Source: a virus | IMG/VR virus record: IMGVR_UViG_3300030104_006883 | Span: 1-64,000 of that record | Direction: 5' to 3' (one strand) | DNA length: 64,000 bases | The notes under the pieces: model-generated | Told to the model about the DNA's origin: nothing | Seen by the model: only the letters and a program-made list of their open reading frames with translations | Database searches by the model: none | Made by a program: the position numbers and the translations under genes | Shown here: positions 1-64,000 of the stretch, one piece after another | Layout of the letters: every line of letters begins with the position of its first letter | Numbering within the stretch: position 1 is the first letter of the stretch

Positions 1-1
1 C

Positions 2-76
2 GGTGGCGACCGCAAGAATCCCGGCCCAACACTGGAAAGAAACAGTATGCTGGAGTTTGTCAATGAAAGTCGGTGA
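2..76 (+). CDS. 3' end of a KOW/SH3-like array gene (partial, runs off left edge)
   Basis: Frame 2 open from the edge, ends ...LEFVNESR* across the junction repeat. Confidence 0.7.
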   Translation, partial: GGDRKNPGPTLERNSMLEFVNESR

Positions 77-233
77 TTTGGTAAGGCATACAAGAAACGG
101 AGAGCCATTCGGGGAAATCCTAGTGGTAACGGCACAGAAGCTCAGTGAGACAAAAAATGAGTTTGTCAAGCTTTCTGGCGGGAACCCGTGGCTACCAGCG
201 ATATGCATGACAGTTATCAGTGCAGCAGAATAA
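63..233 (+). CDS. KOW/SH3-like mini-protein, array member
   Basis: MKVGDLVRH...MTVISAAE*; GGAG SD inside the upstream gene. Confidence 0.8.
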   Translation: MKVGDLVRHTRNGEPFGEILVVTAQKLSETKNEFVKLSGGNPWLPAICMTVISAAE

Positions 234-273
234 ATCTTTACTTTTATTCTTTCTTGATTATAATGAGGGCATG

Positions 274-450
274 ATGAAAGTCGGTGATTTAGTAAAGTTT
301 ACAGTGTCGCAGTATCTAGGTACTATTATCTGTGTCGATGAGGCTCGATGCGGGATTTTCGTGCATGGCGAGGCTCCGTTTAAAAACCCTACCTGGATGA
401 GCATGGATATGCTCAAAAGAAACGCGGAGGCTATCAATGAAAGTCGGTGA
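274..450 (+). CDS. KOW/SH3-like mini-protein, array member
   Basis: MKVGDLVKF...AINESR*; follows promoter 237-264. Confidence 0.8.
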   Translation: MKVGDLVKFTVSQYLGTIICVDEARCGIFVHGEAPFKNPTWMSMDMLKRNAEAINESR

Positions 451-613
451 TTTGGTAAGATATAAAAGTGAGACACTAGGTTCCAACCCGGCTGTTTTGG
501 TGGTCGCTGTTCAACCGGGCATCGAAACCATGGTTGTCACTGTCAATCCTAACAGCGGCTTTCGTGCAGCCCGATTTGCGAATCAACTGGAGATTGTCAG
601 TGAAAGTCGGTGA
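437..613 (+). CDS. KOW/SH3-like mini-protein, array member (58 aa, below ORF-track cutoff)
   Basis: Hand translation MKVGDLVRYKSETLG...QLEIVSESR*. Confidence 0.8.
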   Translation: MKVGDLVRYKSETLGSNPAVLVVAVQPGIETMVVTVNPNSGFRAARFANQLEIVSESR

Positions 614-764
614 TTTTGTTACGATAAAGGGCAGAGAGGAATATGGAGCCGGTAAAATTATCAGGTTCTATGCTAATCAAGGTACCATTTTGGTTCAATT
701 TATTAAAAGAGAAGCGGTAGTATACTGCGACTATTCGGTATTGGAGAGTCATGAAAGTCGGTGA
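600..764 (+). CDS. KOW/SH3-like mini-protein, array member
   Basis: GTG start, KVGDFVTIK...LESHESR*. Confidence 0.8.
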   Translation: MKVGDFVTIKGREEYGAGKIIRFYANQGTILVQFIKREAVVYCDYSVLESHESR

Positions 765-921
765 TTTGGTAAGAGCGTCCCATTGGGATGAAAGTCACAC
801 TGCTGTCGTCATCAGTACAAAGCGCCTGGAGACTGGAATTGTTACAGTCTTGGGCTCTTTTGGCTGGGAACTTGACCAAGTAGCACGCGATTTGGAAATT
901 ATTAATAGCGCAGTGAAATAA
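751..921 (+). CDS. KOW/SH3-like mini-protein, array member (56 aa, not in track)
   Basis: Hand translation MKVGDLVRASHW...DLEIINSAVK*. Confidence 0.8.
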   Translation: MKVGDLVRASHWDESHTAVVISTKRLETGIVTVLGSFGWELDQVARDLEIINSAVK

Positions 922-971
922 AACTTTACTCTCTCTCTTGTGAGATTATAATCTAGCCATAGGAGGCAGCG

Positions 972-1193
972 ATGAAAGTGGGTGACATGGTTAGGCTTCT
1001 GGACGACCCAGAGGTTCGCAGGGATAACGCAGATATCCCCCCTGATGCTCTCGGCATCGTGGTTCAAGAGTCCTTGACTGCTTGTTTCCAGATGGGTGGA
1101 GCACTGCCGTCGATGTGGGTCCAGTGGCCCGGTCGCGACGATACAGACTCAATGTTTGTCGAAGACCTGGAGATTATCAGTGAAAGTCGGTGA
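972..1193 (+). CDS. KOW/SH3-like mini-protein, array member
   Basis: GGAGG SD, MKVGDMVRL...LEIISESR*. Confidence 0.8.
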   Translation: MKVGDMVRLLDDPEVRRDNADIPPDALGIVVQESLTACFQMGGALPSMWVQWPGRDDTDSMFVEDLEIISESR

Positions 1194-1350
1194 TTTGGTC
1201 AGATATAATGCAGGCGGCGAAAATTACAAGCTTTTGGCTATTGTAGCCAAACTTAATACGCCTGGAGGCACGGTGAGAGCTATCGATGCCAAAGGTAAGT
1301 TGCACTGGCTCGTCAGTTCTTGCTGCGAGGTCGTCAGTGAAAGTCGGTGA
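1180..1350 (+). CDS. KOW/SH3-like mini-protein, array member
   Basis: GTG start, KVGDLVRYN...CEVVSESR*. Confidence 0.8.
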   Translation: MKVGDLVRYNAGGENYKLLAIVAKLNTPGGTVRAIDAKGKLHWLVSSCCEVVSESR

Positions 1351-1504
1351 CTTGGTAAAGTGCGTCTCTGCTAATGGAGTTATCGGGCTGGTAGTAGAAC
1401 TTCGACGCGGCGCAACAACTCCGATGGTTTTCGATGTGCTCATTGGCAACAAATCATATCCCTTTTTGCCTCATCAGGTGGAGCCTATCAGTGAAAGTCG
1501 GTGA
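1337..1504 (+). CDS. KOW/SH3-like mini-protein, array member
   Basis: GTG start, KVGDLVKCV...VEPISESR*. Confidence 0.8.
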   Translation: MKVGDLVKCVSANGVIGLVVELRRGATTPMVFDVLIGNKSYPFLPHQVEPISESR

Positions 1505-1721
1505 TTTGGTAAAATATATTGGCTCAGATGCTATGTATCGCGACCGCATTGGCGTTGTCGCAAAGCTCTACGGGGCCATTGACGAGCGAATTGACTCTGC
1601 GCTGGTTCACTTCGCTGAACTCAAAGGCAAGGGCCGCGACGGGTTTCGGTTCGAGGACAACAACAACGGACTGCATCCGATGGCGCTCTTTGAAATTAAA
1701 ACTTTGACTTCTGAATCCTAG
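1491..1721 (+). CDS. KOW/SH3-like mini-protein, last array member
   Basis: GTG start, KVGDLVKYIG...EIKTLTSES*. Confidence 0.8.
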   Translation: MKVGDLVKYIGSDAMYRDRIGVVAKLYGAIDERIDSALVHFAELKGKGRDGFRFEDNNNGLHPMALFEIKTLTSES

Positions 1722-1750
1722 AGATTATAATGTGTGTGCAGGAGGCGACG

Positions 1751-2023
1751 ATGAGCCCAAGAGAAAGATGGGAAAAAAACTATAGGCAGGAGTTGTGGCA
1801 CACTTATGGTCCCGATTACAAAATCCCAAAGAAGGGAGACTTGATTGAGTTCAGGACTAACTTTTACACCAGCGACTCTGCTTTCGACCATGCTGTCGTA
1901 ACGGACGTGCACTTACCTACGGTATACTTCATCCTTCCAGACAAGGGGCCGATGTCCACCGGAGTGGCGTCTGTCCGTGTGATTAGTCGGCCTCCTCCGG
2001 GGCCAGAAGTTAACTATCGTTAA
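1751..2023 (+). CDS. Hypothetical protein with internal KOW-like KKGDLIEF motif
   Basis: GGAGG SD, own promoter, track ORF trimmed to ATG 1751. Confidence 0.7.
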   Translation: MSPRERWEKNYRQELWHTYGPDYKIPKKGDLIEFRTNFYTSDSAFDHAVVTDVHLPTVYFILPDKGPMSTGVASVRVISRPPPGPEVNYR

Positions 2024-2120
2024 AAAGTTTCTTTACTTTCCCAGAAGTGGGATTACTATTTATGTGTAAGCGGGGACATCGAGCCCCATCAGCCATTCAA
2101 TTTCATCAGGAGAATATAAC

Positions 2121-3191
2121 GTGGCTATTGATTTCAAAACTTTTGTAAATGTTGCTCCCCATGTCTGCGCTGTCCGCAAGCCCATTTTGCTTCGCGGTCG
2201 ACACGGTATCGGCAAGTCCGAGATTGTGTATCAGGTTGCGGAGGACATGGATATTCCGGTGGTTGAGCGCCGAGCCTCTCAGATGACTGAGGGTGATTTG
2301 CTCGGACTCCCGTCCACCGATGGTAACATCACTTCTTGGAATCCGCCGGACTGGCTGTCCACTGCATGTCGCGAGCCCGTTGTCCTGTTTCTGGATGAGG
2401 TCGACCGCGCCACCCCAGAGGTGCGACAGGGTATCTTCGAGCTTACTGACTCCCGCAAGATTGCGGGTCAAACGCTTCATGAGGACACTCTTATCTTTGC
2501 TGCTGTCAACGGTGGCGAGCATGGGGCACAGTATCAGGTTGGCGAGATGGACCCGGCAGAACTTGACCGCTACACAGTGTTCGATGTTGAGCCTACTGTC
2601 GAGGACTGGCTCGATTGGGCGAACAACAACGTTTCGACCCCTGTCTGGGACTTTATCAACCAAAATCGGTCGCACTTGGAGCATGTTGGAGAGTACGAGC
2701 CCAACAAGGTATACCCGTCGCGACGCTCGTGGAAACGACTCAACGACTGCCTTGAGCAAGGAGAGTTCTTGACCGATGTCAAGGAGGCTTCTGGCGGTGC
2801 TCTGTTCCATCTTGCTAGTGCTTTCGTAGGCTTCGAGGCTGCGGTTGCTCTCAACGACTTTTGCGCCAAGTATGACGCCCAAGTCACCATCGAGGACGTG
2901 ATTGACAACGGCGAGATTGAGAAGACCGAGAACTTTGGTATCAACGACCACTGTGCCCTCATTGACAAGATTGAGGCAGCAGAGATTCTCTCGGAGCCTC
3001 TCAACGAGAGCCAGATTCAGAACCTCGCAGACTACTTCGTGACTCTGCCGAGCGAGGCTTCCATGAAGCTTTGGACAGTCCTGGGTCGCGGTGACAACGC
3101 CAACGTGATTGCCTTGCACAAGTCAGAGGCCAAGGACGGCACCCGTGTCGCTCAGCGACTCGTCACGATGCTGACTGGTGATAATAGCTAA
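2121..3191 (+). CDS. MoxR-family AAA+ ATPase
   Basis: Walker A GRHGIGKS, Walker B LFLDEVDR, MDPAELDR sensor/arginine region, YPSRRSW. Confidence 0.9.
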   Translation: MAIDFKTFVNVAPHVCAVRKPILLRGRHGIGKSEIVYQVAEDMDIPVVERRASQMTEGDLLGLPSTDGNITSWNPPDWLSTACREPVVLFLDEVDRATPEVRQGIFELTDSRKIAGQTLHEDTLIFAAVNGGEHGAQYQVGEMDPAELDRYTVFDVEPTVEDWLDWANNNVSTPVWDFINQNRSHLEHVGEYEPNKVYPSRRSWKRLNDCLEQGEFLTDVKEASGGALFHLASAFVGFEAAVALNDFCAKYDAQVTIEDVIDNGEIEKTENFGINDHCALIDKIEAAEILSEPLNESQIQNLADYFVTLPSEASMKLWTVLGRGDNANVIALHKSEAKDGTRVAQRLVTMLTGDNS

Positions 3192-3204
3192 ATAAAACTT
3201 GACA

Positions 3205-3315
3205 GGCTGGGGTACCGTAATTATAAATAACCTGTTCAATGCCACTACGAACGGTATCGTTGACGGTGGATAGCAAGGTTGGGCAATGCGAGCAAACCCA
3301 ACCCCCAGCCGCTTT
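3205..3315 (+). ncRNA. Candidate structured RNA or palindromic element
   Basis: GGCTGGGG (3205) pairs with CCCCAGCC (3303); internal GGTTGGG/CCCAACC and AACG/CGTT hairpins; no SD-led ORF. Confidence 0.35.
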
Positions 3316-3366
3316 TAATTTTACTTTCTCGAATCTGTGACTACAATGTAAGCACAGGAGGCAGAT

Positions 3367-4575
3367 ATGTCAGACTTCAACTTGAATGACCATGTTCACA
3401 GGCTGCTGATGCGAGAGACTTTTCTCGCTGCGCTCTCTCGTCGCGTTGACAAGCGGGCGAACAGTTCAGTGCCTACAGCGGGTGTCAGGGTCAATCCAGA
3501 TACCGCGCACTTCGAGCTTGTCTACAATCCGTCCTTCTTCGAGGGGTTGACGGATGAGCAGCGCACGGGTGTCCTCATGCACGAGTTCTATCACCTTGTG
3601 TTCGAGCATGTGACCGGAAGACTTCCAGACGAGATTGCGGGCGTCATGAAGAATCAGAACGCTAGCAAGGAAGAGAAGCAGTTGTTCCGATTGTGGAATG
3701 TCGCGGCAGACCTGTCTATCAATTGTTTGATTGGCAAGGATAGCCTGCCAGATAACTGCTGTATCCCTGGTGGCGAGAAGTTTGAAGATATGCCCGCTAA
3801 CAAGACGGCAGAATGGTACTTCGACAAGCTAAAAGAGAAGCGCGAGCAGCAGAAAGAAAACGGTGAGGGGGACTCTGACCCCTACGAGGGCAGTCAATTC
3901 GACGACCACGGTGGTTGGGGTGAGGTGGATGAGACTACGGCAGAAATGGCTAAGGAGCGCTTGAAGGAGGCCATCAAGGGCGCGGCCAACGAGGCTGCCG
4001 AGGCAAACTCCTGGGGCAGTGTTAGCCAAGAACTGCGCCGTCAAATTCTTGAGCGAATCAGTGCCAAGGTTGACTGGCGCAAGGTTCTGCGCTACTTCGT
4101 TCGCACGTCTCAACGAGCAGACAAACGCTCGACTGTGCGACGAATCAACAAACGATTCCCGTACATCCATCCAGGCAAGAAGGTCCGACGAAACGCCAAT
4201 ATCGCGGTATCGATTGACCAGTCTGGCTCTGTGAGCGACGACATGCTTGCAGCTTTCTTCAATGAATTGAATAAGTTGGCAGACATCGCTACCTTTACTG
4301 TGATTCCATTTGACACCAGGGTCGCGGAAGACAAGGTGTACACATGGAAACGTGGCGAGACTCGCGCATGGGAGCGAGTGCTAACGGGAGGCACAGACTT
4401 CAATCCACCGACAGACTACGTAAACGCGCGTAACTTCGATGGACATATCGTCTTGACCGACATGTGTGCCCCCAAGCCTAAGCCTAGCAAGTGCCAGCGT
4501 ATGTGGATGACTACCAAGAATTACGCGAGTAATCCGTACTTCAGTACGACAGAGCGCGTGATTGCAGTAGATTAA
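3367..4575 (+). CDS. Metallopeptidase-like (HEFYH) plus vWA domain protein, partner of the MoxR ATPase (DUF2201-like)
   Basis: HExxH, WNVAADLSIN, MIDAS DQSGS, GGTDF. Confidence 0.85.
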   Translation: MSDFNLNDHVHRLLMRETFLAALSRRVDKRANSSVPTAGVRVNPDTAHFELVYNPSFFEGLTDEQRTGVLMHEFYHLVFEHVTGRLPDEIAGVMKNQNASKEEKQLFRLWNVAADLSINCLIGKDSLPDNCCIPGGEKFEDMPANKTAEWYFDKLKEKREQQKENGEGDSDPYEGSQFDDHGGWGEVDETTAEMAKERLKEAIKGAANEAAEANSWGSVSQELRRQILERISAKVDWRKVLRYFVRTSQRADKRSTVRRINKRFPYIHPGKKVRRNANIAVSIDQSGSVSDDMLAAFFNELNKLADIATFTVIPFDTRVAEDKVYTWKRGETRAWERVLTGGTDFNPPTDYVNARNFDGHIVLTDMCAPKPKPSKCQRMWMTTKNYASNPYFSTTERVIAVD

Positions 4576-4623
4576 AGTTTGACCTTTCGCTCAATGTGGT
4601 TATAATGTTTACAGGAGGAAGCA

Positions 4624-4794
4624 ATGAGCATTGAAGATATCTATCTCGATGAGGGATGTGAGATTGAAGAGATTGACATTGACCCTGATTACTATATGGG
4701 GTACGAGGATTACGATGAGGATGTCGCGACCTTCCAAGACCAGGATATGCATGACTTCTCTTATTATGATTCTCTGAGTGTTTCGGAGTATTAA
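4624..4794 (+). CDS. Very acidic 56-aa protein
   Basis: Own promoter, GGAGG SD; 20 D/E, 8 Y, no K/R. Confidence 0.75.
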   Translation: MSIEDIYLDEGCEIEEIDIDPDYYMGYEDYDEDVATFQDQDMHDFSYYDSLSVSEY

Positions 4795-4931
4795 TGAAAA
4801 AGATTATTGTCATAATCGGACTACTCTACGTCGGATATACATACGGCGACCAGATTAGCAGTATCGGGTCTGAGATGGTTGACCACGCGAAACCGGCGTG
4901 GGAGCAGCTTCAAGAGTTTTTGGAAAAATAA
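4794..4931 (+). CDS. Small protein with N-terminal hydrophobic anchor
   Basis: TAATG coupling; MKKIIVIIGLLYVGYTYG... Confidence 0.6.
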   Translation: MKKIIVIIGLLYVGYTYGDQISSIGSEMVDHAKPAWEQLQEFLEK

Positions 4932-4979
4932 CTTTACTTGTTTAGCTCGGTGGCTATAACTTAGTCACAGGAGGCGACA

Positions 4980-5564
4980 TTGAATCACAAGACAATACTA
5001 CAGACGCTAAAGCGAGAGTCTCTCACTGACTGGGAGCGACGGTTTTGTGAGTCATTATCCTCTGCCTTGGACAAGTACGGTAGCCTGACCGAAAAGCAGA
5101 CCGAGACTGTCCAGAAGCTACAAAGTAAGTATTGTCCAGAGGCGAAGATAGCTCGTGAGAATTGGAAAAATAACTTTACTTCTGAAATGCGCGAGACTAT
5201 GATACTCGTGGCGAAGTACTACAGACAGAACCCGCCCTGGTATTCTGACCTTGCTATGAAAGTCGTTTCGGACCCAGAGTTTGTTCCGACTGAAAAGCAG
5301 TATAATGCCATGTGCTTGAACAAGTACGCCCAGAGAGTGCTGGAGAATTGGAGAAGTCAGCACATCTATGAGCCGGGTGTTCTCGTTGTTACACGCAAGG
5401 GTGCTGACCTTCACAATTTGTTTGGTGAGCGCCCATTGGTGGTTCTTAAACAGCTACCCAAGACTCTCACCCCCACCAGAGGTCAGAACAGTTACGAGGT
5501 TCTGCCTGCCGGGAAGGATGAAAAGTTTATTCTCTCTGAGAAAGAAATTAAAAAGCTCAGGTAA
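4980..5564 (+). CDS. Hypothetical protein
   Basis: Promoter, GGAGG SD, TTG start, 194 aa. Confidence 0.7.
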   Translation: MNHKTILQTLKRESLTDWERRFCESLSSALDKYGSLTEKQTETVQKLQSKYCPEAKIARENWKNNFTSEMRETMILVAKYYRQNPPWYSDLAMKVVSDPEFVPTEKQYNAMCLNKYAQRVLENWRSQHIYEPGVLVVTRKGADLHNLFGERPLVVLKQLPKTLTPTRGQNSYEVLPAGKDEKFILSEKEIKKLR

Positions 5565-5612
5565 AACTTTACTTGATACAACTCGTGATTATAATGAGTG
5601 CAGGAGGATGAG

Positions 5613-5786
5613 ATGAATAACCTACTTGAAATTGCATACGCACTTAGCGTCGCTACAACGCAGGCAATCACGTCTTTCGCCCAAGTTAGAGCGCAACAGG
5701 ATGCGGTTAAGAATCTGAGCGACACTGAAATTCAAAAGCTTGTTGGCAAATCATCTACGAAGTCACCCATCGGATTTAATTGTTGA
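5613..5786 (+). CDS. Hypothetical protein
   Basis: Promoter 5568, GGAGG SD. Confidence 0.6.
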   Translation: MNNLLEIAYALSVATTQAITSFAQVRAQQDAVKNLSDTEIQKLVGKSSTKSPIGFNC

Positions 5787-5950
5787 AAGTGACCGAGTAT
5801 GTTGTCCAGGTGCGAAGCGAATATAATCAGAACACCGAGTACGTGTTCTATTCGCGAGAGTCGGCTTATCGCAAGATGCGACAGCTTTTGAGTGACGGCC
5901 AATGCGCTTGGATTGAGACACGCTTCGTGACCGATGACATCCCGTTCTAA
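5783..5950 (+). CDS. 55-aa protein ending in TDDIPF (SSB C-terminal tail-like)
   Basis: TTGA overlap with upstream stop; hand translation. Confidence 0.6.
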   Translation: MKVTEYVVQVRSEYNQNTEYVFYSRESAYRKMRQLLSDGQCAWIETRFVTDDIPF

Positions 5951-6105
5951 AAACGTGTCCGAAAAAATTTTCCCTTTTTCTTTACTTTCCAAGGAGTGTG
6001 ACTATAATGTTCGTGAGCAGACAAAGACAGTTGCTCGAAGGCATTTGGTTTTCATTTATGATGGTTGGCCTCCTCTTTGGGATGGCCTGTCTTTAGGAGA
6101 CAGTT

Positions 6106-6426
6106 ATGAGTTGGGTGATTGAGTGTCCAGAGGGACTCAGCAAGACGGGACAACGAGCCGCTGTTATCATGAACGACTTCATGAAGAAATATAATCTTCA
6201 GACGGGCGGTTGCCAGACCTTGTATCACCCAGAAGAGTGGAAGGGCCGAGGCGAGAAGTATGGCACCGAATCAGAGCTTGTAATCGTGTACGACGGTGGC
6301 GACCTCTACGATATCATGGATGGCTACCTGTACAACCTTCAGGACGAGCTTATTCAAGCCTTCGATGCTATCGGCGTTTACTTCGAGCCCTGCACCCATT
6401 GGTATTGCGCGGTCTACAAGGGTTAA
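6106..6426 (+). CDS. Hypothetical protein
   Basis: GGAG SD, 106 aa. Confidence 0.7.
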   Translation: MSWVIECPEGLSKTGQRAAVIMNDFMKKYNLQTGGCQTLYHPEEWKGRGEKYGTESELVIVYDGGDLYDIMDGYLYNLQDELIQAFDAIGVYFEPCTHWYCAVYKG

Positions 6427-6474
6427 AAGTTTGACTATGCGAGGAATGTGGTTATAACTTAATCACAGGAGGCG

Positions 6475-6624
6475 ATGATGCTTGACCACGCATACAAACA
6501 GCTTGACCTTGAAGAGAAGCGCCAGTGGGAAGAGTTCGAGGGCAAGCGCCGCGAACACGAAGAGCGCGAGAATAACAAAAAAAACATTGACAATGATAGT
6601 CATGTGGTTATCATTGAGTTGTAA
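6475..6624 (+). CDS. Small charged hypothetical protein
   Basis: Promoter 6431, GGAGG SD; MMLDHAYKQLDLEEKRQW... Confidence 0.55.
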   Translation: MMLDHAYKQLDLEEKRQWEEFEGKRREHEERENNKKNIDNDSHVVIIEL

Positions 6625-6634
6625 GGAGGTGAGC

Positions 6635-6982
6635 ATGAAACGGGTTTATGCCGTCACATCGCGAAACCAGGATGGTACCGAGCAGAATGAGCTAGGCATC
6701 TATTCAAGTTTCAAGAAGGCACACTCCGTGGCCAGAGCTTGCATGCTCTACGTGAGCGGAACCACCGACTATGCCTATCAGCAGGTCCAGTTCGATGACC
6801 ACCGTGGCGATGCATGTTGGGTTGGAAAGTTTCCAGACGAACCCTACAATTACATCTCCGTTGAGGTTCGCGCGCTCGATGAAGACCCAGACTTCGCCGT
6901 CAGGCACGAAGAGACGGGTGAGACGCTCCTCGTCTACTCCGCTAACCCTTACATCACGAAGGTCTACGACCTCACGCGATAA
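6635..6982 (+). CDS. Hypothetical protein
   Basis: AAGGAGGT SD before MKRVYAV. Confidence 0.7.
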   Translation: MKRVYAVTSRNQDGTEQNELGIYSSFKKAHSVARACMLYVSGTTDYAYQQVQFDDHRGDACWVGKFPDEPYNYISVEVRALDEDPDFAVRHEETGETLLVYSANPYITKVYDLTR

Positions 6983-7052
6983 AAACTCATCCGAAAAAAT
7001 TTTCTTTACTTCCTAACCAATGTACTTATAATGGGTGCACATGGAGGTTGTT

Positions 7053-7331
7053 ATGCAGAGAGGACAGGGAACAAGAATTGCTTTTGGTGCTTTGAGCGTG
7101 GCTAAAGATAGCGACCCTCGGCTCTTCATGAAGCGCGTTGTGTTCGTCGATAATGTCAACGTTGGACACTACGACATCTACAAGCCCTACATGGAAGGGG
7201 CAGCTTGGGAGGTTTACCTTTGGTCAGACCGTTTCGAGTTTGCGCGATTCCGTACCACCCTGTTTGACGCAGACAATTGTGCGCGGGACAAGTTCACGCG
7301 ATACTTCCTCGGAGATAATTCCGAGAGCTAA
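7053..7331 (+). CDS. Hypothetical protein
   Basis: GGAGGT SD, own promoter. Confidence 0.65.
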   Translation: MQRGQGTRIAFGALSVAKDSDPRLFMKRVVFVDNVNVGHYDIYKPYMEGAAWEVYLWSDRFEFARFRTTLFDADNCARDKFTRYFLGDNSES

Positions 7332-7389
7332 GAAATAAAACTTTACTCTAAACCTAATGTGACTATAATGGTTACATAAGGAGGAAGAT

Positions 7390-7578
7390 ATGAAAGGCAG
7401 GCCCAAGAAGGGTGACTTGGTTGAGGCTCACTCAGGAAACTTGACCAAGGTCGGAGTGGTCGTTGACAGTATCTTCTCGTGGGCGACCATGGATGACTCG
7501 TTCATTGTCCAGTTGAATGATGGTGCAAGGCGAATCCATGTGCCACGCGACCAGTTGTCGGTGATAAGCGACAAATAA
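7390..7578 (+). CDS. KOW/SH3-like mini-protein (solo copy)
   Basis: KKGDLVEAH...GVVV...LSVISD; own promoter. Confidence 0.7.
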   Translation: MKGRPKKGDLVEAHSGNLTKVGVVVDSIFSWATMDDSFIVQLNDGARRIHVPRDQLSVISDK

Positions 7579-7631
7579 AAACTTTACTCTATTACCAGTG
7601 TGGTTATAATGACTACACAAGGAGACAAGCT

Positions 7632-7817
7632 ATGAAAGAGACTGTCATTATGGAGGCCGCTAAGACGGTGGCTACGATTGAGGACAAGGGCCAGCGATTC
7701 GATGTTGCTATCGCCTTTGTGAAGACGGGTGTCTTGGATGGTCTACCTACCGAGCGAGCACTTCAATGGTGGTGCAGGGCCATGGGTCATACGACGCTCA
7801 AAACGTTGGCGATTTAA
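7632..7817 (+). CDS. Hypothetical protein
   Basis: Own promoter, AAGGAG SD. Confidence 0.65.
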   Translation: MKETVIMEAAKTVATIEDKGQRFDVAIAFVKTGVLDGLPTERALQWWCRAMGHTTLKTLAI

Positions 7818-7875
7818 GAAATAAAACTTTACTCCAACAGTAGTGTGATTATAATAGTCACATAAGGGGGAAGCT

Positions 7876-8070
7876 ATGAAGATTGGCGACTTGGTTCAGA
7901 CCCGAATGGGTACAAAGGGAATCATTGTTGGCGTGAGGCGAGGTGCTCCCCAGCCAGATGAATGTGACTACGATGAGTTCGAGGTTTACTGGTCTGCTGA
8001 TGGTGTTTCTTTTTGGTACGACCCTGATGACTTTGGCCATCGTGGTGAGCTTGTGGTGACTTCACCTTAG
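7876..8070 (+). CDS. KOW/SH3-like mini-protein (solo copy)
   Basis: MKIGDLVQT...GIIV...VYW...LVVTS; own promoter. Confidence 0.75.
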   Translation: MKIGDLVQTRMGTKGIIVGVRRGAPQPDECDYDEFEVYWSADGVSFWYDPDDFGHRGELVVTSP

Positions 8071-8287
8071 CAAAAAAAAACTTTGACATTACATGAGTAG
8101 TGTTTATAATGTATGTGTAGCCAAGTGGGGAAGCTTGGCAGGAAACATGTTGTTTCTGAGAGAGGCTTAGGGTAGGAAAATAAAAAAGTGGTAAGAAGTG
8201 GGTGAGTACTTGATACCCCCGCTATCTCTTGTCAAGGCTTTTTTTGCTACCCAAGTAACCGTAAACCTGCAATATATAGGAGGGTAT

Positions 8288-8350
8288 ATGTTTGCACTAG
8301 GATGTGTTACCATGGTTATGGTGTCGCTCCGTGTTTTGTTCCTTCACTAG
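8288..8350 (+). CDS. 20-aa hydrophobic peptide
   Basis: GGAGG SD; MFALGCVTMVMVSLRVLFLH*. Confidence 0.35.
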   Translation: MFALGCVTMVMVSLRVLFLH

Positions 8351-8438
8351 AGAAAAAAAGGGACAATGACAATAAAAAAAGATTGACTTCTAGACACAGT
8401 GCGCCTATAATGGGTACATACAATAAAGGAGGTGCTTC

Positions 8439-8618
8439 ATGAAGCGCACTATGTCTTATAAGAACCGTAACTTTGCGGTAACTGCCGAGGTGGACACTAC
8501 AGCCAAGAAGGCTGGTAGCAACACCTTCAAGGTTCGCCAGGGACGTAGCACTCAGGTTTATAACCGCCGCTACGCACGGGTTCTTCGTGACCAGCTTAAT
8601 ACTTTCCTCGGAGAGTAA
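8439..8618 (+). CDS. Basic 59-aa protein, possible nucleic-acid binder
   Basis: Promoter 8383, AAGGAGGT SD; MKRTMSYKNRNF... Confidence 0.7.
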   Translation: MKRTMSYKNRNFAVTAEVDTTAKKAGSNTFKVRQGRSTQVYNRRYARVLRDQLNTFLGE

Positions 8619-8822
8619 AAAGTAAAAAAACCACGCAATTCCGCGTGTTTATAGCTCCTGGGTAAGAGCAAGGTTATGCTAAACTGCCCAACCTACACAA
8701 ATTAGGCGAAAATAATTGTCTAATGATTTCCACTACTTAATAGAGTTTTCTCTAGGTGGAGATAAAAAAACTTTGACTCTCGGCCCATTGTGCTTATAAT
8801 GGTTACACAAGGAGGCAGAGAA

Positions 8823-8918
8823 ATGACGGATGAAGAACTTCGCGAAGCACTCAGGCTTCTTCTAAAGGTCTGGGAGAAGGGAGGCAAAGAAGCCGCCGAG
8901 GCTTTGTTGGCCAAGTAG
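8823..8918 (+). CDS. 31-aa helical peptide
   Basis: Promoter 8773, GGAGG SD; MTDEELREALRLLLKVWEKGGKEAAEALLAK*. Confidence 0.6.
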   Translation: MTDEELREALRLLLKVWEKGGKEAAEALLAK

Positions 8919-9039
8919 AAAAAAAAGCTTGACTCCCGCCTCATAGGCATTATAATGAGAGGGAGACAGACAGAAACCCTAGCGAGGAGAATAGAAATAA
9001 ATAATTGACAGAGCGTACCCACCATGATAAGATGGTCGG

Positions 9040-9195
9040 GGCTTGCTCTCTCAGAGACGGGTTATCCAACGTCCGCCAGCTAGGAAACCGTGAGAGAGTA
9101 TTGAAAAGGGAATCGCTCCCCCTTCCGGAGACAGTGTGCGGACAAACTAACCAATCAACACGGGCTGGGCAACCCTGCAAAACTGCCCAGTTTTT
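9040..9195 (+). ncRNA. Candidate small RNA with own promoter and terminator
   Basis: Promoter 9005-9033; 10-bp stem 9044-9053/9091-9100 with nested hairpin; further hairpins; no SD-led ORF. Confidence 0.55.
9165..9195 (+). terminator. Intrinsic terminator
   Basis: CTGGGCA-N12-TGCCCAG followed by TTTTT. Confidence 0.65.
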
Positions 9196-9197
9196 AA

Positions 9198-9375
9198 ATT
9201 CGTATCTTCTACCCTGGGGTGGTGGAACCTTCTGAAGACGTTCAGATGTGGGCTCGCAATTATCACGCGAGCACATATGGAGAGACACGCCTCTGATGAT
9301 AAAGAGGTGCTAGACGGATGCCGATTCCGTCAGCGTGCCAGTTCGAATCTGGCCTCCAGGGTAGAATATATGAAT
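9198..9375 (+). ncRNA. tRNA-like RNA with expanded multi-hairpin core
   Basis: 13-bp terminal stem 9207-9219/9354-9366; T-arm GCCAG-TTCGAAT-CTGGC 9337-9353; GG-containing D-loop-like segment; four internal hairpins. Confidence 0.65.
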
Positions 9376-9506
9376 ACTTTCAAGCACTTAGAAAAAAAGT
9401 GCAAAAGAAGTAAAAAAATACTTTACTTCGCTGCTCAGGTTGTTACTATACATGTGTCGGCAGGGATGACCGACAAACCTTCAACCCTTATCAAAGGGAG
9501 GCCATC

Positions 9507-9851
9507 ATGGCCCAGTTCGCTTCTTCTTTCGGTTCCAAAGAGCGCAAGGCTAAGGCCAAGGCCCGTGGGGCAAGCTACTCGCACCGTCGTCAGTCCCGTG
9601 CGGGCGTCGTTCAGGTGTTCACCGCTGACCCTGGCTGCGAGGTCAACGTCATCCGTGACGGTGATACCTTCATCGTCGCCACCTTCCGCAACGGTCGTAT
9701 GGCTGGACAGCCCTCCGTCCACAAACATGGGTACCAGGCTGCTCGTGAGAGCGCTCAGACGCTCGCCAAGGTACTGAAGTCCAGTGCCCGCCCTGACCCG
9801 CGCAGCGAGGTCATGCGTATGGCAGACGCCCTGCTCGCGGACCTGTCCTAG
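9507..9851 (+). CDS. Basic hypothetical protein
   Basis: Promoter 9422, GGGAGG SD, strongly biased codons. Confidence 0.75.
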   Translation: MAQFASSFGSKERKAKAKARGASYSHRRQSRAGVVQVFTADPGCEVNVIRDGDTFIVATFRNGRMAGQPSVHKHGYQAARESAQTLAKVLKSSARPDPRSEVMRMADALLADLS

Positions 9852-9974
9852 TACTGAACAAATGTCTGAAAAACGACATAACAATAAATAAAAGTATTGC
9901 GTTCTCTCCTCGGCTATGGCATTATATATACATGGTCGAGGGAGAATGAACTCCCCGGCTGACCCGCGAGGGAT

Positions 9975-10739
9975 ATGATGAGCGACCTGACTCTTCACGG
10001 TGAGAACGTTGAGGGCCTCTGCATCAAGATGGCCAAGCAGCACGTTCGCAACGGACTTCAGTTCGATGACCTGCTCCAGCAGGCTCGCATGGGTGCTGTC
10101 ATTGCAGCACAGAACTACGACCCCACCAAGGGTGCCAAGTTCTCGACCCATGCTTACATGTCCATTCGCGCCTACTGCCAGCAGGCTGTCCAGGCTAACC
10201 GGGCTGCGTCTGGTTCTTCCCGTCTGGCCAAGGCCCTGTTTCACAAGCTTCCTGCCTGCCAGCGTGAGCTTCAGACCCAGGGGCTTGACGTGAACCCTCA
10301 CAACATCGCAGAGTGGCTGGAGGCCAATAGCAATTGGTCTGTCTCCACCTCCGAGGTCGAGCAGGCTCTTCTGATTGTCAAGGAGCGCACCGTCTCCATG
10401 TCCAAGCCTATGGGCGACAGTGACAAAAATAACTTTGGTGATACCCTGGTGTCCCGTGAGTTGAGCCAGCACGAGAAGCTTGTGCGCACCCGACGAGCCG
10501 AGGCTATCCGTGACGCCATGTCCACCTTCCTGGTGTCCTTCCTTCCCACGAAGCAGCGACGTGCACACAACAAGTACGTGGCAGTCTTCAACGGTCGCCT
10601 GCTTCCCATCCTGAATGGAGAGGATGTGCTGACCTTGGAAGAGGTCGCTGATTCTCTGGGTACTTCAAAGCAGCGTGTTGGCCAGATTGAGAATGACCTG
10701 AAGAACGCTCTGAAGAATCACATGAAGGGGAACCTTTAA
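9975..10739 (+). CDS. Sigma-70 family RNA polymerase sigma factor (group 3/RpoH-SigB-like), divergent
   Basis: Region 2 DDLLQQARMGAVIAAQNYDPTKGAKFSTHA; region 3 SMSKPMGD; region 4 LTLEEVADSLGTSKQRVGQIE. Confidence 0.85.
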   Translation: MMSDLTLHGENVEGLCIKMAKQHVRNGLQFDDLLQQARMGAVIAAQNYDPTKGAKFSTHAYMSIRAYCQQAVQANRAASGSSRLAKALFHKLPACQRELQTQGLDVNPHNIAEWLEANSNWSVSTSEVEQALLIVKERTVSMSKPMGDSDKNNFGDTLVSRELSQHEKLVRTRRAEAIRDAMSTFLVSFLPTKQRRAHNKYVAVFNGRLLPILNGEDVLTLEEVADSLGTSKQRVGQIENDLKNALKNHMKGNL

Positions 10740-10740
10740 A

Positions 10741-10980
10741 ATGATTAACAAGACCAAGACTTACGGGTTCACCCTAGACTTCTATCTTGACGTGGGTATC
10801 CTCCTCTCAGAAAAGTACAAGGGTCGTGTTGACTATGGCTTCAAGCTTGGGGATGTCCTTGACGCTCGGCAGTATATCGTGAAGGAGTTGTGTCTTCGCG
10901 AGTCATGGAAGGACAGCGAATGTCTGGCGCGTCTGTGTGAATCGTTTCTGCGGCGCTGGGCTTATAAAATGAAAGACTAA
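10741..10980 (+). CDS. Hypothetical protein
   Basis: Directly follows the sigma gene. Confidence 0.6.
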   Translation: MINKTKTYGFTLDFYLDVGILLSEKYKGRVDYGFKLGDVLDARQYIVKELCLRESWKDSECLARLCESFLRRWAYKMKD

Positions 10981-11003
10981 AAAGAAAAGCTTGACAACCA
11001 AGA

Positions 11004-11057
11004 GGGAGGTCCCCCCTCCCCCCTACCTACCCGGAATGTAATCCCTAGTGATTCCGG
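11004..11057. other. GC-rich inverted repeats at a compositional boundary
   Basis: GGGAGG/CCTCCC hairpin, C-tract, CCGGAAT-N13-ATTCCGG. Confidence 0.55.
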
Positions 11058-11141
11058 GCACTTAGGAGCCGACCTAGACCCTGCGTTATATCGCCAGGAA
11101 ATTTTCCAGATTTTGTAACCCCGTAACCACTAGTTATTATT

Positions 11142-11375
11142 ATGGAAGAAAACACTACGGGGGAGCTACAACAGGAAAATCATTCCGAGATTGTAGACAA
11201 ATTAAAAAAAGAAATTGATAAGCTAAAGGCAAACGTCGATCGACTAGCTAACCGTTTACTTGAAGAGAAAACAGAAAAACAGTTGCTACAGATAATGGCC
11301 GATATAAAGAACGGCAATGATCCGAACGAGAAACCATGGCCTATAGAGCGTCAAAAGCCCAGCAAGGGCGAATAA
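11142..11375 (+). CDS. Coiled-coil hypothetical protein
   Basis: Heptad pattern. Confidence 0.6.
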   Translation: MEENTTGELQQENHSEIVDKLKKEIDKLKANVDRLANRLLEEKTEKQLLQIMADIKNGNDPNEKPWPIERQKPSKGE

Positions 11376-11442
11376 ACGGCTATTCCTGCCATTTTAAACC
11401 TATGCCTATAATTGGCAACGCCAAAAATACCGGGAAAAAAAT

Positions 11443-11691
11443 TTAGGATTCCGAGACTACGATTAGGTTGTTGACTGGCTGCACTTGATCGGGCTGTCCT
11501 TTGAACTCTTCGAATTTGATCCACTCTATTTCTGCATAATCTTCGTAGTAATGCTTTGCCTTGGCAGTCTTAAGCGTTGCGCTTTGGAATAATTTAGTAA
11601 TAACCCCTAAACAAGGAAGATAATGTATGTTAAAATTTCTTCCTGGGTATTTGCTTTTTATACTTACTAAATCACCAACCTTGATGTCCAT
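11443..11691 (-). CDS. KOW/SH3-like protein (solo copy)
   Basis: MDIKVGDLV...GVI...IEW...LIVVSES. Confidence 0.7.
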   Translation of the reverse strand: MDIKVGDLVSIKSKYPGRNFNIHYLPCLGVITKLFQSATLKTAKAKHYYEDYAEIEWIKFEEFKGQPDQVQPVNNLIVVSES

Positions 11692-11723
11692 GTAAGTAAT
11701 TAGAATTTTAGGAACTAATTATT

Positions 11724-11945
11724 ATGAATGAAATGGCTTACGATACAACAAATTTAATTGACTTTACCTTAATAAAGTTAAAGAGGATGCGCGACGAAGC
11801 GCGAAAGATAGCATGGTTCGACATGGTAGCACAATTAGAAATGGCTATAGAATTGTACGAACAAGGAAGAGCGACAATAGATTGGGTGGACGGTGAGCCA
11901 CTACTTACACTAAGGAGTGTACTAGATGATAATCAAGAAAAATAG
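11724..11945 (+). CDS. Hypothetical protein
   Basis: Motif-preceded ORF. Confidence 0.65.
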   Translation: MNEMAYDTTNLIDFTLIKLKRMRDEARKIAWFDMVAQLEMAIELYEQGRATIDWVDGEPLLTLRSVLDDNQEK

Positions 11946-12240
11946 ATTGGTAGAGATAATCAAAGAAGAGCTAGCTAGGTTTGAAGAGGTTGCAAATATT
12001 GGAGCCGACGTAAACTCTAGCTATAAAGAAGGGTATGACTACGAAGACGACGGATACGCTGATGATGAGATGGAGCATAGGAGAGACGCCTACGAAGAAG
12101 AGCATGGAGAACGCATGCCGAATCCATTGATTAAGCCGTCCGAACGTCTATCCGGACAGGAGCAAGCTGATAACTTTTTTCGTTCGATGTACGAGAAAGG
12201 TTGGAAAGGGCCTGGTACACCTTGGCCTAAGTCTGAGTAA
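11926..12240 (+). CDS. Acidic protein with IIKEEL-type leader
   Basis: MIIKKNRLVEIIKEELARFEE. Confidence 0.65.
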   Translation: MIIKKNRLVEIIKEELARFEEVANIGADVNSSYKEGYDYEDDGYADDEMEHRRDAYEEEHGERMPNPLIKPSERLSGQEQADNFFRSMYEKGWKGPGTPWPKSE

Positions 12241-12255
12241 CACCGGAGACAAAAC

Positions 12256-15200
12256 GTGAACTTTCAAGATAAGTGGAAAAATTTTTTAGTCGAGGTTTCC
12301 TCGGCAGATGCAATGCAAAATCTAAGGGGCTCGGCTGGGGATAAAATCCTTAACGCCTGGGCCTACGATATGCTTCAAAAAGCCAAAGAACAGATGGCGG
12401 ACTTAGAAAATCCGGACTATTATGCTCCGGGTGACGGTCCCGACCAGGACCAGATAGACTACGCCGAAGAAGTGGCGGCTACATATGCACTGATGATGCC
12501 AGGAAAAAAATTCCGAAATAGGTACGGTCCTGAACTTAAGGGCATGATAGCAGACACTATTGAAGAAACGGTGATACCGCAAGATATAACGGATAATCAA
12601 AAGGGCGCAGCAATACTTTGGTTTGTTCGTATACTTCGAAAAAACGTAAAGGTAAAAACAACCATGGCGCAAGCCGTTTCGTCACTTCGAGACCATATCG
12701 TGTCCACAGAGGCTAGTCATGCACTTGATACAGCACTACTCGACATAGATGCTTCTGATATGACCAACTACCTTTTCTCTGTAAATCGGAGTCTTGAAAT
12801 GTTCTTCCAGTACCCAGATTTTATGGGAACCAAGGACTTAAATAGAATCCAAAGTCCAGACCAGTTACTTGATATTACTGACAAGGCTTGGCCGGACATT
12901 AAAGCGTATCAAGAAAAACAGAAATTTTTAGATGCTACGGAAGGCACTGAAGTGTTCAGGGATGATGATGAGTGGTATATTGCTGCTATACACAACAAAG
13001 GAGCAGCCTGTGAGCTTGGAAAAGGTACCGAGTGGTGTACTGCGGCACCTGGGTTGGATTATTTTGCTCAATACTACAAGCCTGGCGATCCCTTATTCGT
13101 TTTCGTTCCGAAAAATGACCCTAAGAATAAGTTCCAGTTTCATTACGGTACAAAACAATTTATGGACCGAGGAGATCGTGAGATTTCGGACGAAAAGGTC
13201 GGCAAACTTCATCAATTATTGAGTAAAACGAAAGCTAAACAAAAATATAAAATTATCTCAATGTATGATGACACCATACTTTCTAAGGACCCGAACATAT
13301 CAGAAGAAGACGCAGTTAGAATATACAATAGCAGTGCGTCACTTGATATGATGCTTGGATTGCTTGAAAACCCTGGCACTCCTGCTGGTTTGTTAGCTAA
13401 CGCTGAAAAGACAATGGGAGTCACTTCTCCTGAAGATGATCGTCGCAATGATGTGAATATGACTGTTTGGGCAGTTACGAAAGCACTCATAAATAACCCT
13501 TCTACACCTACCGAAACTATCGTAAGAATAATGGATAAATTTGATGTTAAAAAGAATCCAAACGTTAGAAAGCTTACTAGTAATCAGATGTATATACCGA
13601 TTTTAAGTCATCCAAATATGCCGGTCGATATTGTTAAAAAAATTCTTTTAGGTGGGAGTGACTACAATGTAGGCTTCTCTTGGAAAGCACGAGGGGAAAT
13701 ATTTAAACATCCAAAATTGGATGATGCCTTCCTATCAGAGTTTGCTACAGAAGAATTTAAAAACGATTGGACTGATATCCTTGCAAATCCTAACTTAGGA
13801 AATAAAACATTTGAAAAGATGTTGCAGAACGAAGATTTTAGCAGCATCGTTGGGCTAGTTTCTCTTAAGGAGTTTTTACCCGCGTTATTAGAAAATCCAA
13901 AAATAAAGCCAAGTGCCATAATGAAACTCTACAAAATTGAAAAGAAATCGCTAGAGAAAGAGTGGGACAGAATTGGCATGACTGACGGTAACTGGCAGAC
14001 AAAGCACAGCGAAGAGATTCTAAAGCAGATTGAAAATAGTCCTAAGTTTGTAAAAAAAGAAAACTTCCATAAGAAATGGAAAAGCAAACTTAAAGAACAA
14101 ACAACTATCCTTGGTTTATCTAATAAATACAATAACTTAGGGCAAGCAATAAACGACAAAAGAGTTGTTATTATATTTTACGAAGGGGACGATACAATTA
14201 GCAGAGGAGCTAGAGCAATTGAGCCTGTAGTCCTTGGGACACATTTCCAATCCGGAAATCCAGTTGTTCGAGCATGGCAGATTCAAGGAGCTTCCGACTC
14301 GCCGGACAACCTCCCCGGATGGCGCTTGTTTAGAGTGGATCGTATTGGAAGTTTAAGAACTACAGAGGACACGTTCAGCACTCCTCGCCCAAAATATGAT
14401 CCTAACGATGATCATATAACATCCCAAGACGCGACAGCGCAGTTCGGTGCAGCACTACAAGAAACAAAAAATAGTCGTTTAAAATTAGCTGTTTACGAAC
14501 AAAAAGTTGTAAAGAACTTTAAACAACTAAGAAAGTTTGTAAAGGAACAAGAGTCAAGAAAAGAAAAAGATTTGAACACGTATAGTGCTATAAGGCAAGC
14601 AACTAAGGAAAGAGAAGAAGAAGAATACGAGATAGAGAAAGAAAAAGCTTATTCCCAACGAGCACTAGAGAAAGGTAATGAAACCTACGTTCAAAACATC
14701 CGAAAGATTCTAGAGAATGTTACCATGACGCAACTACCGGATTTTTTTGATGTAGATAAAGGAAAATTAAAAGTGGCAAGAGATCCGGATGAGTTTCTGG
14801 ATAAAAACATTTCAGTCTTTTTAGACGTTGCAGACGAGATTCCCTCCGATAACCCATTGAAATCAAACAAGATTACTGGCCTTTTGGGCTCTGGGGCTTA
14901 CGGGGTCGTATTTGAGTTAAACAACGGTCATGCTCTCAAGCTATTTTCCGGAGGTATAAGAGGAGAAGCGGCAGAAGAAGAAATACAATGGTACAAAGAA
15001 ATGAAAAGCGATCAATTTACAGGAGCTTCCCGAAGAGGAGAGCTTGCTGTCTTTGGCTCAGGTAATTTATCGACTAGCAACTTTGATGTTGCTTGGGCAG
15101 AAATTGGAAAAGTAGTACCACTTAAGGCTTGGGCCAAGCAAAAAGGCACGAATCCCATGTTGACTGCGATGCATTTTAATGGCGTGCACAGCCATCTGTC

Positions 15201-15516
15201 TGACTTAGCATTTTCTTATAACCCGCACCAGTTAGATTCAGACATAGAGCCGATTAAAGAGAATCCAAGTAGTAAAGATAAAATTCAATATGTAAAATAT
15301 CTTTTAGGACTTGTTCATAAAAGCCCAGTTGGACTTCCCAAAGAATCGCAGCATGGATATAACACAGTTACTTTAGCTAAAATGCTTAGAGAGGTCTTGG
15401 AGATTGCTGTTAAAAAGGGTGATCGCTTAGTGTTTGATACAGAGACGGCAGATGTCCACGCCGGAAATATAGGATTCCATTTAGCAGATGACCAGCCAGT
15501 AGTATTTGATAGATGA
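12256..15516 (+). CDS. Multidomain protein: PcfJ-like, LRV-like repeats, WYL domain, protein-kinase-like domain
   Basis: EWCTAA motif; six xLxNP/HP repeats; RAIEP...RAWQ...WRLFRVDRI; LGSGAYGVV, ALK, DVHAGN, VVFD. Confidence 0.8.
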   Translation: MNFQDKWKNFLVEVSSADAMQNLRGSAGDKILNAWAYDMLQKAKEQMADLENPDYYAPGDGPDQDQIDYAEEVAATYALMMPGKKFRNRYGPELKGMIADTIEETVIPQDITDNQKGAAILWFVRILRKNVKVKTTMAQAVSSLRDHIVSTEASHALDTALLDIDASDMTNYLFSVNRSLEMFFQYPDFMGTKDLNRIQSPDQLLDITDKAWPDIKAYQEKQKFLDATEGTEVFRDDDEWYIAAIHNKGAACELGKGTEWCTAAPGLDYFAQYYKPGDPLFVFVPKNDPKNKFQFHYGTKQFMDRGDREISDEKVGKLHQLLSKTKAKQKYKIISMYDDTILSKDPNISEEDAVRIYNSSASLDMMLGLLENPGTPAGLLANAEKTMGVTSPEDDRRNDVNMTVWAVTKALINNPSTPTETIVRIMDKFDVKKNPNVRKLTSNQMYIPILSHPNMPVDIVKKILLGGSDYNVGFSWKARGEIFKHPKLDDAFLSEFATEEFKNDWTDILANPNLGNKTFEKMLQNEDFSSIVGLVSLKEFLPALLENPKIKPSAIMKLYKIEKKSLEKEWDRIGMTDGNWQTKHSEEILKQIENSPKFVKKENFHKKWKSKLKEQTTILGLSNKYNNLGQAINDKRVVIIFYEGDDTISRGARAIEPVVLGTHFQSGNPVVRAWQIQGASDSPDNLPGWRLFRVDRIGSLRTTEDTFSTPRPKYDPNDDHITSQDATAQFGAALQETKNSRLKLAVYEQKVVKNFKQLRKFVKEQESRKEKDLNTYSAIRQATKEREEEEYEIEKEKAYSQRALEKGNETYVQNIRKILENVTMTQLPDFFDVDKGKLKVARDPDEFLDKNISVFLDVADEIPSDNPLKSNKITGLLGSGAYGVVFELNNGHALKLFSGGIRGEAAEEEIQWYKEMKSDQFTGASRRGELAVFGSGNLSTSNFDVAWAEIGKVVPLKAWAKQKGTNPMLTAMHFNGVHSHLSDLAFSYNPHQLDSDIEPIKENPSSKDKIQYVKYLLGLVHKSPVGLPKESQHGYNTVTLAKMLREVLEIAVKKGDRLVFDTETADVHAGNIGFHLADDQPVVFDR

Positions 15517-15517
15517 T

Positions 15518-15784
15518 ATGACTGAAGAAAAAATAACATTAGAGGGTTTAACACTGGAGGAGTTGATCGATACGCTCCAAAGAGAATTACAACTTTTAGT
15601 TGAAGAGAATACAAGACTCTTAGATAGAAACCTACAAATGCAAGATGAGATTGATAGCCTGTGGGCGATGATGGATGCAATGACAAACGCTGAAAAAGAG
15701 GCGTGGCTAGAAGTTCTAGATGATTTAGATACTGATACCGCTGTAAAGGCGATGATGATCACGAAGAAAAAGGCGGACTGTTAA
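15518..15784 (+). CDS. Coiled-coil hypothetical protein
   Basis: Heptad repeats. Confidence 0.65.
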   Translation: MTEEKITLEGLTLEELIDTLQRELQLLVEENTRLLDRNLQMQDEIDSLWAMMDAMTNAEKEAWLEVLDDLDTDTAVKAMMITKKKADC

Positions 15785-15831
15785 AAAATACTCAGAAACT
15801 ATTTACGGATATAAAGATCCCAGGATAGTTA

Positions 15832-16113
15832 ATGAAGTTTAAGATAGGTGATTTAGTCACTCTTAAAGACTCATCTAAAGAAAATCGTAAGCATACGGCT
15901 AGGCAGTGTAGGCTAGGTGTTATACTTGCTTATGAGACGCTTAACGATGTCTTGTTGTACAAAGTACACTGGTGGCCGTTTAATCAACCTTTCTATTTTG
16001 AAGGCCATGACCTAGAGATAGCATCTAGAGTCTTTTTACATGACCCTATACCCATAGGGGGTAGTGGCTCACTTATCATTGATGATGATTTTCCCATAGG
16101 ATCTAACGACTAG
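15832..16113 (+). CDS. KOW/SH3-like protein (solo copy)
   Basis: MKFKIGDLV...GVIL...VHW...DLEIAS. Confidence 0.7.
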   Translation: MKFKIGDLVTLKDSSKENRKHTARQCRLGVILAYETLNDVLLYKVHWWPFNQPFYFEGHDLEIASRVFLHDPIPIGGSGSLIIDDDFPIGSND

Positions 16114-16136
16114 CTTGTCTAGTAAGGAGGATTAGT

Positions 16137-16514
16137 ATGACAGTTGGAGCAGTAGGAGGGGTAGGGCCACAAGCAGCGCCCGTTAGTAATCCACAAGGTC
16201 AAGGGGCACCCAAGGAAGTAGCGCCCGTAGGGCAAGCAGAAAGTGCCCCACAAGGCGTTTCTAACGTAGACTCTAGGGAGGATACTATTTTGGGGCCAAA
16301 CTTTGATCCTATAACGGAAAGAATGAGCACTAAGGACTTCGTATCGTTAAGTCAAGGAATAGCCGGGGCTGAAGATTCCATGAAAACCATTAAGGATATG
16401 ATGAAACTTATTATGGCTCTGCAAATCTTAGAAAAAACCATGGAAGCTACCGCTGATATTATAGAAAACGTTCTAGGGAACGGTGATAACAAGATAAATA
16501 CCGGGGATATGTAA
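16137..16514 (+). CDS. Hypothetical protein
   Basis: AAGGAG-like SD, 125 aa. Confidence 0.65.
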   Translation: MTVGAVGGVGPQAAPVSNPQGQGAPKEVAPVGQAESAPQGVSNVDSREDTILGPNFDPITERMSTKDFVSLSQGIAGAEDSMKTIKDMMKLIMALQILEKTMEATADIIENVLGNGDNKINTGDM

Positions 16515-16516
16515 AC

Positions 16517-16575
16517 AAAAAATTTTGGAGAAGAAAATTTTCGGGTTTAATTTTTGGAGATTTAAATTTTTCGGG
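16517..16575. repeat. Tandem A/T-tract dimer (AATTTT(T)GGAGA...AAATTTT(T)CGGG) x2
   Basis: Read directly in the intergenic DNA. Confidence 0.7.
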
Positions 16576-16602
16576 AGCGTTCCGCTCCTACTAATTACCC
16601 AT

Positions 16603-16878
16603 ATGAAACAACGATTTGTCGACTCTTGGACTTTTACAATCCTAATAACAATTCTGCTCATCGCCCTCTTTGTGCTAGCAGTGCCTGATAGCAGGGCACG
16701 GAGCCCAAAAGCAAAGTTTTACGACTTCAATGAGCAATTAATTGACGGGGAAATAAAAAAACCAAGCACGCTATATACAGACTCTCATACAATAACAAAA
16801 TTTGATAGACTGTTGCGTTTAAAGAAGAGCTTCTTACCAAAGCTTTTTAAGACATCCAAAGAAAAAGTTTTTAAATAG
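16603..16878 (+). CDS. Exported small protein resembling adventurous gliding protein CglF/GltF
   Basis: Signal/TM segment then YDFNEQLIDGEIKKPSTLY...KFDRLLRLKKSFLPKL; similarity judged from memory of the family pattern. Confidence 0.55.
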   Translation: MKQRFVDSWTFTILITILLIALFVLAVPDSRARSPKAKFYDFNEQLIDGEIKKPSTLYTDSHTITKFDRLLRLKKSFLPKLFKTSKEKVFK

Positions 16879-16887
16879 GAGAAAAAC

Positions 16888-17124
16888 ATGAACCCTGAGC
16901 GCATTGATTCAATCACAACCATCTTAAAGTCGTTAACTCAACTAGGCATTGGAATAATAGCACTTCTTTTTACACTACAAGTATTAATTGGCCCTGATCA
17001 CTTGGTGTTCCCTATAAACACACTAGAGAACATGATACAATTGTCAGGAGATCTTGGACCGCCTGGCTTGTACTTAGTTTTAGCTGTGCTTGCCTTATCT
17101 TGGGCCTTTACACGAAAAAGGTAA
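16888..17124 (+). CDS. Two-TM membrane protein
   Basis: Two hydrophobic segments. Confidence 0.65.
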   Translation: MNPERIDSITTILKSLTQLGIGIIALLFTLQVLIGPDHLVFPINTLENMIQLSGDLGPPGLYLVLAVLALSWAFTRKR

Positions 17125-17129
17125 GTTCA

Positions 17130-17534
17130 ATGAAAAAGTTTAAAGGTTGGAATAACTTTTTAAATGAACTGGAGGACGACACGAAAATTGTCGCTAAAGC
17201 AGTTATATACGTTGATGAAAAAATTCTTATGTTAAAAAAAGCAAAAAATTCAAAATGGGATCTCCCCGGTGGACACCTTGTCAAAGGAGAAACAGTGTTG
17301 CAAGGACTAAAAAGAGAAATTAAAGAAGAGACCGGTCTTTACATAGATACCAGCGTTGCCGAGTTGGTACAAAAAAGCGCACATAAATTTTATTATAAAC
17401 TCCCGCTACCTGACGGTATAATATCATTAAGTGGCGAACACACAGAGTATCGCTTCATATCAAAATCCGACATTGACAATCATGACATCTCTAGGAATTA
17501 CAAGAATGTCATTAAAAAGTCTTTTATCGGATAA
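17130..17534 (+). CDS. NUDIX hydrolase
   Basis: Nudix box GGHLVKGETVLQGLKREIKEETGL. Confidence 0.9.
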   Translation: MKKFKGWNNFLNELEDDTKIVAKAVIYVDEKILMLKKAKNSKWDLPGGHLVKGETVLQGLKREIKEETGLYIDTSVAELVQKSAHKFYYKLPLPDGIISLSGEHTEYRFISKSDIDNHDISRNYKNVIKKSFIG

Positions 17535-17558
17535 ACACTAATTATTAAAGAGGTTAAG

Positions 17559-17786
17559 ATGAAACAGTTTGTACAAGGCCAGCGCGGCCCGTCACTCGAT
17601 ATAAGCCAAACAACCGAGGTTACTTGTGATGAATGTGGCAACGATAGGTTTACAGTTGTCTTTAAGGTTAGAAAGGTTGCTGCGTTATTGTCTCCAAGCG
17701 GCCAGGAGGGGTTTGTACCATTGCAAACCTTTGAGTGTACATCTTGCGGACATATAAATGAGGGTTTTATGAGTGACTATCGGTAG
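17559..17786 (+). CDS. Zinc-ribbon protein
   Basis: CDECG...CTSCG. Confidence 0.75.
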   Translation: MKQFVQGQRGPSLDISQTTEVTCDECGNDRFTVVFKVRKVAALLSPSGQEGFVPLQTFECTSCGHINEGFMSDYR

Positions 17787-17896
17787 ACGAGCTTTTTTTA
17801 TTTTTCTAGCATTTATATGCGTTATAGAAAAAACTTTATTTATCTTAAGTTTTGGAAATTTAGATTTATCATTAGAAAAAAAAGTGCTTGACAAAT

Positions 17897-18214
17897 ATGC
17901 AGAAAAAAGGATCAAAAATTTTCTTGCCGAAGAAAAAGACTAGGTGGAAAAGCATCTCCGAAAACGAAGTAGAAATATCTTATGAAGATGATAAAGGAGA
18001 TTTGACTATAATAGGTAAGGTTTTTAGAAAACCGTTTACTCTAAAATGGAACATAGATGTATATTTTTTTCTACCCAATAGTCACACAATAGATTTAGAC
18101 GAAACTTTTGATAGTGAGATAGATGCAGGAAGAAGAGTCGCTAACTTGTGGGAAGTAAACAGAGATTATGAATATTTTAATTTAGAGAGTTTTTATGACG
18201 AAACAATTTATTAG
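17897..18214 (+). CDS. Hypothetical protein
   Basis: ORF in co-directional run. Confidence 0.6.
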   Translation: MQKKGSKIFLPKKKTRWKSISENEVEISYEDDKGDLTIIGKVFRKPFTLKWNIDVYFFLPNSHTIDLDETFDSEIDAGRRVANLWEVNRDYEYFNLESFYDETIY

Positions 18215-20093
18215 AGTTCTTACGTTACTATTACTAACAGTAGCGTTGATGACTTGCTCCGAGAGTCAAAACGAGAGAGCAGAACTTACGTTTGATACAA
18301 AATCGCATATCTTTAATAAATCTCTCTCTCCGGAAATGATTCACTATTTTGCAAAAAACAATTATGAAAAAAGATGTTATAAATTTGAATTTTACTTTTG
18401 TCCTCCGCTAGACGAAGTTTGGCAAATGCAGGTTACAACAGATGTCTGCAAAGATCCTCCTGAAATCATTTCTATTAGCGAGTGCTTTGAAATCTTTGAA
18501 TGCGACCCAAGCACACCGGACTTGGGAGATGTTGATTGTACAACTGATGATGGATACCCCGGTACTCAAAAGAAAATTTGTGATAAAGGTAAAATAAAAT
18601 ATACTGATTGCACCTCTTTGTGTTCTGAAGAAATCTGCGACTACGAGGACAATGATTGTGATGGCCATATCGATGAGGGGCAGAGGAACGCTTGCGATGA
18701 ATGTGGCTTCTTGCCGGAAGAAGCTTGTGATAACGTGGATAACGACTGTGATGGTGGTACTGATGAGGACTTGATTCAAGACTGCTATTCTGCTTGTGGG
18801 GGCGGTATTGAGTACTGCGTTGGTGGTATCTGGGTTTCTTGCACAGCGCCCCCTGTCCAGACAGAAATATGTGACGGATTCGACAACGATTGCGATGGAC
18901 AAATCGATGAAGGTATAAATTGTGAGTGTACAATCGCAGACGTTGGAGTTCTTTTCCCTTGTAAAGAAGAACCTTTAATATGCGGGGAAGGATATAAAAC
19001 TTGCGAATGCACAACGCCGGACTGCTCGGAGATTTTGACAACAGACTGTGTATCTCCTTGTGTGTATTTCCCGGTACCGGACGAGGAATGCGATCCTACA
19101 AAAGGTGCTGTTGCTGCTGAAGAATGTAATAATTATGATGATAACTGTAATCAATTAATTGACGAAGACTTGTTTGAAATGTGTTACACTGCTGACCCAG
19201 AGACGCTGTTTGTAGGTATTTGTAAACCTGGTATTCTGACGTGCTACAAAGGGACTTGGGGCAATTACTTTGAGGGTATACCTGACTATTTCGTACCGGG
19301 TCTTTGCAAAGACGAAGTAACACCTCAAGAAGAAATTTGCGATGGTGTAGATAACGATTGTGATGGCGAAACAGACTCAGGGGAAGAATTGGGACCTGTT
19401 GACGTTCTCTTTATCGTTGATTGGTCAGGATCGATGGATACAGAGATATATGCTGTTATGTCTGCTCTTAATAAGTTTGCTGCTAGCTACAGTGACGAAG
19501 AGGTTTTACAATGGGGTACTATTCTAGGACCTATAGACCACGCTTGGAATAATTCAGAATACTTAAATCTTTACCATAATCTTAGTGGATTTAGTGACTT
19601 TCTATCTTCAATGTCACAATTAAATATAAGTTCTTGGGCAATGTCGGGTGCTAGAGAGATGATGATGGACGCGATATATCTCTCGTTGCACAATCTCGTT
19701 GGGTCTGGGTCTTTGCCAGTTGCCATTCCCCCGTTGAAATGGGCCACAGGCACTGGAGTTACTGAATCTCAACCTCCAATAAAAGATTTTATCATTAACT
19801 GGCGAACCGATCCAGAGGTTAAAAGAGTTATCGTGCTGTTTACCGACGAGGGCTCTCAAAGCTATACTATTCCGGATATCACACAAGATATCCTGCTTGA
19901 ACTAATAGGAAAAATTACAAATACTAAAATATACATATTTTCTCAAACAATTCATAAGGACAACTGGATTGCGCTTGAGGGATGGGATCCCCTTTGTGTC
20001 GCTTCTGGCGGCAAATGGTACCAGCTAACTGACGATATGGTGACTATGTATAATAGCCTAATGGAAATTATTGACGAAAACGCCTGTAAGTAA
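18195..20093 (+). CDS. Cys-rich lipoprotein with five putative metal-binding (MopE-like) repeats and C-terminal vWA domain
   Basis: Lipobox-like LMTC; five ExCD/NxxDNDCDG-type repeats; MIDAS DWSGS. Confidence 0.8.
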   Translation: MTKQFIRVLTLLLLTVALMTCSESQNERAELTFDTKSHIFNKSLSPEMIHYFAKNNYEKRCYKFEFYFCPPLDEVWQMQVTTDVCKDPPEIISISECFEIFECDPSTPDLGDVDCTTDDGYPGTQKKICDKGKIKYTDCTSLCSEEICDYEDNDCDGHIDEGQRNACDECGFLPEEACDNVDNDCDGGTDEDLIQDCYSACGGGIEYCVGGIWVSCTAPPVQTEICDGFDNDCDGQIDEGINCECTIADVGVLFPCKEEPLICGEGYKTCECTTPDCSEILTTDCVSPCVYFPVPDEECDPTKGAVAAEECNNYDDNCNQLIDEDLFEMCYTADPETLFVGICKPGILTCYKGTWGNYFEGIPDYFVPGLCKDEVTPQEEICDGVDNDCDGETDSGEELGPVDVLFIVDWSGSMDTEIYAVMSALNKFAASYSDEEVLQWGTILGPIDHAWNNSEYLNLYHNLSGFSDFLSSMSQLNISSWAMSGAREMMMDAIYLSLHNLVGSGSLPVAIPPLKWATGTGVTESQPPIKDFIINWRTDPEVKRVIVLFTDEGSQSYTIPDITQDILLELIGKITNTKIYIFSQTIHKDNWIALEGWDPLCVASGGKWYQLTDDMVTMYNSLMEIIDENACK

Positions 20094-20099
20094 ATATTT

Positions 20100-20924
20100 A
20101 TGATTATGGAAATAAACAAAAAGCTTTGGGAAGAATTCCTACAAGACAATAAAAAAATAGATTTAGATAGTTTTAAGCTTAGAGATGAGCTTAACCGTGA
20201 CGTCTGGGCTAGTGACGACAAGATCAGACCCGAAATAGCTGTCAAACTAGTTGAAATTGCTAAAAATTTCATGTCTAATCTTGGGCTAGGAGATATTGAG
20301 ATAAAAGATATTGTGCTTACAGGCTCTTTGTCAAACTATAATTGGTCCCAGTACTCGGATTTAGATCTCCATGTCATGGTAGACTTTGATGATTTGGATG
20401 AAAATGAGGAGTTAGTAAGAGAATTCTTTCGCGGAAAGAGCGGCAATTGGAATGATCGCCATGATATTAAACTTAGAGGCTTTGAGGTTGAGATCTACGT
20501 TCAAGATATTGACGAGCCACACGTCTCGACCGGCATTTATTCTTTATTAGAAGACGAATGGGTTGTTAAACCAACTAAAGATAAGCCCTCTCTAGACCTT
20601 AAAACAACAAAGATGAAAGCACAAAACCTTATGGACCTTGTAGATGACATCGAGAGACTATACAGAGAGAATAAGTTGAGGGAAGCTTATGTATCTTCTC
20701 AACTTTTAAAGCAGAAAATAAGAAAGTTTAGACAGTGTGGTCTGGAAAGTCCCGCCGGGGCTTACTCACCAGAAAATTTAGCATTTAAAGTGTTAAGAAG
20801 AAACGAATATCTTGCTAAGCTTAGCGACTTAAGAGATAACTCTTATGATAGATTGATGTCAATTGATGAAAATTTAAAACGCGATTGGCAAAATTACCTC
20901 AAAGAGGTTGATGAGGCTCTTTAA
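20100..20924 (+). CDS. Pol-beta superfamily nucleotidyltransferase
   Basis: LTGSLSNYNWSQYSDLDLHV, third acidic EIYVQD. Confidence 0.85.
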   Translation: MIMEINKKLWEEFLQDNKKIDLDSFKLRDELNRDVWASDDKIRPEIAVKLVEIAKNFMSNLGLGDIEIKDIVLTGSLSNYNWSQYSDLDLHVMVDFDDLDENEELVREFFRGKSGNWNDRHDIKLRGFEVEIYVQDIDEPHVSTGIYSLLEDEWVVKPTKDKPSLDLKTTKMKAQNLMDLVDDIERLYRENKLREAYVSSQLLKQKIRKFRQCGLESPAGAYSPENLAFKVLRRNEYLAKLSDLRDNSYDRLMSIDENLKRDWQNYLKEVDEAL

Positions 20925-20925
20925 T

Positions 20926-21675
20926 GTGCAAAAATTACTAGAAAACTGGCGCAAACTGTTTGAAAACAAAGAAGAAAAGTCAAAAAAACTGTTTGCTTTT
21001 GATTTTGATAATACCTTAGTGCGCACAGACGGCCAAGTGTTGCACAAATCTAGTGATTTGCGGCTTAACCCCGAGCAATGGGAGCGCCTAAAGCTTCTTA
21101 ACCCCGATATATCGGAAGACGACTTCGACTTTAGTGAGTTTAAAACGGTTGTAAACCCAAAGCCAATCAAAAAAACACTAAATTTAATGATAAAGACAAT
21201 AAAAAAGCTCTCCGGCGACGACAAAATTGTAATTTTGACCGCAAGGGAGGTTTGGAGGCCGATTAAATCCTATCTACAAGAAGAATTTGATGTTGATATC
21301 GAAATTGTTGCTGTAAATTCGCCAAAATACTCGCACTTGGACGGTAAGGGACCTGAAAGAAAAGCCTCGTGGGTCAAAAAACAGCTTTCTGAGGGTTTTT
21401 CTAACGTATTCTTTTGGGATGATATGGTTGAGAACCTACATGCCGTTAAATCGTTAGAAATCGAGCACCCTGGAGTGTCTATTAAGGCATTTTTAGTCAA
21501 AAATGGTGCAGAAAGGTGCTTTGATAGGCTAGAAGAGATCGAAAAATTTCAACAAATGGTAAAAAATAAGCATTCTAGGATGAAAAAGAGGCTAATAAAG
21601 CACGGAAATCAACCTAATGTTCCACCATATAGCAAAAAACCTTCTTTTAAAAGGTCCAAATCTGCACCACCATGA
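20926..21675 (+). CDS. HAD-family phosphatase (PNKP/RNA-repair-like)
   Basis: FAFDFDNTL, ILTAR, FWDD; GTG start after upstream stop. Confidence 0.75.
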   Translation: MQKLLENWRKLFENKEEKSKKLFAFDFDNTLVRTDGQVLHKSSDLRLNPEQWERLKLLNPDISEDDFDFSEFKTVVNPKPIKKTLNLMIKTIKKLSGDDKIVILTAREVWRPIKSYLQEEFDVDIEIVAVNSPKYSHLDGKGPERKASWVKKQLSEGFSNVFFWDDMVENLHAVKSLEIEHPGVSIKAFLVKNGAERCFDRLEEIEKFQQMVKNKHSRMKKRLIKHGNQPNVPPYSKKPSFKRSKSAPP

Positions 21676-21761
21676 GGTGAATAGTGCTGTTGTTTTTTAT
21701 GGTTTTTTATAACTTTTGTCTCTATTTATAGTTACACAGCCATTCAAAGGGGTTAAAAAAC

Positions 21762-22385
21762 ATGAAAATTACAGAGACTGAGTTAAAAGACATCATTTTG
21801 GAGGAATTCAACGCCGTTGTTGAAGAAAATTCTCTCGACGAAGGGTTTTTAGACCGACTAAAGCGTGGATTTGGCGCAGCTAAGGATGCTTACGCTAAAA
21901 CTCCTGAAGAAATGTCATCTGAAGCTGCACAAAACGCAGCCGATGTGGCCCTGGACGCTGTAAAGGATTTTGCAAGCGCTTTCGGGAATGATCGCAAGAA
22001 GATGGTTAGACGATTAGGAAGTTTAGACTTAGACCAGCTAGTTGAATTAAGTCCGGAACTGGCCACTTCAATTAAAAGAGTTTTGTCTTGGTCAAAGGGA
22101 GGAAATACCAGGTTAGCAAACCTAGTTGATGCCCTTGAGCTTATCCAAGATCCTAAGTTAGCTGCTGACATTGCAGCCTCTCAGGATGCTACACCCGGAT
22201 TGGGTGCTGGACGTAGGCCGCGCGGTAGAGGAGTTTCTGGTGGAGACGCCATTAAGAGAGGCGGCACAGCCACCACTAGAGGCCTTGGAGCAATGGCTGA
22301 GAATATAGATAGTGATCTGAAAATTACAAAAGAAGGCCTAATGGCAATGATTAAAGATGAGCTTGAAAATTCAAAACAAAACTAG
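21762..22385 (+). CDS. Hypothetical, probable virion/head protein
   Basis: MKITETELKDIILEE leader, repeated near the C-terminus (LKITKEGLMAMIKDELE). Confidence 0.6.
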   Translation: MKITETELKDIILEEFNAVVEENSLDEGFLDRLKRGFGAAKDAYAKTPEEMSSEAAQNAADVALDAVKDFASAFGNDRKKMVRRLGSLDLDQLVELSPELATSIKRVLSWSKGGNTRLANLVDALELIQDPKLAADIAASQDATPGLGAGRRPRGRGVSGGDAIKRGGTATTRGLGAMAENIDSDLKITKEGLMAMIKDELENSKQN

Positions 22386-23028
22386 TAAAGATTTATCAGT
22401 ATTAGAAGGATTAGTAAGTAAATTTTACCCCTATGCGCAGAGGACAATGAACTTCTCAGGTCCTCTGCGCTTGTCTTTTGTGTCTGACGAAGAAAACTCT
22501 CAAAACCCGCTTGGCAAAACAGCTTACTATAGTCCTGGTGATAGGGAAGTCGTTATATACACAGATAATAGACATACTAAAGATATTTTACGATCCTTTT
22601 CTCATGAACTTGTACATCATGCACAAAATTGCAGGGGAGAGTTCGACGGAGAAATTGAAACTAATGAAGGCTATGCACAAAATAACAAACATTTAAGAAA
22701 AATGGAAAAAGAAGCCTATTTAATAGGAAACCTATGTTTCCGTGATTGGGAGGATTCAAGCAAAATGGAATCAACACTAGAAAATAAGATTAGAGAAGTC
22801 GTTAGGAGTTTTCTTTTAGAGAAGACAAAGACAGATTCGCCTGACAGAGCGCCTTCTGATACACCCGCCGATAGGCTAAAGCCTCTCGAAGAGGAAGAAG
22901 TAACAGAAGAAGAGACAGTCGAAGAGGCTAACATTGAAGAAGAAGAGACTCTTGAAGAAGAGGCTACATTAAAAGAATGGAAAAATAAAAGCATTAACAA
23001 ACTTCTCATGGAGAAGTGGTGTAAATAA
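22357..23028 (+). CDS. Zincin-like metallopeptidase domain protein
   Basis: SHELVHHAQ...EKEAY. Confidence 0.7.
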   Translation: MSLKIQNKTSKDLSVLEGLVSKFYPYAQRTMNFSGPLRLSFVSDEENSQNPLGKTAYYSPGDREVVIYTDNRHTKDILRSFSHELVHHAQNCRGEFDGEIETNEGYAQNNKHLRKMEKEAYLIGNLCFRDWEDSSKMESTLENKIREVVRSFLLEKTKTDSPDRAPSDTPADRLKPLEEEEVTEEETVEEANIEEEETLEEEATLKEWKNKSINKLLMEKWCK

Positions 23029-23039
23029 GGAGAAAATTA

Positions 23040-23204
23040 ATGGCTAGTCCAAGAAGAAGAAAATTAAGAAAGCTCGCTAGACTAAATTCAAACACAGAGC
23101 AGGCAGTAGAGGAAGCACCCTCGACTCCGCCGCCGCTGCCGCCAAAAAAGGCTGCTCCGGCTCCGAAGAAAACTAGTGACACTAAGAAAGATAACAAAAA
23201 CTAA
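23040..23204 (+). CDS. Basic Pro-rich 54-aa protein
   Basis: AAGGAG SD; MASPRRRKLRKLARL... Confidence 0.6.
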   Translation: MASPRRRKLRKLARLNSNTEQAVEEAPSTPPPLPPKKAAPAPKKTSDTKKDNKN

Positions 23205-23214
23205 GGAATAAGGA

Positions 23215-24123
23215 ATGGATCTTTTTTCTATCATCCAAGAGGTTATCTCTGAGAATAACCCTTTAGGTTTTGGCGAAGGAAAGCCTACTAGTGACGAAAT
23301 AAGCAAAAAGCAAACTGTCGCACTAGAAGAAGATTCCGAGGACGCCGAAGAGCTAGACGAAATGTCTAGTATGGCCTCCGGTGCCGTAGAAGGGGGTATA
23401 TCTAGAGAAGAATTTGTTGAAGAACTTAAGCTTAGAGAGTTCATTCAAAGAGCAATTAAGAATATTAAAGAGAAAAAAGTACAACAAATAAGAGAAGAGA
23501 GTAAATTAAGAAAAATAATTCAAAGCCTTGTTAAGGAAGCTTCGACACCAGACGTTGACCCGACGCCAAATAGAGCGACAGGCATTAATGTGTTAGAGGA
23601 GCTTTTGAAAAAAATAATACCGATTCTAGAGACTGATTACAAAACTCTCACTACAAACAAAGAGCAGCGAGACTCGTTTAGAGCACATATTTTAAATGCA
23701 GTAGAAAACACGATTAAACCGGCAATGGTTAACAACGCCGCCGGTCAGGATCCCATCCTAGATGAGCCGGAGCTAACAGAAGAAATAGACATTGATATTG
23801 AAGACGATGGACTCGACCTGGATACTAATGATGATTTTATCCCAATTGAAGATGACAAGCCAGAAGAAACAGATCCTGTAAAAGATTTCGGCCTTGAAGG
23901 ACAAAACGAAACAGGCAGAAATATGGCATACCAAAGCTTTAAGAAATTAGAGGCTAATATATTAGACTCATACGAACTTTTGTCAGATAAAGAAGATCAA
24001 GAGCTTTTTTATGATTATCTTTTAACAAACTTAAAGTTATACTTTGATAAATTTGAAGAAGAGTTGAGCCCATCAGCAGTAGAGCCCACTACGGATGCTT
24101 ATGAACAAGCAGTCACCGCTTAA
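23215..24123 (+). CDS. Acidic hypothetical protein
   Basis: 302-aa ORF, AAGGA SD. Confidence 0.7.
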   Translation: MDLFSIIQEVISENNPLGFGEGKPTSDEISKKQTVALEEDSEDAEELDEMSSMASGAVEGGISREEFVEELKLREFIQRAIKNIKEKKVQQIREESKLRKIIQSLVKEASTPDVDPTPNRATGINVLEELLKKIIPILETDYKTLTTNKEQRDSFRAHILNAVENTIKPAMVNNAAGQDPILDEPELTEEIDIDIEDDGLDLDTNDDFIPIEDDKPEETDPVKDFGLEGQNETGRNMAYQSFKKLEANILDSYELLSDKEDQELFYDYLLTNLKLYFDKFEEELSPSAVEPTTDAYEQAVTA

Positions 24124-24436
24124 AAACTATTCACTATCTAAAGTTTTAAAAGAAGAGGGCAAGTCAAACGATGAATTTGAAATAATGCTTTCTAATTTAA
24201 CTTTAGAAGAATTGATAGGTTTGAAACTAGAGACAGCAGGAAGGGTAGTTAAACATAAGCTATATGGCTTGCGTATTTATGACAGAATTGGTAAAATATG
24301 TAAAAATGCTATTTTTAAATACGCTATCTCTGCGGCTCAAAGTAAAAAAGAAGCCTCCATGTTTCTTGGGATGAGCATCAAACAACTTAACTATTATATA
24401 CGCAGAGAGAAGCTCTTTGAGAGCGAACAAAACTAA
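24101..24436 (+). CDS. Protein with C-terminal Fis-like HTH
   Basis: SKKEASMFLGMSIKQLNYYIRR. Confidence 0.55.
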   Translation: MNKQSPLKNYSLSKVLKEEGKSNDEFEIMLSNLTLEELIGLKLETAGRVVKHKLYGLRIYDRIGKICKNAIFKYAISAAQSKKEASMFLGMSIKQLNYYIRREKLFESEQN

Positions 24437-24459
24437 TTAATAAAGAGGAGGGGAAAATA

Positions 24460-24561
24460 ATGAAATCATTACTTCATAAATTAGCAAATCTGTTTAATAA
24501 CGAACATTGCTGCTGTTGTTGTGACTGCTGCTCGTGCGCAGAGTGCTCCGGCAAGTGCTAA
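24460..24561 (+). CDS. 33-aa metallothionein-like peptide
   Basis: AGAGGAGG SD; MKSLLHKLANLFNNEHCCCCCDCCSCAECSGKC*. Confidence 0.65.
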   Translation: MKSLLHKLANLFNNEHCCCCCDCCSCAECSGKC

Positions 24562-24566
24562 AACAC

Positions 24567-24878
24567 GGGGGTGAATTGGTATCGACTGGGTATTGACAAC
24601 CAGACGTGCAAGGCTGTGTGAGTGTGGCACAGTAAAAACACTCAAAACTTTAATTGCTAACGACAACGTTACTTTTGATTACGCCCTAGCGGCATAACCA
24701 CGGGGTGGCAGCAACCTTGTTAACCAAAGCTGCAAATTAAAGGTTTTTTTTACTAGCCTTACTTAATAGTAAACAACTTGAGTTTAGAGCTTGTTGGAGC
24801 CTATAACCAACTAACCTTGTGAACGACGTCTTTTTTGATATATGTAGGACTCGGGTTCGACTCCCGACACCTCCACCA
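24567..24878 (+). ncRNA. ssrA: tmRNA, tag ANDNVTFDYALAA (24656-24697)
   Basis: GGGGGTG/CACCTCC acceptor with G3-U70, ACCA end, T-loop GGTTCGACTCC, tag ending ALAA*. Confidence 0.95.
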
Positions 24879-24917
24879 TTTTACGTCATCTTATTGATTT
24901 ACATACTATTTAATAGT

Positions 24918-26117
24918 ATGAAATTACTACTTGAATCTTGGAAGCGGTTCTTAAAAGAAGAAGACAGGCTCGACGAACCGGATCCACTAGTCTTAAATGT
25001 TGCAGATATTGGTGACAGTGGCTTTTGTGTTTACAATCCCACCATCAACTCTTATGCACAAGAGAGCCCAGAAAATTTAGCAGAAATGTTAATTTTCGTT
25101 ATCGCAACTCAGCAGCAGAGATGGTATGAAGTTGTTCCAAGATTTCCTATCTTGATGAAATACATCAAACAAAATGATGGCCTATTAACCGGAGAAGAAT
25201 TCCAAGACTTCCCGCAGCCCATAAAGATGTTGATACTGGGATTCAGGAAGAGGGCGATCGATTATATTTGGAACAACCGAGGAAAAATGTATTCCTCTAT
25301 AATGTCAGACATAAACAAATATAATAATGCTAAATCCGGAAGCATCGAAAAAGAAGAGGCAATGTTCAATACTTACCTTAAGTTTTTAAGAGTTCCGGGT
25401 CTTGGCTTACCAAAAGCAGCCTTTGCTTCGCAGTTAATAATAGGCAGACTAGGATGCATAGATAGTATCAATCTTAATATTTATAAAGGTCTTGATCCTG
25501 AAGGCAAGCTGATAAAGACAGACAAAGACGGTCGCGTCGGCTTTAAAACTGCCGGAAAAAAGCTAGACACAAGCTCTAATTTGTACCAGCTTACAAAAGG
25601 TGGAGTTAAAATGGCTGAGAAGTATGTCGAGTTCTTAAGGCAAATTGCTGCTATGAATAAAACAACCGAAGCTAACGTATCAAAATCTCTTTGGGACACT
25701 TGGGTTGAAATTGTAGCTAAAAAAATCAACTTACAGGGCGATCTGGAAGTAATAATGCCTGGTGGTAAAAAGTTTAAAATTCCAAACGATTATTCCAAAA
25801 AAGCATCAAAGAACGATGGAGACCTGGCTGGTAAGTTTAGAGACCAATGGATGGGCAAAATTACTGGTAAGGATATCTCGCGTCAACATAATCCCTCTGA
25901 AATGTTTGAGGGTCTTCTAAGAGAATCCAGCACGACTACAGTGAGACAAATTCTAAGAGAGGCTGTAGTAAGAGGCTTATTCGAAGTTATTAGAAAAAAA
26001 GATGGCCAATACTGTTTAGTTGCAAAAACAGGTCGTAATCTCGGCTGCTACGATTCAAAAAAAGGTGCAGAGAAGAGGGAAAAACAGGTTAACTATTTTA
26101 AACATAAAGAGGGTTAA
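24918..26117 (+). CDS. Helix-hairpin-helix (DNA glycosylase-like fold) protein
   Basis: LRVPGLGLPKAAF followed by GCIDSINL; true start after tmRNA at MKLLLESW. Confidence 0.55.
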   Translation: MKLLLESWKRFLKEEDRLDEPDPLVLNVADIGDSGFCVYNPTINSYAQESPENLAEMLIFVIATQQQRWYEVVPRFPILMKYIKQNDGLLTGEEFQDFPQPIKMLILGFRKRAIDYIWNNRGKMYSSIMSDINKYNNAKSGSIEKEEAMFNTYLKFLRVPGLGLPKAAFASQLIIGRLGCIDSINLNIYKGLDPEGKLIKTDKDGRVGFKTAGKKLDTSSNLYQLTKGGVKMAEKYVEFLRQIAAMNKTTEANVSKSLWDTWVEIVAKKINLQGDLEVIMPGGKKFKIPNDYSKKASKNDGDLAGKFRDQWMGKITGKDISRQHNPSEMFEGLLRESSTTTVRQILREAVVRGLFEVIRKKDGQYCLVAKTGRNLGCYDSKKGAEKREKQVNYFKHKEG

Positions 26118-26120
26118 TAA

Positions 26121-26540
26121 TTGAAAAAAATAATTTTAGCAATATTCTCTTTATTTCTAACCTCTTCCTGTATTCCGGAAAGTTCTATACCTCTAAGGCA
26201 GAACGTTATAGTAACAGTTCAAAAGATAAATATCCCAAAAAATACTGTCATACTCTATTCTGCTCCTTGGTGTGGATGGTGTAAAACAGCAAAGAAATTT
26301 TTAATTGATAACGATGTTACTTTTATTGAAAAAAATTTTGAAAATAAGGCTGTTAAAGAACAACTTAAGTTGATCGCAAAACAGATAGGATACGAAGGCA
26401 CATTAAACGCTATTCCACTATTTGTTGTTAACGATAGAATAATAGTTGGATATGATCCAATTGAAGTCTTACACGCACTTGGTAGAAACTCTGGTAAGTC
26501 AACAGAGACTTCTATGGGAATGAGCGTGGTATACGAATGA
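26121..26540 (+). CDS. Glutaredoxin/NrdH-like lipoprotein
   Basis: APWCGWC, IPLFVV, lipobox LTSSC. Confidence 0.8.
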   Translation: MKKIILAIFSLFLTSSCIPESSIPLRQNVIVTVQKINIPKNTVILYSAPWCGWCKTAKKFLIDNDVTFIEKNFENKAVKEQLKLIAKQIGYEGTLNAIPLFVVNDRIIVGYDPIEVLHALGRNSGKSTETSMGMSVVYE

Positions 26541-27493
26541 AACTCCTACTTGAAAATTGGCGGAAGTTTATTAACGAGAGTCAAGAAGAAGGCCTACAGT
26601 ACCCGATGGCTGATCGCAATGAATGGTATGGAGATGCAGATTATAAAGCTAGAGGTGGTCGTATAGTTATGATGACACCGGATGAATATTTAAAAAGAGT
26701 TAGGCCCTTGGATATTGATGAAGGATCGAGAGACAACATTGATGATTTAAAGAATCACATATTGTCCGGTCGAACCCTGGATCCTCTAGTTATCTACGAA
26801 GATGGAAAAGAGGATGGGAGACATAGAGCACATGCCGCTAGAGAGTTAGGAATTAAGCAGGTCCCAGTAATTCTCTTTGGAGATCAAAATTTAAATGAAA
26901 ACAAATGGGCAGACTACGACGCTCCCAAAGGCCAGTGGCTTGATATACCTATCGAAGATATTGCTTCTGCCGCTAGAGATCGCGGCGGCGAAATAAACCT
27001 AGCCGATGAGTTATACAATCTTATAAATAACGCCTATAAGAAAATTGGTGGACATTCGAATATAAAATCTGCATCGGATTTACCGGGCAAATATGATGAA
27101 TACATTGCAATTGATATAGACTCTGATCCGGAGCCAGACGCTTTGCGCGTGTCTTCTAATAAGCCAGCAGGCAAAAAGATGACTGTTGCGGGCCACGATG
27201 GAAGCAAAGAAGCTATAACTGCTTATATAGATAAGTCAGCGCAACTATTGAATACTCCTGGGTATTTTTCTGAGATGTCAAAAGCAATTGCTCACATTAT
27301 GATAACCAAGTACGGTGTCCCGTTTGTGGATAGCCAAGAAGATGTCGAAAGAGTGTTAGGTAAAGAAATAACATGGCTAGGTGGTCATCCTGAAGGCAAG
27401 TATCCTAATTATAATGGTTGGTATATAAGGGATATTGGTGGCTCTAAAGAAGCGAAGATACTTTTAGGAATACCAAAGGGATTAAATGAATAA
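26537..27493 (+). CDS. ParB/Srx-like domain plus second unknown domain
   Basis: LDPLVI...EDGRHRAHAARELGIKQVPV. Confidence 0.65.
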   Translation: MKLLLENWRKFINESQEEGLQYPMADRNEWYGDADYKARGGRIVMMTPDEYLKRVRPLDIDEGSRDNIDDLKNHILSGRTLDPLVIYEDGKEDGRHRAHAARELGIKQVPVILFGDQNLNENKWADYDAPKGQWLDIPIEDIASAARDRGGEINLADELYNLINNAYKKIGGHSNIKSASDLPGKYDEYIAIDIDSDPEPDALRVSSNKPAGKKMTVAGHDGSKEAITAYIDKSAQLLNTPGYFSEMSKAIAHIMITKYGVPFVDSQEDVERVLGKEITWLGGHPEGKYPNYNGWYIRDIGGSKEAKILLGIPKGLNE

Positions 27494-28488
27494 TGAAAAA
27501 ATTGTTAACAGAGTGGCAAAGATATCTAAAAGAAAGTGTTGATGTTGTTGTTAAAGCAGCAACGGAACTTGTTTGCCCACCGGCAACCCAAGATCTAAAA
27601 TTAAACACAAAGAACCGCGATGCAGCTATCCACGAAGATCATATTCAATATGGTCCTTTAAACGTCGATGAACCGGGGGATTACTGGAAAGACATAGCTG
27701 AGTATTGGAATACCGATGAAAAGGCCGCTAAGGCATCATTATGTGGCAATTGTGTAGCATTTGATATATCACCAAGAATGAAAGACTGTATGCCTGGAGA
27801 AACTTCTGATAAAGACGGCGAACTGGGGTATTGCTGGATGCACCACTTTAAGTGTCATTCTGCTAGGTCATGTAGAACTTGGGCCAAAGGGGGTCCAATT
27901 ACAGAAAACAGTATGTCTGAGGATTGGCAAGAAAAAAATCAAGATTCTCTAGAAGAGAAGAAAGATGATCGCTGTACTCGTATCGCAAAGCGTAAATATG
28001 ATGTGTGGCCATCTGCTTACGCTTCTGGGGCAGTCGTCAAATGTCGTCAAGGTAAGATATGGAAGGGCGTAAAAGAAGATATTAGAAGAATAGTAGAAGA
28101 GGAGATAGAAAACGTATTAAGTGAGTCTTGTTGGGAAGGCTACGAGCAAGTTGGAATGAAAGAGAAGGGCGGTCGGATGGTGCCTAATTGTGTGCCTATC
28201 GAAGAAAATGAATTAGAAGAAAAGAAAAAGAAAACTGATTACTCTAAAGAAAAAGAATCCGGTCTACACGGTTGGTTTTCCCGACAAGGTGGCAAAGGCA
28301 AATCAAAAGGCTGGGTAGACTGTAACACCTGTAGAAAAGACAAAAAGACTGGTAGGAAAACTTGTAAATCGTGCGGAAGAAAAGAGGGTGAAAAAAGAGC
28401 AAAGTATCCACATTGTCGCCCAACACCGTCTGATTGCGGCACCTCAAAAAAATCTGGCAAGAAATCTAAAGCAGGAAAAAAAGGATAA
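27493..28488 (+). CDS. Mosaic of Cys-rich mini-domains, probable phage head protein
   Basis: CGNC..GYCW..C module, WPSAYASG module, CWEGY..VPNCVP module, GLHGWF..GWVDC module. Confidence 0.7.
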   Translation: MKKLLTEWQRYLKESVDVVVKAATELVCPPATQDLKLNTKNRDAAIHEDHIQYGPLNVDEPGDYWKDIAEYWNTDEKAAKASLCGNCVAFDISPRMKDCMPGETSDKDGELGYCWMHHFKCHSARSCRTWAKGGPITENSMSEDWQEKNQDSLEEKKDDRCTRIAKRKYDVWPSAYASGAVVKCRQGKIWKGVKEDIRRIVEEEIENVLSESCWEGYEQVGMKEKGGRMVPNCVPIEENELEEKKKKTDYSKEKESGLHGWFSRQGGKGKSKGWVDCNTCRKDKKTGRKTCKSCGRKEGEKRAKYPHCRPTPSDCGTSKKSGKKSKAGKKG

Positions 28489-28610
28489 TGAAAGATAATA
28501 AACAAGGTTGGTATGAGCCCCATATATGACCAGATGAACTTGACTGGCCAGGTGGGTCAGAAAATGTCAGAAAAGAAAAAGATAGAAAAAGCGCTAATAG
28601 GAAAAAAACA

Positions 28611-28955
28611 ATGAAATTTACTAAAGAACAAATAAGCAAAATTGTCACCGAAGAACTAGAAAACGTTTTAGAAGAGCAGTACTATGAGATGCTCGCAGAA
28701 GGCGAGGTTTTAGAAGAAGCAGAATATCAAGGAAGAAAGGTTACTCTTAACAAGCCTATGAGAGGCGATGTTAAAAAGTCCAAGGTATATGTAAAAAACG
28801 CTAAAGGAAACGTTGTAAAAGTAAACTTTGGTGATCCTAATATGAAGATTAAAAAGAACATTCCTGGTCGTCGCAAAAGTTTTAGAGCGCGTCATAATTG
28901 TGACAACCCTGGACCTAAATGGAAAGCAAGATATTGGTCTTGCAAGGCCTGGTAA
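28611..28955 (+). CDS. Conserved phage protein (FRARHNC family)
   Basis: VNFGDPNM...RKSFRARHNCD...ARYWSCKAW. Confidence 0.7.
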   Translation: MKFTKEQISKIVTEELENVLEEQYYEMLAEGEVLEEAEYQGRKVTLNKPMRGDVKKSKVYVKNAKGNVVKVNFGDPNMKIKKNIPGRRKSFRARHNCDNPGPKWKARYWSCKAW

Positions 28956-28956
28956 A

Positions 28957-29307
28957 ATGAAGATCCTATTTGAAAGTTGGCGGAAGTATATAAATGAGGA
29001 AGAAACACCCCAGGTTTTATACCACGGCACCAGTATCGTCCAATATGAACGAATAAAAGACAATGGATATAATGTAAAAGATTTCTATCTTGCCGATGTC
29101 AGTGATAAATCTGCTGATTATGCTGAAAAACAATCTATTGCCGATGGAAGTGAAGAATCTATAATTCTAACAATAGACACAAATAAGCTTGATGGTGAAA
29201 TAAGAACAGACCCAGGCTCAAATCCAGAAGAATTGGAGTATGACATGGGTCAGTGGGTTTTTATTGGTAATATAGAAGACGCTATTATTGATGTGGAGAG
29301 GTGGTAG
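28957..29307 (+). CDS. ADP-ribosyltransferase-like domain protein
   Basis: LYHGTS...FYLA...ADYA. Confidence 0.55.
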   Translation: MKILFESWRKYINEEETPQVLYHGTSIVQYERIKDNGYNVKDFYLADVSDKSADYAEKQSIADGSEESIILTIDTNKLDGEIRTDPGSNPEELEYDMGQWVFIGNIEDAIIDVERW

Positions 29308-29910
29308 ATGAAGTTATTGCTTGAAAACTGGCGGGAGTTTTTGAATGAGTCGAAACTCACTCCGCAGTACTTACAGAGGCTAGAGGCCGCTGGCATTGTC
29401 CCTGGTGCCGTGATACGAGACCATGAGTTTTCAGAGGAAAAACCTCTTATTGTTAAAATTGAAAAAGTAGATGAAAATGGCGTCTCGTGGACTGATAGTC
29501 TTGGGAGAGGAGAGATAGATCTCTATTCTGCCTTAGAAGCAGTCAACAGCGGAGATTGGAGAACTACAGGCGAAATGGGCCTTCCCAGTTATTTTAAAGG
29601 CATCGATCCTCCTAAATCTAAACGTCTAGACGGCATAACTGAACTTTTCTATGGCACGTCGACCGCATTAAAAGATTCATTAGTTGAAAATGGAGTTCCT
29701 GCTCCAAGCGAATGGGGAAACTATGAATTAGCCGAAAGTAATGCCGCAGCTAGCGTCGATAGGCACGGCGGCGAGATGATGGTTGTCAGCCTATCGATTG
29801 ATGATTTTGATAAGTCTAAATTTTCATTATACGAGGAAAAAGATCCTAGACTAGTGTATACTGAAGACATAAAGCTACAAATCCAGAAGATGGATAGAGG
29901 AGTAATCTAA
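29308..29910 (+). CDS. Protein with C-terminal degenerate ART-like domain
   Basis: LFYGTS...YELAESNA; MKLLLENW leader. Confidence 0.45.
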   Translation: MKLLLENWREFLNESKLTPQYLQRLEAAGIVPGAVIRDHEFSEEKPLIVKIEKVDENGVSWTDSLGRGEIDLYSALEAVNSGDWRTTGEMGLPSYFKGIDPPKSKRLDGITELFYGTSTALKDSLVENGVPAPSEWGNYELAESNAAASVDRHGGEMMVVSLSIDDFDKSKFSLYEEKDPRLVYTEDIKLQIQKMDRGVI

Positions 29911-30317
29911 TGAAAAAATTAATATTAGCTATAATTTTGTGTTTCATATCCGTGAGCGCCTCCGCAAAGGTAACTTACGGTGGGCACCCATTTATGGGAA
30001 TCCATATTGACACACTAAAGGGGCATTTGTATCATGCTGCCCACATTGCCAAAAATAAAAGAATGAAACAAACATTGGCAGACACAGTAGCATGGCTAGA
30101 CATAAAGCACAAGAGTAAAAAAGTTTTTGAGATTGGAGACGATCATTCGGTCGAGTCCCAGATTATCCAGGGAGCAGTTGGATTTTTTAGAGAAATTGAG
30201 AAAGGCCTTGTGCCAGAGTTAGACGCTAGCATGTTGGAGCGTTGGTACTTTCTTGGAATGAGAGTGAGTGCTAAAAAAGTAAATGGTAAATGGGTATTAG
30301 ACCTTAAAGAAAAATAA
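29910..30317 (+). CDS. Secreted hypothetical protein
   Basis: Signal peptide MKKLILAIILCFISVSASA. Confidence 0.7.
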   Translation: MKKLILAIILCFISVSASAKVTYGGHPFMGIHIDTLKGHLYHAAHIAKNKRMKQTLADTVAWLDIKHKSKKVFEIGDDHSVESQIIQGAVGFFREIEKGLVPELDASMLERWYFLGMRVSAKKVNGKWVLDLKEK

Positions 30318-30410
30318 ATGGAACACCCTTTGTTTACTAAAATAAAATGGCTAGTATATTTAATTTTATTTATTATTGGACTAAAATATCTATTTGATCA
30401 AAAAGAATAA
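30318..30410 (+). CDS. 30-aa single-TM peptide
   Basis: MEHPLFTKIKWLVYLILFIIGLKYLFDQKE*. Confidence 0.4.
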   Translation: MEHPLFTKIKWLVYLILFIIGLKYLFDQKE

Positions 30411-30458
30411 TTATTTATATTTATTTAAATAATATATTATATATGTTATTGTATTTAT

Positions 30459-30554
30459 ATGAAAGAGAACTTTCAAAAGTTTCTTATGGTTGCTATAATT
30501 TGCTTTGGAATTGTATCAACCGCTAGTATTTTTGTACATTGCCCCGGATTCTAA
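30459..30554 (+). CDS. 31-aa single-TM peptide
   Basis: MKENFQKFLMVAIICFGIVSTASIFVHCPGF*. Confidence 0.4.
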   Translation: MKENFQKFLMVAIICFGIVSTASIFVHCPGF

Positions 30555-30566
30555 AGGAGTTAGAAA

Positions 30567-30824
30567 ATGGCAGGAAGAAAGAAGAGTGTAACCGACGAGG
30601 GACTACTAAACCTACAGACAAATGAAGAGCTATCTACAAAGACCATAGCTTTACAAGAGCAGTTACTGGAAACCAACAACAAGCTTGGCGCTATGAGAAG
30701 CAGGATTAGCGATCTTGTTGACGAAGTAGCAATCCTCAAGAGCCAGCTAAGCACTACTCAGAATACATTCTCAGAGCATCTTCGAACTTTGGCAAAGAGA
30801 ATTGAACCAACCCATAAATGGTAA
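30567..30824 (+). CDS. Coiled-coil protein
   Basis: AAGGAG SD, heptads. Confidence 0.7.
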   Translation: MAGRKKSVTDEGLLNLQTNEELSTKTIALQEQLLETNNKLGAMRSRISDLVDEVAILKSQLSTTQNTFSEHLRTLAKRIEPTHKW

Positions 30825-31087
30825 AAAGACTACTCTTTAGATCTTTATTGCTTTTTTTTATTTTATTAATATCTTGTTCAACTAACTCACATCTTAATAA
30901 TTTTAATCATGATCTTGGGTATGTTCATGGATTTAATGATGGCAGAGATCAGGCGTTCGTGATGCAGATATATTCTAGATGTTTAAAAATAAGAAGTAAA
31001 AAAGATTGCGCCCTATTAAAGAAAAAAATTGACAACTTTGAAAAAAAGTTCGATGATGCAGAGGCAAGGCTTACGGAGCAGTTCTAG
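30818..31087 (+). CDS. Putative lipoprotein
   Basis: Hydrophobic stretch then LISC. Confidence 0.6.
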   Translation: MVKRLLFRSLLLFFILLISCSTNSHLNNFNHDLGYVHGFNDGRDQAFVMQIYSRCLKIRSKKDCALLKKKIDNFEKKFDDAEARLTEQF

Positions 31088-31090
31088 AAA

Positions 31091-31255
31091 ATGGGTAAAG
31101 TAGCTGACGAGATTAAAAAAATTCAAGAGAAAGAGAAGCTTACTCTTCCTGAAGTATTTGAGAAATATCCTCATTTAGCAACTTTACAGCTAGAGGAGGT
31201 TCTGGAAGAGAAAGAAGCATCTGTTAAAGAGAACAAGAAACTTATTTTAGGATGA
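31091..31255 (+). CDS. Small hypothetical protein
   Basis: Hand translation MGKVADEIKK...KLILG*. Confidence 0.55.
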   Translation: MGKVADEIKKIQEKEKLTLPEVFEKYPHLATLQLEEVLEEKEASVKENKKLILG

Positions 31256-31259
31256 ATTA

Positions 31260-31451
31260 ATGCCATTTAAAGAATTTAAATTTTTATTGCAAAACAAATC
31301 GAATGGAGATATAGAAGAGATGATTGTAGAGGCGCATACTTTCCCCGAAGCGGCCTCTCAAGCTTATGTAGAGTGTAATAACCTACGAAAGGGGTCAGAT
31401 ACGTGGACTATTGTATCTGCTGTTGATCAGCAGTTTGGAAATAAGGAGTAA
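31260..31451 (+). CDS. Hypothetical protein
   Basis: ORF in co-directional run. Confidence 0.6.
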   Translation: MPFKEFKFLLQNKSNGDIEEMIVEAHTFPEAASQAYVECNNLRKGSDTWTIVSAVDQQFGNKE

Positions 31452-31454
31452 AAA

Positions 31455-31715
31455 ATGGACACAGACGCAACAGAAGAAACAGGCGGAGAGGTGACTTATC
31501 TTGGCAGCATCTCTTTAGAAAAAGAGCAGGTACAAAAGATCGTGGTTAACTATCTTGTAAGTCACAATCCAGACCTACAGGATATTAGTGATGAAAGTAA
31601 CTCTTTAAAATTTAGACCTGTCTGGCTTACAGACGATAGTTTTATGGAAGTTCATTTTACTAGACTAGAAGAGACTGCCGAAGAGTCTATAGATCTTTCT
31701 GGTGAAGCTAGTTAG
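31455..31715 (+). CDS. Hypothetical protein
   Basis: AAGGAG SD. Confidence 0.65.
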   Translation: MDTDATEETGGEVTYLGSISLEKEQVQKIVVNYLVSHNPDLQDISDESNSLKFRPVWLTDDSFMEVHFTRLEETAEESIDLSGEAS

Positions 31716-32283
31716 AGTTTTCTTTTAAAAACTCTTGGAATTTGTCTTCATCTATATCCATATGAAATCTAGCTTGTCGTCTAGACTCTGGGGAATCCTT
31801 AGAAGTGGCCCAAACCCACACTAAGGATTCCTTTTTCTTTTGTAGTATACTCTTTTTTTTCTCTATTTCTTTACTAATTTGCTCATAAGCTTCTTCGTCG
31901 AACAAGGGGAGGTTTATTTTTAAGTCTGCTGCTATCATTAACAATGTGAGCCAATCGTTTTCCTCATATGCTACGGCAGCAGATTTAAATTCTTCTTCAA
32001 ATTCTTCACCACATCTGTCTGGATGAGTTCTCTTTGCTATTCTTCTATAAACTTCTTTAAGAAAAGTGTGGTGCTCTTGGCTCTTTTCTTCCGTACTCTC
32101 GACAGCTTCAGGACTGTCTTCTAACAGACTAGCTTTGTATTGGAGTTCTTTCTGAAAGTCCTCGGTGAATTTCTTACTGAACTCTGTGTCTAACTCTTCG
32201 GATTCTTCCAGTTCGAGGGTCAGCGCAGATATTTCTAAGAGTATTCTCTTTTGGAATCGTTCCTTAAAGTTTTTGTTTGACAT
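31708..32283 (-). CDS. J-domain (DnaJ-like) co-chaperone
   Basis: YRRIAKRTHPD...FKSAAVAYE. Confidence 0.8.
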   Translation of the reverse strand: MSNKNFKERFQKRILLEISALTLELEESEELDTEFSKKFTEDFQKELQYKASLLEDSPEAVESTEEKSQEHHTFLKEVYRRIAKRTHPDRCGEEFEEEFKSAAVAYEENDWLTLLMIAADLKINLPLFDEEAYEQISKEIEKKKSILQKKKESLVWVWATSKDSPESRRQARFHMDIDEDKFQEFLKENSN

Positions 32284-32323
32284 ATTATAAATAAATCTGT
32301 AAATTTAAAAGTCATGATAAAAT

Positions 32324-32974
32324 ATGATAAAATCCGGGTCGGACAAGGAGTCTGTTTTGAGTGAAGATTTTTGGTTTTCTAAGGCAAACAAGCCTCAAAC
32401 TGGAGCCACTGCAAACAAAGGAGCAGGGTTTGGCCCAAACAATAAAATTGAATGGGAAAATAATAATATATATTTTTACTCAGAAGTTACGCGACCTAAC
32501 AACCTATACTTGAATAAGTTTATAGTGACGTTATCTAACAGGTATAGCAATAGTTCTAATATCCTTGAAGTTCCTGATATACATATAAACCTCCACATTA
32601 ACTCATATGGAGGCAGTGTCTTTGCAGGGTTCTCTAGTGTCGATTATATCAAGAACTGTAAGGTTCCGGTGAATACTATAATCGATGGCTGTGCCGCATC
32701 AGCGGCTACTTTAATGAGCGTTGTCGGTGACAAGAGATATATGCATGAACATTCTTTTATGTTGATCCATCAGTTATCTTCAGGAATGTGGGGCAAATAT
32801 GAAGATATGAAAGATGACTTACAAAATTGTGATCTTCTAATGAAAACAATTAAAAAAATCTATGAAGAAAATACTAAAATACCTAAAAAGCAGCTTGGTG
32901 AAATATTAAAGCACGACCTTTGGTGGGACGCCAAGACATGTCTTAAGTATGGCCTTATAGACGAGATTATATAA
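32324..32974 (+). CDS. clpP: ClpP-like protease subunit
   Basis: INSYGGSV, GCAASAA, LIHQ, DLWWDAKTCLKYGLIDEI. Confidence 0.85.
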   Translation: MIKSGSDKESVLSEDFWFSKANKPQTGATANKGAGFGPNNKIEWENNNIYFYSEVTRPNNLYLNKFIVTLSNRYSNSSNILEVPDIHINLHINSYGGSVFAGFSSVDYIKNCKVPVNTIIDGCAASAATLMSVVGDKRYMHEHSFMLIHQLSSGMWGKYEDMKDDLQNCDLLMKTIKKIYEENTKIPKKQLGEILKHDLWWDAKTCLKYGLIDEII

Positions 32975-32984
32975 CCTTACTTGT

Positions 32985-33058
32985 GCCTCCTTAGCTCAGT
33001 TGGCCAGAGCAGTTGATTTGTAATCAACAGGTCGTCCGTTCGAATCGGACAGGGGGCT
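32985..33058 (+). tRNA. tRNA-Thr(TGT), CCA not encoded
   Basis: Cloverleaf GCCTCCT/AGGGGGC, anticodon loop TTTGTAA, T-loop GTTCGAATC. Confidence 0.95.
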
Positions 33059-33085
33059 TGACTTATCTTCATTTTTGTGTATAAT
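33058..33085 (+). promoter_or_regulatory. Early-type promoter TTGACT-N16-TATAAT
   Basis: Same 16-bp geometry as in the 1-9.5 kb region. Confidence 0.75.
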
Positions 33086-33092
33086 AGCTATC

Positions 33093-33296
33093 ATGAAAGA
33101 AACACTTGAAGAATTTAGAGAAAGGGTGTTGTCCTCTAATGAAATCACTGATGGGGATCTTATAAAGTGGTACTGGGAGATGTCTCAGCAGTTTGTTTTA
33201 CTGCAATCTGAAAGAGACACTTTACTGCGAAAAATAACAGTTCTGGAGAGGGGGTGCGCCTGTTATCGACAAAGCCAATTGGAGAAAGAAAATTGA
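33093..33296 (+). CDS. Hypothetical protein
   Basis: First gene after promoter 33058. Confidence 0.55.
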   Translation: MKETLEEFRERVLSSNEITDGDLIKWYWEMSQQFVLLQSERDTLLRKITVLERGCACYRQSQLEKEN

Positions 33297-33748
33297 AGAT
33301 ACTTTTTTTGCACGGCTTGGAGTCAAAGCCTGGGGGCAGCAAGGTAAGGCACCTTGAAAGTCTAGGACACGAGGTTTTAAATCCATCCTTGCCGAAGGAT
33401 AGCTGGTCTGATAGCGTTAAGATCGCATCGGAGATGATGTTAAGTGAGCCTGACGTGGTGATAGGATCATCGAGAGGTGGAGCATTGGCGATGCAGGTAG
33501 CTCATTTTACTACTAATCTTATTTTGATAGCTCCTGCTTGGGAGAAATATGGAGTTCACCCAACCGTCCCTTATGGTACAAAAGTCTTACATTCTTTTAA
33601 AGATGATGTTGTGCCATACCTTGATAGCTCTAAAATCATGATAAACAATGACGGAGTTAAATTAATAGAAATCGGTGACGATCATAGAATGAGCGACATA
33701 TCGGCCTTATCGGCTTTGTCGGATTGCCTTAAAGAGTTTATAAATTGA
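33293..33748 (+). CDS. Alpha/beta hydrolase (YqiA-like esterase)
   Basis: LFLHGLES, GSSRGG nucleophile elbow, HSFKDDVV, DDH. Confidence 0.85.
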   Translation: MKILFLHGLESKPGGSKVRHLESLGHEVLNPSLPKDSWSDSVKIASEMMLSEPDVVIGSSRGGALAMQVAHFTTNLILIAPAWEKYGVHPTVPYGTKVLHSFKDDVVPYLDSSKIMINNDGVKLIEIGDDHRMSDISALSALSDCLKEFIN

Positions 33749-34032
33749 TAGAAGATATAAAAAAAGGCGATATGGCTATAATAGAGAATCCTAAAAGAAT
33801 TTGGCCTATTATTTCTTTTAACGGCGAGATCAATAAAGTTGTTTGGGGAAACATATCCGAGAGCCAGAAGAAGCAAACCCCGAACTATTTATTTAAGCCC
33901 ATGGTTTATATTGGAACCGAAAAAGTTTTTGATAACTGGATGAAAATTACATTGCATAAGTTCTTTTCTTCTAATGGGGAATACTTATACTTCCAAACTG
34001 ATGATTTTAAACATCTGGAGAAAATAGAATGA
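33745..34032 (+). CDS. Hypothetical protein with KOW-like start
   Basis: IKKGDMAII. Confidence 0.55.
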   Translation: MIEDIKKGDMAIIENPKRIWPIISFNGEINKVVWGNISESQKKQTPNYLFKPMVYIGTEKVFDNWMKITLHKFFSSNGEYLYFQTDDFKHLEKIE

Positions 34033-34229
34033 AGAATTTATTGCTTATTATATTACTATCTTATGTGCTTCTTGGATGTGAAGAAGTTGAACTTGATAAA
34101 GATACTAATCCTGAGAGACTTGTACCTGTTTGTTGCTTTGACGCTGACTCTGTTTGGCGTATTGGAGACGCATGGCCCGCAACAACGAGCATGGACTATA
34201 TGATAAGAGAGATCGGCCCCGAGGAGTAA
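34029..34229 (+). CDS. Small putative lipoprotein
   Basis: Lipobox VLLGC. Confidence 0.6.
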   Translation: MKNLLLIILLSYVLLGCEEVELDKDTNPERLVPVCCFDADSVWRIGDAWPATTSMDYMIREIGPEE

Positions 34230-34230
34230 T

Positions 34231-34527
34231 ATGTCTGACTTTATTTTTACAAAAAAGCCTCATACCACAATGGTAGACGTTTGGTATCAATCAATACTGA
34301 TTGGGGAGCTAGGTTGTAAAATTGAAGATAGACATACTTGCACGTACACGGCATACTGCAATGAAAGACTCTCTTGTATAGGATCATTTGATAGCCTCGA
34401 AGAGGCTGCTCAAGCTATTCTAGATGAGCACAGAAAACTATTCAACCAGAGATTCACAGTGGAGGATCCGTGTCAGGAAAAGCTGAAAACCATGACAAGA
34501 AATGGAACAGTTGGAGATACAACGTAA
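34231..34527 (+). CDS. Hypothetical protein
   Basis: GAGGAG SD. Confidence 0.6.
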   Translation: MSDFIFTKKPHTTMVDVWYQSILIGELGCKIEDRHTCTYTAYCNERLSCIGSFDSLEEAAQAILDEHRKLFNQRFTVEDPCQEKLKTMTRNGTVGDTT

Positions 34528-35030
34528 TTGATGAATTTAAAGGCAAAACTAAGGAAGAGATAAAACAATCCTTAGAGACCACTAAGCATCCTTTCGCTGT
34601 ATTAATGGAGCACTGGAAAGGTGACTTTAATATTGGTACGCTGATTAGAAATTCTAATGCTTTTAATGCAAACGAAGTTTTTTACGTTGGTCAAAAAAAA
34701 TATGACAGGCGAGGGACTGTTGGAACTCATCATTATATTAACTTAAGGCATATTAATAACTTCGATGATTTGTGGAAGTTAAAAGAAAAGTATACCTTTG
34801 TATGTCTTGATAATAATATAAGCGGTGTTGTGTCTATGGAAGAGTTTGACTGGCCTGAAAATGCGTTGATGATTTTTGGCGAGGAGGGCGAGGGAGTTAC
34901 TCCCGAGATGCTAGAGCTTGCGGATCACGTTGTATCCATAAAGCAATACGGGTCCGTTAGAAGTATGAATGTAGGAACGACTTCTGGGATTGCTATGTAT
35001 GACTATATTAGGAAGTACAATGAACGTTGA
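34470..35030 (+). CDS. SpoU/TrmH-family RNA 2'-O-methyltransferase
   Basis: NIGTLIRNSNAF, IFGEEGEGV, RSMNVGTTSGIAMYD. Confidence 0.9.
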   Translation: MSGKAENHDKKWNSWRYNVIDEFKGKTKEEIKQSLETTKHPFAVLMEHWKGDFNIGTLIRNSNAFNANEVFYVGQKKYDRRGTVGTHHYINLRHINNFDDLWKLKEKYTFVCLDNNISGVVSMEEFDWPENALMIFGEEGEGVTPEMLELADHVVSIKQYGSVRSMNVGTTSGIAMYDYIRKYNER

Positions 35031-35499
35031 CCAGCAGTGGCGAACAGGATCGGGCGATATAGTAAGCTTTGATGACATTCTTGATATAATAAAGCTTCAT
35101 TCTGATGAAAACGGAATGGTATCTGTTGGTAGCGATAGTTTTATAAGAAAACAAGAGTGCATTTTTTCAACAGCTATATGTCTTTATGGTGCTGACGATC
35201 AGGCTGGTGGGAGATATTTTATAAGAAGAATCACTTTTAAAAAGAAAAGGTTTTCCACTCTCTTACAGAGAATAATGAAAGAGGTCCAAGACTCTGTTGA
35301 AATAGGGATGGCACTTCTTGAACATAATCCAATCATTGATATTGATATACATTTAGATGTTTCGGCATCAGACAGACAACAAGCTACAAGCAGGTTTTCT
35401 GATATGCTAGTTGGGTATGCCAAAGGGGCAGGTTTTGATTGTAAAATAAAGCCCCATGCATTTGCGGCTGCTTCAATTGCGGATAAACATTCTAAATGA
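35020..35499 (+). CDS. RNase H-like YkuK (DUF458) family protein
   Basis: VSVGSDS, EVQDSV, IHLDVS, AASIADK. Confidence 0.75.
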   Translation: MNVDQQWRTGSGDIVSFDDILDIIKLHSDENGMVSVGSDSFIRKQECIFSTAICLYGADDQAGGRYFIRRITFKKKRFSTLLQRIMKEVQDSVEIGMALLEHNPIIDIDIHLDVSASDRQQATSRFSDMLVGYAKGAGFDCKIKPHAFAAASIADKHSK

Positions 35500-35523
35500 C
35501 TATTTATTGCAGAGGCTAATAAA

Positions 35524-36312
35524 ATGTCTAGAGTAAATTTCACTTCTTCTACTAAGAAGATGCAATTAACGTCAGGTAGAACTGCTAATTTAACGTTGCC
35601 ACCAGGCGACAGGTGTTATAATTTTGGTGGCACAGACGAGTATGTAAGAGCAGACGGCGCGGTTAAACCAATCTCTTTTAATGATAAGCCACATAGCATA
35701 TCCGTTTGGTTTAAAACCCCTGCTTTCACAACACCTGCATATCATGCTTTATGGTCGTTTACTAATACTTCTGATAACAACGTTAGATATTGGTGCTCTC
35801 TGCAAGCAAATGGCCAAATAATGATATTTGGCTGGAAAGCAAGCTCTGGTAGACTGTGGGGAAGTGGTTCTGGACTTGCTTTGTCTAGTGCTAATCAAGA
35901 TGACAATGAGTGGCACCATCTACTCGTTACATATAATGGTTCTGATACCCTAAAAGGATATTTTGATGGCGGAGATCCAACGAGTATTAGTGTTGGCGCT
36001 GGTGTTCTTATCCCTGATGTATTTACAATAGGTGCTCGACTTGTTGGCGGATCATCGCTTCAATTCCCTGTGACTGGAAAAATAGCCCAATTGGCGATAT
36101 ATGACTACGAACTTAGTTCTACGAAAGCAGGTATAGTTTACAATAATGGCAAGTGCTTTAATGAGAGAGAATTGTTTCCTGAACACTACTACATTTTTGG
36201 GAATGGACCTGATTTTAAAAACTTTCCGGAACTAACTGATCTTGGTCGCGGATTTGCTGACGGAACAGCTACCAATATGGAAGCAGCCGATATTGTGGCA
36301 GATCATCCGTAA
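35524..36312 (+). CDS. LamG/concanavalin A-like lectin domain protein
   Basis: SISVWFK, WHHLLVTY, GKIAQLAIYDYEL. Confidence 0.8.
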   Translation: MSRVNFTSSTKKMQLTSGRTANLTLPPGDRCYNFGGTDEYVRADGAVKPISFNDKPHSISVWFKTPAFTTPAYHALWSFTNTSDNNVRYWCSLQANGQIMIFGWKASSGRLWGSGSGLALSSANQDDNEWHHLLVTYNGSDTLKGYFDGGDPTSISVGAGVLIPDVFTIGARLVGGSSLQFPVTGKIAQLAIYDYELSSTKAGIVYNNGKCFNERELFPEHYYIFGNGPDFKNFPELTDLGRGFADGTATNMEAADIVADHP

Positions 36313-36316
36313 CATC

Positions 36317-37057
36317 TTATTTTGTATTGCTTTTTATAAAGTCTATAAGTTCTTTATGTTTTGGTGCAAAAGACAAGTGGTGAAACCTTCTGTGGACGGA
36401 GTGTATCATTCCTACTAATTTGCCGGAGCTATCAAATAGCGGAGATCCAGAGGAACCTCCGATTGCAGGAACTGTATACATGGCATAGCCCCAAAAATGA
36501 CCTGTGTACCTACCTTCTAGTATTACAACAGTATCTTTTTGAAAAACTCCCTGCGGTGCAGAGAGGTTATATATTTTATCACCTTTTTTAGGAGCCACAT
36601 AACTCATTTTTACTGGAGTCCATACTAAGCTTGGAACTTGTAACATGCACATATCTTTTTCTTCGTCTATTGCTATTATTTTAGCTATGTGCTTGCCTCC
36701 TCTTATGTCGAATACATAAAGTTCAACATCTATTGTTGCTTTCGGATTTGGAGAATATTGTATATTTTTGCTAGAGCAGGAATGTCCTGTTGTTAAAATA
36801 AAAGATCCATTTTTATGAGATCTGACAACTGAGCCGGATGAGGTTGTATTTAAAAAGTGATACTCGCACTGATTACCCGCATCTTTTTCACTCTTGGGTT
36901 CTACACAGGAAGTGGCCCTATAGGTCGTTATAACTTTTACGAAAGATTTTCTTGGCAACACCTTCCCCACACTTATATCCGACATAACATCCGGCCTGAC
37001 ACATGAGGATGTCAAAGCGATTATAAACAAGCAAGAAAGTAGTTTTTTAAGTGTCAT
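36317..37057 (-). CDS. Trypsin-like serine protease, lipoprotein
   Basis: TTGHSC, KDMCML, GGSSGSP, lipobox LTSSC. Confidence 0.85.
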   Translation of the reverse strand: MTLKKLLSCLFIIALTSSCVRPDVMSDISVGKVLPRKSFVKVITTYRATSCVEPKSEKDAGNQCEYHFLNTTSSGSVVRSHKNGSFILTTGHSCSSKNIQYSPNPKATIDVELYVFDIRGGKHIAKIIAIDEEKDMCMLQVPSLVWTPVKMSYVAPKKGDKIYNLSAPQGVFQKDTVVILEGRYTGHFWGYAMYTVPAIGGSSGSPLFDSSGKLVGMIHSVHRRFHHLSFAPKHKELIDFIKSNTK

Positions 37058-37141
37058 AAGGGTTTTTTTTACTGTCCGCTCCTGTATAATAACTAGTGTA
37101 AACATTCAATTACCACTATTTACTTATACGCAGGAAGTGAC

Positions 37142-38455
37142 ATGAAAAGAACTTATATTCTTGATACTAATGTTTTTTTAACTAACGCAAATTCTATTTT
37201 TCTCTATAAAAACAATGATATAGTGGTTCCTTTAAAAGTATTAGATGAGATAGATAAGCATAAAAAAAGACAAGACGGTGTTGGAGTTAACGCTAGAAAC
37301 ACCATTAGAATTCTAGACTCTTTAAGGGCTAAAGGCAATTTGCACAAAGGAGTTAGACTAGGAACTGGACTGGGGAAGCTTTTTGTTAAAGATTACGCTT
37401 TACAAGATGTTCCATCTGGTTTTGATATGGCCAGTGCAGATAACCAGATAATATGTACTGCGCTTACAGAAATACATAACTCTTCTAGAAGAAAAGTTAT
37501 TGTCATTTCAAGAGATATAAATATGAGAGTCAAATGCGACTCGCTTGAAATAAAGTCAGAGGACTTTATTACAGAAGACATAATTGAAAACACAGATGAA
37601 TTATATACTGGTGTATTATCTCATCTTGTAGACGACCAGCTTATTGATCGTCTATATGAAGGAGAGGAGATCTTTTTTGATAAAGAAGATGTTATCATAC
37701 AACCAAATCAGTATGTGATGCTTGTTTCAAATGCAAATGAAAAAAAGACATGTCTTGCAAAATTTAAAGATTACAATGATCCAATAAAAAAAGTTCATGG
37801 ATATTCTGACGGTGTTTGGAATGTAAGTCCTAGAAATAAAGAACAAATGTTTGCTCTTGATCTACTCATGGACCCAAATATACCAATTGTGACTATAATA
37901 GGCAGGGCTGGGTCTGGAAAGACGCTTCTTGCGTTAGCAGCGGGCCTGGAACAAGTTTTGGAAGAAAGAAATAAAAACTATAAGAAGTTGGTAGTTTCTA
38001 GGCCTGTACAGCCGGTGGGCAAAGATATTGGATTTTTACCTGGAACGCTGGAGGAAAAGATGAGTCCATGGTTGATGCCGGTCCAAGACAATTTAGAATA
38101 CCTAATGTCAGGCAACAGATCTACTATGGAGTTGATGTTTGAAAACGGTACAATAGAAATCGAGGCTCTTTCGTACATCAGGGGGCGTTCTATTTCTAAT
38201 GCCTATATAATTATAGATGAGGCTCAGAACCTTTCTGTTCATGAGCTTAAGACAATAATTACTCGTGTAGGCGAGAATACAAAGATAATTCTAACTGGGG
38301 ACATCGAACAAATTGATAACGTTTATCTGGACGCCACTTCCAACGGCCTATCGCATGCGATTGAAAAGTTTAAATCACAACCACTTGCTGGACACATCAC
38401 TCTCCAAAAAGGTGAAAGATCCAAGACAGCAACGCTGGCGGCAAAGATTCTTTAA
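37142..38455 (+). CDS. phoH: PIN-PhoH (PhoH2-like) protein
   Basis: ILDTNVFL PIN start, GRAGSGKT, DIGFLPG, YIRGRS, IDEAQN, GDIEQID. Confidence 0.9.
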   Translation: MKRTYILDTNVFLTNANSIFLYKNNDIVVPLKVLDEIDKHKKRQDGVGVNARNTIRILDSLRAKGNLHKGVRLGTGLGKLFVKDYALQDVPSGFDMASADNQIICTALTEIHNSSRRKVIVISRDINMRVKCDSLEIKSEDFITEDIIENTDELYTGVLSHLVDDQLIDRLYEGEEIFFDKEDVIIQPNQYVMLVSNANEKKTCLAKFKDYNDPIKKVHGYSDGVWNVSPRNKEQMFALDLLMDPNIPIVTIIGRAGSGKTLLALAAGLEQVLEERNKNYKKLVVSRPVQPVGKDIGFLPGTLEEKMSPWLMPVQDNLEYLMSGNRSTMELMFENGTIEIEALSYIRGRSISNAYIIIDEAQNLSVHELKTIITRVGENTKIILTGDIEQIDNVYLDATSNGLSHAIEKFKSQPLAGHITLQKGERSKTATLAAKIL

Positions 38456-38509
38456 ATTTTTTAATTTATAAAAAACATGTGGTATTTTAAAAAGAACTAG
38501 GAGCGAAAA

Positions 38510-38788
38510 ATGGTACTGGAAAACACTTCTTTGACCGAAACTGTAGAATCTGAGAATGAATTAAAATCATGGCTTGTTAACTATGTTGGGAACAAGACTG
38601 ATCCAACTGATGAAAATGTTACTGTTGAAAATATTATTGATGTTTTGGCAAAAGAGTTTCCTGAGTTCTTGATGGCAGTCGCTGAAGAAAACTGGGTAAG
38701 AGGATACCAACAAGCATTAGATGATGTGGAAGAGGGACAAAGATTAGCCCAGGAAGAGCAAGATGAAACAATACATTCTGGAGAGTAG
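38510..38788 (+). CDS. Hypothetical protein
   Basis: GGAG SD. Confidence 0.65.
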   Translation: MVLENTSLTETVESENELKSWLVNYVGNKTDPTDENVTVENIIDVLAKEFPEFLMAVAEENWVRGYQQALDDVEEGQRLAQEEQDETIHSGE

Positions 38789-39461
38789 TAAAAAGTCCAA
38801 GAGGAGACAGCAGCATTTTGTAATTTTTGGCGATGTTGATGTTTTTGTAAAAGATCCTCTTCCGGAAGATGTTGAGTTAGATCAAGTTCTGCGAGATCTA
38901 GAAAGGATTATCCCTAAAAATTTTACTAGGAATCTAGACATTATATACGTTGGAGACTTTGATCATCTTAGAGATAGAGATGTGAACGCCATGTACGACT
39001 CTGGGGCGATATATATAACCAATGAACAAGATGATAACGTAGACATTTTAGATGATCTTATCCACGAAATAGCTCATGCTGTAGAGGAAAATTATAACCA
39101 AGAGATATATGGAGATGATAAAATTCGGGGAGAATTTTTAGCAAAAAGAAATACTTTGCGTCGAATATTAGGTGCTCATGGTTATGATGTGCGATCACAT
39201 AATCTCTTAGATGTAGAATACTCAAGAGATTTAGATGAATTTTTTTATGAAGATGTGGGTTATGCTAAATTAAGTAATTTTGTTCTAGGTCTTTTTATAT
39301 CACCATATCCCGTCACCTCTCTAAGAGAATATTTCGCTAGTGGCTTTGAAGAGTACTATTTAGGTGATAGAAGGGCATTGGCTGAAATAAGTCCCAAATT
39401 ATATAATAAATTAAACGAGTTAAACAAAACGGAGGAAGAAAATGAAGCAAGAAAGTTCTAA
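38763..39461 (+). CDS. Zincin-like metallopeptidase
   Basis: IHEIAHA...EYFA. Confidence 0.7.
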   Translation: MKQYILESSKKSKRRQQHFVIFGDVDVFVKDPLPEDVELDQVLRDLERIIPKNFTRNLDIIYVGDFDHLRDRDVNAMYDSGAIYITNEQDDNVDILDDLIHEIAHAVEENYNQEIYGDDKIRGEFLAKRNTLRRILGAHGYDVRSHNLLDVEYSRDLDEFFYEDVGYAKLSNFVLGLFISPYPVTSLREYFASGFEEYYLGDRRALAEISPKLYNKLNELNKTEEENEARKF

Positions 39462-39759
39462 GTATTTAGATGATAATGCTAAAGTAAAAAAAGCTGGGGG
39501 GACAATTAAGGTTAGAGTGACCGCCCCTTTATATAAAAACAAACACACCGATCAGTTAGTTTGGATCTCAACAGAGGATGTTGTTAGCTGGCTTGCTACG
39601 AATGGACATAAGATCAAGACAGTTGAAGAGAGCGGACACGTTAGGAACAGATACTCTGATCAAGATGTGACCTGGGTGTTTTCTGTTAAAAATAAAACCT
39701 TGAAAAAGAACTCTAGTAGTGTTAAAGTTAAGCCTTTGAGCGATACTAAAGATTCTTAA
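39442..39759 (+). CDS. Hypothetical protein
   Basis: GGAGG SD. Confidence 0.6.
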   Translation: MKQESSKYLDDNAKVKKAGGTIKVRVTAPLYKNKHTDQLVWISTEDVVSWLATNGHKIKTVEESGHVRNRYSDQDVTWVFSVKNKTLKKNSSSVKVKPLSDTKDS

Positions 39760-39769
39760 AAGAGGTTGC

Positions 39770-40549
39770 ATGTCTCATATATCTTATTCTGAATTTCGTA
39801 TTTGGAACGAGTGCCCCTACAAACATAAATTAAAATATGTAGACAAGGTACACGATTTTCAAGGTAGTGAATATACTGCTTTTGGCACTGCTATCCATTC
39901 TGTTTGTGAAAACTCTGTTGTGTCTAATTCTTTTGATAAAACGGAACATTTTCGTGAAGCTTTTACAAGCGAGTTGGCCAAGCTGCCTGAAACTGTAAAA
40001 AAGAACTTGAATAAAGAGTTGGTTGATAACATGTATAAGGATGGTCCCGAACTAGCTGAAAGAGCGGTCCCCGCTTTAGAAAGTTATTTTGGCTCGTTTG
40101 AGGTAGTCTCTACCGAAGAGGGTCTCTATGAAAATATGGAAAGTTTCGATGATCAGATATTTAAAGGATATATTGATTTAGTTATAAAAACTGAAGATGG
40201 CAAACATCATATCTTAGATTGGAAAACATGTAGTTGGGGCTGGGACGCTAGAAAGAAGTCGGATAAAATGACAACGTACCAGCTAACACTGTACAAGAAA
40301 TATTATGCCCAAAAGCACAACATAGACTTGTCTGATATTGAAACTTACTTTGGTCTTTTAAAAAGAACAGCAAAAGATAATAAAGTTGAGATCTTTCGTG
40401 TGACGAGTGGAAATAAAAAAACAGAAAACGCCCTTAAAATGTTGAATAATACAGTGCATAATATACTTAGAGAAAATCATGTCAAAAATAAACTTGCCTG
40501 TACAAAGGGATTTGTATGCGAGTTTTATAAGACAGAACACTGTAATTAA
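39770..40549 (+). CDS. PD-(D/E)XK nuclease (RecB/AddB/Cas4-like)
   Basis: CPYK, FGTAIH, GYIDLV, ILDWKT, QLTLY, C-terminal Cys cluster. Confidence 0.85.
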   Translation: MSHISYSEFRIWNECPYKHKLKYVDKVHDFQGSEYTAFGTAIHSVCENSVVSNSFDKTEHFREAFTSELAKLPETVKKNLNKELVDNMYKDGPELAERAVPALESYFGSFEVVSTEEGLYENMESFDDQIFKGYIDLVIKTEDGKHHILDWKTCSWGWDARKKSDKMTTYQLTLYKKYYAQKHNIDLSDIETYFGLLKRTAKDNKVEIFRVTSGNKKTENALKMLNNTVHNILRENHVKNKLACTKGFVCEFYKTEHCN

Positions 40550-40558
40550 GAGGCAAGT

Positions 40559-41806
40559 GTGGATAAAAAAATTAAGGTCTTCGTAATCAGCGACATGATC
40601 CTGTCGCCTTCTGGAGTAGGCACCCAGACGAAGTATATGGTTGATGCCTTGGTAAAGACGGGAAGATATGAATTTATATGTCTTGGTGGAGCAGTAAAAC
40701 ACCATAGTTATGAACCGATCAAGTACGGCGACGATGTAGTAATTTTCCCTGTTGATGGGTATGGCAATCATGATATGATCAGGTCGCTGATAAGAACCCA
40801 TAAGCCAGACATGTTGTGGTTCATGACTGATCCAAGGTTCTATGAGTGGCTTTGGGAAATAGAAAATGAGATACGTCCATTGATTCCAATGGTTTATTAT
40901 CATGTTTGGGATAATTATCCTTATCCAAAATTTAATAAGCCTCATTACGAATCTTGCGATGTTATAGTTAATATTTCTAAAGTAACTGATGATATTGTTA
41001 AAACGGTAGCGCCGAACGTAGAGAGCTATTATATGCCTCATGCGGTGGACAATAATATTTTTTCTAAAGTAGATGACCAAGCTCTTGCTACTTTTAGGAA
41101 GGAGCATTCTTTGGATGATGGTAAATTCACGGTGTTCTGGAATAATAGAAATGCGAGAAGAAAACAGAGTGGCACTGTTATATGGTGGTTTAACGAATTC
41201 TTGAAGATAGTTGGGAAAGATAAGGCAAGGTTGGTCATGCACACCGATATTAGAGACCCTCATGGCCAAGACCTGGGAGCTATTATCCAAGAATTAGGAC
41301 TTGGGAATCGCGAAGTGGTTTTTTCGACTCAAAAGCATCCACCGGAGGTACTTGCTTTGTTATATAATAATGCTGACTGCACCATAAATATAGCTGACGC
41401 TGAAGGTTTTGGTCTCGGCACTATGGAATCTTTATCATGTGAAACACCAATTATTGTGACAATGACAGGTGGTTTACAGGAGCAGGTCACAGATGGAGAA
41501 AACTGGTTTGGAATTGGTCTGAAGCCCGCTTCTTCTGCTATTATCGGCTCATTGCAGGTTCCGTACATACGGGAGGATAGAGTTTCTGAAGAAGATGTTG
41601 TACAAGCGCTATTAGACATGTATAACAAGACCGATGAAGAAAGAAGCGCAATAGGCAAAGCTGGCCGTGAGCACATTTTAAGAAATTACAACTTTGATGA
41701 TTACGGCAATAAGTGGGTAGAACTCATGGACAAAATTCACGAGGAACACGGATCTTGGGACAATAGAAAGAAACACAATCGTTGGGTTTTAAAGGAAATA
41801 AGATAA
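40559..41806 (+). CDS. GT4-like glycosyltransferase
   Basis: NRNARRK, AEGFGLGTMESLSC. Confidence 0.85.
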   Translation: MDKKIKVFVISDMILSPSGVGTQTKYMVDALVKTGRYEFICLGGAVKHHSYEPIKYGDDVVIFPVDGYGNHDMIRSLIRTHKPDMLWFMTDPRFYEWLWEIENEIRPLIPMVYYHVWDNYPYPKFNKPHYESCDVIVNISKVTDDIVKTVAPNVESYYMPHAVDNNIFSKVDDQALATFRKEHSLDDGKFTVFWNNRNARRKQSGTVIWWFNEFLKIVGKDKARLVMHTDIRDPHGQDLGAIIQELGLGNREVVFSTQKHPPEVLALLYNNADCTINIADAEGFGLGTMESLSCETPIIVTMTGGLQEQVTDGENWFGIGLKPASSAIIGSLQVPYIREDRVSEEDVVQALLDMYNKTDEERSAIGKAGREHILRNYNFDDYGNKWVELMDKIHEEHGSWDNRKKHNRWVLKEIR

Positions 41807-43059
41807 TGTATAAAGTTATATTGAAAGCACCCGTACTTTCTAGATCTGGCTATGGGGAACACTCTAGGTTCGTCCTAAGATCTTTAATGAGGCGAGAAGA
41901 CATTTTTGACATTTATGTAATGAACATAAACTGGGGAGCAACAGGAATAGTTCCTGAAGATACTGAAGAGAGGCGGTGGATAGACTTTTTAATTCACAAG
42001 ACTATTCACGCTGTGCAACAGAATAACACTCAATTTGATATATCTTTACAAGTAACCATACCGAACGAATGGGAGCGAATAGCAAAAACAAATATTGGAA
42101 TAACCGCCGGTATAGAAACAAATATGGTCTCGCCTGTTTGGATCCAAAAGACGGAAGAAACCGTTGATAAGATTATTGTAACGTCGGAACACGCAAAAGC
42201 AGGGTTCCTTGAAACAGTGTGCACCGTCCAGGGGCCTAATGGTGAGGTGATTCGTAATGATTTTAAATGTACTAAACCGATAGAGGTGGTCAATTATCCT
42301 GCTAAGAATCTAGAGCCGATAGATATTGGGCTTGAATTACCTAATGACTTTAATTTTCTGTGCGTAGCACAATGGTCCCCAAGAAAAAATCTAGATAATA
42401 CCATTAGATGGTTTGTGGAAGAATTTATTAATGATGAGGTTGGCCTTGTTGTAAAGGCGAACTTTTCAAAAAACTGTGTATACGATAGGTATAAGTGCGA
42501 GCAAAGGCTACATTCAATACTACAAGCTTATCCTGATAGAAAGTGTAGTGTCTATTTGTTGCATGGTGGATTACGCGATGAAGAGGTGCATGGGCTCTAT
42601 AGGCATGATAAGATCAAGGCTATAATCAATCTCGCACACGGAGAAGGGTTTGGACTACCATTATTTGAAGCAGCCCAAGCGGGACTACCAGTCATAGCCC
42701 CAGATTGGAGTGGCCATTTAGATTTCTTATATATGCCCGTTGAAAACAAGAAGGGTAAAACCAAGAGTAAGGCTATGTTTGCTAAAGTTAACTACGATAT
42801 TGGCCAGGTCCAGCCGGAAGCTAGATGGGAGGGGGTTATAGAAGAACAAAGCTCTTGGTGCTATCCAGATCCTAAATCTTACAAAAACAAGCTAAGAGAA
42901 ATTTTTAAAGATCAGCCTAGATTTAAAAAGCATGCAAAGGACTTGCAAGAGTGGATCTCTGAAGAGTTTGAGCAAGAGAAGATGTACAAGAAGATGTCTG
43001 ACGCTATTCTTAGTGCGCTGCCGCAAGAAAAGGATGAAAATATACAGGTATTCGGATGA
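41806..43059 (+). CDS. GT4-like glycosyltransferase
   Basis: SGYGEH, PRKNLD, GEGFGLPLFEA. Confidence 0.85.
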   Translation: MYKVILKAPVLSRSGYGEHSRFVLRSLMRREDIFDIYVMNINWGATGIVPEDTEERRWIDFLIHKTIHAVQQNNTQFDISLQVTIPNEWERIAKTNIGITAGIETNMVSPVWIQKTEETVDKIIVTSEHAKAGFLETVCTVQGPNGEVIRNDFKCTKPIEVVNYPAKNLEPIDIGLELPNDFNFLCVAQWSPRKNLDNTIRWFVEEFINDEVGLVVKANFSKNCVYDRYKCEQRLHSILQAYPDRKCSVYLLHGGLRDEEVHGLYRHDKIKAIINLAHGEGFGLPLFEAAQAGLPVIAPDWSGHLDFLYMPVENKKGKTKSKAMFAKVNYDIGQVQPEARWEGVIEEQSSWCYPDPKSYKNKLREIFKDQPRFKKHAKDLQEWISEEFEQEKMYKKMSDAILSALPQEKDENIQVFG

Positions 43060-44681
43060 GGACCGTAGTTTTTATAGCAGATTTTTATGCTAACGAGATT
43101 GCAGGCGGAGGGGAGCTTGTTAACGAGGTTTTAATTAATGGTCTTAAAGATAGGGGGTTTAAGGTACGTAGCTTGAAGAGCCAAGAGGTTACGGAAGACT
43201 ATATTAAACAAAGTGATGATTTTTTTATTATTGCTAATTTTATAGGCTTAAATGCTGCTTGCTTGTCCGCTCTTTACGAAAAAGATTATGTGATATTTGA
43301 GCATGATCACAAATATCTAAAGACTAGAGACCCTTCGCCATTTCCTAATTATCTGGCCACTGAAGACCAAATTATAAACAAGGAGTTTTATAAAAGAGCA
43401 AAGGCTGTTTTTTGTCAATCTAAGATACATTCCGAAGTTGTTAATAAAAACTTACTTATAAATAATGTTGTTAATTTGGGCTGTAGCATGTGGTCTGACA
43501 ACCATGTCCGTGTACTTAGAGAAAACTTAAACAAAGATAAGAAAAGAGACAAAGCAATCATTGCTTCTACAAATGCTGTTAAGGGAACCCGACAGGCAGA
43601 GGCTTTCTGTAAAAAATTAAACAACCCCTATGAGTTAATCCAGCCGTGTTCTTTTGAAGACTTGATTCCACAACTGGCTGAATTTAAAAGCCTAGTCTTT
43701 TTTTCGCAGGTTCTGGAAACCTTCTGTAGGTTAGCTGTAGAGGCCAGGATTCTTGGATGTAAGCTTGTAACAAACGGGAATAACGGATGTACTTCGGAGG
43801 AGTGGTTTGGGAAGCTAGAAGGAGAGGAACTTCTAAATTTTGTTGAGTCCAAAAGAGACGAAATTGTTGATACCGTAGCATCTGCTGTAACAGGCGCAGA
43901 TGGGATTAATTTTTTCAAAAAAGAAAGGTCTTCGGATACTGCGGACATAACAGTTATATTGAATTCATATAGAAGACCATATAATTTAAAGAGACAAGTA
44001 GAGGCCATAAGAAGTCAAGTCATAGGATGTAAAGAAATATGGCTTTGGGTAAATGATCATGAAGATAATCATGATTTTGATTATTCTGAGCTTGGGCTAG
44101 ACAAAATATTTCACAATAACCATAATTGGAAGTTTTATGGACGTTTTGCTGGAGCCTTGTTAGCTGATACGGAATATATTGCAATTTTTGATGACGACAC
44201 CGTACCAGGAAGACTGTGGTTTAAAAATTGCTTAGATACCATGGAAACACATGAGGGTATTCTAGGTAGCGCTGGTATAATCTTGAATGATTATCATTAC
44301 GTCAAACATGATCGATGTGGTTGGCCGACGCAAAACCCAGAGACGGAAGAGGTTGACTTGGTAGGGCATGCTTGGTTTTTCAAAAGAGAGTGGCTCCAAT
44401 ATCTTTGGAAAGAAAAACCTCCGACCTGGGACAACGGAGAAGACATACAGTTTGCCTACTCTGCTAAAACATATGGAGGTATAAAAACTTTCTGTCCTCC
44501 ACACCCCCCTAACAATAAAGAAATGCATGGGTCTACGCTTGGTAACGAGCTAGGCATTGACTCTAAGGCAACATCAAATAACAATGAGACAACTCACCAA
44601 CAATTCTTTAGTGAAAGAGATATGTGTGTTATACATGGTATAAAGAATGGTTGGGAAACAGTTCGAGGAGTAAAAATATGA
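43056..44681 (+). CDS. Two-domain glycosyltransferase (GT-B-like plus GT2-like)
   Basis: ETFCRLAVEA; ILNSYRR and FDDD in the second half. Confidence 0.75.
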   Translation: MRTVVFIADFYANEIAGGGELVNEVLINGLKDRGFKVRSLKSQEVTEDYIKQSDDFFIIANFIGLNAACLSALYEKDYVIFEHDHKYLKTRDPSPFPNYLATEDQIINKEFYKRAKAVFCQSKIHSEVVNKNLLINNVVNLGCSMWSDNHVRVLRENLNKDKKRDKAIIASTNAVKGTRQAEAFCKKLNNPYELIQPCSFEDLIPQLAEFKSLVFFSQVLETFCRLAVEARILGCKLVTNGNNGCTSEEWFGKLEGEELLNFVESKRDEIVDTVASAVTGADGINFFKKERSSDTADITVILNSYRRPYNLKRQVEAIRSQVIGCKEIWLWVNDHEDNHDFDYSELGLDKIFHNNHNWKFYGRFAGALLADTEYIAIFDDDTVPGRLWFKNCLDTMETHEGILGSAGIILNDYHYVKHDRCGWPTQNPETEEVDLVGHAWFFKREWLQYLWKEKPPTWDNGEDIQFAYSAKTYGGIKTFCPPHPPNNKEMHGSTLGNELGIDSKATSNNNETTHQQFFSERDMCVIHGIKNGWETVRGVKI

Positions 44682-45682
44682 TACTTATAAGCTTTGGTAC
44701 AAGACCTGAATATATAAAAATAAAGCCTCTTCTAAAAGAATTTTCTAAACAAAAAGTTGATTATAAGCTGCTTTTAACGGGACAACACACGGACCTGCTG
44801 TCTTCTATTGAAGAAGATGTCGATAGACTAGAGATAATAGATGGTGATAGCAGGCTAGACTCGATCGTGTCCTCTGTAATGAATAATAATCACATTTTTG
44901 ATGGAGTAGACGCAGTACTTGTCCAAGGAGACACAACTTCTGCTTTCTCGATCGCTTTAGCGGCTTTTCATAGAAAAATAAAGATAATACATTTGGAGGC
45001 GGGCCTTAGAACTTACGATATGCTCAACCCTTACCCGGAAGAGTTTAATAGACAAGTTATATCTAGAATGTCTGACATAAACTTATGTCCGACTGAAGAG
45101 TCAAGTATCAATTTAAAACATGAGCGCGTAGGTGGCAAGACTTATGTTGTTGGGAATACTGTTTTAGATAACATTGTAGATATTGAGACGGAGTACACTA
45201 ACAAAGTTGTAATTACGATGCATCGGCGTGAAAACCATGAGCTAATCCCCGAATGGTTTCGCAAACTTGATGAGATAGCAAAAAACAACAAGCACTTGGA
45301 ATTTATATTACCAATCCATCCGAACCCTAATGTATATAAACATAAGGATTTACTACATCATGTAAAAGTGGTAAAACCAATGGAGTATAGTGAATTTATT
45401 AAACTTTTAGCATCTTGCAAGTTTGTAATTACTGACAGCGGTGGATTGCAAGAAGAATCCTCATTCTTTAGAAAGAAGTGTATTGTTTGTCGAAAAACAA
45501 CAGAGAGAATTGAAGGCATGGGTGTTTTTGCATTTTTGTGCATGGGAGTAGAGGACTTGCGTGGCCTTGTGCAGTGGGTAGACGAAGATCATATTCCGGA
45601 TGAAAAAGAAGTTTGTCCGTATGGAGATGGCAAGTCCGCTGAAAAAATATGTAAAATTTTAAGGCAAAACCATGGACTTTAA
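44678..45682 (+). CDS. wecB: UDP-N-acetylglucosamine 2-epimerase
   Basis: FGTRPE, TGQH, VQGDT, HLEAGLR, PEEFNR, HRREN, DSGGLQEE, PYGDG. Confidence 0.95.
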   Translation: MILISFGTRPEYIKIKPLLKEFSKQKVDYKLLLTGQHTDLLSSIEEDVDRLEIIDGDSRLDSIVSSVMNNNHIFDGVDAVLVQGDTTSAFSIALAAFHRKIKIIHLEAGLRTYDMLNPYPEEFNRQVISRMSDINLCPTEESSINLKHERVGGKTYVVGNTVLDNIVDIETEYTNKVVITMHRRENHELIPEWFRKLDEIAKNNKHLEFILPIHPNPNVYKHKDLLHHVKVVKPMEYSEFIKLLASCKFVITDSGGLQEESSFFRKKCIVCRKTTERIEGMGVFAFLCMGVEDLRGLVQWVDEDHIPDEKEVCPYGDGKSAEKICKILRQNHGL

Positions 45683-46448
45683 GACAGATTTCCATAGGCT
45701 GCTCGACAAGCTACAGAATGGTGAGAATTTTGCTTTTAGCAGGTTCTCAGACGGGGAAATTGCTATAATGCAGGGAAAGTTATTAGTTCTTGCTAGCGAT
45801 CGAGTTATTTTAGGAGAAACAGTATATAATTTTGGATATTCGGAGAATGACCACAAAGAGTTCGATCCAAAAAGAGACAAGTTTTTGACTGATAAATTAA
45901 TAGAGGCTTACAAGCATAAACAAGATAACTATTTTGTTGGGGGCATTTGTAGAAATTGCACTTGTGCTTCAAGTGAGTTTAAACCTTGGATGCGCGAGCT
46001 TTATGGACCTGACGACGAGCATGCGATGTCTGCAAATTTACTCGTTAATTCAAACTATCCGATGTTTATAAACCACTTCATACCACAACTAAAAAAACAT
46101 AACGTGATAATGATATGTAATGAAAACGCTAATTTAGAAAAACTACCTTTTGAAGTTGTGAAAGATTTTAGAGTTGGAAAAAACTGTATTGTAAATGATC
46201 ATCACTTGATTGATGATATAAAAAAATATATAAACGATAACGAGATAAAAGATCATGTTTTTTTGTTTTCTGCGAGCAGTTTGAGCGAGGTTTTAATTTA
46301 CGAACTTTTTAAACAGAATAGTGAAAATACCTATATTGATATTGGAACCACTTTGCATCCGTATATGGGCATGGAACTAGCTAGAGACTACTTGAGAGCA
46401 TATCATGGTGGTGGTTTCCATCCGGACTTGGTTAAAAGCTGTTCTTAG
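45672..46448 (+). CDS. GT-D fold (DUF1792-like) glycosyltransferase
   Basis: FSRFSDGE, YIDIGT. Confidence 0.6.
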   Translation: MDFKTDFHRLLDKLQNGENFAFSRFSDGEIAIMQGKLLVLASDRVILGETVYNFGYSENDHKEFDPKRDKFLTDKLIEAYKHKQDNYFVGGICRNCTCASSEFKPWMRELYGPDDEHAMSANLLVNSNYPMFINHFIPQLKKHNVIMICNENANLEKLPFEVVKDFRVGKNCIVNDHHLIDDIKKYINDNEIKDHVFLFSASSLSEVLIYELFKQNSENTYIDIGTTLHPYMGMELARDYLRAYHGGGFHPDLVKSCS

Positions 46449-46456
46449 GTAGTTTT

Positions 46457-46843
46457 ATGAAAGAATTTGTTTTAAATAATAGAAGATTTTGGGAGTTTAT
46501 TCGCCAGCTTAGAAATGACGAAAGAGTTAAGCATGGGTTTATAGAACAAGTGGAAATAACCAAAGAACAGCATGAAAAATACATGAATTTACATGGGGAT
46601 AAGTTTTATATTTGCCTAGTAGGACAGAAAGCGGCAGGGTATGTCGGAGTGATAGACAATGATATAAGAGTGGCAACGCATCCGGACTATCAAAAAAAAG
46701 GAGTTGCTCTTTACATGATAAACGAATTAATGAAGCTTCACCCCGAGGCCTTTGCGAAGGTTAAGGTGGGGAATGAAGCAAGCGTAGCCTTATTTGAAAA
46801 GGCTGGATTTAAGAAGAAATATTATATTTTGGAGAAACAATAA
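46457..46843 (+). CDS. GNAT acetyltransferase
   Basis: HPDYQKKGVA, NEASVALFEKAGF. Confidence 0.85.
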   Translation: MKEFVLNNRRFWEFIRQLRNDERVKHGFIEQVEITKEQHEKYMNLHGDKFYICLVGQKAAGYVGVIDNDIRVATHPDYQKKGVALYMINELMKLHPEAFAKVKVGNEASVALFEKAGFKKKYYILEKQ

Positions 46844-47718
46844 TGTATAGCTTAGTATTTGATATAGGGCACAACAAGTTTAGGTTTACGGAAAAATGCC
46901 TGGAGGCTAACCCTAGTTGCAATATAGTTGCAGTTGACGCAATAGATTTTAGTAAATGGGCTAAAGTTGACGACGAGAGCAGAAGGGATTTCAACGAAGC
47001 GATCGCTACATTATCACGTCTAAAATCTAAGTATGGAGACAGGATCCAAGTTTACAACAATATAGTAACCGATGAAGAGGGTTGCGAAGAGACCATTAAT
47101 ATACACACGGTTGCAACAGGAAAGTCGACAGCTATGGATATGGACGAACACATGGACCAGTCTCGGTTTTTCAACGGCAATAAATATATACTCGAAGAGT
47201 ATAATAACGTGATGACGACACATACTGGAATCAAGACGCCTCTTGAAGAATACATAATGGGGCTAAAACACAACTATGGTTCTGTAAAAAATGCGATTTC
47301 CACAGCCGCTTTGCCTTACTACCAAGAAGAAACGGTTTTAACCACAACACTAGATTCTCTAATCTCAAAAGAGGGAGTGCCTGATTTAATAAAAATAGAT
47401 GTGGAGGGCTACGAACACAAAGTAATCAAAGGCTTGACAGAGAAAGCGAACAAAATTTGTTTTGAATTTACTGAAGAGATGGACTATTGTTTGTATGAAT
47501 CTTTTCTTCACTTACAATCTTTGGGATATGAAAGCTTTGGAATTTGTGGATTTTTTGAAGAAGGGGACGGACATCGATATTTAACGTATGATTCTAATGG
47601 TGATACTCCTTTTAGAGAGCCTGAAGAATATTTTTCTATGGAATACGTTATGTTAGATTTGAGAAAAATATTGCACCCCAAAAGAAGAGTAAACTGGGGA
47701 ATGGCTTGGGTTAAATAA
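46843..47718 (+). CDS. FkbM-family methyltransferase
   Basis: VFDIG, LDSL..PDLIKIDVEGYEHKVIKG. Confidence 0.8.
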   Translation: MYSLVFDIGHNKFRFTEKCLEANPSCNIVAVDAIDFSKWAKVDDESRRDFNEAIATLSRLKSKYGDRIQVYNNIVTDEEGCEETINIHTVATGKSTAMDMDEHMDQSRFFNGNKYILEEYNNVMTTHTGIKTPLEEYIMGLKHNYGSVKNAISTAALPYYQEETVLTTTLDSLISKEGVPDLIKIDVEGYEHKVIKGLTEKANKICFEFTEEMDYCLYESFLHLQSLGYESFGICGFFEEGDGHRYLTYDSNGDTPFREPEEYFSMEYVMLDLRKILHPKRRVNWGMAWVK

Positions 47719-48338
47719 TGCTTCACAACCCATACAAAGTAGTACAAATGTTCGAAGAAGAGATCGCTCACTATACGGGAGCCCCCTATGCTGTCTCTGT
47801 CAATAGCTGCACTAATGCTTTATTTTTGGCTTGTAAATGGGCAGGGGTGGAAGGAGAGGAGGTTGTACTTCCAAAGAGAACCTATCTATCCCCGCCGCAA
47901 TCAGTTATGCAAGCGGGCGGCAAGTTAATATTTGAAGATCTAGATTGGCAAGGAATCTACCAACTTAAGCCGTTCCCAATCTACGATGCTGCGAAGAGGC
48001 TAACATCAAATATGTATATTCCCGGCACTCTTATGTGCTTATCTTTCCATATTAAGAAACATTTAAAAATAGGCAAAGGAGGCATGATTCTTTGCGATGA
48101 TATTGATGCTGTTAAGTGGCTAAAAGCTAGAAGATATGAAGGAAGGACAGATGGGATGAAATACCACGAAGACATGATTGATGAAGAGGGGTGGAATATG
48201 TATATGACACCTGAGCAAGCGGCAAGAGGATTAACTTTAATGCAAAATTATCCGGAGCACATGCCGGATATACCGGAAGATCCTCCGTATAGAGATCTGA
48301 CAGAATTTGAATTATTTAAAGATATAGAGGTAAGATAA
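47718..48338 (+). CDS. Short DegT/DnrJ-family PLP-dependent aminotransferase
   Basis: SCTNALFLA, YDAA, SFHIKK, GGMI, GWNMYM. Confidence 0.8.
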   Translation: MLHNPYKVVQMFEEEIAHYTGAPYAVSVNSCTNALFLACKWAGVEGEEVVLPKRTYLSPPQSVMQAGGKLIFEDLDWQGIYQLKPFPIYDAAKRLTSNMYIPGTLMCLSFHIKKHLKIGKGGMILCDDIDAVKWLKARRYEGRTDGMKYHEDMIDEEGWNMYMTPEQAARGLTLMQNYPEHMPDIPEDPPYRDLTEFELFKDIEVR

Positions 48339-49066
48339 TGAAAGCGCCTGAAACTATACCATTTATGATGTTTGATAAATACTGCATGAGCGGCGATGCA
48401 AAAATAGAGTACGCCTACAGGAATGACTGTGGAGATGAAACTCAGTCGCTTATTAACAACAATTTCACAAAAGAAGTGTTTGAAAAATCAATAGAAAGAA
48501 TTAAAAACAAAGAGCAAAACTATTACGGACCAACTGATACTTGGATGTATGAAGCACTAGAAAAGTATCCTATAAAAGATAAGCATGTAGTCATATTTGG
48601 ATCAACACACCCTTGGTATGAAGCAATGGCGATATCTTATGGCGCTTCTAAGTGTACTGTAATAGAATACTCTAAAAGAGAAAGTTTTCATGACAGTATA
48701 GAGTATATCCAACCACACGAGGTAGGAGACAACAAATATGACGTTTGCTTCTCTATATCTTCATTTGAACACGATGGGCTTGGTAGGTATGGAGATCCTT
48801 TAGATCCGGAAGGAGATCTTAAGGCAATGATCGCTGCCAAAGATAGAATACACAAAGATGGAATAATGTTTCTTTCTGTCCCAACTGGGTATGATAAGGT
48901 AGTTTTTAATCTTCATAGAGTTTATGGCCAAAAGAGGTTGCCAATGCTTTTGGAAAAGTGGGAAAAGATAGATGCTTTTGGAGAGGATCCAAACATGTTA
49001 ACCAATGATTTTAACGGGGTGAACGGATCCCCTTACCAGCCCATATTGGTGGTTAAAAATACATAA
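48338..49066 (+). CDS. DUF268-like SAM-dependent methyltransferase
   Basis: SSFEHDGLGRYGDPLDPEGD, HRVYG. Confidence 0.8.
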   Translation: MKAPETIPFMMFDKYCMSGDAKIEYAYRNDCGDETQSLINNNFTKEVFEKSIERIKNKEQNYYGPTDTWMYEALEKYPIKDKHVVIFGSTHPWYEAMAISYGASKCTVIEYSKRESFHDSIEYIQPHEVGDNKYDVCFSISSFEHDGLGRYGDPLDPEGDLKAMIAAKDRIHKDGIMFLSVPTGYDKVVFNLHRVYGQKRLPMLLEKWEKIDAFGEDPNMLTNDFNGVNGSPYQPILVVKNT

Positions 49067-49938
49067 TGATTACTTTTAGTCAATTAGGTATGCTAGGAAG
49101 GCTTGGCAACCAATTATATCAATATGCAACAGCAAAGTCCGTAGCGATTAAAACTGGCAACGTTTTAAAAATTCCCAATCCAGAACATATGTCTTGGCAC
49201 GGTCAAAAATGTTTGCTCAAAAATTTTAAAATTGAGTGTGAGTACCTGGAACTAAGCGAATACAACAATATACAAGCAAGATTTGTAGAGCCTGATCACA
49301 TGAAGTGGTACCCTGAAATTTTTAATGTACCTTCCAACACTGACCTATATGGATTCTTTCAAAGTGTTTATTATTTCCAAGATATCGAAGATCAGGTAAA
49401 AAAAGAATTTATGCTCTTAGATCATTTAGAGAGAGAGGCCGAGGAATACATTAGCTCTTTAAAGGAAGATGGTAGTGAAATTGTTAGTCTTCATGCACGT
49501 CGAGGAGACAACACGGACGGAACAAATCCTGAACTAGGACACTACTATGGCGAAAATGACATTTTTACCTGGGACAGTATATTCGGCAGATATTTTAAAG
49601 AGGCAAAGACTAAATTCAAAGATAAAAAGGTAAAGTACCTTGTCTTTACCGGCGGCAGCAGAGGACAGCTTGGAAACGAAAAGGATGTAGAGTGGTGTAA
49701 AAATAATATAAATGGTGAAAATATTTTATATTGTGAAGGTAAAGATGATATAATGGACTTTGCGATTATGAAGGCTTGTGACCATAATATTACTTGCCAC
49801 AATACATCGTTTGGATGGTGGGCTGCTTACTTAAATAATAACAAAGAAAAGATAGTCGTAGCGCCTAAAAATTATTTTGTTGATGACCCTAGCGCACACA
49901 GGGAAGGGCAAACACCGGAAGACTGGCATCTTGTATAG
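49066..49938 (+). CDS. GT11 alpha-1,2-fucosyltransferase-like
   Basis: GRLGNQLYQY, HARRGD, NTSFGWWAAYL. Confidence 0.9.
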   Translation: MITFSQLGMLGRLGNQLYQYATAKSVAIKTGNVLKIPNPEHMSWHGQKCLLKNFKIECEYLELSEYNNIQARFVEPDHMKWYPEIFNVPSNTDLYGFFQSVYYFQDIEDQVKKEFMLLDHLEREAEEYISSLKEDGSEIVSLHARRGDNTDGTNPELGHYYGENDIFTWDSIFGRYFKEAKTKFKDKKVKYLVFTGGSRGQLGNEKDVEWCKNNINGENILYCEGKDDIMDFAIMKACDHNITCHNTSFGWWAAYLNNNKEKIVVAPKNYFVDDPSAHREGQTPEDWHLV

Positions 49939-49947
49939 GAGCTAACA

Positions 49948-51063
49948 ATGAACAAGGCATCGGTAATAGGGATCGGAAGATTAGGTCTCTGTTTTTCTTT
50001 AACACTTGAGAGAGCATCATACGATGTGGTTGGGGTGGACGTAAACCAGGACTACGTTGATCTAGTCAATTCTAAACGATTGTCTAGTGTTGAGCCAAAC
50101 GTGGAAGAGTATCTTCAAGAGTCCAAGAATTTTAAAGCTACCACAGATCTTGAGGAGGCGGTAGACTTTTCAAACCTTCTGTTTGTTGTTGTGGCAACCC
50201 CGTCTCTAGACAATGGTAGATATGACCATTCTCAAGTAGATGCACTAGCGGAAGCACTAGTTGAGCTTGGACCAAGGGAAGAAATAAAGCACTTGGTTAT
50301 TTGCTGCACAACTATGCCTGGATATTGCGATACGGTGCAGGAGAAGCTTAAAGGTCTTAACTATGTTGTTAGCTACAATCCGGAGTTTATCGCACAGGGA
50401 AGTATTTTAAGAGACCAATTACAGCCGGATATGGTGCTGATAGGTGAGGGAAACAAAGACGCCGGTATGCTTATAGAGAAAGCATACCGAGACATGACAA
50501 CCAATGCTCCCTTTATACATAAAATGAGCAGAACCGAAGCTGAGTTAACTAAGATATCTTTGAATTGCTTTCTAACAACCAAAATTGCTTTTGCGAACAT
50601 GGTAGGAGATATTGCTATAGCTTCCGGGTGCAACCCACAAAAAATTCTAAACGCCATAGGGGCAGACTCTAGAATTGGTCTAAAATATCTTGGGTACGGT
50701 TTTGGCTACGGAGGCCCTTGTTTCCCGAGAGACAACAGAGCTTTGGCTATCTATGCAAGTGATAAAAATATTAAAGCCCTTATTAGCCTCGCTTCAGATG
50801 AAAGCAACCGGGAGCACCTCAAATTTCAAGTCGAAGATTTTTGTAAAAAAGCAAGAACTGACGTAGTATCCTTCGATTCAGTGACGTATAAGCCGAATAC
50901 TACGATTATCGAAGAGTCGCAGCAGCTAGAATATGCGGCACAAATAGCAAAAAAAGGGTTTACTGTTGTAATTAAAGAATCTAAAGAAGTTGTTAACAAG
51001 CTTAAAGAAAAGTTTGGCAATCTTTTTGTCTATCAAGAGAGAGGCTTTAATAACGATGAATAA
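49948..51063 (+). CDS. UDP-glucose/GDP-mannose dehydrogenase family
   Basis: GIGRLG, VATP, YNPEF, KISLN, GYGGPCFPRD. Confidence 0.9.
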   Translation: MNKASVIGIGRLGLCFSLTLERASYDVVGVDVNQDYVDLVNSKRLSSVEPNVEEYLQESKNFKATTDLEEAVDFSNLLFVVVATPSLDNGRYDHSQVDALAEALVELGPREEIKHLVICCTTMPGYCDTVQEKLKGLNYVVSYNPEFIAQGSILRDQLQPDMVLIGEGNKDAGMLIEKAYRDMTTNAPFIHKMSRTEAELTKISLNCFLTTKIAFANMVGDIAIASGCNPQKILNAIGADSRIGLKYLGYGFGYGGPCFPRDNRALAIYASDKNIKALISLASDESNREHLKFQVEDFCKKARTDVVSFDSVTYKPNTTIIEESQQLEYAAQIAKKGFTVVIKESKEVVNKLKEKFGNLFVYQERGFNNDE

Positions 51064-51835
51064 TAAACAGATAGTAGATTTTATAACAACATGGCTTGAT
51101 AGTGTTGTTGAAAGTGCCTCTTGTGATGGCTTTATTGTTGGCGTATCTGGAGGTATTGATTCTGCACTAACCTCTACCTTGGCGGCAAATACAGGTAGAA
51201 ATGTTTTGCTTCTAAATATGCCTATTTCTCAAGAAAAGGGACAATATGGCAGATCTAACGAGCAGATTGAGTGGCTAAAGCAAAAATATGAAAACGTAAG
51301 CTCTTATGAAATAGATCTAACTGACTCATTTAATATCTTCGTAGATACTATGTCGGCAACAAACCCAACAAAGCTTGCAATTGCGAACTCTGCCTCTAGG
51401 CTAAGAATGATGACTCTCTATGCTTGTGCAAACTCAAAAAATTATATGGTTGTCGGCACTGGAAACAAAGTGGAGGATTATGGTATAGGATTTTTTACTA
51501 AGTACGGCGACGGAGGAGTGGATGTAAGTCCTATAGCGGACTTGTTAAAATCGCAAGTTTATGAACTAGCGTCTTACATGGGAGTTCCGAAATCTATACA
51601 AAACGCTACACCAACTGATGGCCTTTGGGAAGATAATAGATCGGATGAGGACCAGATAGGCGCATCTTATGATGAGTTAGAGTGGGCTCTTGAATACAAC
51701 GATTCTGGTGCCGAAGAGCAGCTTTCTGAAAGACAAAAAAGAGTTCTTGAAGTATATAAACAAAGGCATTATAGTACTAAGCACAAGCTTCAAATGCCGC
51801 CTGTTTGTGAAATACCTAAACATTTAAAAGGATAA
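51056..51835 (+). CDS. nadE: NH3-dependent NAD+ synthetase
   Basis: GVSGGIDS, SRLRM, GTGNKVE, FFTKYGDG, PTDGLW, DEDQIG, HK. Confidence 0.92.
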   Translation: MNNKQIVDFITTWLDSVVESASCDGFIVGVSGGIDSALTSTLAANTGRNVLLLNMPISQEKGQYGRSNEQIEWLKQKYENVSSYEIDLTDSFNIFVDTMSATNPTKLAIANSASRLRMMTLYACANSKNYMVVGTGNKVEDYGIGFFTKYGDGGVDVSPIADLLKSQVYELASYMGVPKSIQNATPTDGLWEDNRSDEDQIGASYDELEWALEYNDSGAEEQLSERQKRVLEVYKQRHYSTKHKLQMPPVCEIPKHLKG

Positions 51836-51839
51836 CGTG

Positions 51840-52853
51840 ATGAAAAGAGCCTTAGTTTGTGGAGCCGGTGGGTTTATCGGTGGCCATCTTGTAAAATACC
51901 TTAAAGACAAGGGATATTGGGTGAGAGGGGTAGACTTAAAGTTTAATGAGTATCACCCGGTACATGAATATGCGGACGACTTTGTTATTGGAGACTTGAG
52001 AGATCCTCACGTTGTTGCTAGTGTAGTTGATGAAGACATGGATGAAGTTTATCAACTTGCGGCAGATATGGGCGGCGCTGGATTTGTTTTTACTGGCGAG
52101 AACGATGCCGATATTATGCACAATTCTGCTTTAATCAATTTGAACATGGTTCATGAAGCGACTAGCAAGCGCGTGAAGAAGATCTTTTATTCGTCTTCCG
52201 CCTGTATGTATCCGGAGCACAATCAATTAGACCCAGATAATCCAAATTGTGTTGAAGACTCTGCGTATCCGGCAAACCCGGACTCTGAGTATGGTTGGGA
52301 AAAGCTTTTTTCTGAGCGACTTTACTTGGCTTTTATGAAGAATAAAGGTATAGAAGTCAGAGTAGCTAGATATCATAATATTTTTGGCCCATGCGGCACT
52401 TGGGATGGCGGGAGAGAGAAGGCTCCCGCAGCGATGTGTAGGAAGGCAGCTAAGGCGAAAGATAGAGGTTTAATCGAAGTGTGGGGGCCTGGGAATCAAA
52501 CAAGGTCCTTTCTTTATGTTGATGAGTGTGTAGAGGCTACATATCGGCTTATGCAATCGGATTTCACCGGCCCGGTAAACATTGGCTCGGAAGAAATGAT
52601 CTCTATTAATGATTTTGCCCAAATGGCTATTGATATATCTGGTAAGAACCTGACAATTTACAACATTGACGGACAAGAATTTGAAAATAAATATGGTCAC
52701 AAGTGCCCCATTGGAGTAAACGGAAGAAATTCTGACAATAAGCTATACGCGGAAAAGATTGGCTGGCAAGTCTCTCAACCACTTTTAGATGGAATGAAAG
52801 AAACTTATAGTTGGGTACAAGAACAGGTGGAGAGTGTAGATGAAGATCGTTGA
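51840..52853 (+). CDS. GDP-mannose 3,5-epimerase-like NAD-dependent epimerase
   Basis: GAGGFIG, LAADMGG, YGWEK, REKAPAA, RSFLYVDEC, GRNSDN. Confidence 0.85.
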   Translation: MKRALVCGAGGFIGGHLVKYLKDKGYWVRGVDLKFNEYHPVHEYADDFVIGDLRDPHVVASVVDEDMDEVYQLAADMGGAGFVFTGENDADIMHNSALINLNMVHEATSKRVKKIFYSSSACMYPEHNQLDPDNPNCVEDSAYPANPDSEYGWEKLFSERLYLAFMKNKGIEVRVARYHNIFGPCGTWDGGREKAPAAMCRKAAKAKDRGLIEVWGPGNQTRSFLYVDECVEATYRLMQSDFTGPVNIGSEEMISINDFAQMAIDISGKNLTIYNIDGQEFENKYGHKCPIGVNGRNSDNKLYAEKIGWQVSQPLLDGMKETYSWVQEQVESVDEDR

Positions 52854-53799
52854 GGATTGGGGTAGTACTTATGGAGATGCGATTAACCACTATTGGCGTT
52901 TTGAAGATTTTTCAGAAGATGATGGTAAAAATATATTTTTTTTAGGACTTTCCACATCTACTTCTGAATTCAAAGAAAAATATAAAAATTATGAAAACAA
53001 AATGTTTTTTAACACCGAGCACCCCTGCGCCTTTTATGATACAGACCGTAAGATTATAGCTCGAAGCGCTAATTTAGATGGATATTACTCAAAAATTTTC
53101 ACACAAGACCCATACTCTGCCGCATGGTTAAACGAACTACAAGGTAGGGATACTTTTACTTTGCTATACCCAACACCAATTAATAAAAAATATATTGTAG
53201 AAAAGAAACAACAAAAGGAGTATGATGTTTTATATTGGGGAGGGATACACAGCCAAGTACATGTAGACATACTAGATGCAATGAAAGATTTTAAGTATAA
53301 CTTCCTATCTTTAGGACCCGCTCATTGGGGAATTCAGCATATGCCGACGGCTAATTTAATGACGCATCAAAACGCACCAAGAGAAGAAATGTGGCACTTG
53401 ATAAGAAAAACGAAAATAAATGTTATGGCGAACTTGCTTTTTTTAAACCCTGCACATGTGAGTAGAATTAAAAAAATAAAGGGATGGGAGAAAAATGAAG
53501 CTTTTTCACATCTTGATTTGGGTATCCTCCCACAAATAAAATCAAGACCATTCGAATCGGCGGTTAATAGATGCTTAATGCTTGTTAAAAGAAATCCTTG
53601 GAATATAATCGAATATTGGTTTGAGCCTGATAAGGAGTTTGTCTACTATGACAACGAAGAGGACCTGCCTGAAATTATAAACGGAATATTGTCGAATTGG
53701 GAGCATTATGAGAATATAATTGATAATGCTTTTGAAAAAGCAATAAATAACTATACAATTGACCACTTTATGGAAATAGTGAAGGGAGAGTGCATATGA
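52840..53799 (+). CDS. Glycosyltransferase-like protein
   Basis: RPFES...FEPDKEFVYY GT-B C-terminal pattern. Confidence 0.6.
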   Translation: MKIVEDWGSTYGDAINHYWRFEDFSEDDGKNIFFLGLSTSTSEFKEKYKNYENKMFFNTEHPCAFYDTDRKIIARSANLDGYYSKIFTQDPYSAAWLNELQGRDTFTLLYPTPINKKYIVEKKQQKEYDVLYWGGIHSQVHVDILDAMKDFKYNFLSLGPAHWGIQHMPTANLMTHQNAPREEMWHLIRKTKINVMANLLFLNPAHVSRIKKIKGWEKNEAFSHLDLGILPQIKSRPFESAVNRCLMLVKRNPWNIIEYWFEPDKEFVYYDNEEDLPEIINGILSNWEHYENIIDNAFEKAINNYTIDHFMEIVKGECI

Positions 53800-54206
53800 G
53801 TGATAGAAAATATCTACCGACTTTATCGGAGCTAGTTGATCGGCTTTCAATAGTGCAGCTTAAAGAAGTCTTCATAACAGAACATAAGGAAGAGTATGCC
53901 AAAGAGATAGAGGCAATAGTTCACGATATACAACTAATCTTAGACGAGTGTGAGCAGATAGATGCAGAGACGATTCGTGCAATTGTTGTGTTATCACAAA
54001 TGAACTTGCATATTTGGCATAATGAATCAAACTATCGAAAAGGAATTAAAGATGGTAACAACCTTGAATTGACCCATGGATTGAACGGTATCAGAAATGT
54101 AGCGAAGAACAAAATCCAAGAATTGAACGGGGGCAGGAAGGACTACAAGATAGACTGCTTGGCGGCAGAGTTCGAAGATTGGGAGATCTCTTGGAAAAAG
54201 GAATAA
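53796..54206 (+). CDS. Conserved helical hypothetical protein
   Basis: LPTLSELVDRL...NLHIWHNE. Confidence 0.7.
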   Translation: MSDRKYLPTLSELVDRLSIVQLKEVFITEHKEEYAKEIEAIVHDIQLILDECEQIDAETIRAIVVLSQMNLHIWHNESNYRKGIKDGNNLELTHGLNGIRNVAKNKIQELNGGRKDYKIDCLAAEFEDWEISWKKE

Positions 54207-54682
54207 TATACGATGTGCTTGAGCACTCCCCGGACGCGTATACAGACTATAGAGGCGACCTGTGGACTCTCTGGCAGGCTGGAGTTAGCGAGCTTGATTT
54301 ACCCTACAATCATGACAAAGTGTCTACTTCTAGAAAGAATGTTCTCCGTGGAATACATGGAGATTTTAAGTCTCATAAACTTATTACATGCTTGTACGGA
54401 GAGATATATTTTGTTATAGTTGATAATAGGAAAGAGTCGCCGACATATAGACAGTGGGACTCTACTATATTGAGTGATAAAAATAGAAAACAAATTTTGC
54501 TGCCCCCTGGAGTAGGCAATGGTTTTTTGGTTCTGAGCGATAACTCTGTATTTCATTACAAATGGTATTATTATGGAGATTATCCTGATGTAGGGGACCA
54601 GTTTAGTATAAAATGGAACGACAGCGAGTTGGGCATTAACTGGCCTATCGGCAATCCGATTCTTTCCCCAAGAGACGCATAA
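54179..54682 (+). CDS. rmlC: dTDP-4-dehydrorhamnose 3,5-epimerase family
   Basis: DYRG, NVLRGIH, VDNRKESPTY, GNGF, IGNPILSPRD. Confidence 0.88.
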   Translation: MGDLLEKGIIYDVLEHSPDAYTDYRGDLWTLWQAGVSELDLPYNHDKVSTSRKNVLRGIHGDFKSHKLITCLYGEIYFVIVDNRKESPTYRQWDSTILSDKNRKQILLPPGVGNGFLVLSDNSVFHYKWYYYGDYPDVGDQFSIKWNDSELGINWPIGNPILSPRDA

Positions 54683-54702
54683 AATTTTAAAAGGAAAATA
54701 AA

Positions 54703-55242
54703 ATGAAAAAAGCACTTATTCTTACACACGCTGGGTTTCAAGACCACGAAGTAATTTATCCATATCATAGTCTAAAAGAGAACAACTTTGAAGTTACTGT
54801 TGTAGCTAACCAGCTAGGAAGGTTTTACGGTATTCTAGGTTGTCATATGGTTTGTGATGTCTTAACAACAGACTTCAACGACTCTAAAGAAAGAGCAAAA
54901 TATTTAGAGTATGATTTATTAGTTGTTCCAGGGGGTGTGAAGGCACTAGAAAAGCTAAGGCTAGAAGAGGGAATAGTTGAATTTGTTCGTGAATGGAATG
55001 AACTAGATAAGACTATCTTCTCCCTATGTAACGGCGCTCAACTGCTCATTACGGCAGATGTTGTCAGGGGCAAGACCGTATCAGGGTATTATGCTATTGA
55101 AGCGGACATTAATAATGCGGGAGCGACTTATCATAGAGGCCCTGTTGTTGTTGATAGTAATATAGTCTCTTCCCCACATTATGATTTTATGGGAGAGTGG
55201 ATGAGAACTGGATATCAAACACTTGAGGAAAGAGGCAAGTAG
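54703..55242 (+). CDS. PfpI/DJ-1 family protein
   Basis: FQDHE, VPGG, LCNG nucleophile. Confidence 0.85.
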   Translation: MKKALILTHAGFQDHEVIYPYHSLKENNFEVTVVANQLGRFYGILGCHMVCDVLTTDFNDSKERAKYLEYDLLVVPGGVKALEKLRLEEGIVEFVREWNELDKTIFSLCNGAQLLITADVVRGKTVSGYYAIEADINNAGATYHRGPVVVDSNIVSSPHYDFMGEWMRTGYQTLEERGK

Positions 55243-55245
55243 CTT

Positions 55246-55908
55246 GTGAGAAAATTTGATAACATTGTTAAAAAACCATGGGGATACGAGTACGTAGCAT
55301 ACGAAAACGAACATTGTGCCTTGTGGTTTTTGCACATAAAGCACCAACACAGTACGTCGATGCATTGTCACCCAAATAAAACAACTGGTTTGATTTTATT
55401 AGATGGGCTCGCTGAAGTTTCTTTTATAGGTGATACGTTTCTTCTTAAACCTAATCACAAAATTATGATAAGAAAGGGCCTATTCCACTCTACAAAAGCA
55501 ACAAGCAAGAGTGGGATTAGCTTATTTGAAATAGAGACTCCGGTTGACAAGTTCGATCTCGTTAGGCTGCGAGATAGTTACGGTCGAGAAGGTAAGCCCT
55601 ATGAAGATGTCAGTCATGAGTACCCAAAGCTAGAAGAGTGCTTGAGAATTGAGGAGCCTCCAAGAGGCGCAGAAAATGTATACAGGACTGGTTCGACAAC
55701 CCTTAGAGTATGCAACATAAAAGACACGTCATTTTTTGACGATATAGAAGATGATAAAAATGTAATGTTTTTAAGAGGTGGCATTGTAACTGAGTACGGA
55801 ATTAATGTCGCTGGTCCTGGTGATATTGTATTAAGTAAAGTTATAAAAGAGTTGACAAGTGTTTTTAATAAAATTAAAATGGAAACGATTATAATGGTGT
55901 TTGAATAA
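55246..55908 (+). CDS. Cupin (mannose-6-phosphate isomerase-like)
   Basis: KPWGYE, SMHCH, FHS, EIET, RLRDSYGR. Confidence 0.75.
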   Translation: MRKFDNIVKKPWGYEYVAYENEHCALWFLHIKHQHSTSMHCHPNKTTGLILLDGLAEVSFIGDTFLLKPNHKIMIRKGLFHSTKATSKSGISLFEIETPVDKFDLVRLRDSYGREGKPYEDVSHEYPKLEECLRIEEPPRGAENVYRTGSTTLRVCNIKDTSFFDDIEDDKNVMFLRGGIVTEYGINVAGPGDIVLSKVIKELTSVFNKIKMETIIMVFE

Positions 55909-56306
55909 TGAGTGCAAAAGACTATCCACCCGGATTTGAAAAAGATACAAACAATCTTGCTATTGACTTTGATGGCGTGATTCACAACTATGATAAAGGC
56001 TATCACGACGGCACCTGCTATGGTGATCCAATTGAAGGCTCCCTTGAGGCTATAAGAAGCCTGTCAAAAGACTATAATATAGTTATTTTTACGGCCAAGG
56101 CTAAACCATCTAGGCCACTAGTAAACGGAAAGACTGGAGTCGAACTAGTTCAAGAGTGGCTTGAAAAGCATGATGTGATGCAATATGTGGCCGAGATCAC
56201 CGCTGAAAAGCCCCGATCGCAGATCTACATAGATGATAAAGGATACCACTTCCAGAACTGGGAAGACACTCTGAAATACCTGGAAGAGAAAGATGGAAGA
56301 ATTTAG
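55908..56306 (+). CDS. HAD-like phosphatase (capsule-associated type)
   Basis: AIDFDGVI, IFTAK, KP, YIDDK. Confidence 0.8.
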   Translation: MSAKDYPPGFEKDTNNLAIDFDGVIHNYDKGYHDGTCYGDPIEGSLEAIRSLSKDYNIVIFTAKAKPSRPLVNGKTGVELVQEWLEKHDVMQYVAEITAEKPRSQIYIDDKGYHFQNWEDTLKYLEEKDGRI

Positions 56307-57126
56307 ATTAAAGGTCTTTGAAAGGGCCGCTCTTTGTAGAAACTTCGAACAGTACGTTTTCGATGGCATACGAAACAAAATGTTCAATTTTCCAATTTAT
56401 CTTTCGGCAGGACAGGAGTATATATCAGCGTCTATAGCCGAAGTCATGAGTGAAAAGGGCATTACCCCGAACATTTTCATTCAGCATAGAGGGCATTCAA
56501 CTTACTTGTCATATGATGCGCCTATAGAAAAACTAATAGACGAGTTACTCGGAAGAGAAACTGGATGTGCCTATGGTATGGGCGGCTCGGCCTCTATACA
56601 TTCGAAAGAAAAGAATATCTTTGGGCACGATGGGCTTATGGGATCACAAGCTCCTATCGCTGTTGGACACTGCTATTCTACGCAGCATCCCACTATAGTG
56701 CATCTTGGAGACGCATCTGCGGAAGAGGACTATGTTCTCGGCGCTCTTGGATGGGCCTCTACTAAGAACCTTCCCATACTTTTTGTGGTAGAGGATAATA
56801 ATTTGTCTATTTTGACGGAGAAGAAGGTGCGTAGAAATTGGGAAATGCACGACGTAGCGCAGGCATTCCGCATGAAGGGAAAAGATATCTCTGATGATCC
56901 CATTGAAATAAAGGAAGCACTGGATGATGTTTTTAATGGCCCCATGTTATTAAATATTAATACCCATAGGAAGTTTTGGCACTCCGGCGCGGGCATTGAC
57001 GACGAAGATACGTTTGATAGATATGAAACAGAGATGGAACTGTTGGGGGACAGAGCCAAAGAAATAGATAAGCAATATAAACAAAAGATAAATGAACTAT
57101 GGAAAAAACAGTTAGAGACACAATAA
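56293..57126 (+). CDS. ThDP-dependent E1 alpha-like subunit
   Basis: GQE, HRGH, GMGGS, GDA...EDNN ThDP motif. Confidence 0.85.
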   Translation: MEEFRLKVFERAALCRNFEQYVFDGIRNKMFNFPIYLSAGQEYISASIAEVMSEKGITPNIFIQHRGHSTYLSYDAPIEKLIDELLGRETGCAYGMGGSASIHSKEKNIFGHDGLMGSQAPIAVGHCYSTQHPTIVHLGDASAEEDYVLGALGWASTKNLPILFVVEDNNLSILTEKKVRRNWEMHDVAQAFRMKGKDISDDPIEIKEALDDVFNGPMLLNINTHRKFWHSGAGIDDEDTFDRYETEMELLGDRAKEIDKQYKQKINELWKKQLETQ

Positions 57127-58004
57127 AAGAGCTAACCAGGGGACACCTAGAATCGGGTAGTAGATGTTTCGGACAATGCTTGACTGCTGTCGGGTGGGTA
57201 GGGGGAACCCTTCCTGAAATGTATGAAGAAGACGGCATGGTAGAACTTTCGATGGCTGATGTTGCTGCGAGCGGCTTCTTAACTGGCTTGGCTTTAGCTG
57301 GAGAGAGGCCAATTTATGTGGTAAGATATCAAGGATTTCAATGGTTTAATGCATCTATTATAACAAATTATGCAATGAAGTCTAAAGAGATATGGAAGCG
57401 CCCATGCCCCATGCTGATAAGAAGCATAGCAATGGAAGGAGGCATAGGCCCAGTAGCAGGTTCATCGCACCATTCGATATACCAAAGGATGCCTGGAGTT
57501 AAGGTAGCTTCTCCGATGACGCCTGGTGAGTATCGAGAGGTGTATGAGAGGTTTATGGAAGAGGATGAAGTTTATTATGTGTCCGAGCACAGGAAGAGTT
57601 ACGATAATACTCAAGAACTTGCTGATACCATACACGAAGAGGCTGATATAACCTTATTCCCTATCTCCATAACAAGGTTTGCGGCAGAAGAAGCTAGACA
57701 AAAACTAGAGGAGCAGGGCCTGAAAGTTAACGTAATTCATCAAGTTTGGATAAAGCCGTTTATTTTTCACCCTGAGTGGGCGACAGCGTTAAACAATTCT
57801 CGATTTGGTGGTATAGTATTAGACGATGATTATGAGGAAGGCGTTGCTAGTAGCATTGCCCATAGAATGATAATGGGCTCTACCTCAAAAGTTGCAACAA
57901 TGGGCTTACCGCATAGGACTGCCGGGTTCCACCCAAGGGTGGACAACTTGCCACCAAACGCAGACCAAATTATTGATAGAGTTAAGGAAATTTGTAATGT
58001 ATGA
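57099..58004 (+). CDS. ThDP-dependent E1 beta-like subunit
   Basis: FGQ, GSSH, VASPMTP, C-terminal transketolase-like domain. Confidence 0.8.
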   Translation: MEKTVRDTIKELTRGHLESGSRCFGQCLTAVGWVGGTLPEMYEEDGMVELSMADVAASGFLTGLALAGERPIYVVRYQGFQWFNASIITNYAMKSKEIWKRPCPMLIRSIAMEGGIGPVAGSSHHSIYQRMPGVKVASPMTPGEYREVYERFMEEDEVYYVSEHRKSYDNTQELADTIHEEADITLFPISITRFAAEEARQKLEEQGLKVNVIHQVWIKPFIFHPEWATALNNSRFGGIVLDDDYEEGVASSIAHRMIMGSTSKVATMGLPHRTAGFHPRVDNLPPNADQIIDRVKEICNV

Positions 58005-59151
58005 TTGGCCGCTAATAAATGATAATATTTCGCAAAGAGATAAAGAGATACTTTCTCATTTTATTCTAAAAAGCAATAGGTTTACTAATGGGCCTAAAGT
58101 AGCTGAATTCGAGGAAGAGTGGTCTAAGTGGCTCGGAGTAAAGTACAGCGTGATGGTCGGGTCTGGAGCCGCTGCTAACTATATAACAACTTCCATAACG
58201 AGAGAGTTAAAAGGATCAGGCGGAGAAATTATTGTTCCACCTATTGGATGGGTATCTGATATATCATCCGTAATCAACACCGGATTCACGCCTGTGTTTG
58301 TAGATGTCAATCTGGCAACCATGGCTATTGCCTATGAAAACATTAAAGCAGCCATAAATGAAAATACGAAAGCGATTGTTCTTGTTCATGCGCTTGGTTT
58401 TAATGGAATTAATGATAAAATTATTTCTTTGGCGAAGGAGCATGATCTGCTGTTATTAGAGGACTGCTGTGAAGCTCATGGTGCGACTTATAATGGCAAG
58501 AGGGTTGGTTCTCTTGGTGATATGTCTTGTTTTTCTTTTTATTTTGGCCATCATATAACAACTATTGAAGGCGGGATGGTTTGTACAAATGATGAAGAAA
58601 CGTACCAACTTGCGAGAATGCTTAGATCTCATGGCATGACACGCGAAGCCTCTAAAGAAACACAGGAGAAATACGCCAGTCCGGACCTTAACCCTTTGTT
58701 TACTTTTGCTGTGCCTGGATACAACATGAGGAGCACTGAAATAAATGCTGTTTTAGGTCTAGAGCAAATTCGAAGGTTAGATTACAATGTACACACACGA
58801 CAACAAAATTTTGATACCTGGATAAACAACTTAGATAGTGAGAAGTATTATACTAAGTTTGCAGATGCCGGTAACAGCAATTTTGCTCTTCCTTTAATCT
58901 TAGCTGAAGGGAGCACAAAAAAAGATGTTGTATGCGCAATTCTTGAAGAAGAAAAAGTAGAGTATAGACTTGGCACAGCAGGCGGCGGCAATCAGGCCAG
59001 ACAGCCTTATTTAAAAAACTATGAGCATAAGATAGTTGAAGAGTTGAAGAATTCCAACTATATCCATGATTATGGGTTGTACATTGGCAATCATACTGAT
59101 TTATCGGAACAGCAGATTAAAAATCTATGTGCAAGGTTAAATGATGTTTAA
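57997..59151 (+). CDS. PLP-dependent 3-dehydratase (ColD/RfbH-type, His replaces Lys)
   Basis: EDCCEAHG, SFYFGHHITTIEGG, GYNMR; about 385 aa, no obvious Fe-S Cys cluster. Confidence 0.75.
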   Translation: MYDWPLINDNISQRDKEILSHFILKSNRFTNGPKVAEFEEEWSKWLGVKYSVMVGSGAAANYITTSITRELKGSGGEIIVPPIGWVSDISSVINTGFTPVFVDVNLATMAIAYENIKAAINENTKAIVLVHALGFNGINDKIISLAKEHDLLLLEDCCEAHGATYNGKRVGSLGDMSCFSFYFGHHITTIEGGMVCTNDEETYQLARMLRSHGMTREASKETQEKYASPDLNPLFTFAVPGYNMRSTEINAVLGLEQIRRLDYNVHTRQQNFDTWINNLDSEKYYTKFADAGNSNFALPLILAEGSTKKDVVCAILEEEKVEYRLGTAGGGNQARQPYLKNYEHKIVEELKNSNYIHDYGLYIGNHTDLSEQQIKNLCARLNDV

Positions 59152-60115
59152 AAACCAAAAGGTCTTAGTTACTGGTGGCTCTGGCATGATTGGCAGAGAA
59201 CTAGTATCATTATTACTAGAAAAGGGTGCTAGCGTCTATATCGCGGACCTCAAGCAACCAGAGGAACTAAAAGATAAAGTTACATTTGTTAAGGTAGACT
59301 TGCGAGAGTACTCCTCTTGTTTACAGATCTGTGAAGGTATGGACTATGTGTTTAATTTGGTGGGAATTAAGTGCTCGCCAAGAGTCTGCATTGAGGAGCC
59401 AGCGAAGATAATGGGTCCTATGATGCAATTTAACACGAACATGCTTGAGGCAGCAATGCACCACAATGTAAAATGGTACCTATATACAAGCACAGTGGGT
59501 GTTTACCAACCGGCAGAAGTCCTAAGAGAGGACGATGTTTGGTCAACACAACCCTCAAAGAACGATTGGTTCGGAGGCTGGGCAAAGCGAATGGGAGAAC
59601 TTCAATGCCAAGCGTACCAGAAGCAGTACGGAGAGGGGAAATGCAGTATCGTAAGACCTGCAAATGTTTATGGTCCCCACGACAACTTTGACCTAGATAG
59701 TGCAATGGTAATACCTTCTCTTATTAGGAAAGCATTTAGTAACGATGTTTTACAAGTATGGGGCGATGGCTCATCTATTAGAGACTTTATTCACGCGAGA
59801 GATGTTGCCAGGGGTATGATTTTTGCGGTAGAAAATAAAATAACAGAACCACTTAATCTTGGCTCCGGAGATGAAATTAGCATCAAAAGAATAGCAGAGG
59901 CTGTAGCTAAAGAGGCAGATGTAAAAATAGAATGGGACACTTCCAAGCCAACAGGAGACCACAGAAGAGTTTTTGACATGGAAAGAGCAAAGTCTCATGG
60001 TTTCCAGCCCCAGATCTCAATCGAAGAGGGCGTCAAAGAAACAATTGACTGGTACTTGAAAAATAAATCAATGGCTGATTCTGGCAAAGACGTGTTTAAA
60101 TTGTTGGAGAAGTAA
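59141..60115 (+). CDS. GDP-fucose synthase/ColC-like NAD(P)-dependent epimerase-reductase
   Basis: TGGSGMIG, PANVYGPHDNF, VIPSLIRK, WGDG, RDFIHA, KPTGD. Confidence 0.8.
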   Translation: MMFKNQKVLVTGGSGMIGRELVSLLLEKGASVYIADLKQPEELKDKVTFVKVDLREYSSCLQICEGMDYVFNLVGIKCSPRVCIEEPAKIMGPMMQFNTNMLEAAMHHNVKWYLYTSTVGVYQPAEVLREDDVWSTQPSKNDWFGGWAKRMGELQCQAYQKQYGEGKCSIVRPANVYGPHDNFDLDSAMVIPSLIRKAFSNDVLQVWGDGSSIRDFIHARDVARGMIFAVENKITEPLNLGSGDEISIKRIAEAVAKEADVKIEWDTSKPTGDHRRVFDMERAKSHGFQPQISIEEGVKETIDWYLKNKSMADSGKDVFKLLEK

Positions 60116-60697
60116 TTGAAAAAGTTTAAAGTTTTAATAACTGGCTGCTCTTCTGGGCTAGGGCTCCATTTGGCCAATAAATTTGAAAAGGAAGGTCATT
60201 TTGTTTTTAGACATGAAGGCAAAAAGCACTTTGATTTGTCAAAAATAGAAGAAGTTAAACACTTATCAGAAGAAGCAAAAAAGCTCGAAATAGATGTCTT
60301 AGTTAATAATGCAGCGATGGTATGTCCAAGCATTGTTTTAGAGGAATATGAAGATGACTTAATTGATTCAATGATAGAGGTAAACTTGAAAGCTCCAATT
60401 GTATTAACTAAAAAATTACTTCCGACTTTAAAGAATCTTATAAATATTAATTCCATGGTTGGGCTGGAAATAAAGGCACCTAGAACACTCTACTCTGCCA
60501 CTAAGTGGGGACTGAGAGGCTTTTCAAATAGTCTAAAGAAGGAAAGCAATCTGTCGGTTTTAGACGTATACCCCACGAATATAAAAACAACCCCGGATAG
60601 GGTAAATGCAATGGATATCGATATGGTTGTTGATGAGATCTACAGCGCGTTTGTTGAAGAAAAAGAAGAACTAATATTGGACGGAAGAAAAAGATGA
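60116..60697 (+). CDS. Short-chain dehydrogenase/reductase
   Basis: TGCSSGLG, NNAA, YSATK. Confidence 0.85.
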   Translation: MKKFKVLITGCSSGLGLHLANKFEKEGHFVFRHEGKKHFDLSKIEEVKHLSEEAKKLEIDVLVNNAAMVCPSIVLEEYEDDLIDSMIEVNLKAPIVLTKKLLPTLKNLININSMVGLEIKAPRTLYSATKWGLRGFSNSLKKESNLSVLDVYPTNIKTTPDRVNAMDIDMVVDEIYSAFVEEKEELILDGRKR

Positions 60698-61647
60698 AAA
60701 GAATTTTAATTTGCGGAGCAACAGGGTTCATAGGTAGAAACCTCTTAGATTTCTACTCTAAAGATAAGAAATATAAAATTAGGGCTACCCACTTTAAGAG
60801 ACCGGCTTTATCTGGTTATGAAGACGTTGAGTGGGTACAGTGTGATCTTCGCGATCCAAAGCAGGTGTCAGATGTCCTGCAAGACGTAGATATAATTATG
60901 CAGTTTGCTGCCACCACAACTGGAGCAAAGGATATTGTCTCTAAACCGTATATCCATGTCACGGACAATGTTATTATGAATTCTTATCTCTTACGAGAGG
61001 CTTTTGAGCAAGGAGTGGAGCATTTTATTTTTCCAAGCTGCACAATAATGTACCAAAAATCAGAAAAAGCCTTAAAAGAAGACGACTACAACCCTTCGGA
61101 TGATATTTTGCCTTTTTATTATGGAGCGGGGCACACAAAGGTGTACTTAGAAAACATGTGTAAGTTTTATGCTGGTTTTGGAAAAACCAAGCACACGGTT
61201 ATTAGGCACTCTAATTTATACGGACCTCATGATAAATATGATTTAGAAAAGTCTCATGTAACAGGAGCGACAATTACTAAAGTCATGACTTCTAGAAATG
61301 ATGTTGTTAGCGTATGGGGAACCGGGGAGGAGGCGAGAGACCTACTGTATATAGAAGATTTTATTTCCTTTATAGAGGCAGCGATAAACAATCAAGAAAG
61401 CGACTATGAGCTTTATAACGTTGGCTTAGGTAAGGGTATAAAAATTAAAGATTTAGTTAAAAAAGTGATACAATGTTCTGGTAAAAATTTAAAAATTGAA
61501 CATGACTTAACGAAACCAACGGTGCCTACTTCTTTATTTTTAGACTGTACAAAGGCAAAAAAAGAGCTTAATTGGGAGCCAAACTATACTTTAGAAGGTG
61601 GTTTAAAAGAAACAATCAAATGGTATAAGGAAAATTATAATGGGTAA
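60694..61647 (+). CDS. GDP-fucose synthase-like NAD(P)-dependent epimerase-reductase
   Basis: GATGFIG, YGAGHTK, NLYGPHD, WGTG, RDLLY. Confidence 0.8.
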   Translation: MKRILICGATGFIGRNLLDFYSKDKKYKIRATHFKRPALSGYEDVEWVQCDLRDPKQVSDVLQDVDIIMQFAATTTGAKDIVSKPYIHVTDNVIMNSYLLREAFEQGVEHFIFPSCTIMYQKSEKALKEDDYNPSDDILPFYYGAGHTKVYLENMCKFYAGFGKTKHTVIRHSNLYGPHDKYDLEKSHVTGATITKVMTSRNDVVSVWGTGEEARDLLYIEDFISFIEAAINNQESDYELYNVGLGKGIKIKDLVKKVIQCSGKNLKIEHDLTKPTVPTSLFLDCTKAKKELNWEPNYTLEGGLKETIKWYKENYNG

Positions 61648-62434
61648 TCTAAAAACAGACATGGACTCGTTTGAATTAAGTGAGAAGCAACTTGAATTTT
61701 ATTACGAAAATGGGTATTTATTAATCCCTCAAGTATGGGGGAGAGAGGAAATCGACATTATTAGAAAAGACCTAGATGAGGCCGCAGAGGGCCATTTTAC
61801 GGTTAGGCTAGATATGCATTTTCATAAAAGTATAAAACAGGCACATAGAGGAAAAAAGATGTGCGACATTGGGGATGCTATATGTAATGGACGAGCAGTG
61901 CCAATAGCTGCAACTACATTTTTTTGCAAGCCAAATAATCCACTAGAATATGGATCAATATGGCATCAAGACAATTTTGCCCCTATGGCTCCTAACGGAA
62001 ACAATTATATAAATTTAGCTATAGCTGTTGATGACGCCGACGAAACAAACGGATCTTTGATCGTGATCCCTGGAAGCCATAAATTTGGTATGCTGTCTTT
62101 TGACCCTAGCCCAAATTTCTCACGAGATGAGAAGGGTCGTATAGTACAGGTTGCACCGATTGGAGATGCCAAAAAGCTGAGTGATTACACAAACGCTGAT
62201 GGAATCGTACTTTCCGACGACCTTCCGACAGTGCAGTTAAAGTATAATGCAGGAGATGTTCTGGTAGTAAATGGATTGTTGCTACACAAGGCTGATAAAA
62301 ATATGCATCCAACTCGATGGAGGCGTACAATATACGCGGTTTATATCAAGGAGAAGGAGCCTTTTTGGCCAGGATGGACCGCGCAAAGAAAACTTCTAGA
62401 AAGATATGATTCTCCGAATTATAACAAAGGATAA
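61640..62434 (+). CDS. Phytanoyl-CoA dioxygenase (PhyH)-family Fe(II)/2OG oxygenase
   Basis: WHQD, NGSLIVIPGSH, distal H in LLHK, R. Confidence 0.85.
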   Translation: MGNLKTDMDSFELSEKQLEFYYENGYLLIPQVWGREEIDIIRKDLDEAAEGHFTVRLDMHFHKSIKQAHRGKKMCDIGDAICNGRAVPIAATTFFCKPNNPLEYGSIWHQDNFAPMAPNGNNYINLAIAVDDADETNGSLIVIPGSHKFGMLSFDPSPNFSRDEKGRIVQVAPIGDAKKLSDYTNADGIVLSDDLPTVQLKYNAGDVLVVNGLLLHKADKNMHPTRWRRTIYAVYIKEKEPFWPGWTAQRKLLERYDSPNYNKG

Positions 62435-62437
62435 AAA

Positions 62438-63445
62438 TTGAAGAGAGCAGTTATTACAGGAATCACAGGTATGGTTGGTTCTCATCTGGCAGATTATCTG
62501 CTTGAGAACACAGATTGGGAAGTGTATGGACTGGTTCGATGGAATGACAAGATGGATAACATTGAACACCTCATGCCACTAATCAATAACAAAGAAAGAA
62601 TTCATCTTTTAAATGCGGATATTAATGATCTGGCTTCGCTATTAACTTGCTTTAAGGAGTCAAATCCGGACTATGTTTTTCATTTAGCTGCACAAAGCTA
62701 CCCAAAAACAAGCTTTACCGCACCTCTTGAGACATTAGAAACAAATATCCTTGGTACGGCGAAAGTCCTCGAAGCAATAAGAGTATTAAAGCAAGATCCG
62801 GTGGTACACGTATGTGCGTCTTCGGAAGTTTTCGGTCGAGTGCCAAAAGAATTTTTACCAATTCACGAGGATATAACTTTTCATCCTGCCTCTCCCTATG
62901 CGATTTCAAAAGTAGGAACAGATCTTGTTGGTAGATTTTATGGAGAGGCTTATGGCATGACTGTGATAACGACTCGAATGTTTACCCATACGGGTCCACG
63001 AAGAGGGGATGTGTTTGCTGAATCAACGTTTGCAAAGCAAATTGCCATGATTGAAAAGGGCCTCCAAGAACCAGTTGTTAAAGTAGGAAATTTGGAATCT
63101 CTTAGAACTTGGTCCGATGTTAGAGATGCTGTTAGGGCTTATTACCTGCTGGTCACGCAGGATCCGAAAGCCGGAGAGTATTACAATATTGGTGGATCGT
63201 TTACTTGCACTATCAGGGAGATGTTGGATCATTTAATATCTCTATCAACAGTTAAGGATATTAAAGTTGAGACCGATCCTGAAAGACTACGGCCAATCGA
63301 TGCAGATTTGCAAGTGCCCGATACGACGAAATTCAAGTCGCACACTGGATGGGAACCAGAAATATCTTTTGAAAGAACTATGTTGGATCTGTTAAACTAT
63401 TGGAGAGAGCAAGTTAATTCTGGCCAAAGGTTTTTGTCTAGATAA
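62438..63445 (+). CDS. gmd: GDP-mannose 4,6-dehydratase
   Basis: TGITGMVG, LAAQSY, ASSSE, SPYAISK, HTGPRRG, GNLESLRTWSDVRD. Confidence 0.85.
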   Translation: MKRAVITGITGMVGSHLADYLLENTDWEVYGLVRWNDKMDNIEHLMPLINNKERIHLLNADINDLASLLTCFKESNPDYVFHLAAQSYPKTSFTAPLETLETNILGTAKVLEAIRVLKQDPVVHVCASSEVFGRVPKEFLPIHEDITFHPASPYAISKVGTDLVGRFYGEAYGMTVITTRMFTHTGPRRGDVFAESTFAKQIAMIEKGLQEPVVKVGNLESLRTWSDVRDAVRAYYLLVTQDPKAGEYYNIGGSFTCTIREMLDHLISLSTVKDIKVETDPERLRPIDADLQVPDTTKFKSHTGWEPEISFERTMLDLLNYWREQVNSGQRFLSR

Positions 63446-63455
63446 GGACGGACAG

Positions 63456-64000
63456 ATGTCTATTTTAGTTATTGGAGAAAGTTGTCTCGATGTGTTTAGG
63501 TATGGTGAGTGTAACCGGATGTGCCCGGAAGCTCCTGTGCCAGTGTTTAACCCTATAGAAACCACAGAAAACGGGGGGATGGCAACTAATGTCTATACAA
63601 ATCTTATTAGTATGAAATCGGAAGCAGATATTCTTACTAATGAAAATTATAATTCTATTAAGAAAATAAGATTTATAGATCATAGGACCAATCATATGTT
63701 TATGCGCCTCGATGAAAGGGATGGGGATTATGGTACGTGTCCGGTTGAGGACATAGACTTCGATAAATATCAAGCTATAATAGTATCTGATTACAACAAA
63801 GGATACCTTTCGGAAGAGCATATAAATTATATTGGTAGATCCCACGATAGTGTCTTTTTAGACACGAAAAAAATACTGGGGGATTGGTGTGAGAGTGTAA
63901 AATTTATTAAATTTAACAGCGCAGAATACGAAAGGTCTAAACCATATATAAACAGGACTATTGAAGAGAAGCTTATTGTAACTCTTGGCCCCCAGGGCGC
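63456..64000 (+). CDS. RfaE/HldE-type sugar kinase (PfkB family), partial
   Basis: Hand translation MSILVIGESCLD...PEAPVPV...GGMATNV...SDYNKG...DTK...VTLG; open at right edge. Confidence 0.85.
   Translation, partial: MSILVIGESCLDVFRYGECNRMCPEAPVPVFNPIETTENGGMATNVYTNLISMKSEADILTNENYNSIKKIRFIDHRTNHMFMRLDERDGDYGTCPVEDIDFDKYQAIIVSDYNKGYLSEEHINYIGRSHDSVFLDTKKILGDWCESVKFIKFNSAEYERSKPYINRTIEEKLIVTLGPQG

Follow-up and report, generated by a model that had tools for sequence, protein, structure and literature searches.

In the early region of an uncultured marine T4-like phage, with a circular genome of ~185 kb, paralogous genes for small proteins of apparently shared beta-barrel fold are arranged in an array whose members are shuffled as whole cassettes at a short coding joint, probably through homology-driven exchange. 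The feature is real and clade-wide, and it is a form of linker-mediated modular evolution, most unusual for the scale of its library of paralogues. The stretch of DNA analysed here, hereafter the window, comprises 64,000 nucleotides (positions 1 to 64,000 of IMG/VR record IMGVR_UViG_3300030104_006883) and opens inside this early region; its features are collected in Table 1.

The source genome (G000), a single virus record of 185,927 nt rated 100% complete, encodes a T4-type terminase, GroEL, DnaE, RecA, gp32, a 5'-3' exonuclease, DnaB and a phosphoesterase-AAA protein resembling SbcCD; the relatives of its capsid protein among deposited phages are all distant (35.7% over the length of the protein). 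The runs holding the stretch are marine metagenomes, with no RNA data sets among those listed. The last 488 nt of the G000 contig are 90% identical to positions 1-485 of the window, both ends of the match (77-79 nt) being identical; since other assemblies pass uninterrupted from the contig end into the window, each with one allele of the genes g1-g2, the genome is a circle, and these two genes form a strain bubble, a reading supported also by other scaffolds, in which an N gap lies at exactly 78-408. A tandem duplication of g1-g2 at the contig end is ruled out, as both alleles occur in separate continuous assemblies, and the apparent loss of the same two genes in the relatives L176 and L177 proved to be an N gap, not a deletion. 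On the circular map the array extends past the left edge of the window, as the first-pass annotation of this DNA had stated, its upstream part lying at the contig end (174-185.9 kb of G000). A family profile finds about 27 members in G000, all of them in the arc between 174 kb and 16 kb that spans the origin; this arc, of higher G+C content, is packed with promoter modules and small genes, includes a gene for a sigma factor (at 9975) and would represent an early hyperplastic region. Rfam gave no match on positions 1-12,000.

The array was originally described as at least ten genes of 54-76 aa; the size range stands, positions 1-1721 of the window containing nine complete members (g1-g9) and the 3' end of a tenth (g0). 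The 14-mer RTGAAAGTCGGTGA is present in eight exact copies (63, 274, 437, 600, 751, 1180, 1337, 1491) and in a one-mismatch copy at 972; shuffled sequence yields on average 0.86 copies, and three at most, at two mismatches, so that nine was never reached. At the seven exact copies other than that at 274, correctly named as junctions by the first-pass annotation, the upstream gene ends with (N/S/H)ESR-stop inside the 14-mer and the next one starts with MKVGD, the two genes overlapping by 14 nt; the exact 14-mer is not confined to such junctions, however, because the copy at 274 begins a promoter-led gene that overlaps nothing, and the sequence is therefore kept even without an overlap. The Shine-Dalgarno sequence (SD), the start and the stop do form one unit, as proposed, but this module is wider than the ~25 nt suggested at first, covering ~32 nt (about -12 to +20 relative to the start codon), in the conserved order TGGAGGT (the SD, in Leu-Glu-Val codons), a short spacer ending in ATCA, the 14-mer and TTTRGT. 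Of the protein motifs listed together with it, the ending LE(I/V)(I/V)S is strict in only two complete genes of the window (g3 and g6), and the VxW strand is a consensus at the level of the family, missing from some members.

As the first-pass annotation had also noted, the chains stop where sigma70-like promoters are found (237, 925, 1704), and the genes ahead of them lack ESR. A search for sigma70-like promoters gave 10 sites against 3.2 by chance; the strong matches lie in these three separate modules, and the 32-nt joint is devoid of such a promoter. Two weaker matches start at the joints 1180 and 1491, solely by virtue of the hexamer GTGAAA. Terminator-like sites are absent from every joint (4 found, 3.5 expected by chance), and a hairpin within the joint (arms ATCA/TGAT and AAGTC/GAYTT) was ruled out, there being no covariation (p = 0.37-0.57). 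The genes would most likely be expressed early from the sigma70-like promoters. In gene pairs coupled by termination-reinitiation, downstream translation depends on upstream termination (PMC6728339, PMC10666635), and prokaryotic overlaps of 10-60 nt are far rarer than those of -1, -4 and -8 (PMC10666635); the geometry of the joint would be compatible with translational coupling, which is plausible, but the strong SD would also permit independent initiation.

Once the two matches by which each locus was selected are removed to correct for bias, the codon for Val3 is GTC in 83% of the joints and in 54% of the free genes, as compared to 6% at Val7 and 21% within gene bodies; protein constraint is a poor explanation for this preference, because GTA also gives Ser-Arg and because ESR is replaced in many homologues. 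Related lineages employ other joints, namely a 10-nt overlap ending in CK-stop, a 4-nt ATGA overlap and mixed forms; the type of overlap is concordant within loci (0.63 versus 0.46, p = 0.0002), and the 10-nt type belongs mainly to one supported clade of the tree of the AAA gene flanking the array. These lineage-specific joints are thus better accounted for by homogenisation within lineages than by one universal recognition site.

Table 1. Array genes, joints, promoter modules and flanking or dispersed genes in the window (nt positions)
Feature	Positions	Strand	Remarks
g0, 3' end of 62-aa family member	2..76	+	start at contig end (G000 185327); ends NESR-stop in junction 63
Junction module g0/g1 (SD, start, 14-nt overlap, stop)	51..82	+	
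g1, 56 aa, terminal, without ESR	63..233	+	57-aa allele at contig end and in other assemblies
Sigma70-like promoter module (TTTACT-16-TATAAT)	237..264	+	
g2, 58 aa, promoter-led, exact 14-mer at start	274..450	+	
Junction module g2/g3	425..456	+	
g3, 58 aa	437..613	+	
Junction module g3/g4	588..619	+	
g4, 54 aa, GTG start	600..764	+	homologues in four other viral loci, 59-79% core identity
Junction module g4/g5	739..770	+	
g5, 56 aa, terminal in window, ends SAVK	751..921	+	
Sigma70-like promoter module	925..952	+	
g6, 73 aa, promoter-led	972..1193	+	predicted structure: pLDDT 77, weak SH3-like matches (best Z 4.5)
Junction module g6/g7	1168..1199	+	
g7, 56 aa	1180..1350	+	predicted five-strand SH3/KOW/Tudor-like barrel, pLDDT 92
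Junction module g7/g8	1325..1356	+	five different downstream genes among relatives
g8, 55 aa	1337..1504	+	missing in L194, replaced in L154 and L195
Junction module g8/g9	1479..1510	+	
g9, 76 aa, terminal	1491..1721	+	last codons overlap next promoter; last gene of array in relatives too
Sigma70-like promoter module (TTGACT-16-TATAAT)	1704..1731	+	
90-aa gene with internal KKGDLI motif	1751..2023	+	right flank of array, conserved in relatives
MoxR-like AAA_5 ATPase	2121..3191	+	locus anchor
DUF2201 metallopeptidase-vWA protein, flank	3367..4575	+	
Dispersed family member, promoter-led	7390..7578	+	
Dispersed family member, promoter-led	7876..8070	+	
Dispersed family member	11443..11685	-	
Dispersed family-like member with C-terminal extension	15829..16113	+	

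Direct evidence for shuffling comes from relatives at the same locus, i.e. arrays flanked by the same 90-aa and AAA genes. In four of them (L150-L153) the cassettes are 81-89% identical to those of the window but differently arranged: the separate assemblies L150-L152 show the order g7-g5-g0-g9, L153 shows g7-g5-g0 before its sequence ends, and a JGI record has the same gene sizes as L150-L152. Since the order in the window is g0, g5, g7, g9, deletions alone cannot interconvert the two arrangements. The homologue of g5 in these relatives (89% identical) follows g7 and ends with NESR in a junction, while in the window g5 ends with SAVK ahead of a promoter, the identity between the two stopping at that point. 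The g7/g8 joint is variable: L194 has g7 joined straight to g9 with the loss of g8, seamlessly and inside the shared 17 nt, L154 has a different gene in place of g8, with a 16-nt insertion at the joint, and L195 carries another gene after g7 in its place. A 4,864-nt contig of run X4 matches positions 434-616 only, i.e. the g3 cassette in another context; pieces of run X9 stop at 616 and resume at 752 with the gap unbridged, a break that hints at the loss of g4. Contig joints with sides under 40 nt were left out of the analysis and probably derive from other phages sharing the motif. Order and content of the cassettes are therefore not identical among relatives and, as envisaged in the first-pass annotation, the junction is where entire genes have been acquired, lost, exchanged for others and rearranged, both at this locus and across the clade. 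The order of the window is nevertheless kept in about ten assemblies of its own population (96-100% identical), so that the process is evolutionary and not a fast phase switch.

When homologous cassettes from different loci are compared, 76 of 77 pairs with 75-90% identity are followed by different cassettes; at 90% or more this holds for 34 of 86 pairs, 100%-identical proteins included. Identity, ~0.9 along the gene, is down to ~0.25 immediately beyond the module at both sides, a drop that follows from the design of this comparison; with an unbiased all-against-all alignment, the left ends lie between -18 and +5 in 101 of 170 cases and the right ends between +12 and +29 in 78 of 180, making alignment ends at the joint about four to five times as frequent as their uniform share. 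Variants of the module are linked to the upstream gene up to about +9 and to the downstream gene from about +16 (the switch, noisy, falling between about +1 and +15), which suggests, within the same noise, that most crossovers take place in the 14-mer. In the control, made up of non-family small genes of the same regions, the neighbour is also a different one in 48 of 60 pairs with 75-90% identity, so that general plasticity accounts for part of the signal. In the same identity range, neighbours are kept in 12 of 60 control pairs and in 7 of 129 family pairs (Fisher p = 0.003), and order is changed in 22 of 49 locus pairs for the family versus 5 of 45 for other genes, i.e. four times as often; in these figures the control genes come from a simple ORF caller, the pairs lack independence, and it was the motif by which most loci had been selected.

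A scan of viral contigs for tandem motifs returned at least 118 stretches, many of them on contigs of 185-200 kb. These related viral loci, at least 118 in number, hold 1,031 genes in 567 families by core similarity, with a rough Chao1 estimate of about 1,900 families; 950 distinct family genes are present, 641 of which have the 14-nt overlap. Among deposited phages the tandem-motif scan found no stretch, and the array is without a match in cultured phages; in cellular genomes there are six stretches, four on short MAG contigs. When loci are picked by the AAA gene instead of the motif, 20 of 25 carry family genes; a metagenome scan with g3 recovered only distant family members.

The family members are real, conserved genes under purifying selection; indeed, an ORF of 35 codons or more starts at 593 of the 602 exact 14-mers, and dN/dS is 0.16 (cores of 70 families), equal for polar and hydrophobic sites. 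The hypervariable loops assumed at first are not borne out as ongoing diversification: positive selection in loops is not seen in dN/dS within families and, both classes of sites being equally constrained, the diversity sits between families. Structure prediction covered two members, g6 and g7, the former with low confidence. The protein encoded by g7 is confidently predicted to be an SH3/KOW/Tudor-like barrel, its model matching Tudor (6wau: Z 9.3, rmsd 2.2 over 55 residues) and the Spt5/NusG KOW domains (4zn3, Z 8.8; 2xhc, Z 8.3), at 7-24% sequence identity across SH3-like matches, as well as many viral proteins without names (Atlas TM 0.85). The top matches of the g6 model are mostly SH3-like, CarS among them, and profile comparison of g6 with g7 gives a probability of 84%; for g2 and g3 the nearest named families are SH3-like, with scores under 0.9. 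The shared small beta-barrel is hence upheld for g7 and, more weakly, for g6, and the family consensus keeps KVGDLV, G(I/L)VV, VxW and LEVI, which is the strand pattern of the g7 barrel; Pfam and PHROG scans of ten array proteins gave nothing significant. Net charge ranges from about -8 to +5 (5th to 95th percentile), a spread which fits varied putative partners. The most likely role would be that of binders of nucleic acids or of proteins of the host, serving takeover or counter-defence, for which the chances appear evenly balanced.

The coding sequences for the last barrel strand of one protein (LEV-, whose codons carry the SD) and for the strand that opens its successor (MKVGDLV) overlap by 14 nt, making every internal boundary the same ~32-nt sequence. 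In the mechanism considered here to be the most probable, a crossover within this joint would delete, insert, replace or move whole genes and would leave SD, start and stop intact at either side, outcomes that are seen in the relatives. The exchange may be driven by homology through the RecA/UvsX, gp32 and nuclease system of the phage, during replication or mixed infection, and its repetition would keep the joint uniform within a lineage; reordering would require excision and reinsertion, or an out-of-register exchange between genomes. Homology-driven exchange is preferred because no integrase, resolvase, Rad52-type annealing protein or reverse transcriptase was found in the genome rated 100% complete (PF00589 and PF00078 gave 0 matches), and because the joints are lineage-specific. 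Against it, the perfect-match core of 14-20 nt is short for RecA-type recombination, selection alone favours breaks at gene borders, and the assembled contigs reveal neither circles nor exchanges in progress. It may be proposed, with a considerably lower but still appreciable probability, that the joint is a by-product of dual coding and common descent, illegitimate recombination occurring anywhere in the region and selection keeping the products with intact borders (the Hendrix-type moron model); the shuffling of non-family small genes and the imprecise join of L154 are in line with this proposal, a stop arises in the -1 frame from the MKVGD codons themselves, so that ESR-stop follows automatically, and in prokaryotes long overlaps are more often of phase 1 (-8, -11, -14; PMC10666635). 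By-product status, however, explains neither why family cassettes lose their neighbours more than the controls and change order four times as often, nor the dominance of GTC where GTA would serve, enriched even in free genes; ESR is dispensable, as homologues end differently, and the join in L194 is seamless.

A sequence-specific recombinase of an unrecognised family, encoded by phage or host and cutting in the 14-mer, would make the array a true integron-like system, and would agree with the strong conservation of synonymous positions across many phages, with the confinement of crossovers to a short interval and with order permutations that fit excision and reinsertion. This we judge improbable: although a host enzyme is conceivable, no tyrosine or serine recombinase is present in the complete-rated genome, the joint lacks a covarying hairpin, related lineages have different joints (10-nt CK-stop, 4-nt ATGA) and mixed forms, and tandem motifs are almost absent from cellular genomes. 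Finally, all the data are metagenome assemblies in which contigs break at joints, and de Bruijn assemblers might join co-occurring phages at a repeat of 20-30 nt; that the shuffling is such an artefact is nonetheless very improbable, given that the alternative order was recovered from four assemblies, made with different pipelines to judge by the names of their contigs, and that about ten assemblies have the window order, that k in several of these assemblies was 77-141, well above the repeat length, and that the tail of g5 differs in step with its neighbour. Exchange by homology at the joint remains the preferred reading.

The array provides a concrete linker for the modular evolution of Botstein and Campbell: the linker is the gene border itself, so that a crossover inside it leaves whole, expressible genes, and through one 32-nt sequence the origin of hyperplastic regions becomes directly testable. 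The clade holds hundreds of sequence families resembling one small barrel, each under purifying selection, with about 27 members per genome in the early region, a ready and cheap-to-synthesise panel for counter-defence and host-takeover screens. A more far-reaching view, possible but to be regarded as doubtful, is that this clade of large marine phages pools ~1,000-2,000 families on one small barrel scaffold, each binding a different putative target in the defence or regulation of the host, and that the genes would be dealt out among genomes through a coding joint that rebuilds itself, possibly via circular intermediates; if true, it would be the phage counterpart of an integron array, made of coding sequence throughout, and anti-defence proteins would have a large source in it that is still untapped.

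A literature search, with most subscription journals outside it, returned no paper describing this system, and its comparison with known ones is instructive. Integron arrays consist of promoterless single-gene cassettes of variable content and order behind an upstream promoter, served by an IntI-type recombinase acting at the attC hairpin. The phage array likewise consists of single-gene cassettes varying in content and order, but it has neither an IntI-type recombinase nor an attC hairpin, and its boundary is coding sequence; no attC-type imperfect palindrome is found among the inverted repeats listed, and the 14-nt overlap leaves no intergenic site. The likeness to an integron drawn in the first-pass annotation thus holds for cassette variation and is otherwise an analogy, no recombinase gene being found, joints differing by lineage and non-family small genes shuffling too, if less. 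Nor do the data suggest a diversity-generating retroelement, as there is no reverse transcriptase (PF00078), the array has no long internal repeats and dN/dS is 0.16. The SH3-like small beta-barrels (Tudor, Spt5/NusG KOW, DfrB/R67, DsrB, CarS) have the same five-strand barrel of 50-60 residues as the g7 model, but the low identity and the lack of a Pfam or PHROG match set them apart, and the fold alone says nothing on function; the CarS antirepressor is nevertheless a precedent for a small SH3-fold protein acting as a binder (PMC2926617).

Closer parallels are found among systems that recombine at a repeated linker. In the lpl cluster of Staphylococcus aureus, as in the phage array, tandem paralogues recombine at a conserved coding sequence present in every copy; there the site lies mid-gene, the moving unit being the halves of two genes, and chimeras result (Tsuru and Kobayashi 2008, PMC2568036), whereas the site of the phage array is much shorter and lies at an overlapping gene border, so that the moving unit is a whole gene, identity running through the gene and ending at the border. 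In the T4-type phages RB49 and phi1, the PeSL (promoter-early stem-loop) cassettes carry an intergenic promoter and a stem-loop and flank unrelated ORFans, and mini-circles have been shown (Arbiol et al. 2010, PMC2839356). Both cases concern a T4-like phage in which small ORFans of a hyperplastic early region are inserted, deleted or replaced at a repeated linker, and a dedicated recombinase has been identified in neither. The linker of the present array, known from assembled contigs alone, differs in being coding in two frames, with SD, start and stop, and in joining paralogues of apparently one fold; since it has no promoter or stem-loop, the array does not belong to the PeSL systems, its promoter modules at 237, 925 and 1704 being its more PeSL-like part.

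The array joint, the ~32-nt module in which neighbouring genes overlap by 14 nt, is found in other forms elsewhere; indeed, four loci chosen through their MoxR-like AAA_5 gene (L137, L139, L143 and L147) represent a lineage in which it is replaced by a joint with a 10-nt overlap, reading LEVICK-stop over MQVGD, and in L147 joints of 14, 10 and 4 nt are mixed. At position 182429 of G000, the whole 185,927-nt record (locus L001), the joint carries GGC in place of GGT; as a consequence the stop is lost and, this stop being removed, the upstream protein extends as NESRRSC.

The start of the contig is repeated at its end, window 1-485 and G000 185440-185927 being 90% identical. The genome is circular, and this repeat is a strain bubble spanning the array genes g1-g2 and their promoter; between its two alleles, dN/dS values of 0.11 and 0.28 were obtained. 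Six tandem matches to the joint motif were obtained in cellular assemblies (L155-L160), two on long contigs and four on short MAG contigs, and these last four may be misbinned phage.

MopE-type Cu-binding repeats are common in Myxococcota, and those of the 632-aa protein (see the table) weakly hint at a host of this group. Two polymerases, a Pol A-family fragment and a full DnaE, are encoded in G000. An 800-aa ORF with an internally repetitive stretch (G000 156700-158260; repeats of 80-300 nt, 71-89% identity) was also observed, as was, at window 40559-64000, a long run of large ORFs whose N-termini, judged by eye, resemble glycosyltransferases and nucleotide-sugar enzymes.

Features of the window and of the whole record (G000)
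Feature	Coordinates	Remarks
MoxR-like AAA_5 ATPase and DUF2201 metallopeptidase-vWA pair	window 2121-4575	
Sigma70-family factor	window 9975-10739	phage-encoded; regions 2 and 4; early-region end
632-aa protein	window 18195-20093	Cu-binding MopE-type repeats (PF11617)
Phage tmRNA	window 24567-24878	tag ANDNVTFDYALAA
tRNA-Thr gene	window 32985-33058	
Pol A-family fragment	G000 138411-139595	394 aa
DnaE polymerase	G000 151754-155182	full

The AAA_5/DUF2201 pair, each gene of which has a separate promoter, adjoins the array in many relatives. Window 234-9420 contains numerous sigma70-like promoters in modules that are almost identical to one another, with either TTTACT or TTGACT followed by TATAAT and an SD. 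The start of such a module often coincides with the stop codon of the preceding gene; these modules probably constitute a second class of linker, similar to the PeSLs (promoter-early stem-loops) of the T4-type phages RB49 and phi1.

Follow-up and report, generated by a model that had tools for sequence, protein, structure and literature searches.

The window, a 64,000-nucleotide stretch spanning positions 1 to 64,000 of IMG/VR record IMGVR_UViG_3300030104_006883, belongs to an uncultured marine T4-type phage whose genome is complete at 185,927 bp (~186 kb). Coordinates above 64,000 are positions in that full genome, and ORFs are named by their start positions. Five ORFs open with the strict form of leader A (tag A), M-K-L-L-L-E-N-W-R-x-[FY]-[LI]-x-E, which is 14 residues or 42 nt long. 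Their translated N-termini are MKLLLESWKRFLKE (24918), MKLLLENWRKFINE (26537), MKKLLTEWQRYLKE (27493), MKILFESWRKYINE (28957), and MKLLLENWREFLNE (29308), and they lie in a tightly coupled operon, 24918–30317, headed by a CTATTTAA motif (Table 1). An earlier note on this DNA had assigned leader A to these five ORFs and to three others. For the five, the translations match, and a leader HMM trained on 185 distinct leaders scored them at 21 to 33 bits. The assignment holds less well elsewhere: 20926 (VQKLLENWRKLFEN) bears a weaker variant, and 17130 (MKKFKGWNNFLNE) and 12256 (VNFQDKWKNFLVE) have in common with leader A only its last seven residues, W-x-x-F-L-x-E, with the remainder missing and HMM scores of about 0 bits. 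The note had also seen echoes at both ends of 20100; the C-terminal one (DWQNYLKEVDEAL, directly before the stop) is present, but the N-terminal one ends in Asp where the others have Glu. A six-frame regular-expression search of all 185,927 bp confined the leader A motif to the reported sites (12–30 kb) plus one spurious match.

Table 1. Tagged genes and upstream motifs in the window
Feature	Position	Strand	Details
Leader-B-like gene (MIIKKNRLVEIIKEE)	11926–12240	+	
1086-aa protein	12256–15516	+	Short-form tag (WKNFLVE)
NUDIX hydrolase	17130–17534	+	Short-form tag (W-N-N-F-L-N-E only)
Nucleotidyltransferase-like ORF	20100–20924	+	N-terminal WEEFLQD; C-terminal WQNYLKE at 20886–20906
Variant leader-A gene, HAD/polynucleotide-kinase-like cargo	20926–21675	+	GTG start; leader HMM 11 bits
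CTATTTAT motif	21722–21729	+	40 nt 5' of leader-B gene 21762
Leader-B gene (MKITETELKDIILEE)	21762–22385	+	Leader-B-like stretch near C-terminus
CTATTTAA motif, candidate late promoter	24906–24913	+	12 nt 5' of 24918 start
Leader-A gene, first of the operon	24918–26117	+	14-residue tag, acidic linker, weak HhH-GPD (Ogg-like) glycosylase fold
Leader-A gene, ParB-like cargo (weak match)	26537–27493	+	
Leader-A gene, cargo phrog_727	27493–28488	+	Internal leader-B-like stretch at 28081
Leader-B gene (MKFTKEQISKIVTEE), small basic cargo	28611–28955	+	phrog_7595
Leader-A gene, small ART-like cargo (LYHGTS)	28957–29307	+	ART-PolyVal E 0.006; RNA 2'-phosphotransferase phrog
Leader-A gene	29308–29910	+	Strict tag

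The second leader, tag B, has the consensus MKITKxxLKxIIKEE and heads seven ORFs genome-wide, three in the window (11926, 21762, and 28611) and four beyond it (105612, 164219, 164558, and 164835). The translations bear out both its earlier placement at the three window sites and its internal recurrence, which falls within the protein of 27493 and, in that of 21762, close to the C-terminus. C-terminal copies were seen for both tags. In relatives, an 819-aa ORF whose N-terminus resembles that of the 12256 protein has the motif at both ends, a 541-aa ORF has an N-terminal and an internal tag, and a NUDIX-like ORF carries MPMKYSWKGFLGE.

The functional labels proposed earlier for the tagged proteins were upheld to different degrees. 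The NUDIX label of 17130 has a strong domain match. Domain matches are present but weak for the HAD/polynucleotide kinase, ParB-like, ART-like (28957), nucleotidyltransferase, and WYL labels, and the HhH label of 24918 corresponds to a weak Ogg-type HhH-GPD fold. The AF2 model of 24918 places the leader in a helix at residues 2–15, followed by a low-confidence linker (16–24) and a core from residue 25; the model of the 29308 protein had a pLDDT of 31. A domain homologous to the 26537 cargo sits within gp6 of Octadecabacter virus, where it precedes an ART-PolyVal-like stretch, and the matches of the 27493 cargo in the ESM Atlas were unnamed viral clusters only.

Tag A is virus-specific. Its strict form occurs in at least 120 IMG/VR stretches, where 125 of 144 matches are canonical N-termini. 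Across 185,579 prokaryote genomes (596 Gb), 4 of 45 in-frame matches were true N-terminal leaders, about the level of chance. The tag heads 207 distinct proteins that fall into 101 cargo clusters unrelated at the BLAST level, and M1, W8, and E14 are invariant among the 101 cluster representatives. Cargo domains include NUDIX, ParB-like, ART-like, HAD/polynucleotide-kinase-like, nucleotidyltransferase, kinase, methylase, GNAT, and Zeta-toxin-like domains. The cargo is mostly acidic, with a median pI of 5.0 and 77% of values below 6. Tags are also exchanged within one cargo family, in which one member (P0031) has leader B vs 48 with leader A. These counts and this swapping strongly support the earlier note's idea of a plug-and-play tag on unrelated enzymes. 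A blastn search of 50,697 GenBank phage records gave no match to leader A, and no cultured phage with it was found; both leaders were absent from Flavobacterium phage immuto, Microcystis phage Mel-JY01, phage C48C1, and Pelagibacter phage HTVC008M. Our literature search found no description of the tag, no paper with the motif LLENWR in a phage context, and no mention of capsid targeting in the marine-phage papers searched.

In the codon table, conservation of tag A begins exactly at the ATG and ends at codon 14. The conserved 42 nt could in principle be chiefly a DNA or RNA feature that provides homology for shuffling cassettes or enhances the start of translation, with no role for the peptide. 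The Leu3–5 codons are indeed biased to CTC-CTA-CTT, AAA and GAA hardly vary, leader subtypes depend in part on the genome, and a relative's orthologue of 29308 bears a different subtype, MKKLLTEW. However, the amino acids are preserved despite two-step and synonymous codon changes (the latter at Arg9, Leu4, and Leu12), the 30 nt upstream show only background identity, and the C-terminal and internal peptide copies are unable to act in initiation. Shuffling at the leader would be compatible with a targeting role and is no replacement for it; we consider a purely nucleic-acid function very improbable. We give equally little credence to the tag being a recognition leader for a modifying enzyme of the radical-SAM/RiPP-like kind. 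One N-terminal leader across many substrates follows RiPP logic, but no radical-SAM gene (PF04055) was found in the complete genome by a search that matched 14 of 14 control genomes, and the cargo consists of full-size enzymes rather than peptides.

The motif CTATTTA[TAC] precedes the genes for the sheath, tube, baseplate, and fibre, as well as 24918 and 21762. Of 201 tagged genes, 34 have it within 100 nt upstream vs a background of 1.8%, an approximately 10-fold enrichment. The motif appears late-gene-like, a timing that we infer solely from the genes it precedes. In 17 of these 34 genes it starts merely 11–15 nt from the ATG, an odd promoter geometry that counts against late-promoter support for capsid targeting. 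The T4 late promoter TATAAATA was not enriched in the source genome (8 sites vs 12 expected), and sigma-70 and terminator scans remained at shuffle level.

The source genome encodes a T4 gp21-type prohead protease (117474–118109) with a Peptidase_S77 match at 117519–118001 (113 bits). The same domain is present in each of the 10 tag-bearing records with a completeness of 90% or more (169–204 kb), a co-occurrence that is non-discriminating because every tag-bearing genome belongs to one lineage. Among 18 head modules, variable slots adjacent to the protease are occupied by proteins bearing leader A (G005, G029, and G046) or leader B (G024, G034, G009, the source genome, and G001). Their T4 counterpart is the position of gp67, gp68, and gp22, which are degraded and expelled. 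The tag-bearing head-module proteins are acidic and core-like, and PHROG searches with the slot proteins returned no matches. As its major capsid protein the phage has a homologue of gp23, in which a conserved LL[KR]E/[AS]S site precedes the mature core. Its nearest cultured relatives, judged by the capsid, have Flavobacterium and Microcystis as hosts. We also considered leader A as a mimic of the capsid-protein N-terminal helix (T4 AELLNKWKPLLEGE; this phage AALLDKWSNTGLLEG), a lead for which the leader HMM gave no support. Complex prediction of a 40-aa leader (65-row alignment) with an acidic scaffold-like protein, the protease, and a conserved head protein of ~134 aa scored 0.00, which we count neither way on binding.

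Taken together, we judge it reasonably probable that both leaders act as capsid-targeting propeptides in a T4-type head, a variant of the T4 capsid-targeting system. Pointing this way are the protease in all near-complete tag-bearing genomes, the T4-like heptad spacing described below, and the head-module slots; the portability and virus-specificity of the tag, the A/B swapping, and the C-terminal copies; and the upstream motif, the conserved LL[KR]E/[AS]S site of the gp23 homologue, the separate tag helix on a low-confidence linker in the AF2 model, and the polyvalent-like cargo. The acidic cargo counts against it, since T4 internal proteins are basic (PMC8442874). In the putative mechanism, the leader would form an amphipathic helix of 14–16 residues at a protein terminus and dock the protein onto the scaffolding core during prohead assembly. 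The gp21-type protease would then cut behind the Glu that closes [FYI]-[LI]-x-E, leaving the cargo in the head, and some of the cargo at least would reach the next host along with the DNA. The earlier note had proposed such capsid loading, and the part that stood is its context: the gp21-type protease, the spacing, the slots, and the late-gene-like motif. Core binding, cleavage, retention, and injection of the tagged proteins are predicted from that context.

The tag could instead be a docking helix for a different hub, such as a phage or host chaperone, RNA polymerase, the replisome, or a membrane factor, that gathers enzymes at one cell site without capsid loading. A short amphipathic terminal helix usable at either end typifies hub-binding peptides, and acidic cargo is unlike DNA-associated internal proteins. 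The same tags nevertheless occur on variable proteins within the head-morphogenesis module, adjoining the protease, they terminate in the cutting motif expected of that protease, and the upstream motif is common to tail genes; we regard this reading as unlikely. Alternatively, the tag may target the prohead core, with the cargo acting in assembly or being degraded and expelled instead of injected. That most cargo is acidic, and that the tagged proteins of the head module are acidic and core-like, would suit such a fate, but folded enzymes of the kind used in host takeover (ART, ParB-like, kinases, Zeta toxin, methylase) have no obvious role in assembly, and we find this reading doubtful as well.

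If capsid targeting is correct, a whole lineage of uncultured T4-type phages abundant in the sea may use a modular virion-loading code, a broader proposal that we hold tentatively. Terminal tags that can stand in for each other (A, B, and other types observed on the same cargo family) would match each phage's own prohead core and protease, and acquisition of a 42-nt tag would make any enzyme gene an injected effector. The outcome would be a "disaggregated polyvalent protein" arsenal of more than 100 cargo families, in which the tag DNA doubles as a recombination joint for cargo swapping. If the tag is indeed a capsid-loading signal, N-termini alone would reveal the pre-packaged proteins of a large unculturable group of ocean phages, proteins that would be present in the cell ahead of any phage gene expression. 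They would provide a list of candidate enzymes for host takeover and anti-defence, most without a known family match. The T4 targeting principle would extend beyond a few small basic proteins to enzyme delivery in general, and the 14-residue tag would be a natural means of loading foreign proteins into non-coli T4-type capsids.

The closest known system is that of the T4 internal proteins, whose targeting sequence uses residues 4 and 7 for targeting and residues 8 and 10 to direct processing (PMC9026906, PMC8442874). The heptad W8-x-x-[FY]11-[LI]12-x-E14 is spaced like T4 Y4-x-x-F7-I8-x-E10, and beyond this residue pattern leader A has no alignable homology to T4 MKTYQEFIAE. Both systems combine a T4-type head and a protease of the gp21 family with a short Met-Lys leader at the N-terminus of unrelated proteins; they also share the aromatic-x-x-aromatic-[IL]-x-Glu spacing, possible terminal propeptides at both ends, and a polymorphic cargo set lying outside the head module (PMC9026906, PMC3012670, PMC8442874). 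In T4, both ends of Alt are processed (PMC9026906). They differ in that the T4 leader has 10 residues, whereas those described here have 14–16, another consensus, and at least two interchangeable types. The T4 cargo comprises a few small basic proteins, whereas here, as read from sequence, it is mostly acidic enzymes of more than 100 families lineage-wide.

The PeSL-type shuffling cassettes of T4-type phages offer another comparison; their conserved intergenic DNA element was not found here, where conservation covers codons 1–14 only. In the giant phages SPN3US and phiKZ, the prohead protease is reported to cut at a small residue-x-Glu motif, and we know of no single portable leader of the tag A kind shared by their ejection proteins. 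These two phages resemble the present system in that a T4-related protease cuts many of their head-internal proteins behind a Glu (PMC5694885, PMC7411985).

The cargo itself resembles the polyvalent proteins encoded by phages and by conjugative elements, for which packaging and injection have been predicted (Iyer et al. 2017, PMC5512222). Both sets include ART-PolyVal, DdrB-type ParB-like, NUDIX, GNAT, methylase, nucleotidyltransferase, and peptidoglycan hydrolase domains (PMC5512222), and the 26537 ParB-like cargo is homologous to part of a terminase-adjacent multidomain protein of Octadecabacter virus DB2. No MuF, portal, or Zn-peptidase hub of the polyvalent-protein type was seen here, and the tagged ORFs of the source genome each have at most one recognizable domain match, unlike polyvalent proteins. 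Where those combine 2–15 domains in a polypeptide (PMC5512222), the phage described here has one gene, with its own tag, per domain.

Leader A, a 14-residue tag of the form M-K-L-L-L-E-N-W-R-x-[FY]-[LI]-x-E, opens five ORFs of this virus almost identically (24918, 26537, 27493, 28957, and 29308, named by their start positions). The earlier note had placed it on eight ORFs; of the other three, 20926 carries a variant, and 17130 and 12256 retain half of it. A leader HMM built from 185 distinct leaders scored the five ORFs at 21–33 bits, 20926 at 11 bits, and 17130 and 12256 at ~0. The virus record is complete, a single contig of 185,927 bp, and the window covers its first 64 kb; nearly all genes lie on the + strand. 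A six-frame regular-expression search of the whole genome placed all leader-A motif sites at 12–30 kb, plus one spurious match. The nucleotidyltransferase-like ORF 20100, which the same note described as echoing leader A at both ends, does so at its C-terminus (...DWQNYLKEVDEAL*); its N-terminal stretch reads ...LWEEFLQD. Leader B (MKITKxxLKxIIKEE) does start 21762 and 28611, as had been proposed, and also 11926, where the note saw an approximation; further copies lie within the 27493 product and close to the C-terminal end of the 21762 product. It also starts ORFs beyond the window, at genome coordinates 105612, 164219, 164558, and 164835.

Features of the window, the whole genome, and related genomes (positions refer to the window unless marked; G numbers are related genomes, L numbers are loci)
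Feature	Position or genome	Strand	Details
Leader-A ORF	24918	+	N-terminus MKLLLESWKRFLKE (translation)
Leader-A ORF	26537	+	N-terminus MKLLLENWRKFINE (translation)
Leader-A ORF	27493	+	N-terminus MKKLLTEWQRYLKE (translation)
Leader-A ORF	28957	+	N-terminus MKILFESWRKYINE (translation)
Leader-A ORF	29308	+	N-terminus MKLLLENWREFLNE (translation)
Variant leader-A ORF	20926	+	GTG start, VQKLLENWRKLFEN (translation)
Half-tag ORFs	17130 (NUDIX), 12256 (1086 aa)	+	Second half alone, W-x-x-F-L-x-E
tmRNA gene	24567-24878	+	Tag peptide ANDNVTFDYALAA; directly upstream of first leader-A gene
tRNA-Thr(TGT)	32985-33058
Two small untagged ORFs in leader-A operon	26121-26540, 29910-30317	+	Signal/lipoprotein-like N-termini by eye
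632-aa protein	18195-20093	+	Signal/lipoprotein-like N-terminus; repeated MopE-type copper-binding motifs
CTATTTA[TAC] sites, examples	2056, 15799, 21722, 24906, 35500, 37116; genome 119585, 125528, 128616
Prohead protease, Peptidase_S77 (T4 gp21)	genome 117519-118001		Profile match
Capsid protein with propeptide motif	genome 120872-122662 (L143:8873-10660)
T4 gp23	L225:10946-12508
Leader-A slot protein	G005		182 aa, acidic; start MKLLLEHWNRYLQE; end leader-B-like ...IREIIKEE...
Leader-A slot proteins	G029, G046
Leader-B slot proteins	G024, G034
Leader-B slot protein	G009		Leader B at both ends
Leader-B slot protein, hybrid form	this genome, G001		M[TK][IL]T[KE]ENLKKFILEQ

One of the two small untagged ORFs contains a glutaredoxin domain. 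Positions 1–11000 of the window have a G+C content of ~48% vs ~38% and hold chains of small MKVGDLV-type ORFs.

At least 120 stretches in IMG/VR matched a degenerate nucleotide pattern encoding ENWRx[FY][LIF]NE. In the IMG/VR loci listed, 125 of 144 matches were canonical N-termini, and nearly all of the other 19 were N-terminal variants whose lead-in was slightly longer. As a control, the same pattern was run against one genome per species for 185,579 prokaryote species (596 Gb). The 53 matched stretches were about the number calculated for chance, and of 45 in-frame matches just 4 were true N-terminal leaders, each of them on a small MAG contig. Based on this chance-level count and the scarcity of true leaders, leader A is a viral feature. 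No cultured phage with leader A was found among immuto, Mel-JY01, C48C1, and HTVC008M or by blastn against 50,697 GenBank phage records, and a literature search returned no paper on the tag.

The fetched loci among the listed IMG/VR matches encode 207 distinct tagged proteins of 66–837 aa. With residues 1–16 removed, these proteins sort into 101 BLAST-level clusters, which bears out the initial impression of a common tag on unrelated enzymes. When one representative per cluster was aligned, only M1, W8, and E14 were invariant, with K2, E6, N7, and R9 nearly so. About a quarter of the representatives matched Pfam families, including protein kinases, AAA_33/Zeta-toxin-type kinases, ART-PolyVal, and DUF3990; C5 DNA methylase, transglutaminase-like domain, GNATs, and nucleotidyltransferases; and HAD_SAK_1, 2H-type phosphodiesterase, Amidase_2, DUF192, and PGDYG. 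The cargo, or protein part behind the leader, has a median pI of 5.0 vs 5.85 for the genome; this acidity counts against T4-like capsid targeting.

One rival explanation, which we consider very improbable, is that the leader is purely a DNA-level shuffling joint. Across 204 distinct contexts, conservation sets in exactly at the ATG and is at background level past codon 14, and the preceding 30 nt show background identity. Arg9 is encoded by CGA, CGG, AGA, CGC, and CGT, and both CTN and TTR codons are used for Leu4 and Leu12. Conservation limited to codons 1–14, with varied synonymous codons, argues that the leader peptide is under selection. Some codon bias remains (Leu3–5 toward CTC-CTA-CTT; AAA and GAA nearly fixed), a relative's 29308 orthologue bears another subtype, MKKLLTEW, and subtypes are partly genome-specific (MKKL-x-x-EW in 5 of 6 leaders of G043 and MKLLFENW in 4 of 4 of G033, both related genomes). 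From these patterns, the leader DNA probably doubles as a joint for cargo exchange or homogenization. A role purely in translation initiation was ruled out by leader-A peptides at extreme C-termini (20100 and ORFs in loci L034 and L035); an 819-aa ORF in locus L009 has the peptide at both ends.

The 24918 cargo family comprises 143 homologues. Leader A is present on 48 of the 120 that were listed, and leader B on one, P0031. Others have further short amphipathic N-termini (e.g. MSLKSLLKRLILE, MNFKLIHKAA...), with an acidic linker between these alternatives and the conserved core. The MSLK-type leader also starts an unrelated second protein of 520 aa on five contigs. In P0011, P0017, P0018, P0021, P0022, and other homologues, the glycosylase-like cargo is fused to NUDIX behind the same leader. 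AF2 modelling of the 24918 protein (pLDDT 86.9) places the leader in a helix of its own (residues 2–15), joined by a low-confidence linker (16–24) to a confident core, whose predicted structure weakly resembles archaeal 8-oxoguanine glycosylases. That the leader is a helix by which the proteins dock onto a different hub protein is unlikely. Recognition of the leader by a modifying enzyme seems highly improbable, and the absence of a radical-SAM gene from the complete genome counts against it.

The T4 capsid-targeting sequence (CTS) is MKTYQEFIAE (PMC8442874). Targeting depends on its residues 4 and 7, and processing on residues 8 and 10; with Asp at position 10, cutting is blocked and targeting stays intact; T4 Alt is trimmed at both ends; and the diverse T-even internal proteins have the CTS alone in common (PMC9026906, PMC3012670). 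At the end of leader A, the seven residues W8-x-x-[FY]11-[LI]12-x-E14 have the spacing of T4 Y4-x-x-F7-I8-x-E10, as do L8-x-x-I11-I12-x-E14 of leader B. This genome's major capsid protein is homologous to gp23 (E 2e-28), its N-terminal propeptide region aligns with that of T4, and capsid proteins of the lineage share a conserved ...LL[KR]E|[AS]S... ~17 residues ahead of the mature core, a site that would fit protease cutting after L-x-E. The prohead protease was present in 10 of 10 tag-bearing IMG/VR records at least 90% complete (169–204 kb), a co-occurrence that does not discriminate because all tag-bearing genomes are one lineage. CheckV completeness of tag-bearing fragments fits genomes of ~185 kb. 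Each near-complete genome, this one included, has between 0 and 8 genes with a strict leader. These leaders are always on the coding strand, and a reversed control of the genomes yielded none.

The capsid propeptide retains the T4 motif LL[ND]KW...LLEG, which, in T4 gp23 as well, loosely resembles LLENW..FLNE of leader A, and T4 gp67 has IDLIKEEK, similar to leader B. Both likenesses may bear on where the tags came from; derivation of leader A from the propeptide motif found no support from the leader HMM.

The strongest contextual evidence for a link to a T4-type head comes from the slots flanking the protease gene. In 18 head modules, the conserved order is portal, ~270-aa gene, ~180-aa gene, small membrane protein, protease, ~140-aa gene, and small basic gene, with an acidic scaffold-like protein and then the capsid protein further on. 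The slots beside the protease are variable and correspond in position to T4 genes 67, 68, and 22. Leaders A and B on these slot proteins point to use of the tags by proteins of the head-core region themselves. Targeting to the core without injection of the cargo is a further explanation, which we hold to be quite improbable.

The T4 late promoter TATAAATA was not enriched in this genome; the 8-mer ACTATTTA was 12.6-fold enriched in intergenic DNA. Its shorter core, CTATTTA[TAC], is likewise enriched between genes and lies 24–70 nt upstream of tail sheath, tail tube, baseplate-wedge, fibre-like, and acidic scaffold-like genes. The core also precedes the leader-B gene 21762 and the leader-A gene 24918, the first of the tightly coupled set 24918–30317. 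In related loci, the core occurs within 100 nt of 34 of 201 tagged genes vs 1.8% background. The motif shared by virion genes and tagged genes suggests their co-regulation and is a candidate late promoter of the lineage, distinct from that of T4. In 17 of the 34 motif-bearing genes it starts 11–15 nt ahead of the ATG, which hints at leaderless mRNAs.

By capsid, the nearest cultured relatives are Flavobacterium phage immuto and Microcystis phage Mel-JY01. Octadecabacter virus DB2 encodes a 493-aa protein, gp6, whose middle part is a homologue of the 26537 ParB-like cargo; the gp6 gene adjoins the terminase gene, and the protein runs on into an ART-PolyVal-like stretch. Packaging and injection are predicted for multidomain polyvalent proteins of this sort, which have DdrB-type ParB and ART among their hub domains and links to NUDIX and GNAT (PMC5512222). 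In this lineage, the same kinds of domain each have a gene and a tag to themselves. On balance, we favor the view that the leader system is a variant form of T4 capsid targeting, by which the tagged proteins would be packaged, cut, and ejected. Compared with T4, it has another consensus and at least two interchangeable leader types; its cargo is enzymatic and mostly acidic, whereas T4 internal proteins are basic, and it occurs throughout a large marine lineage of uncultured phages.
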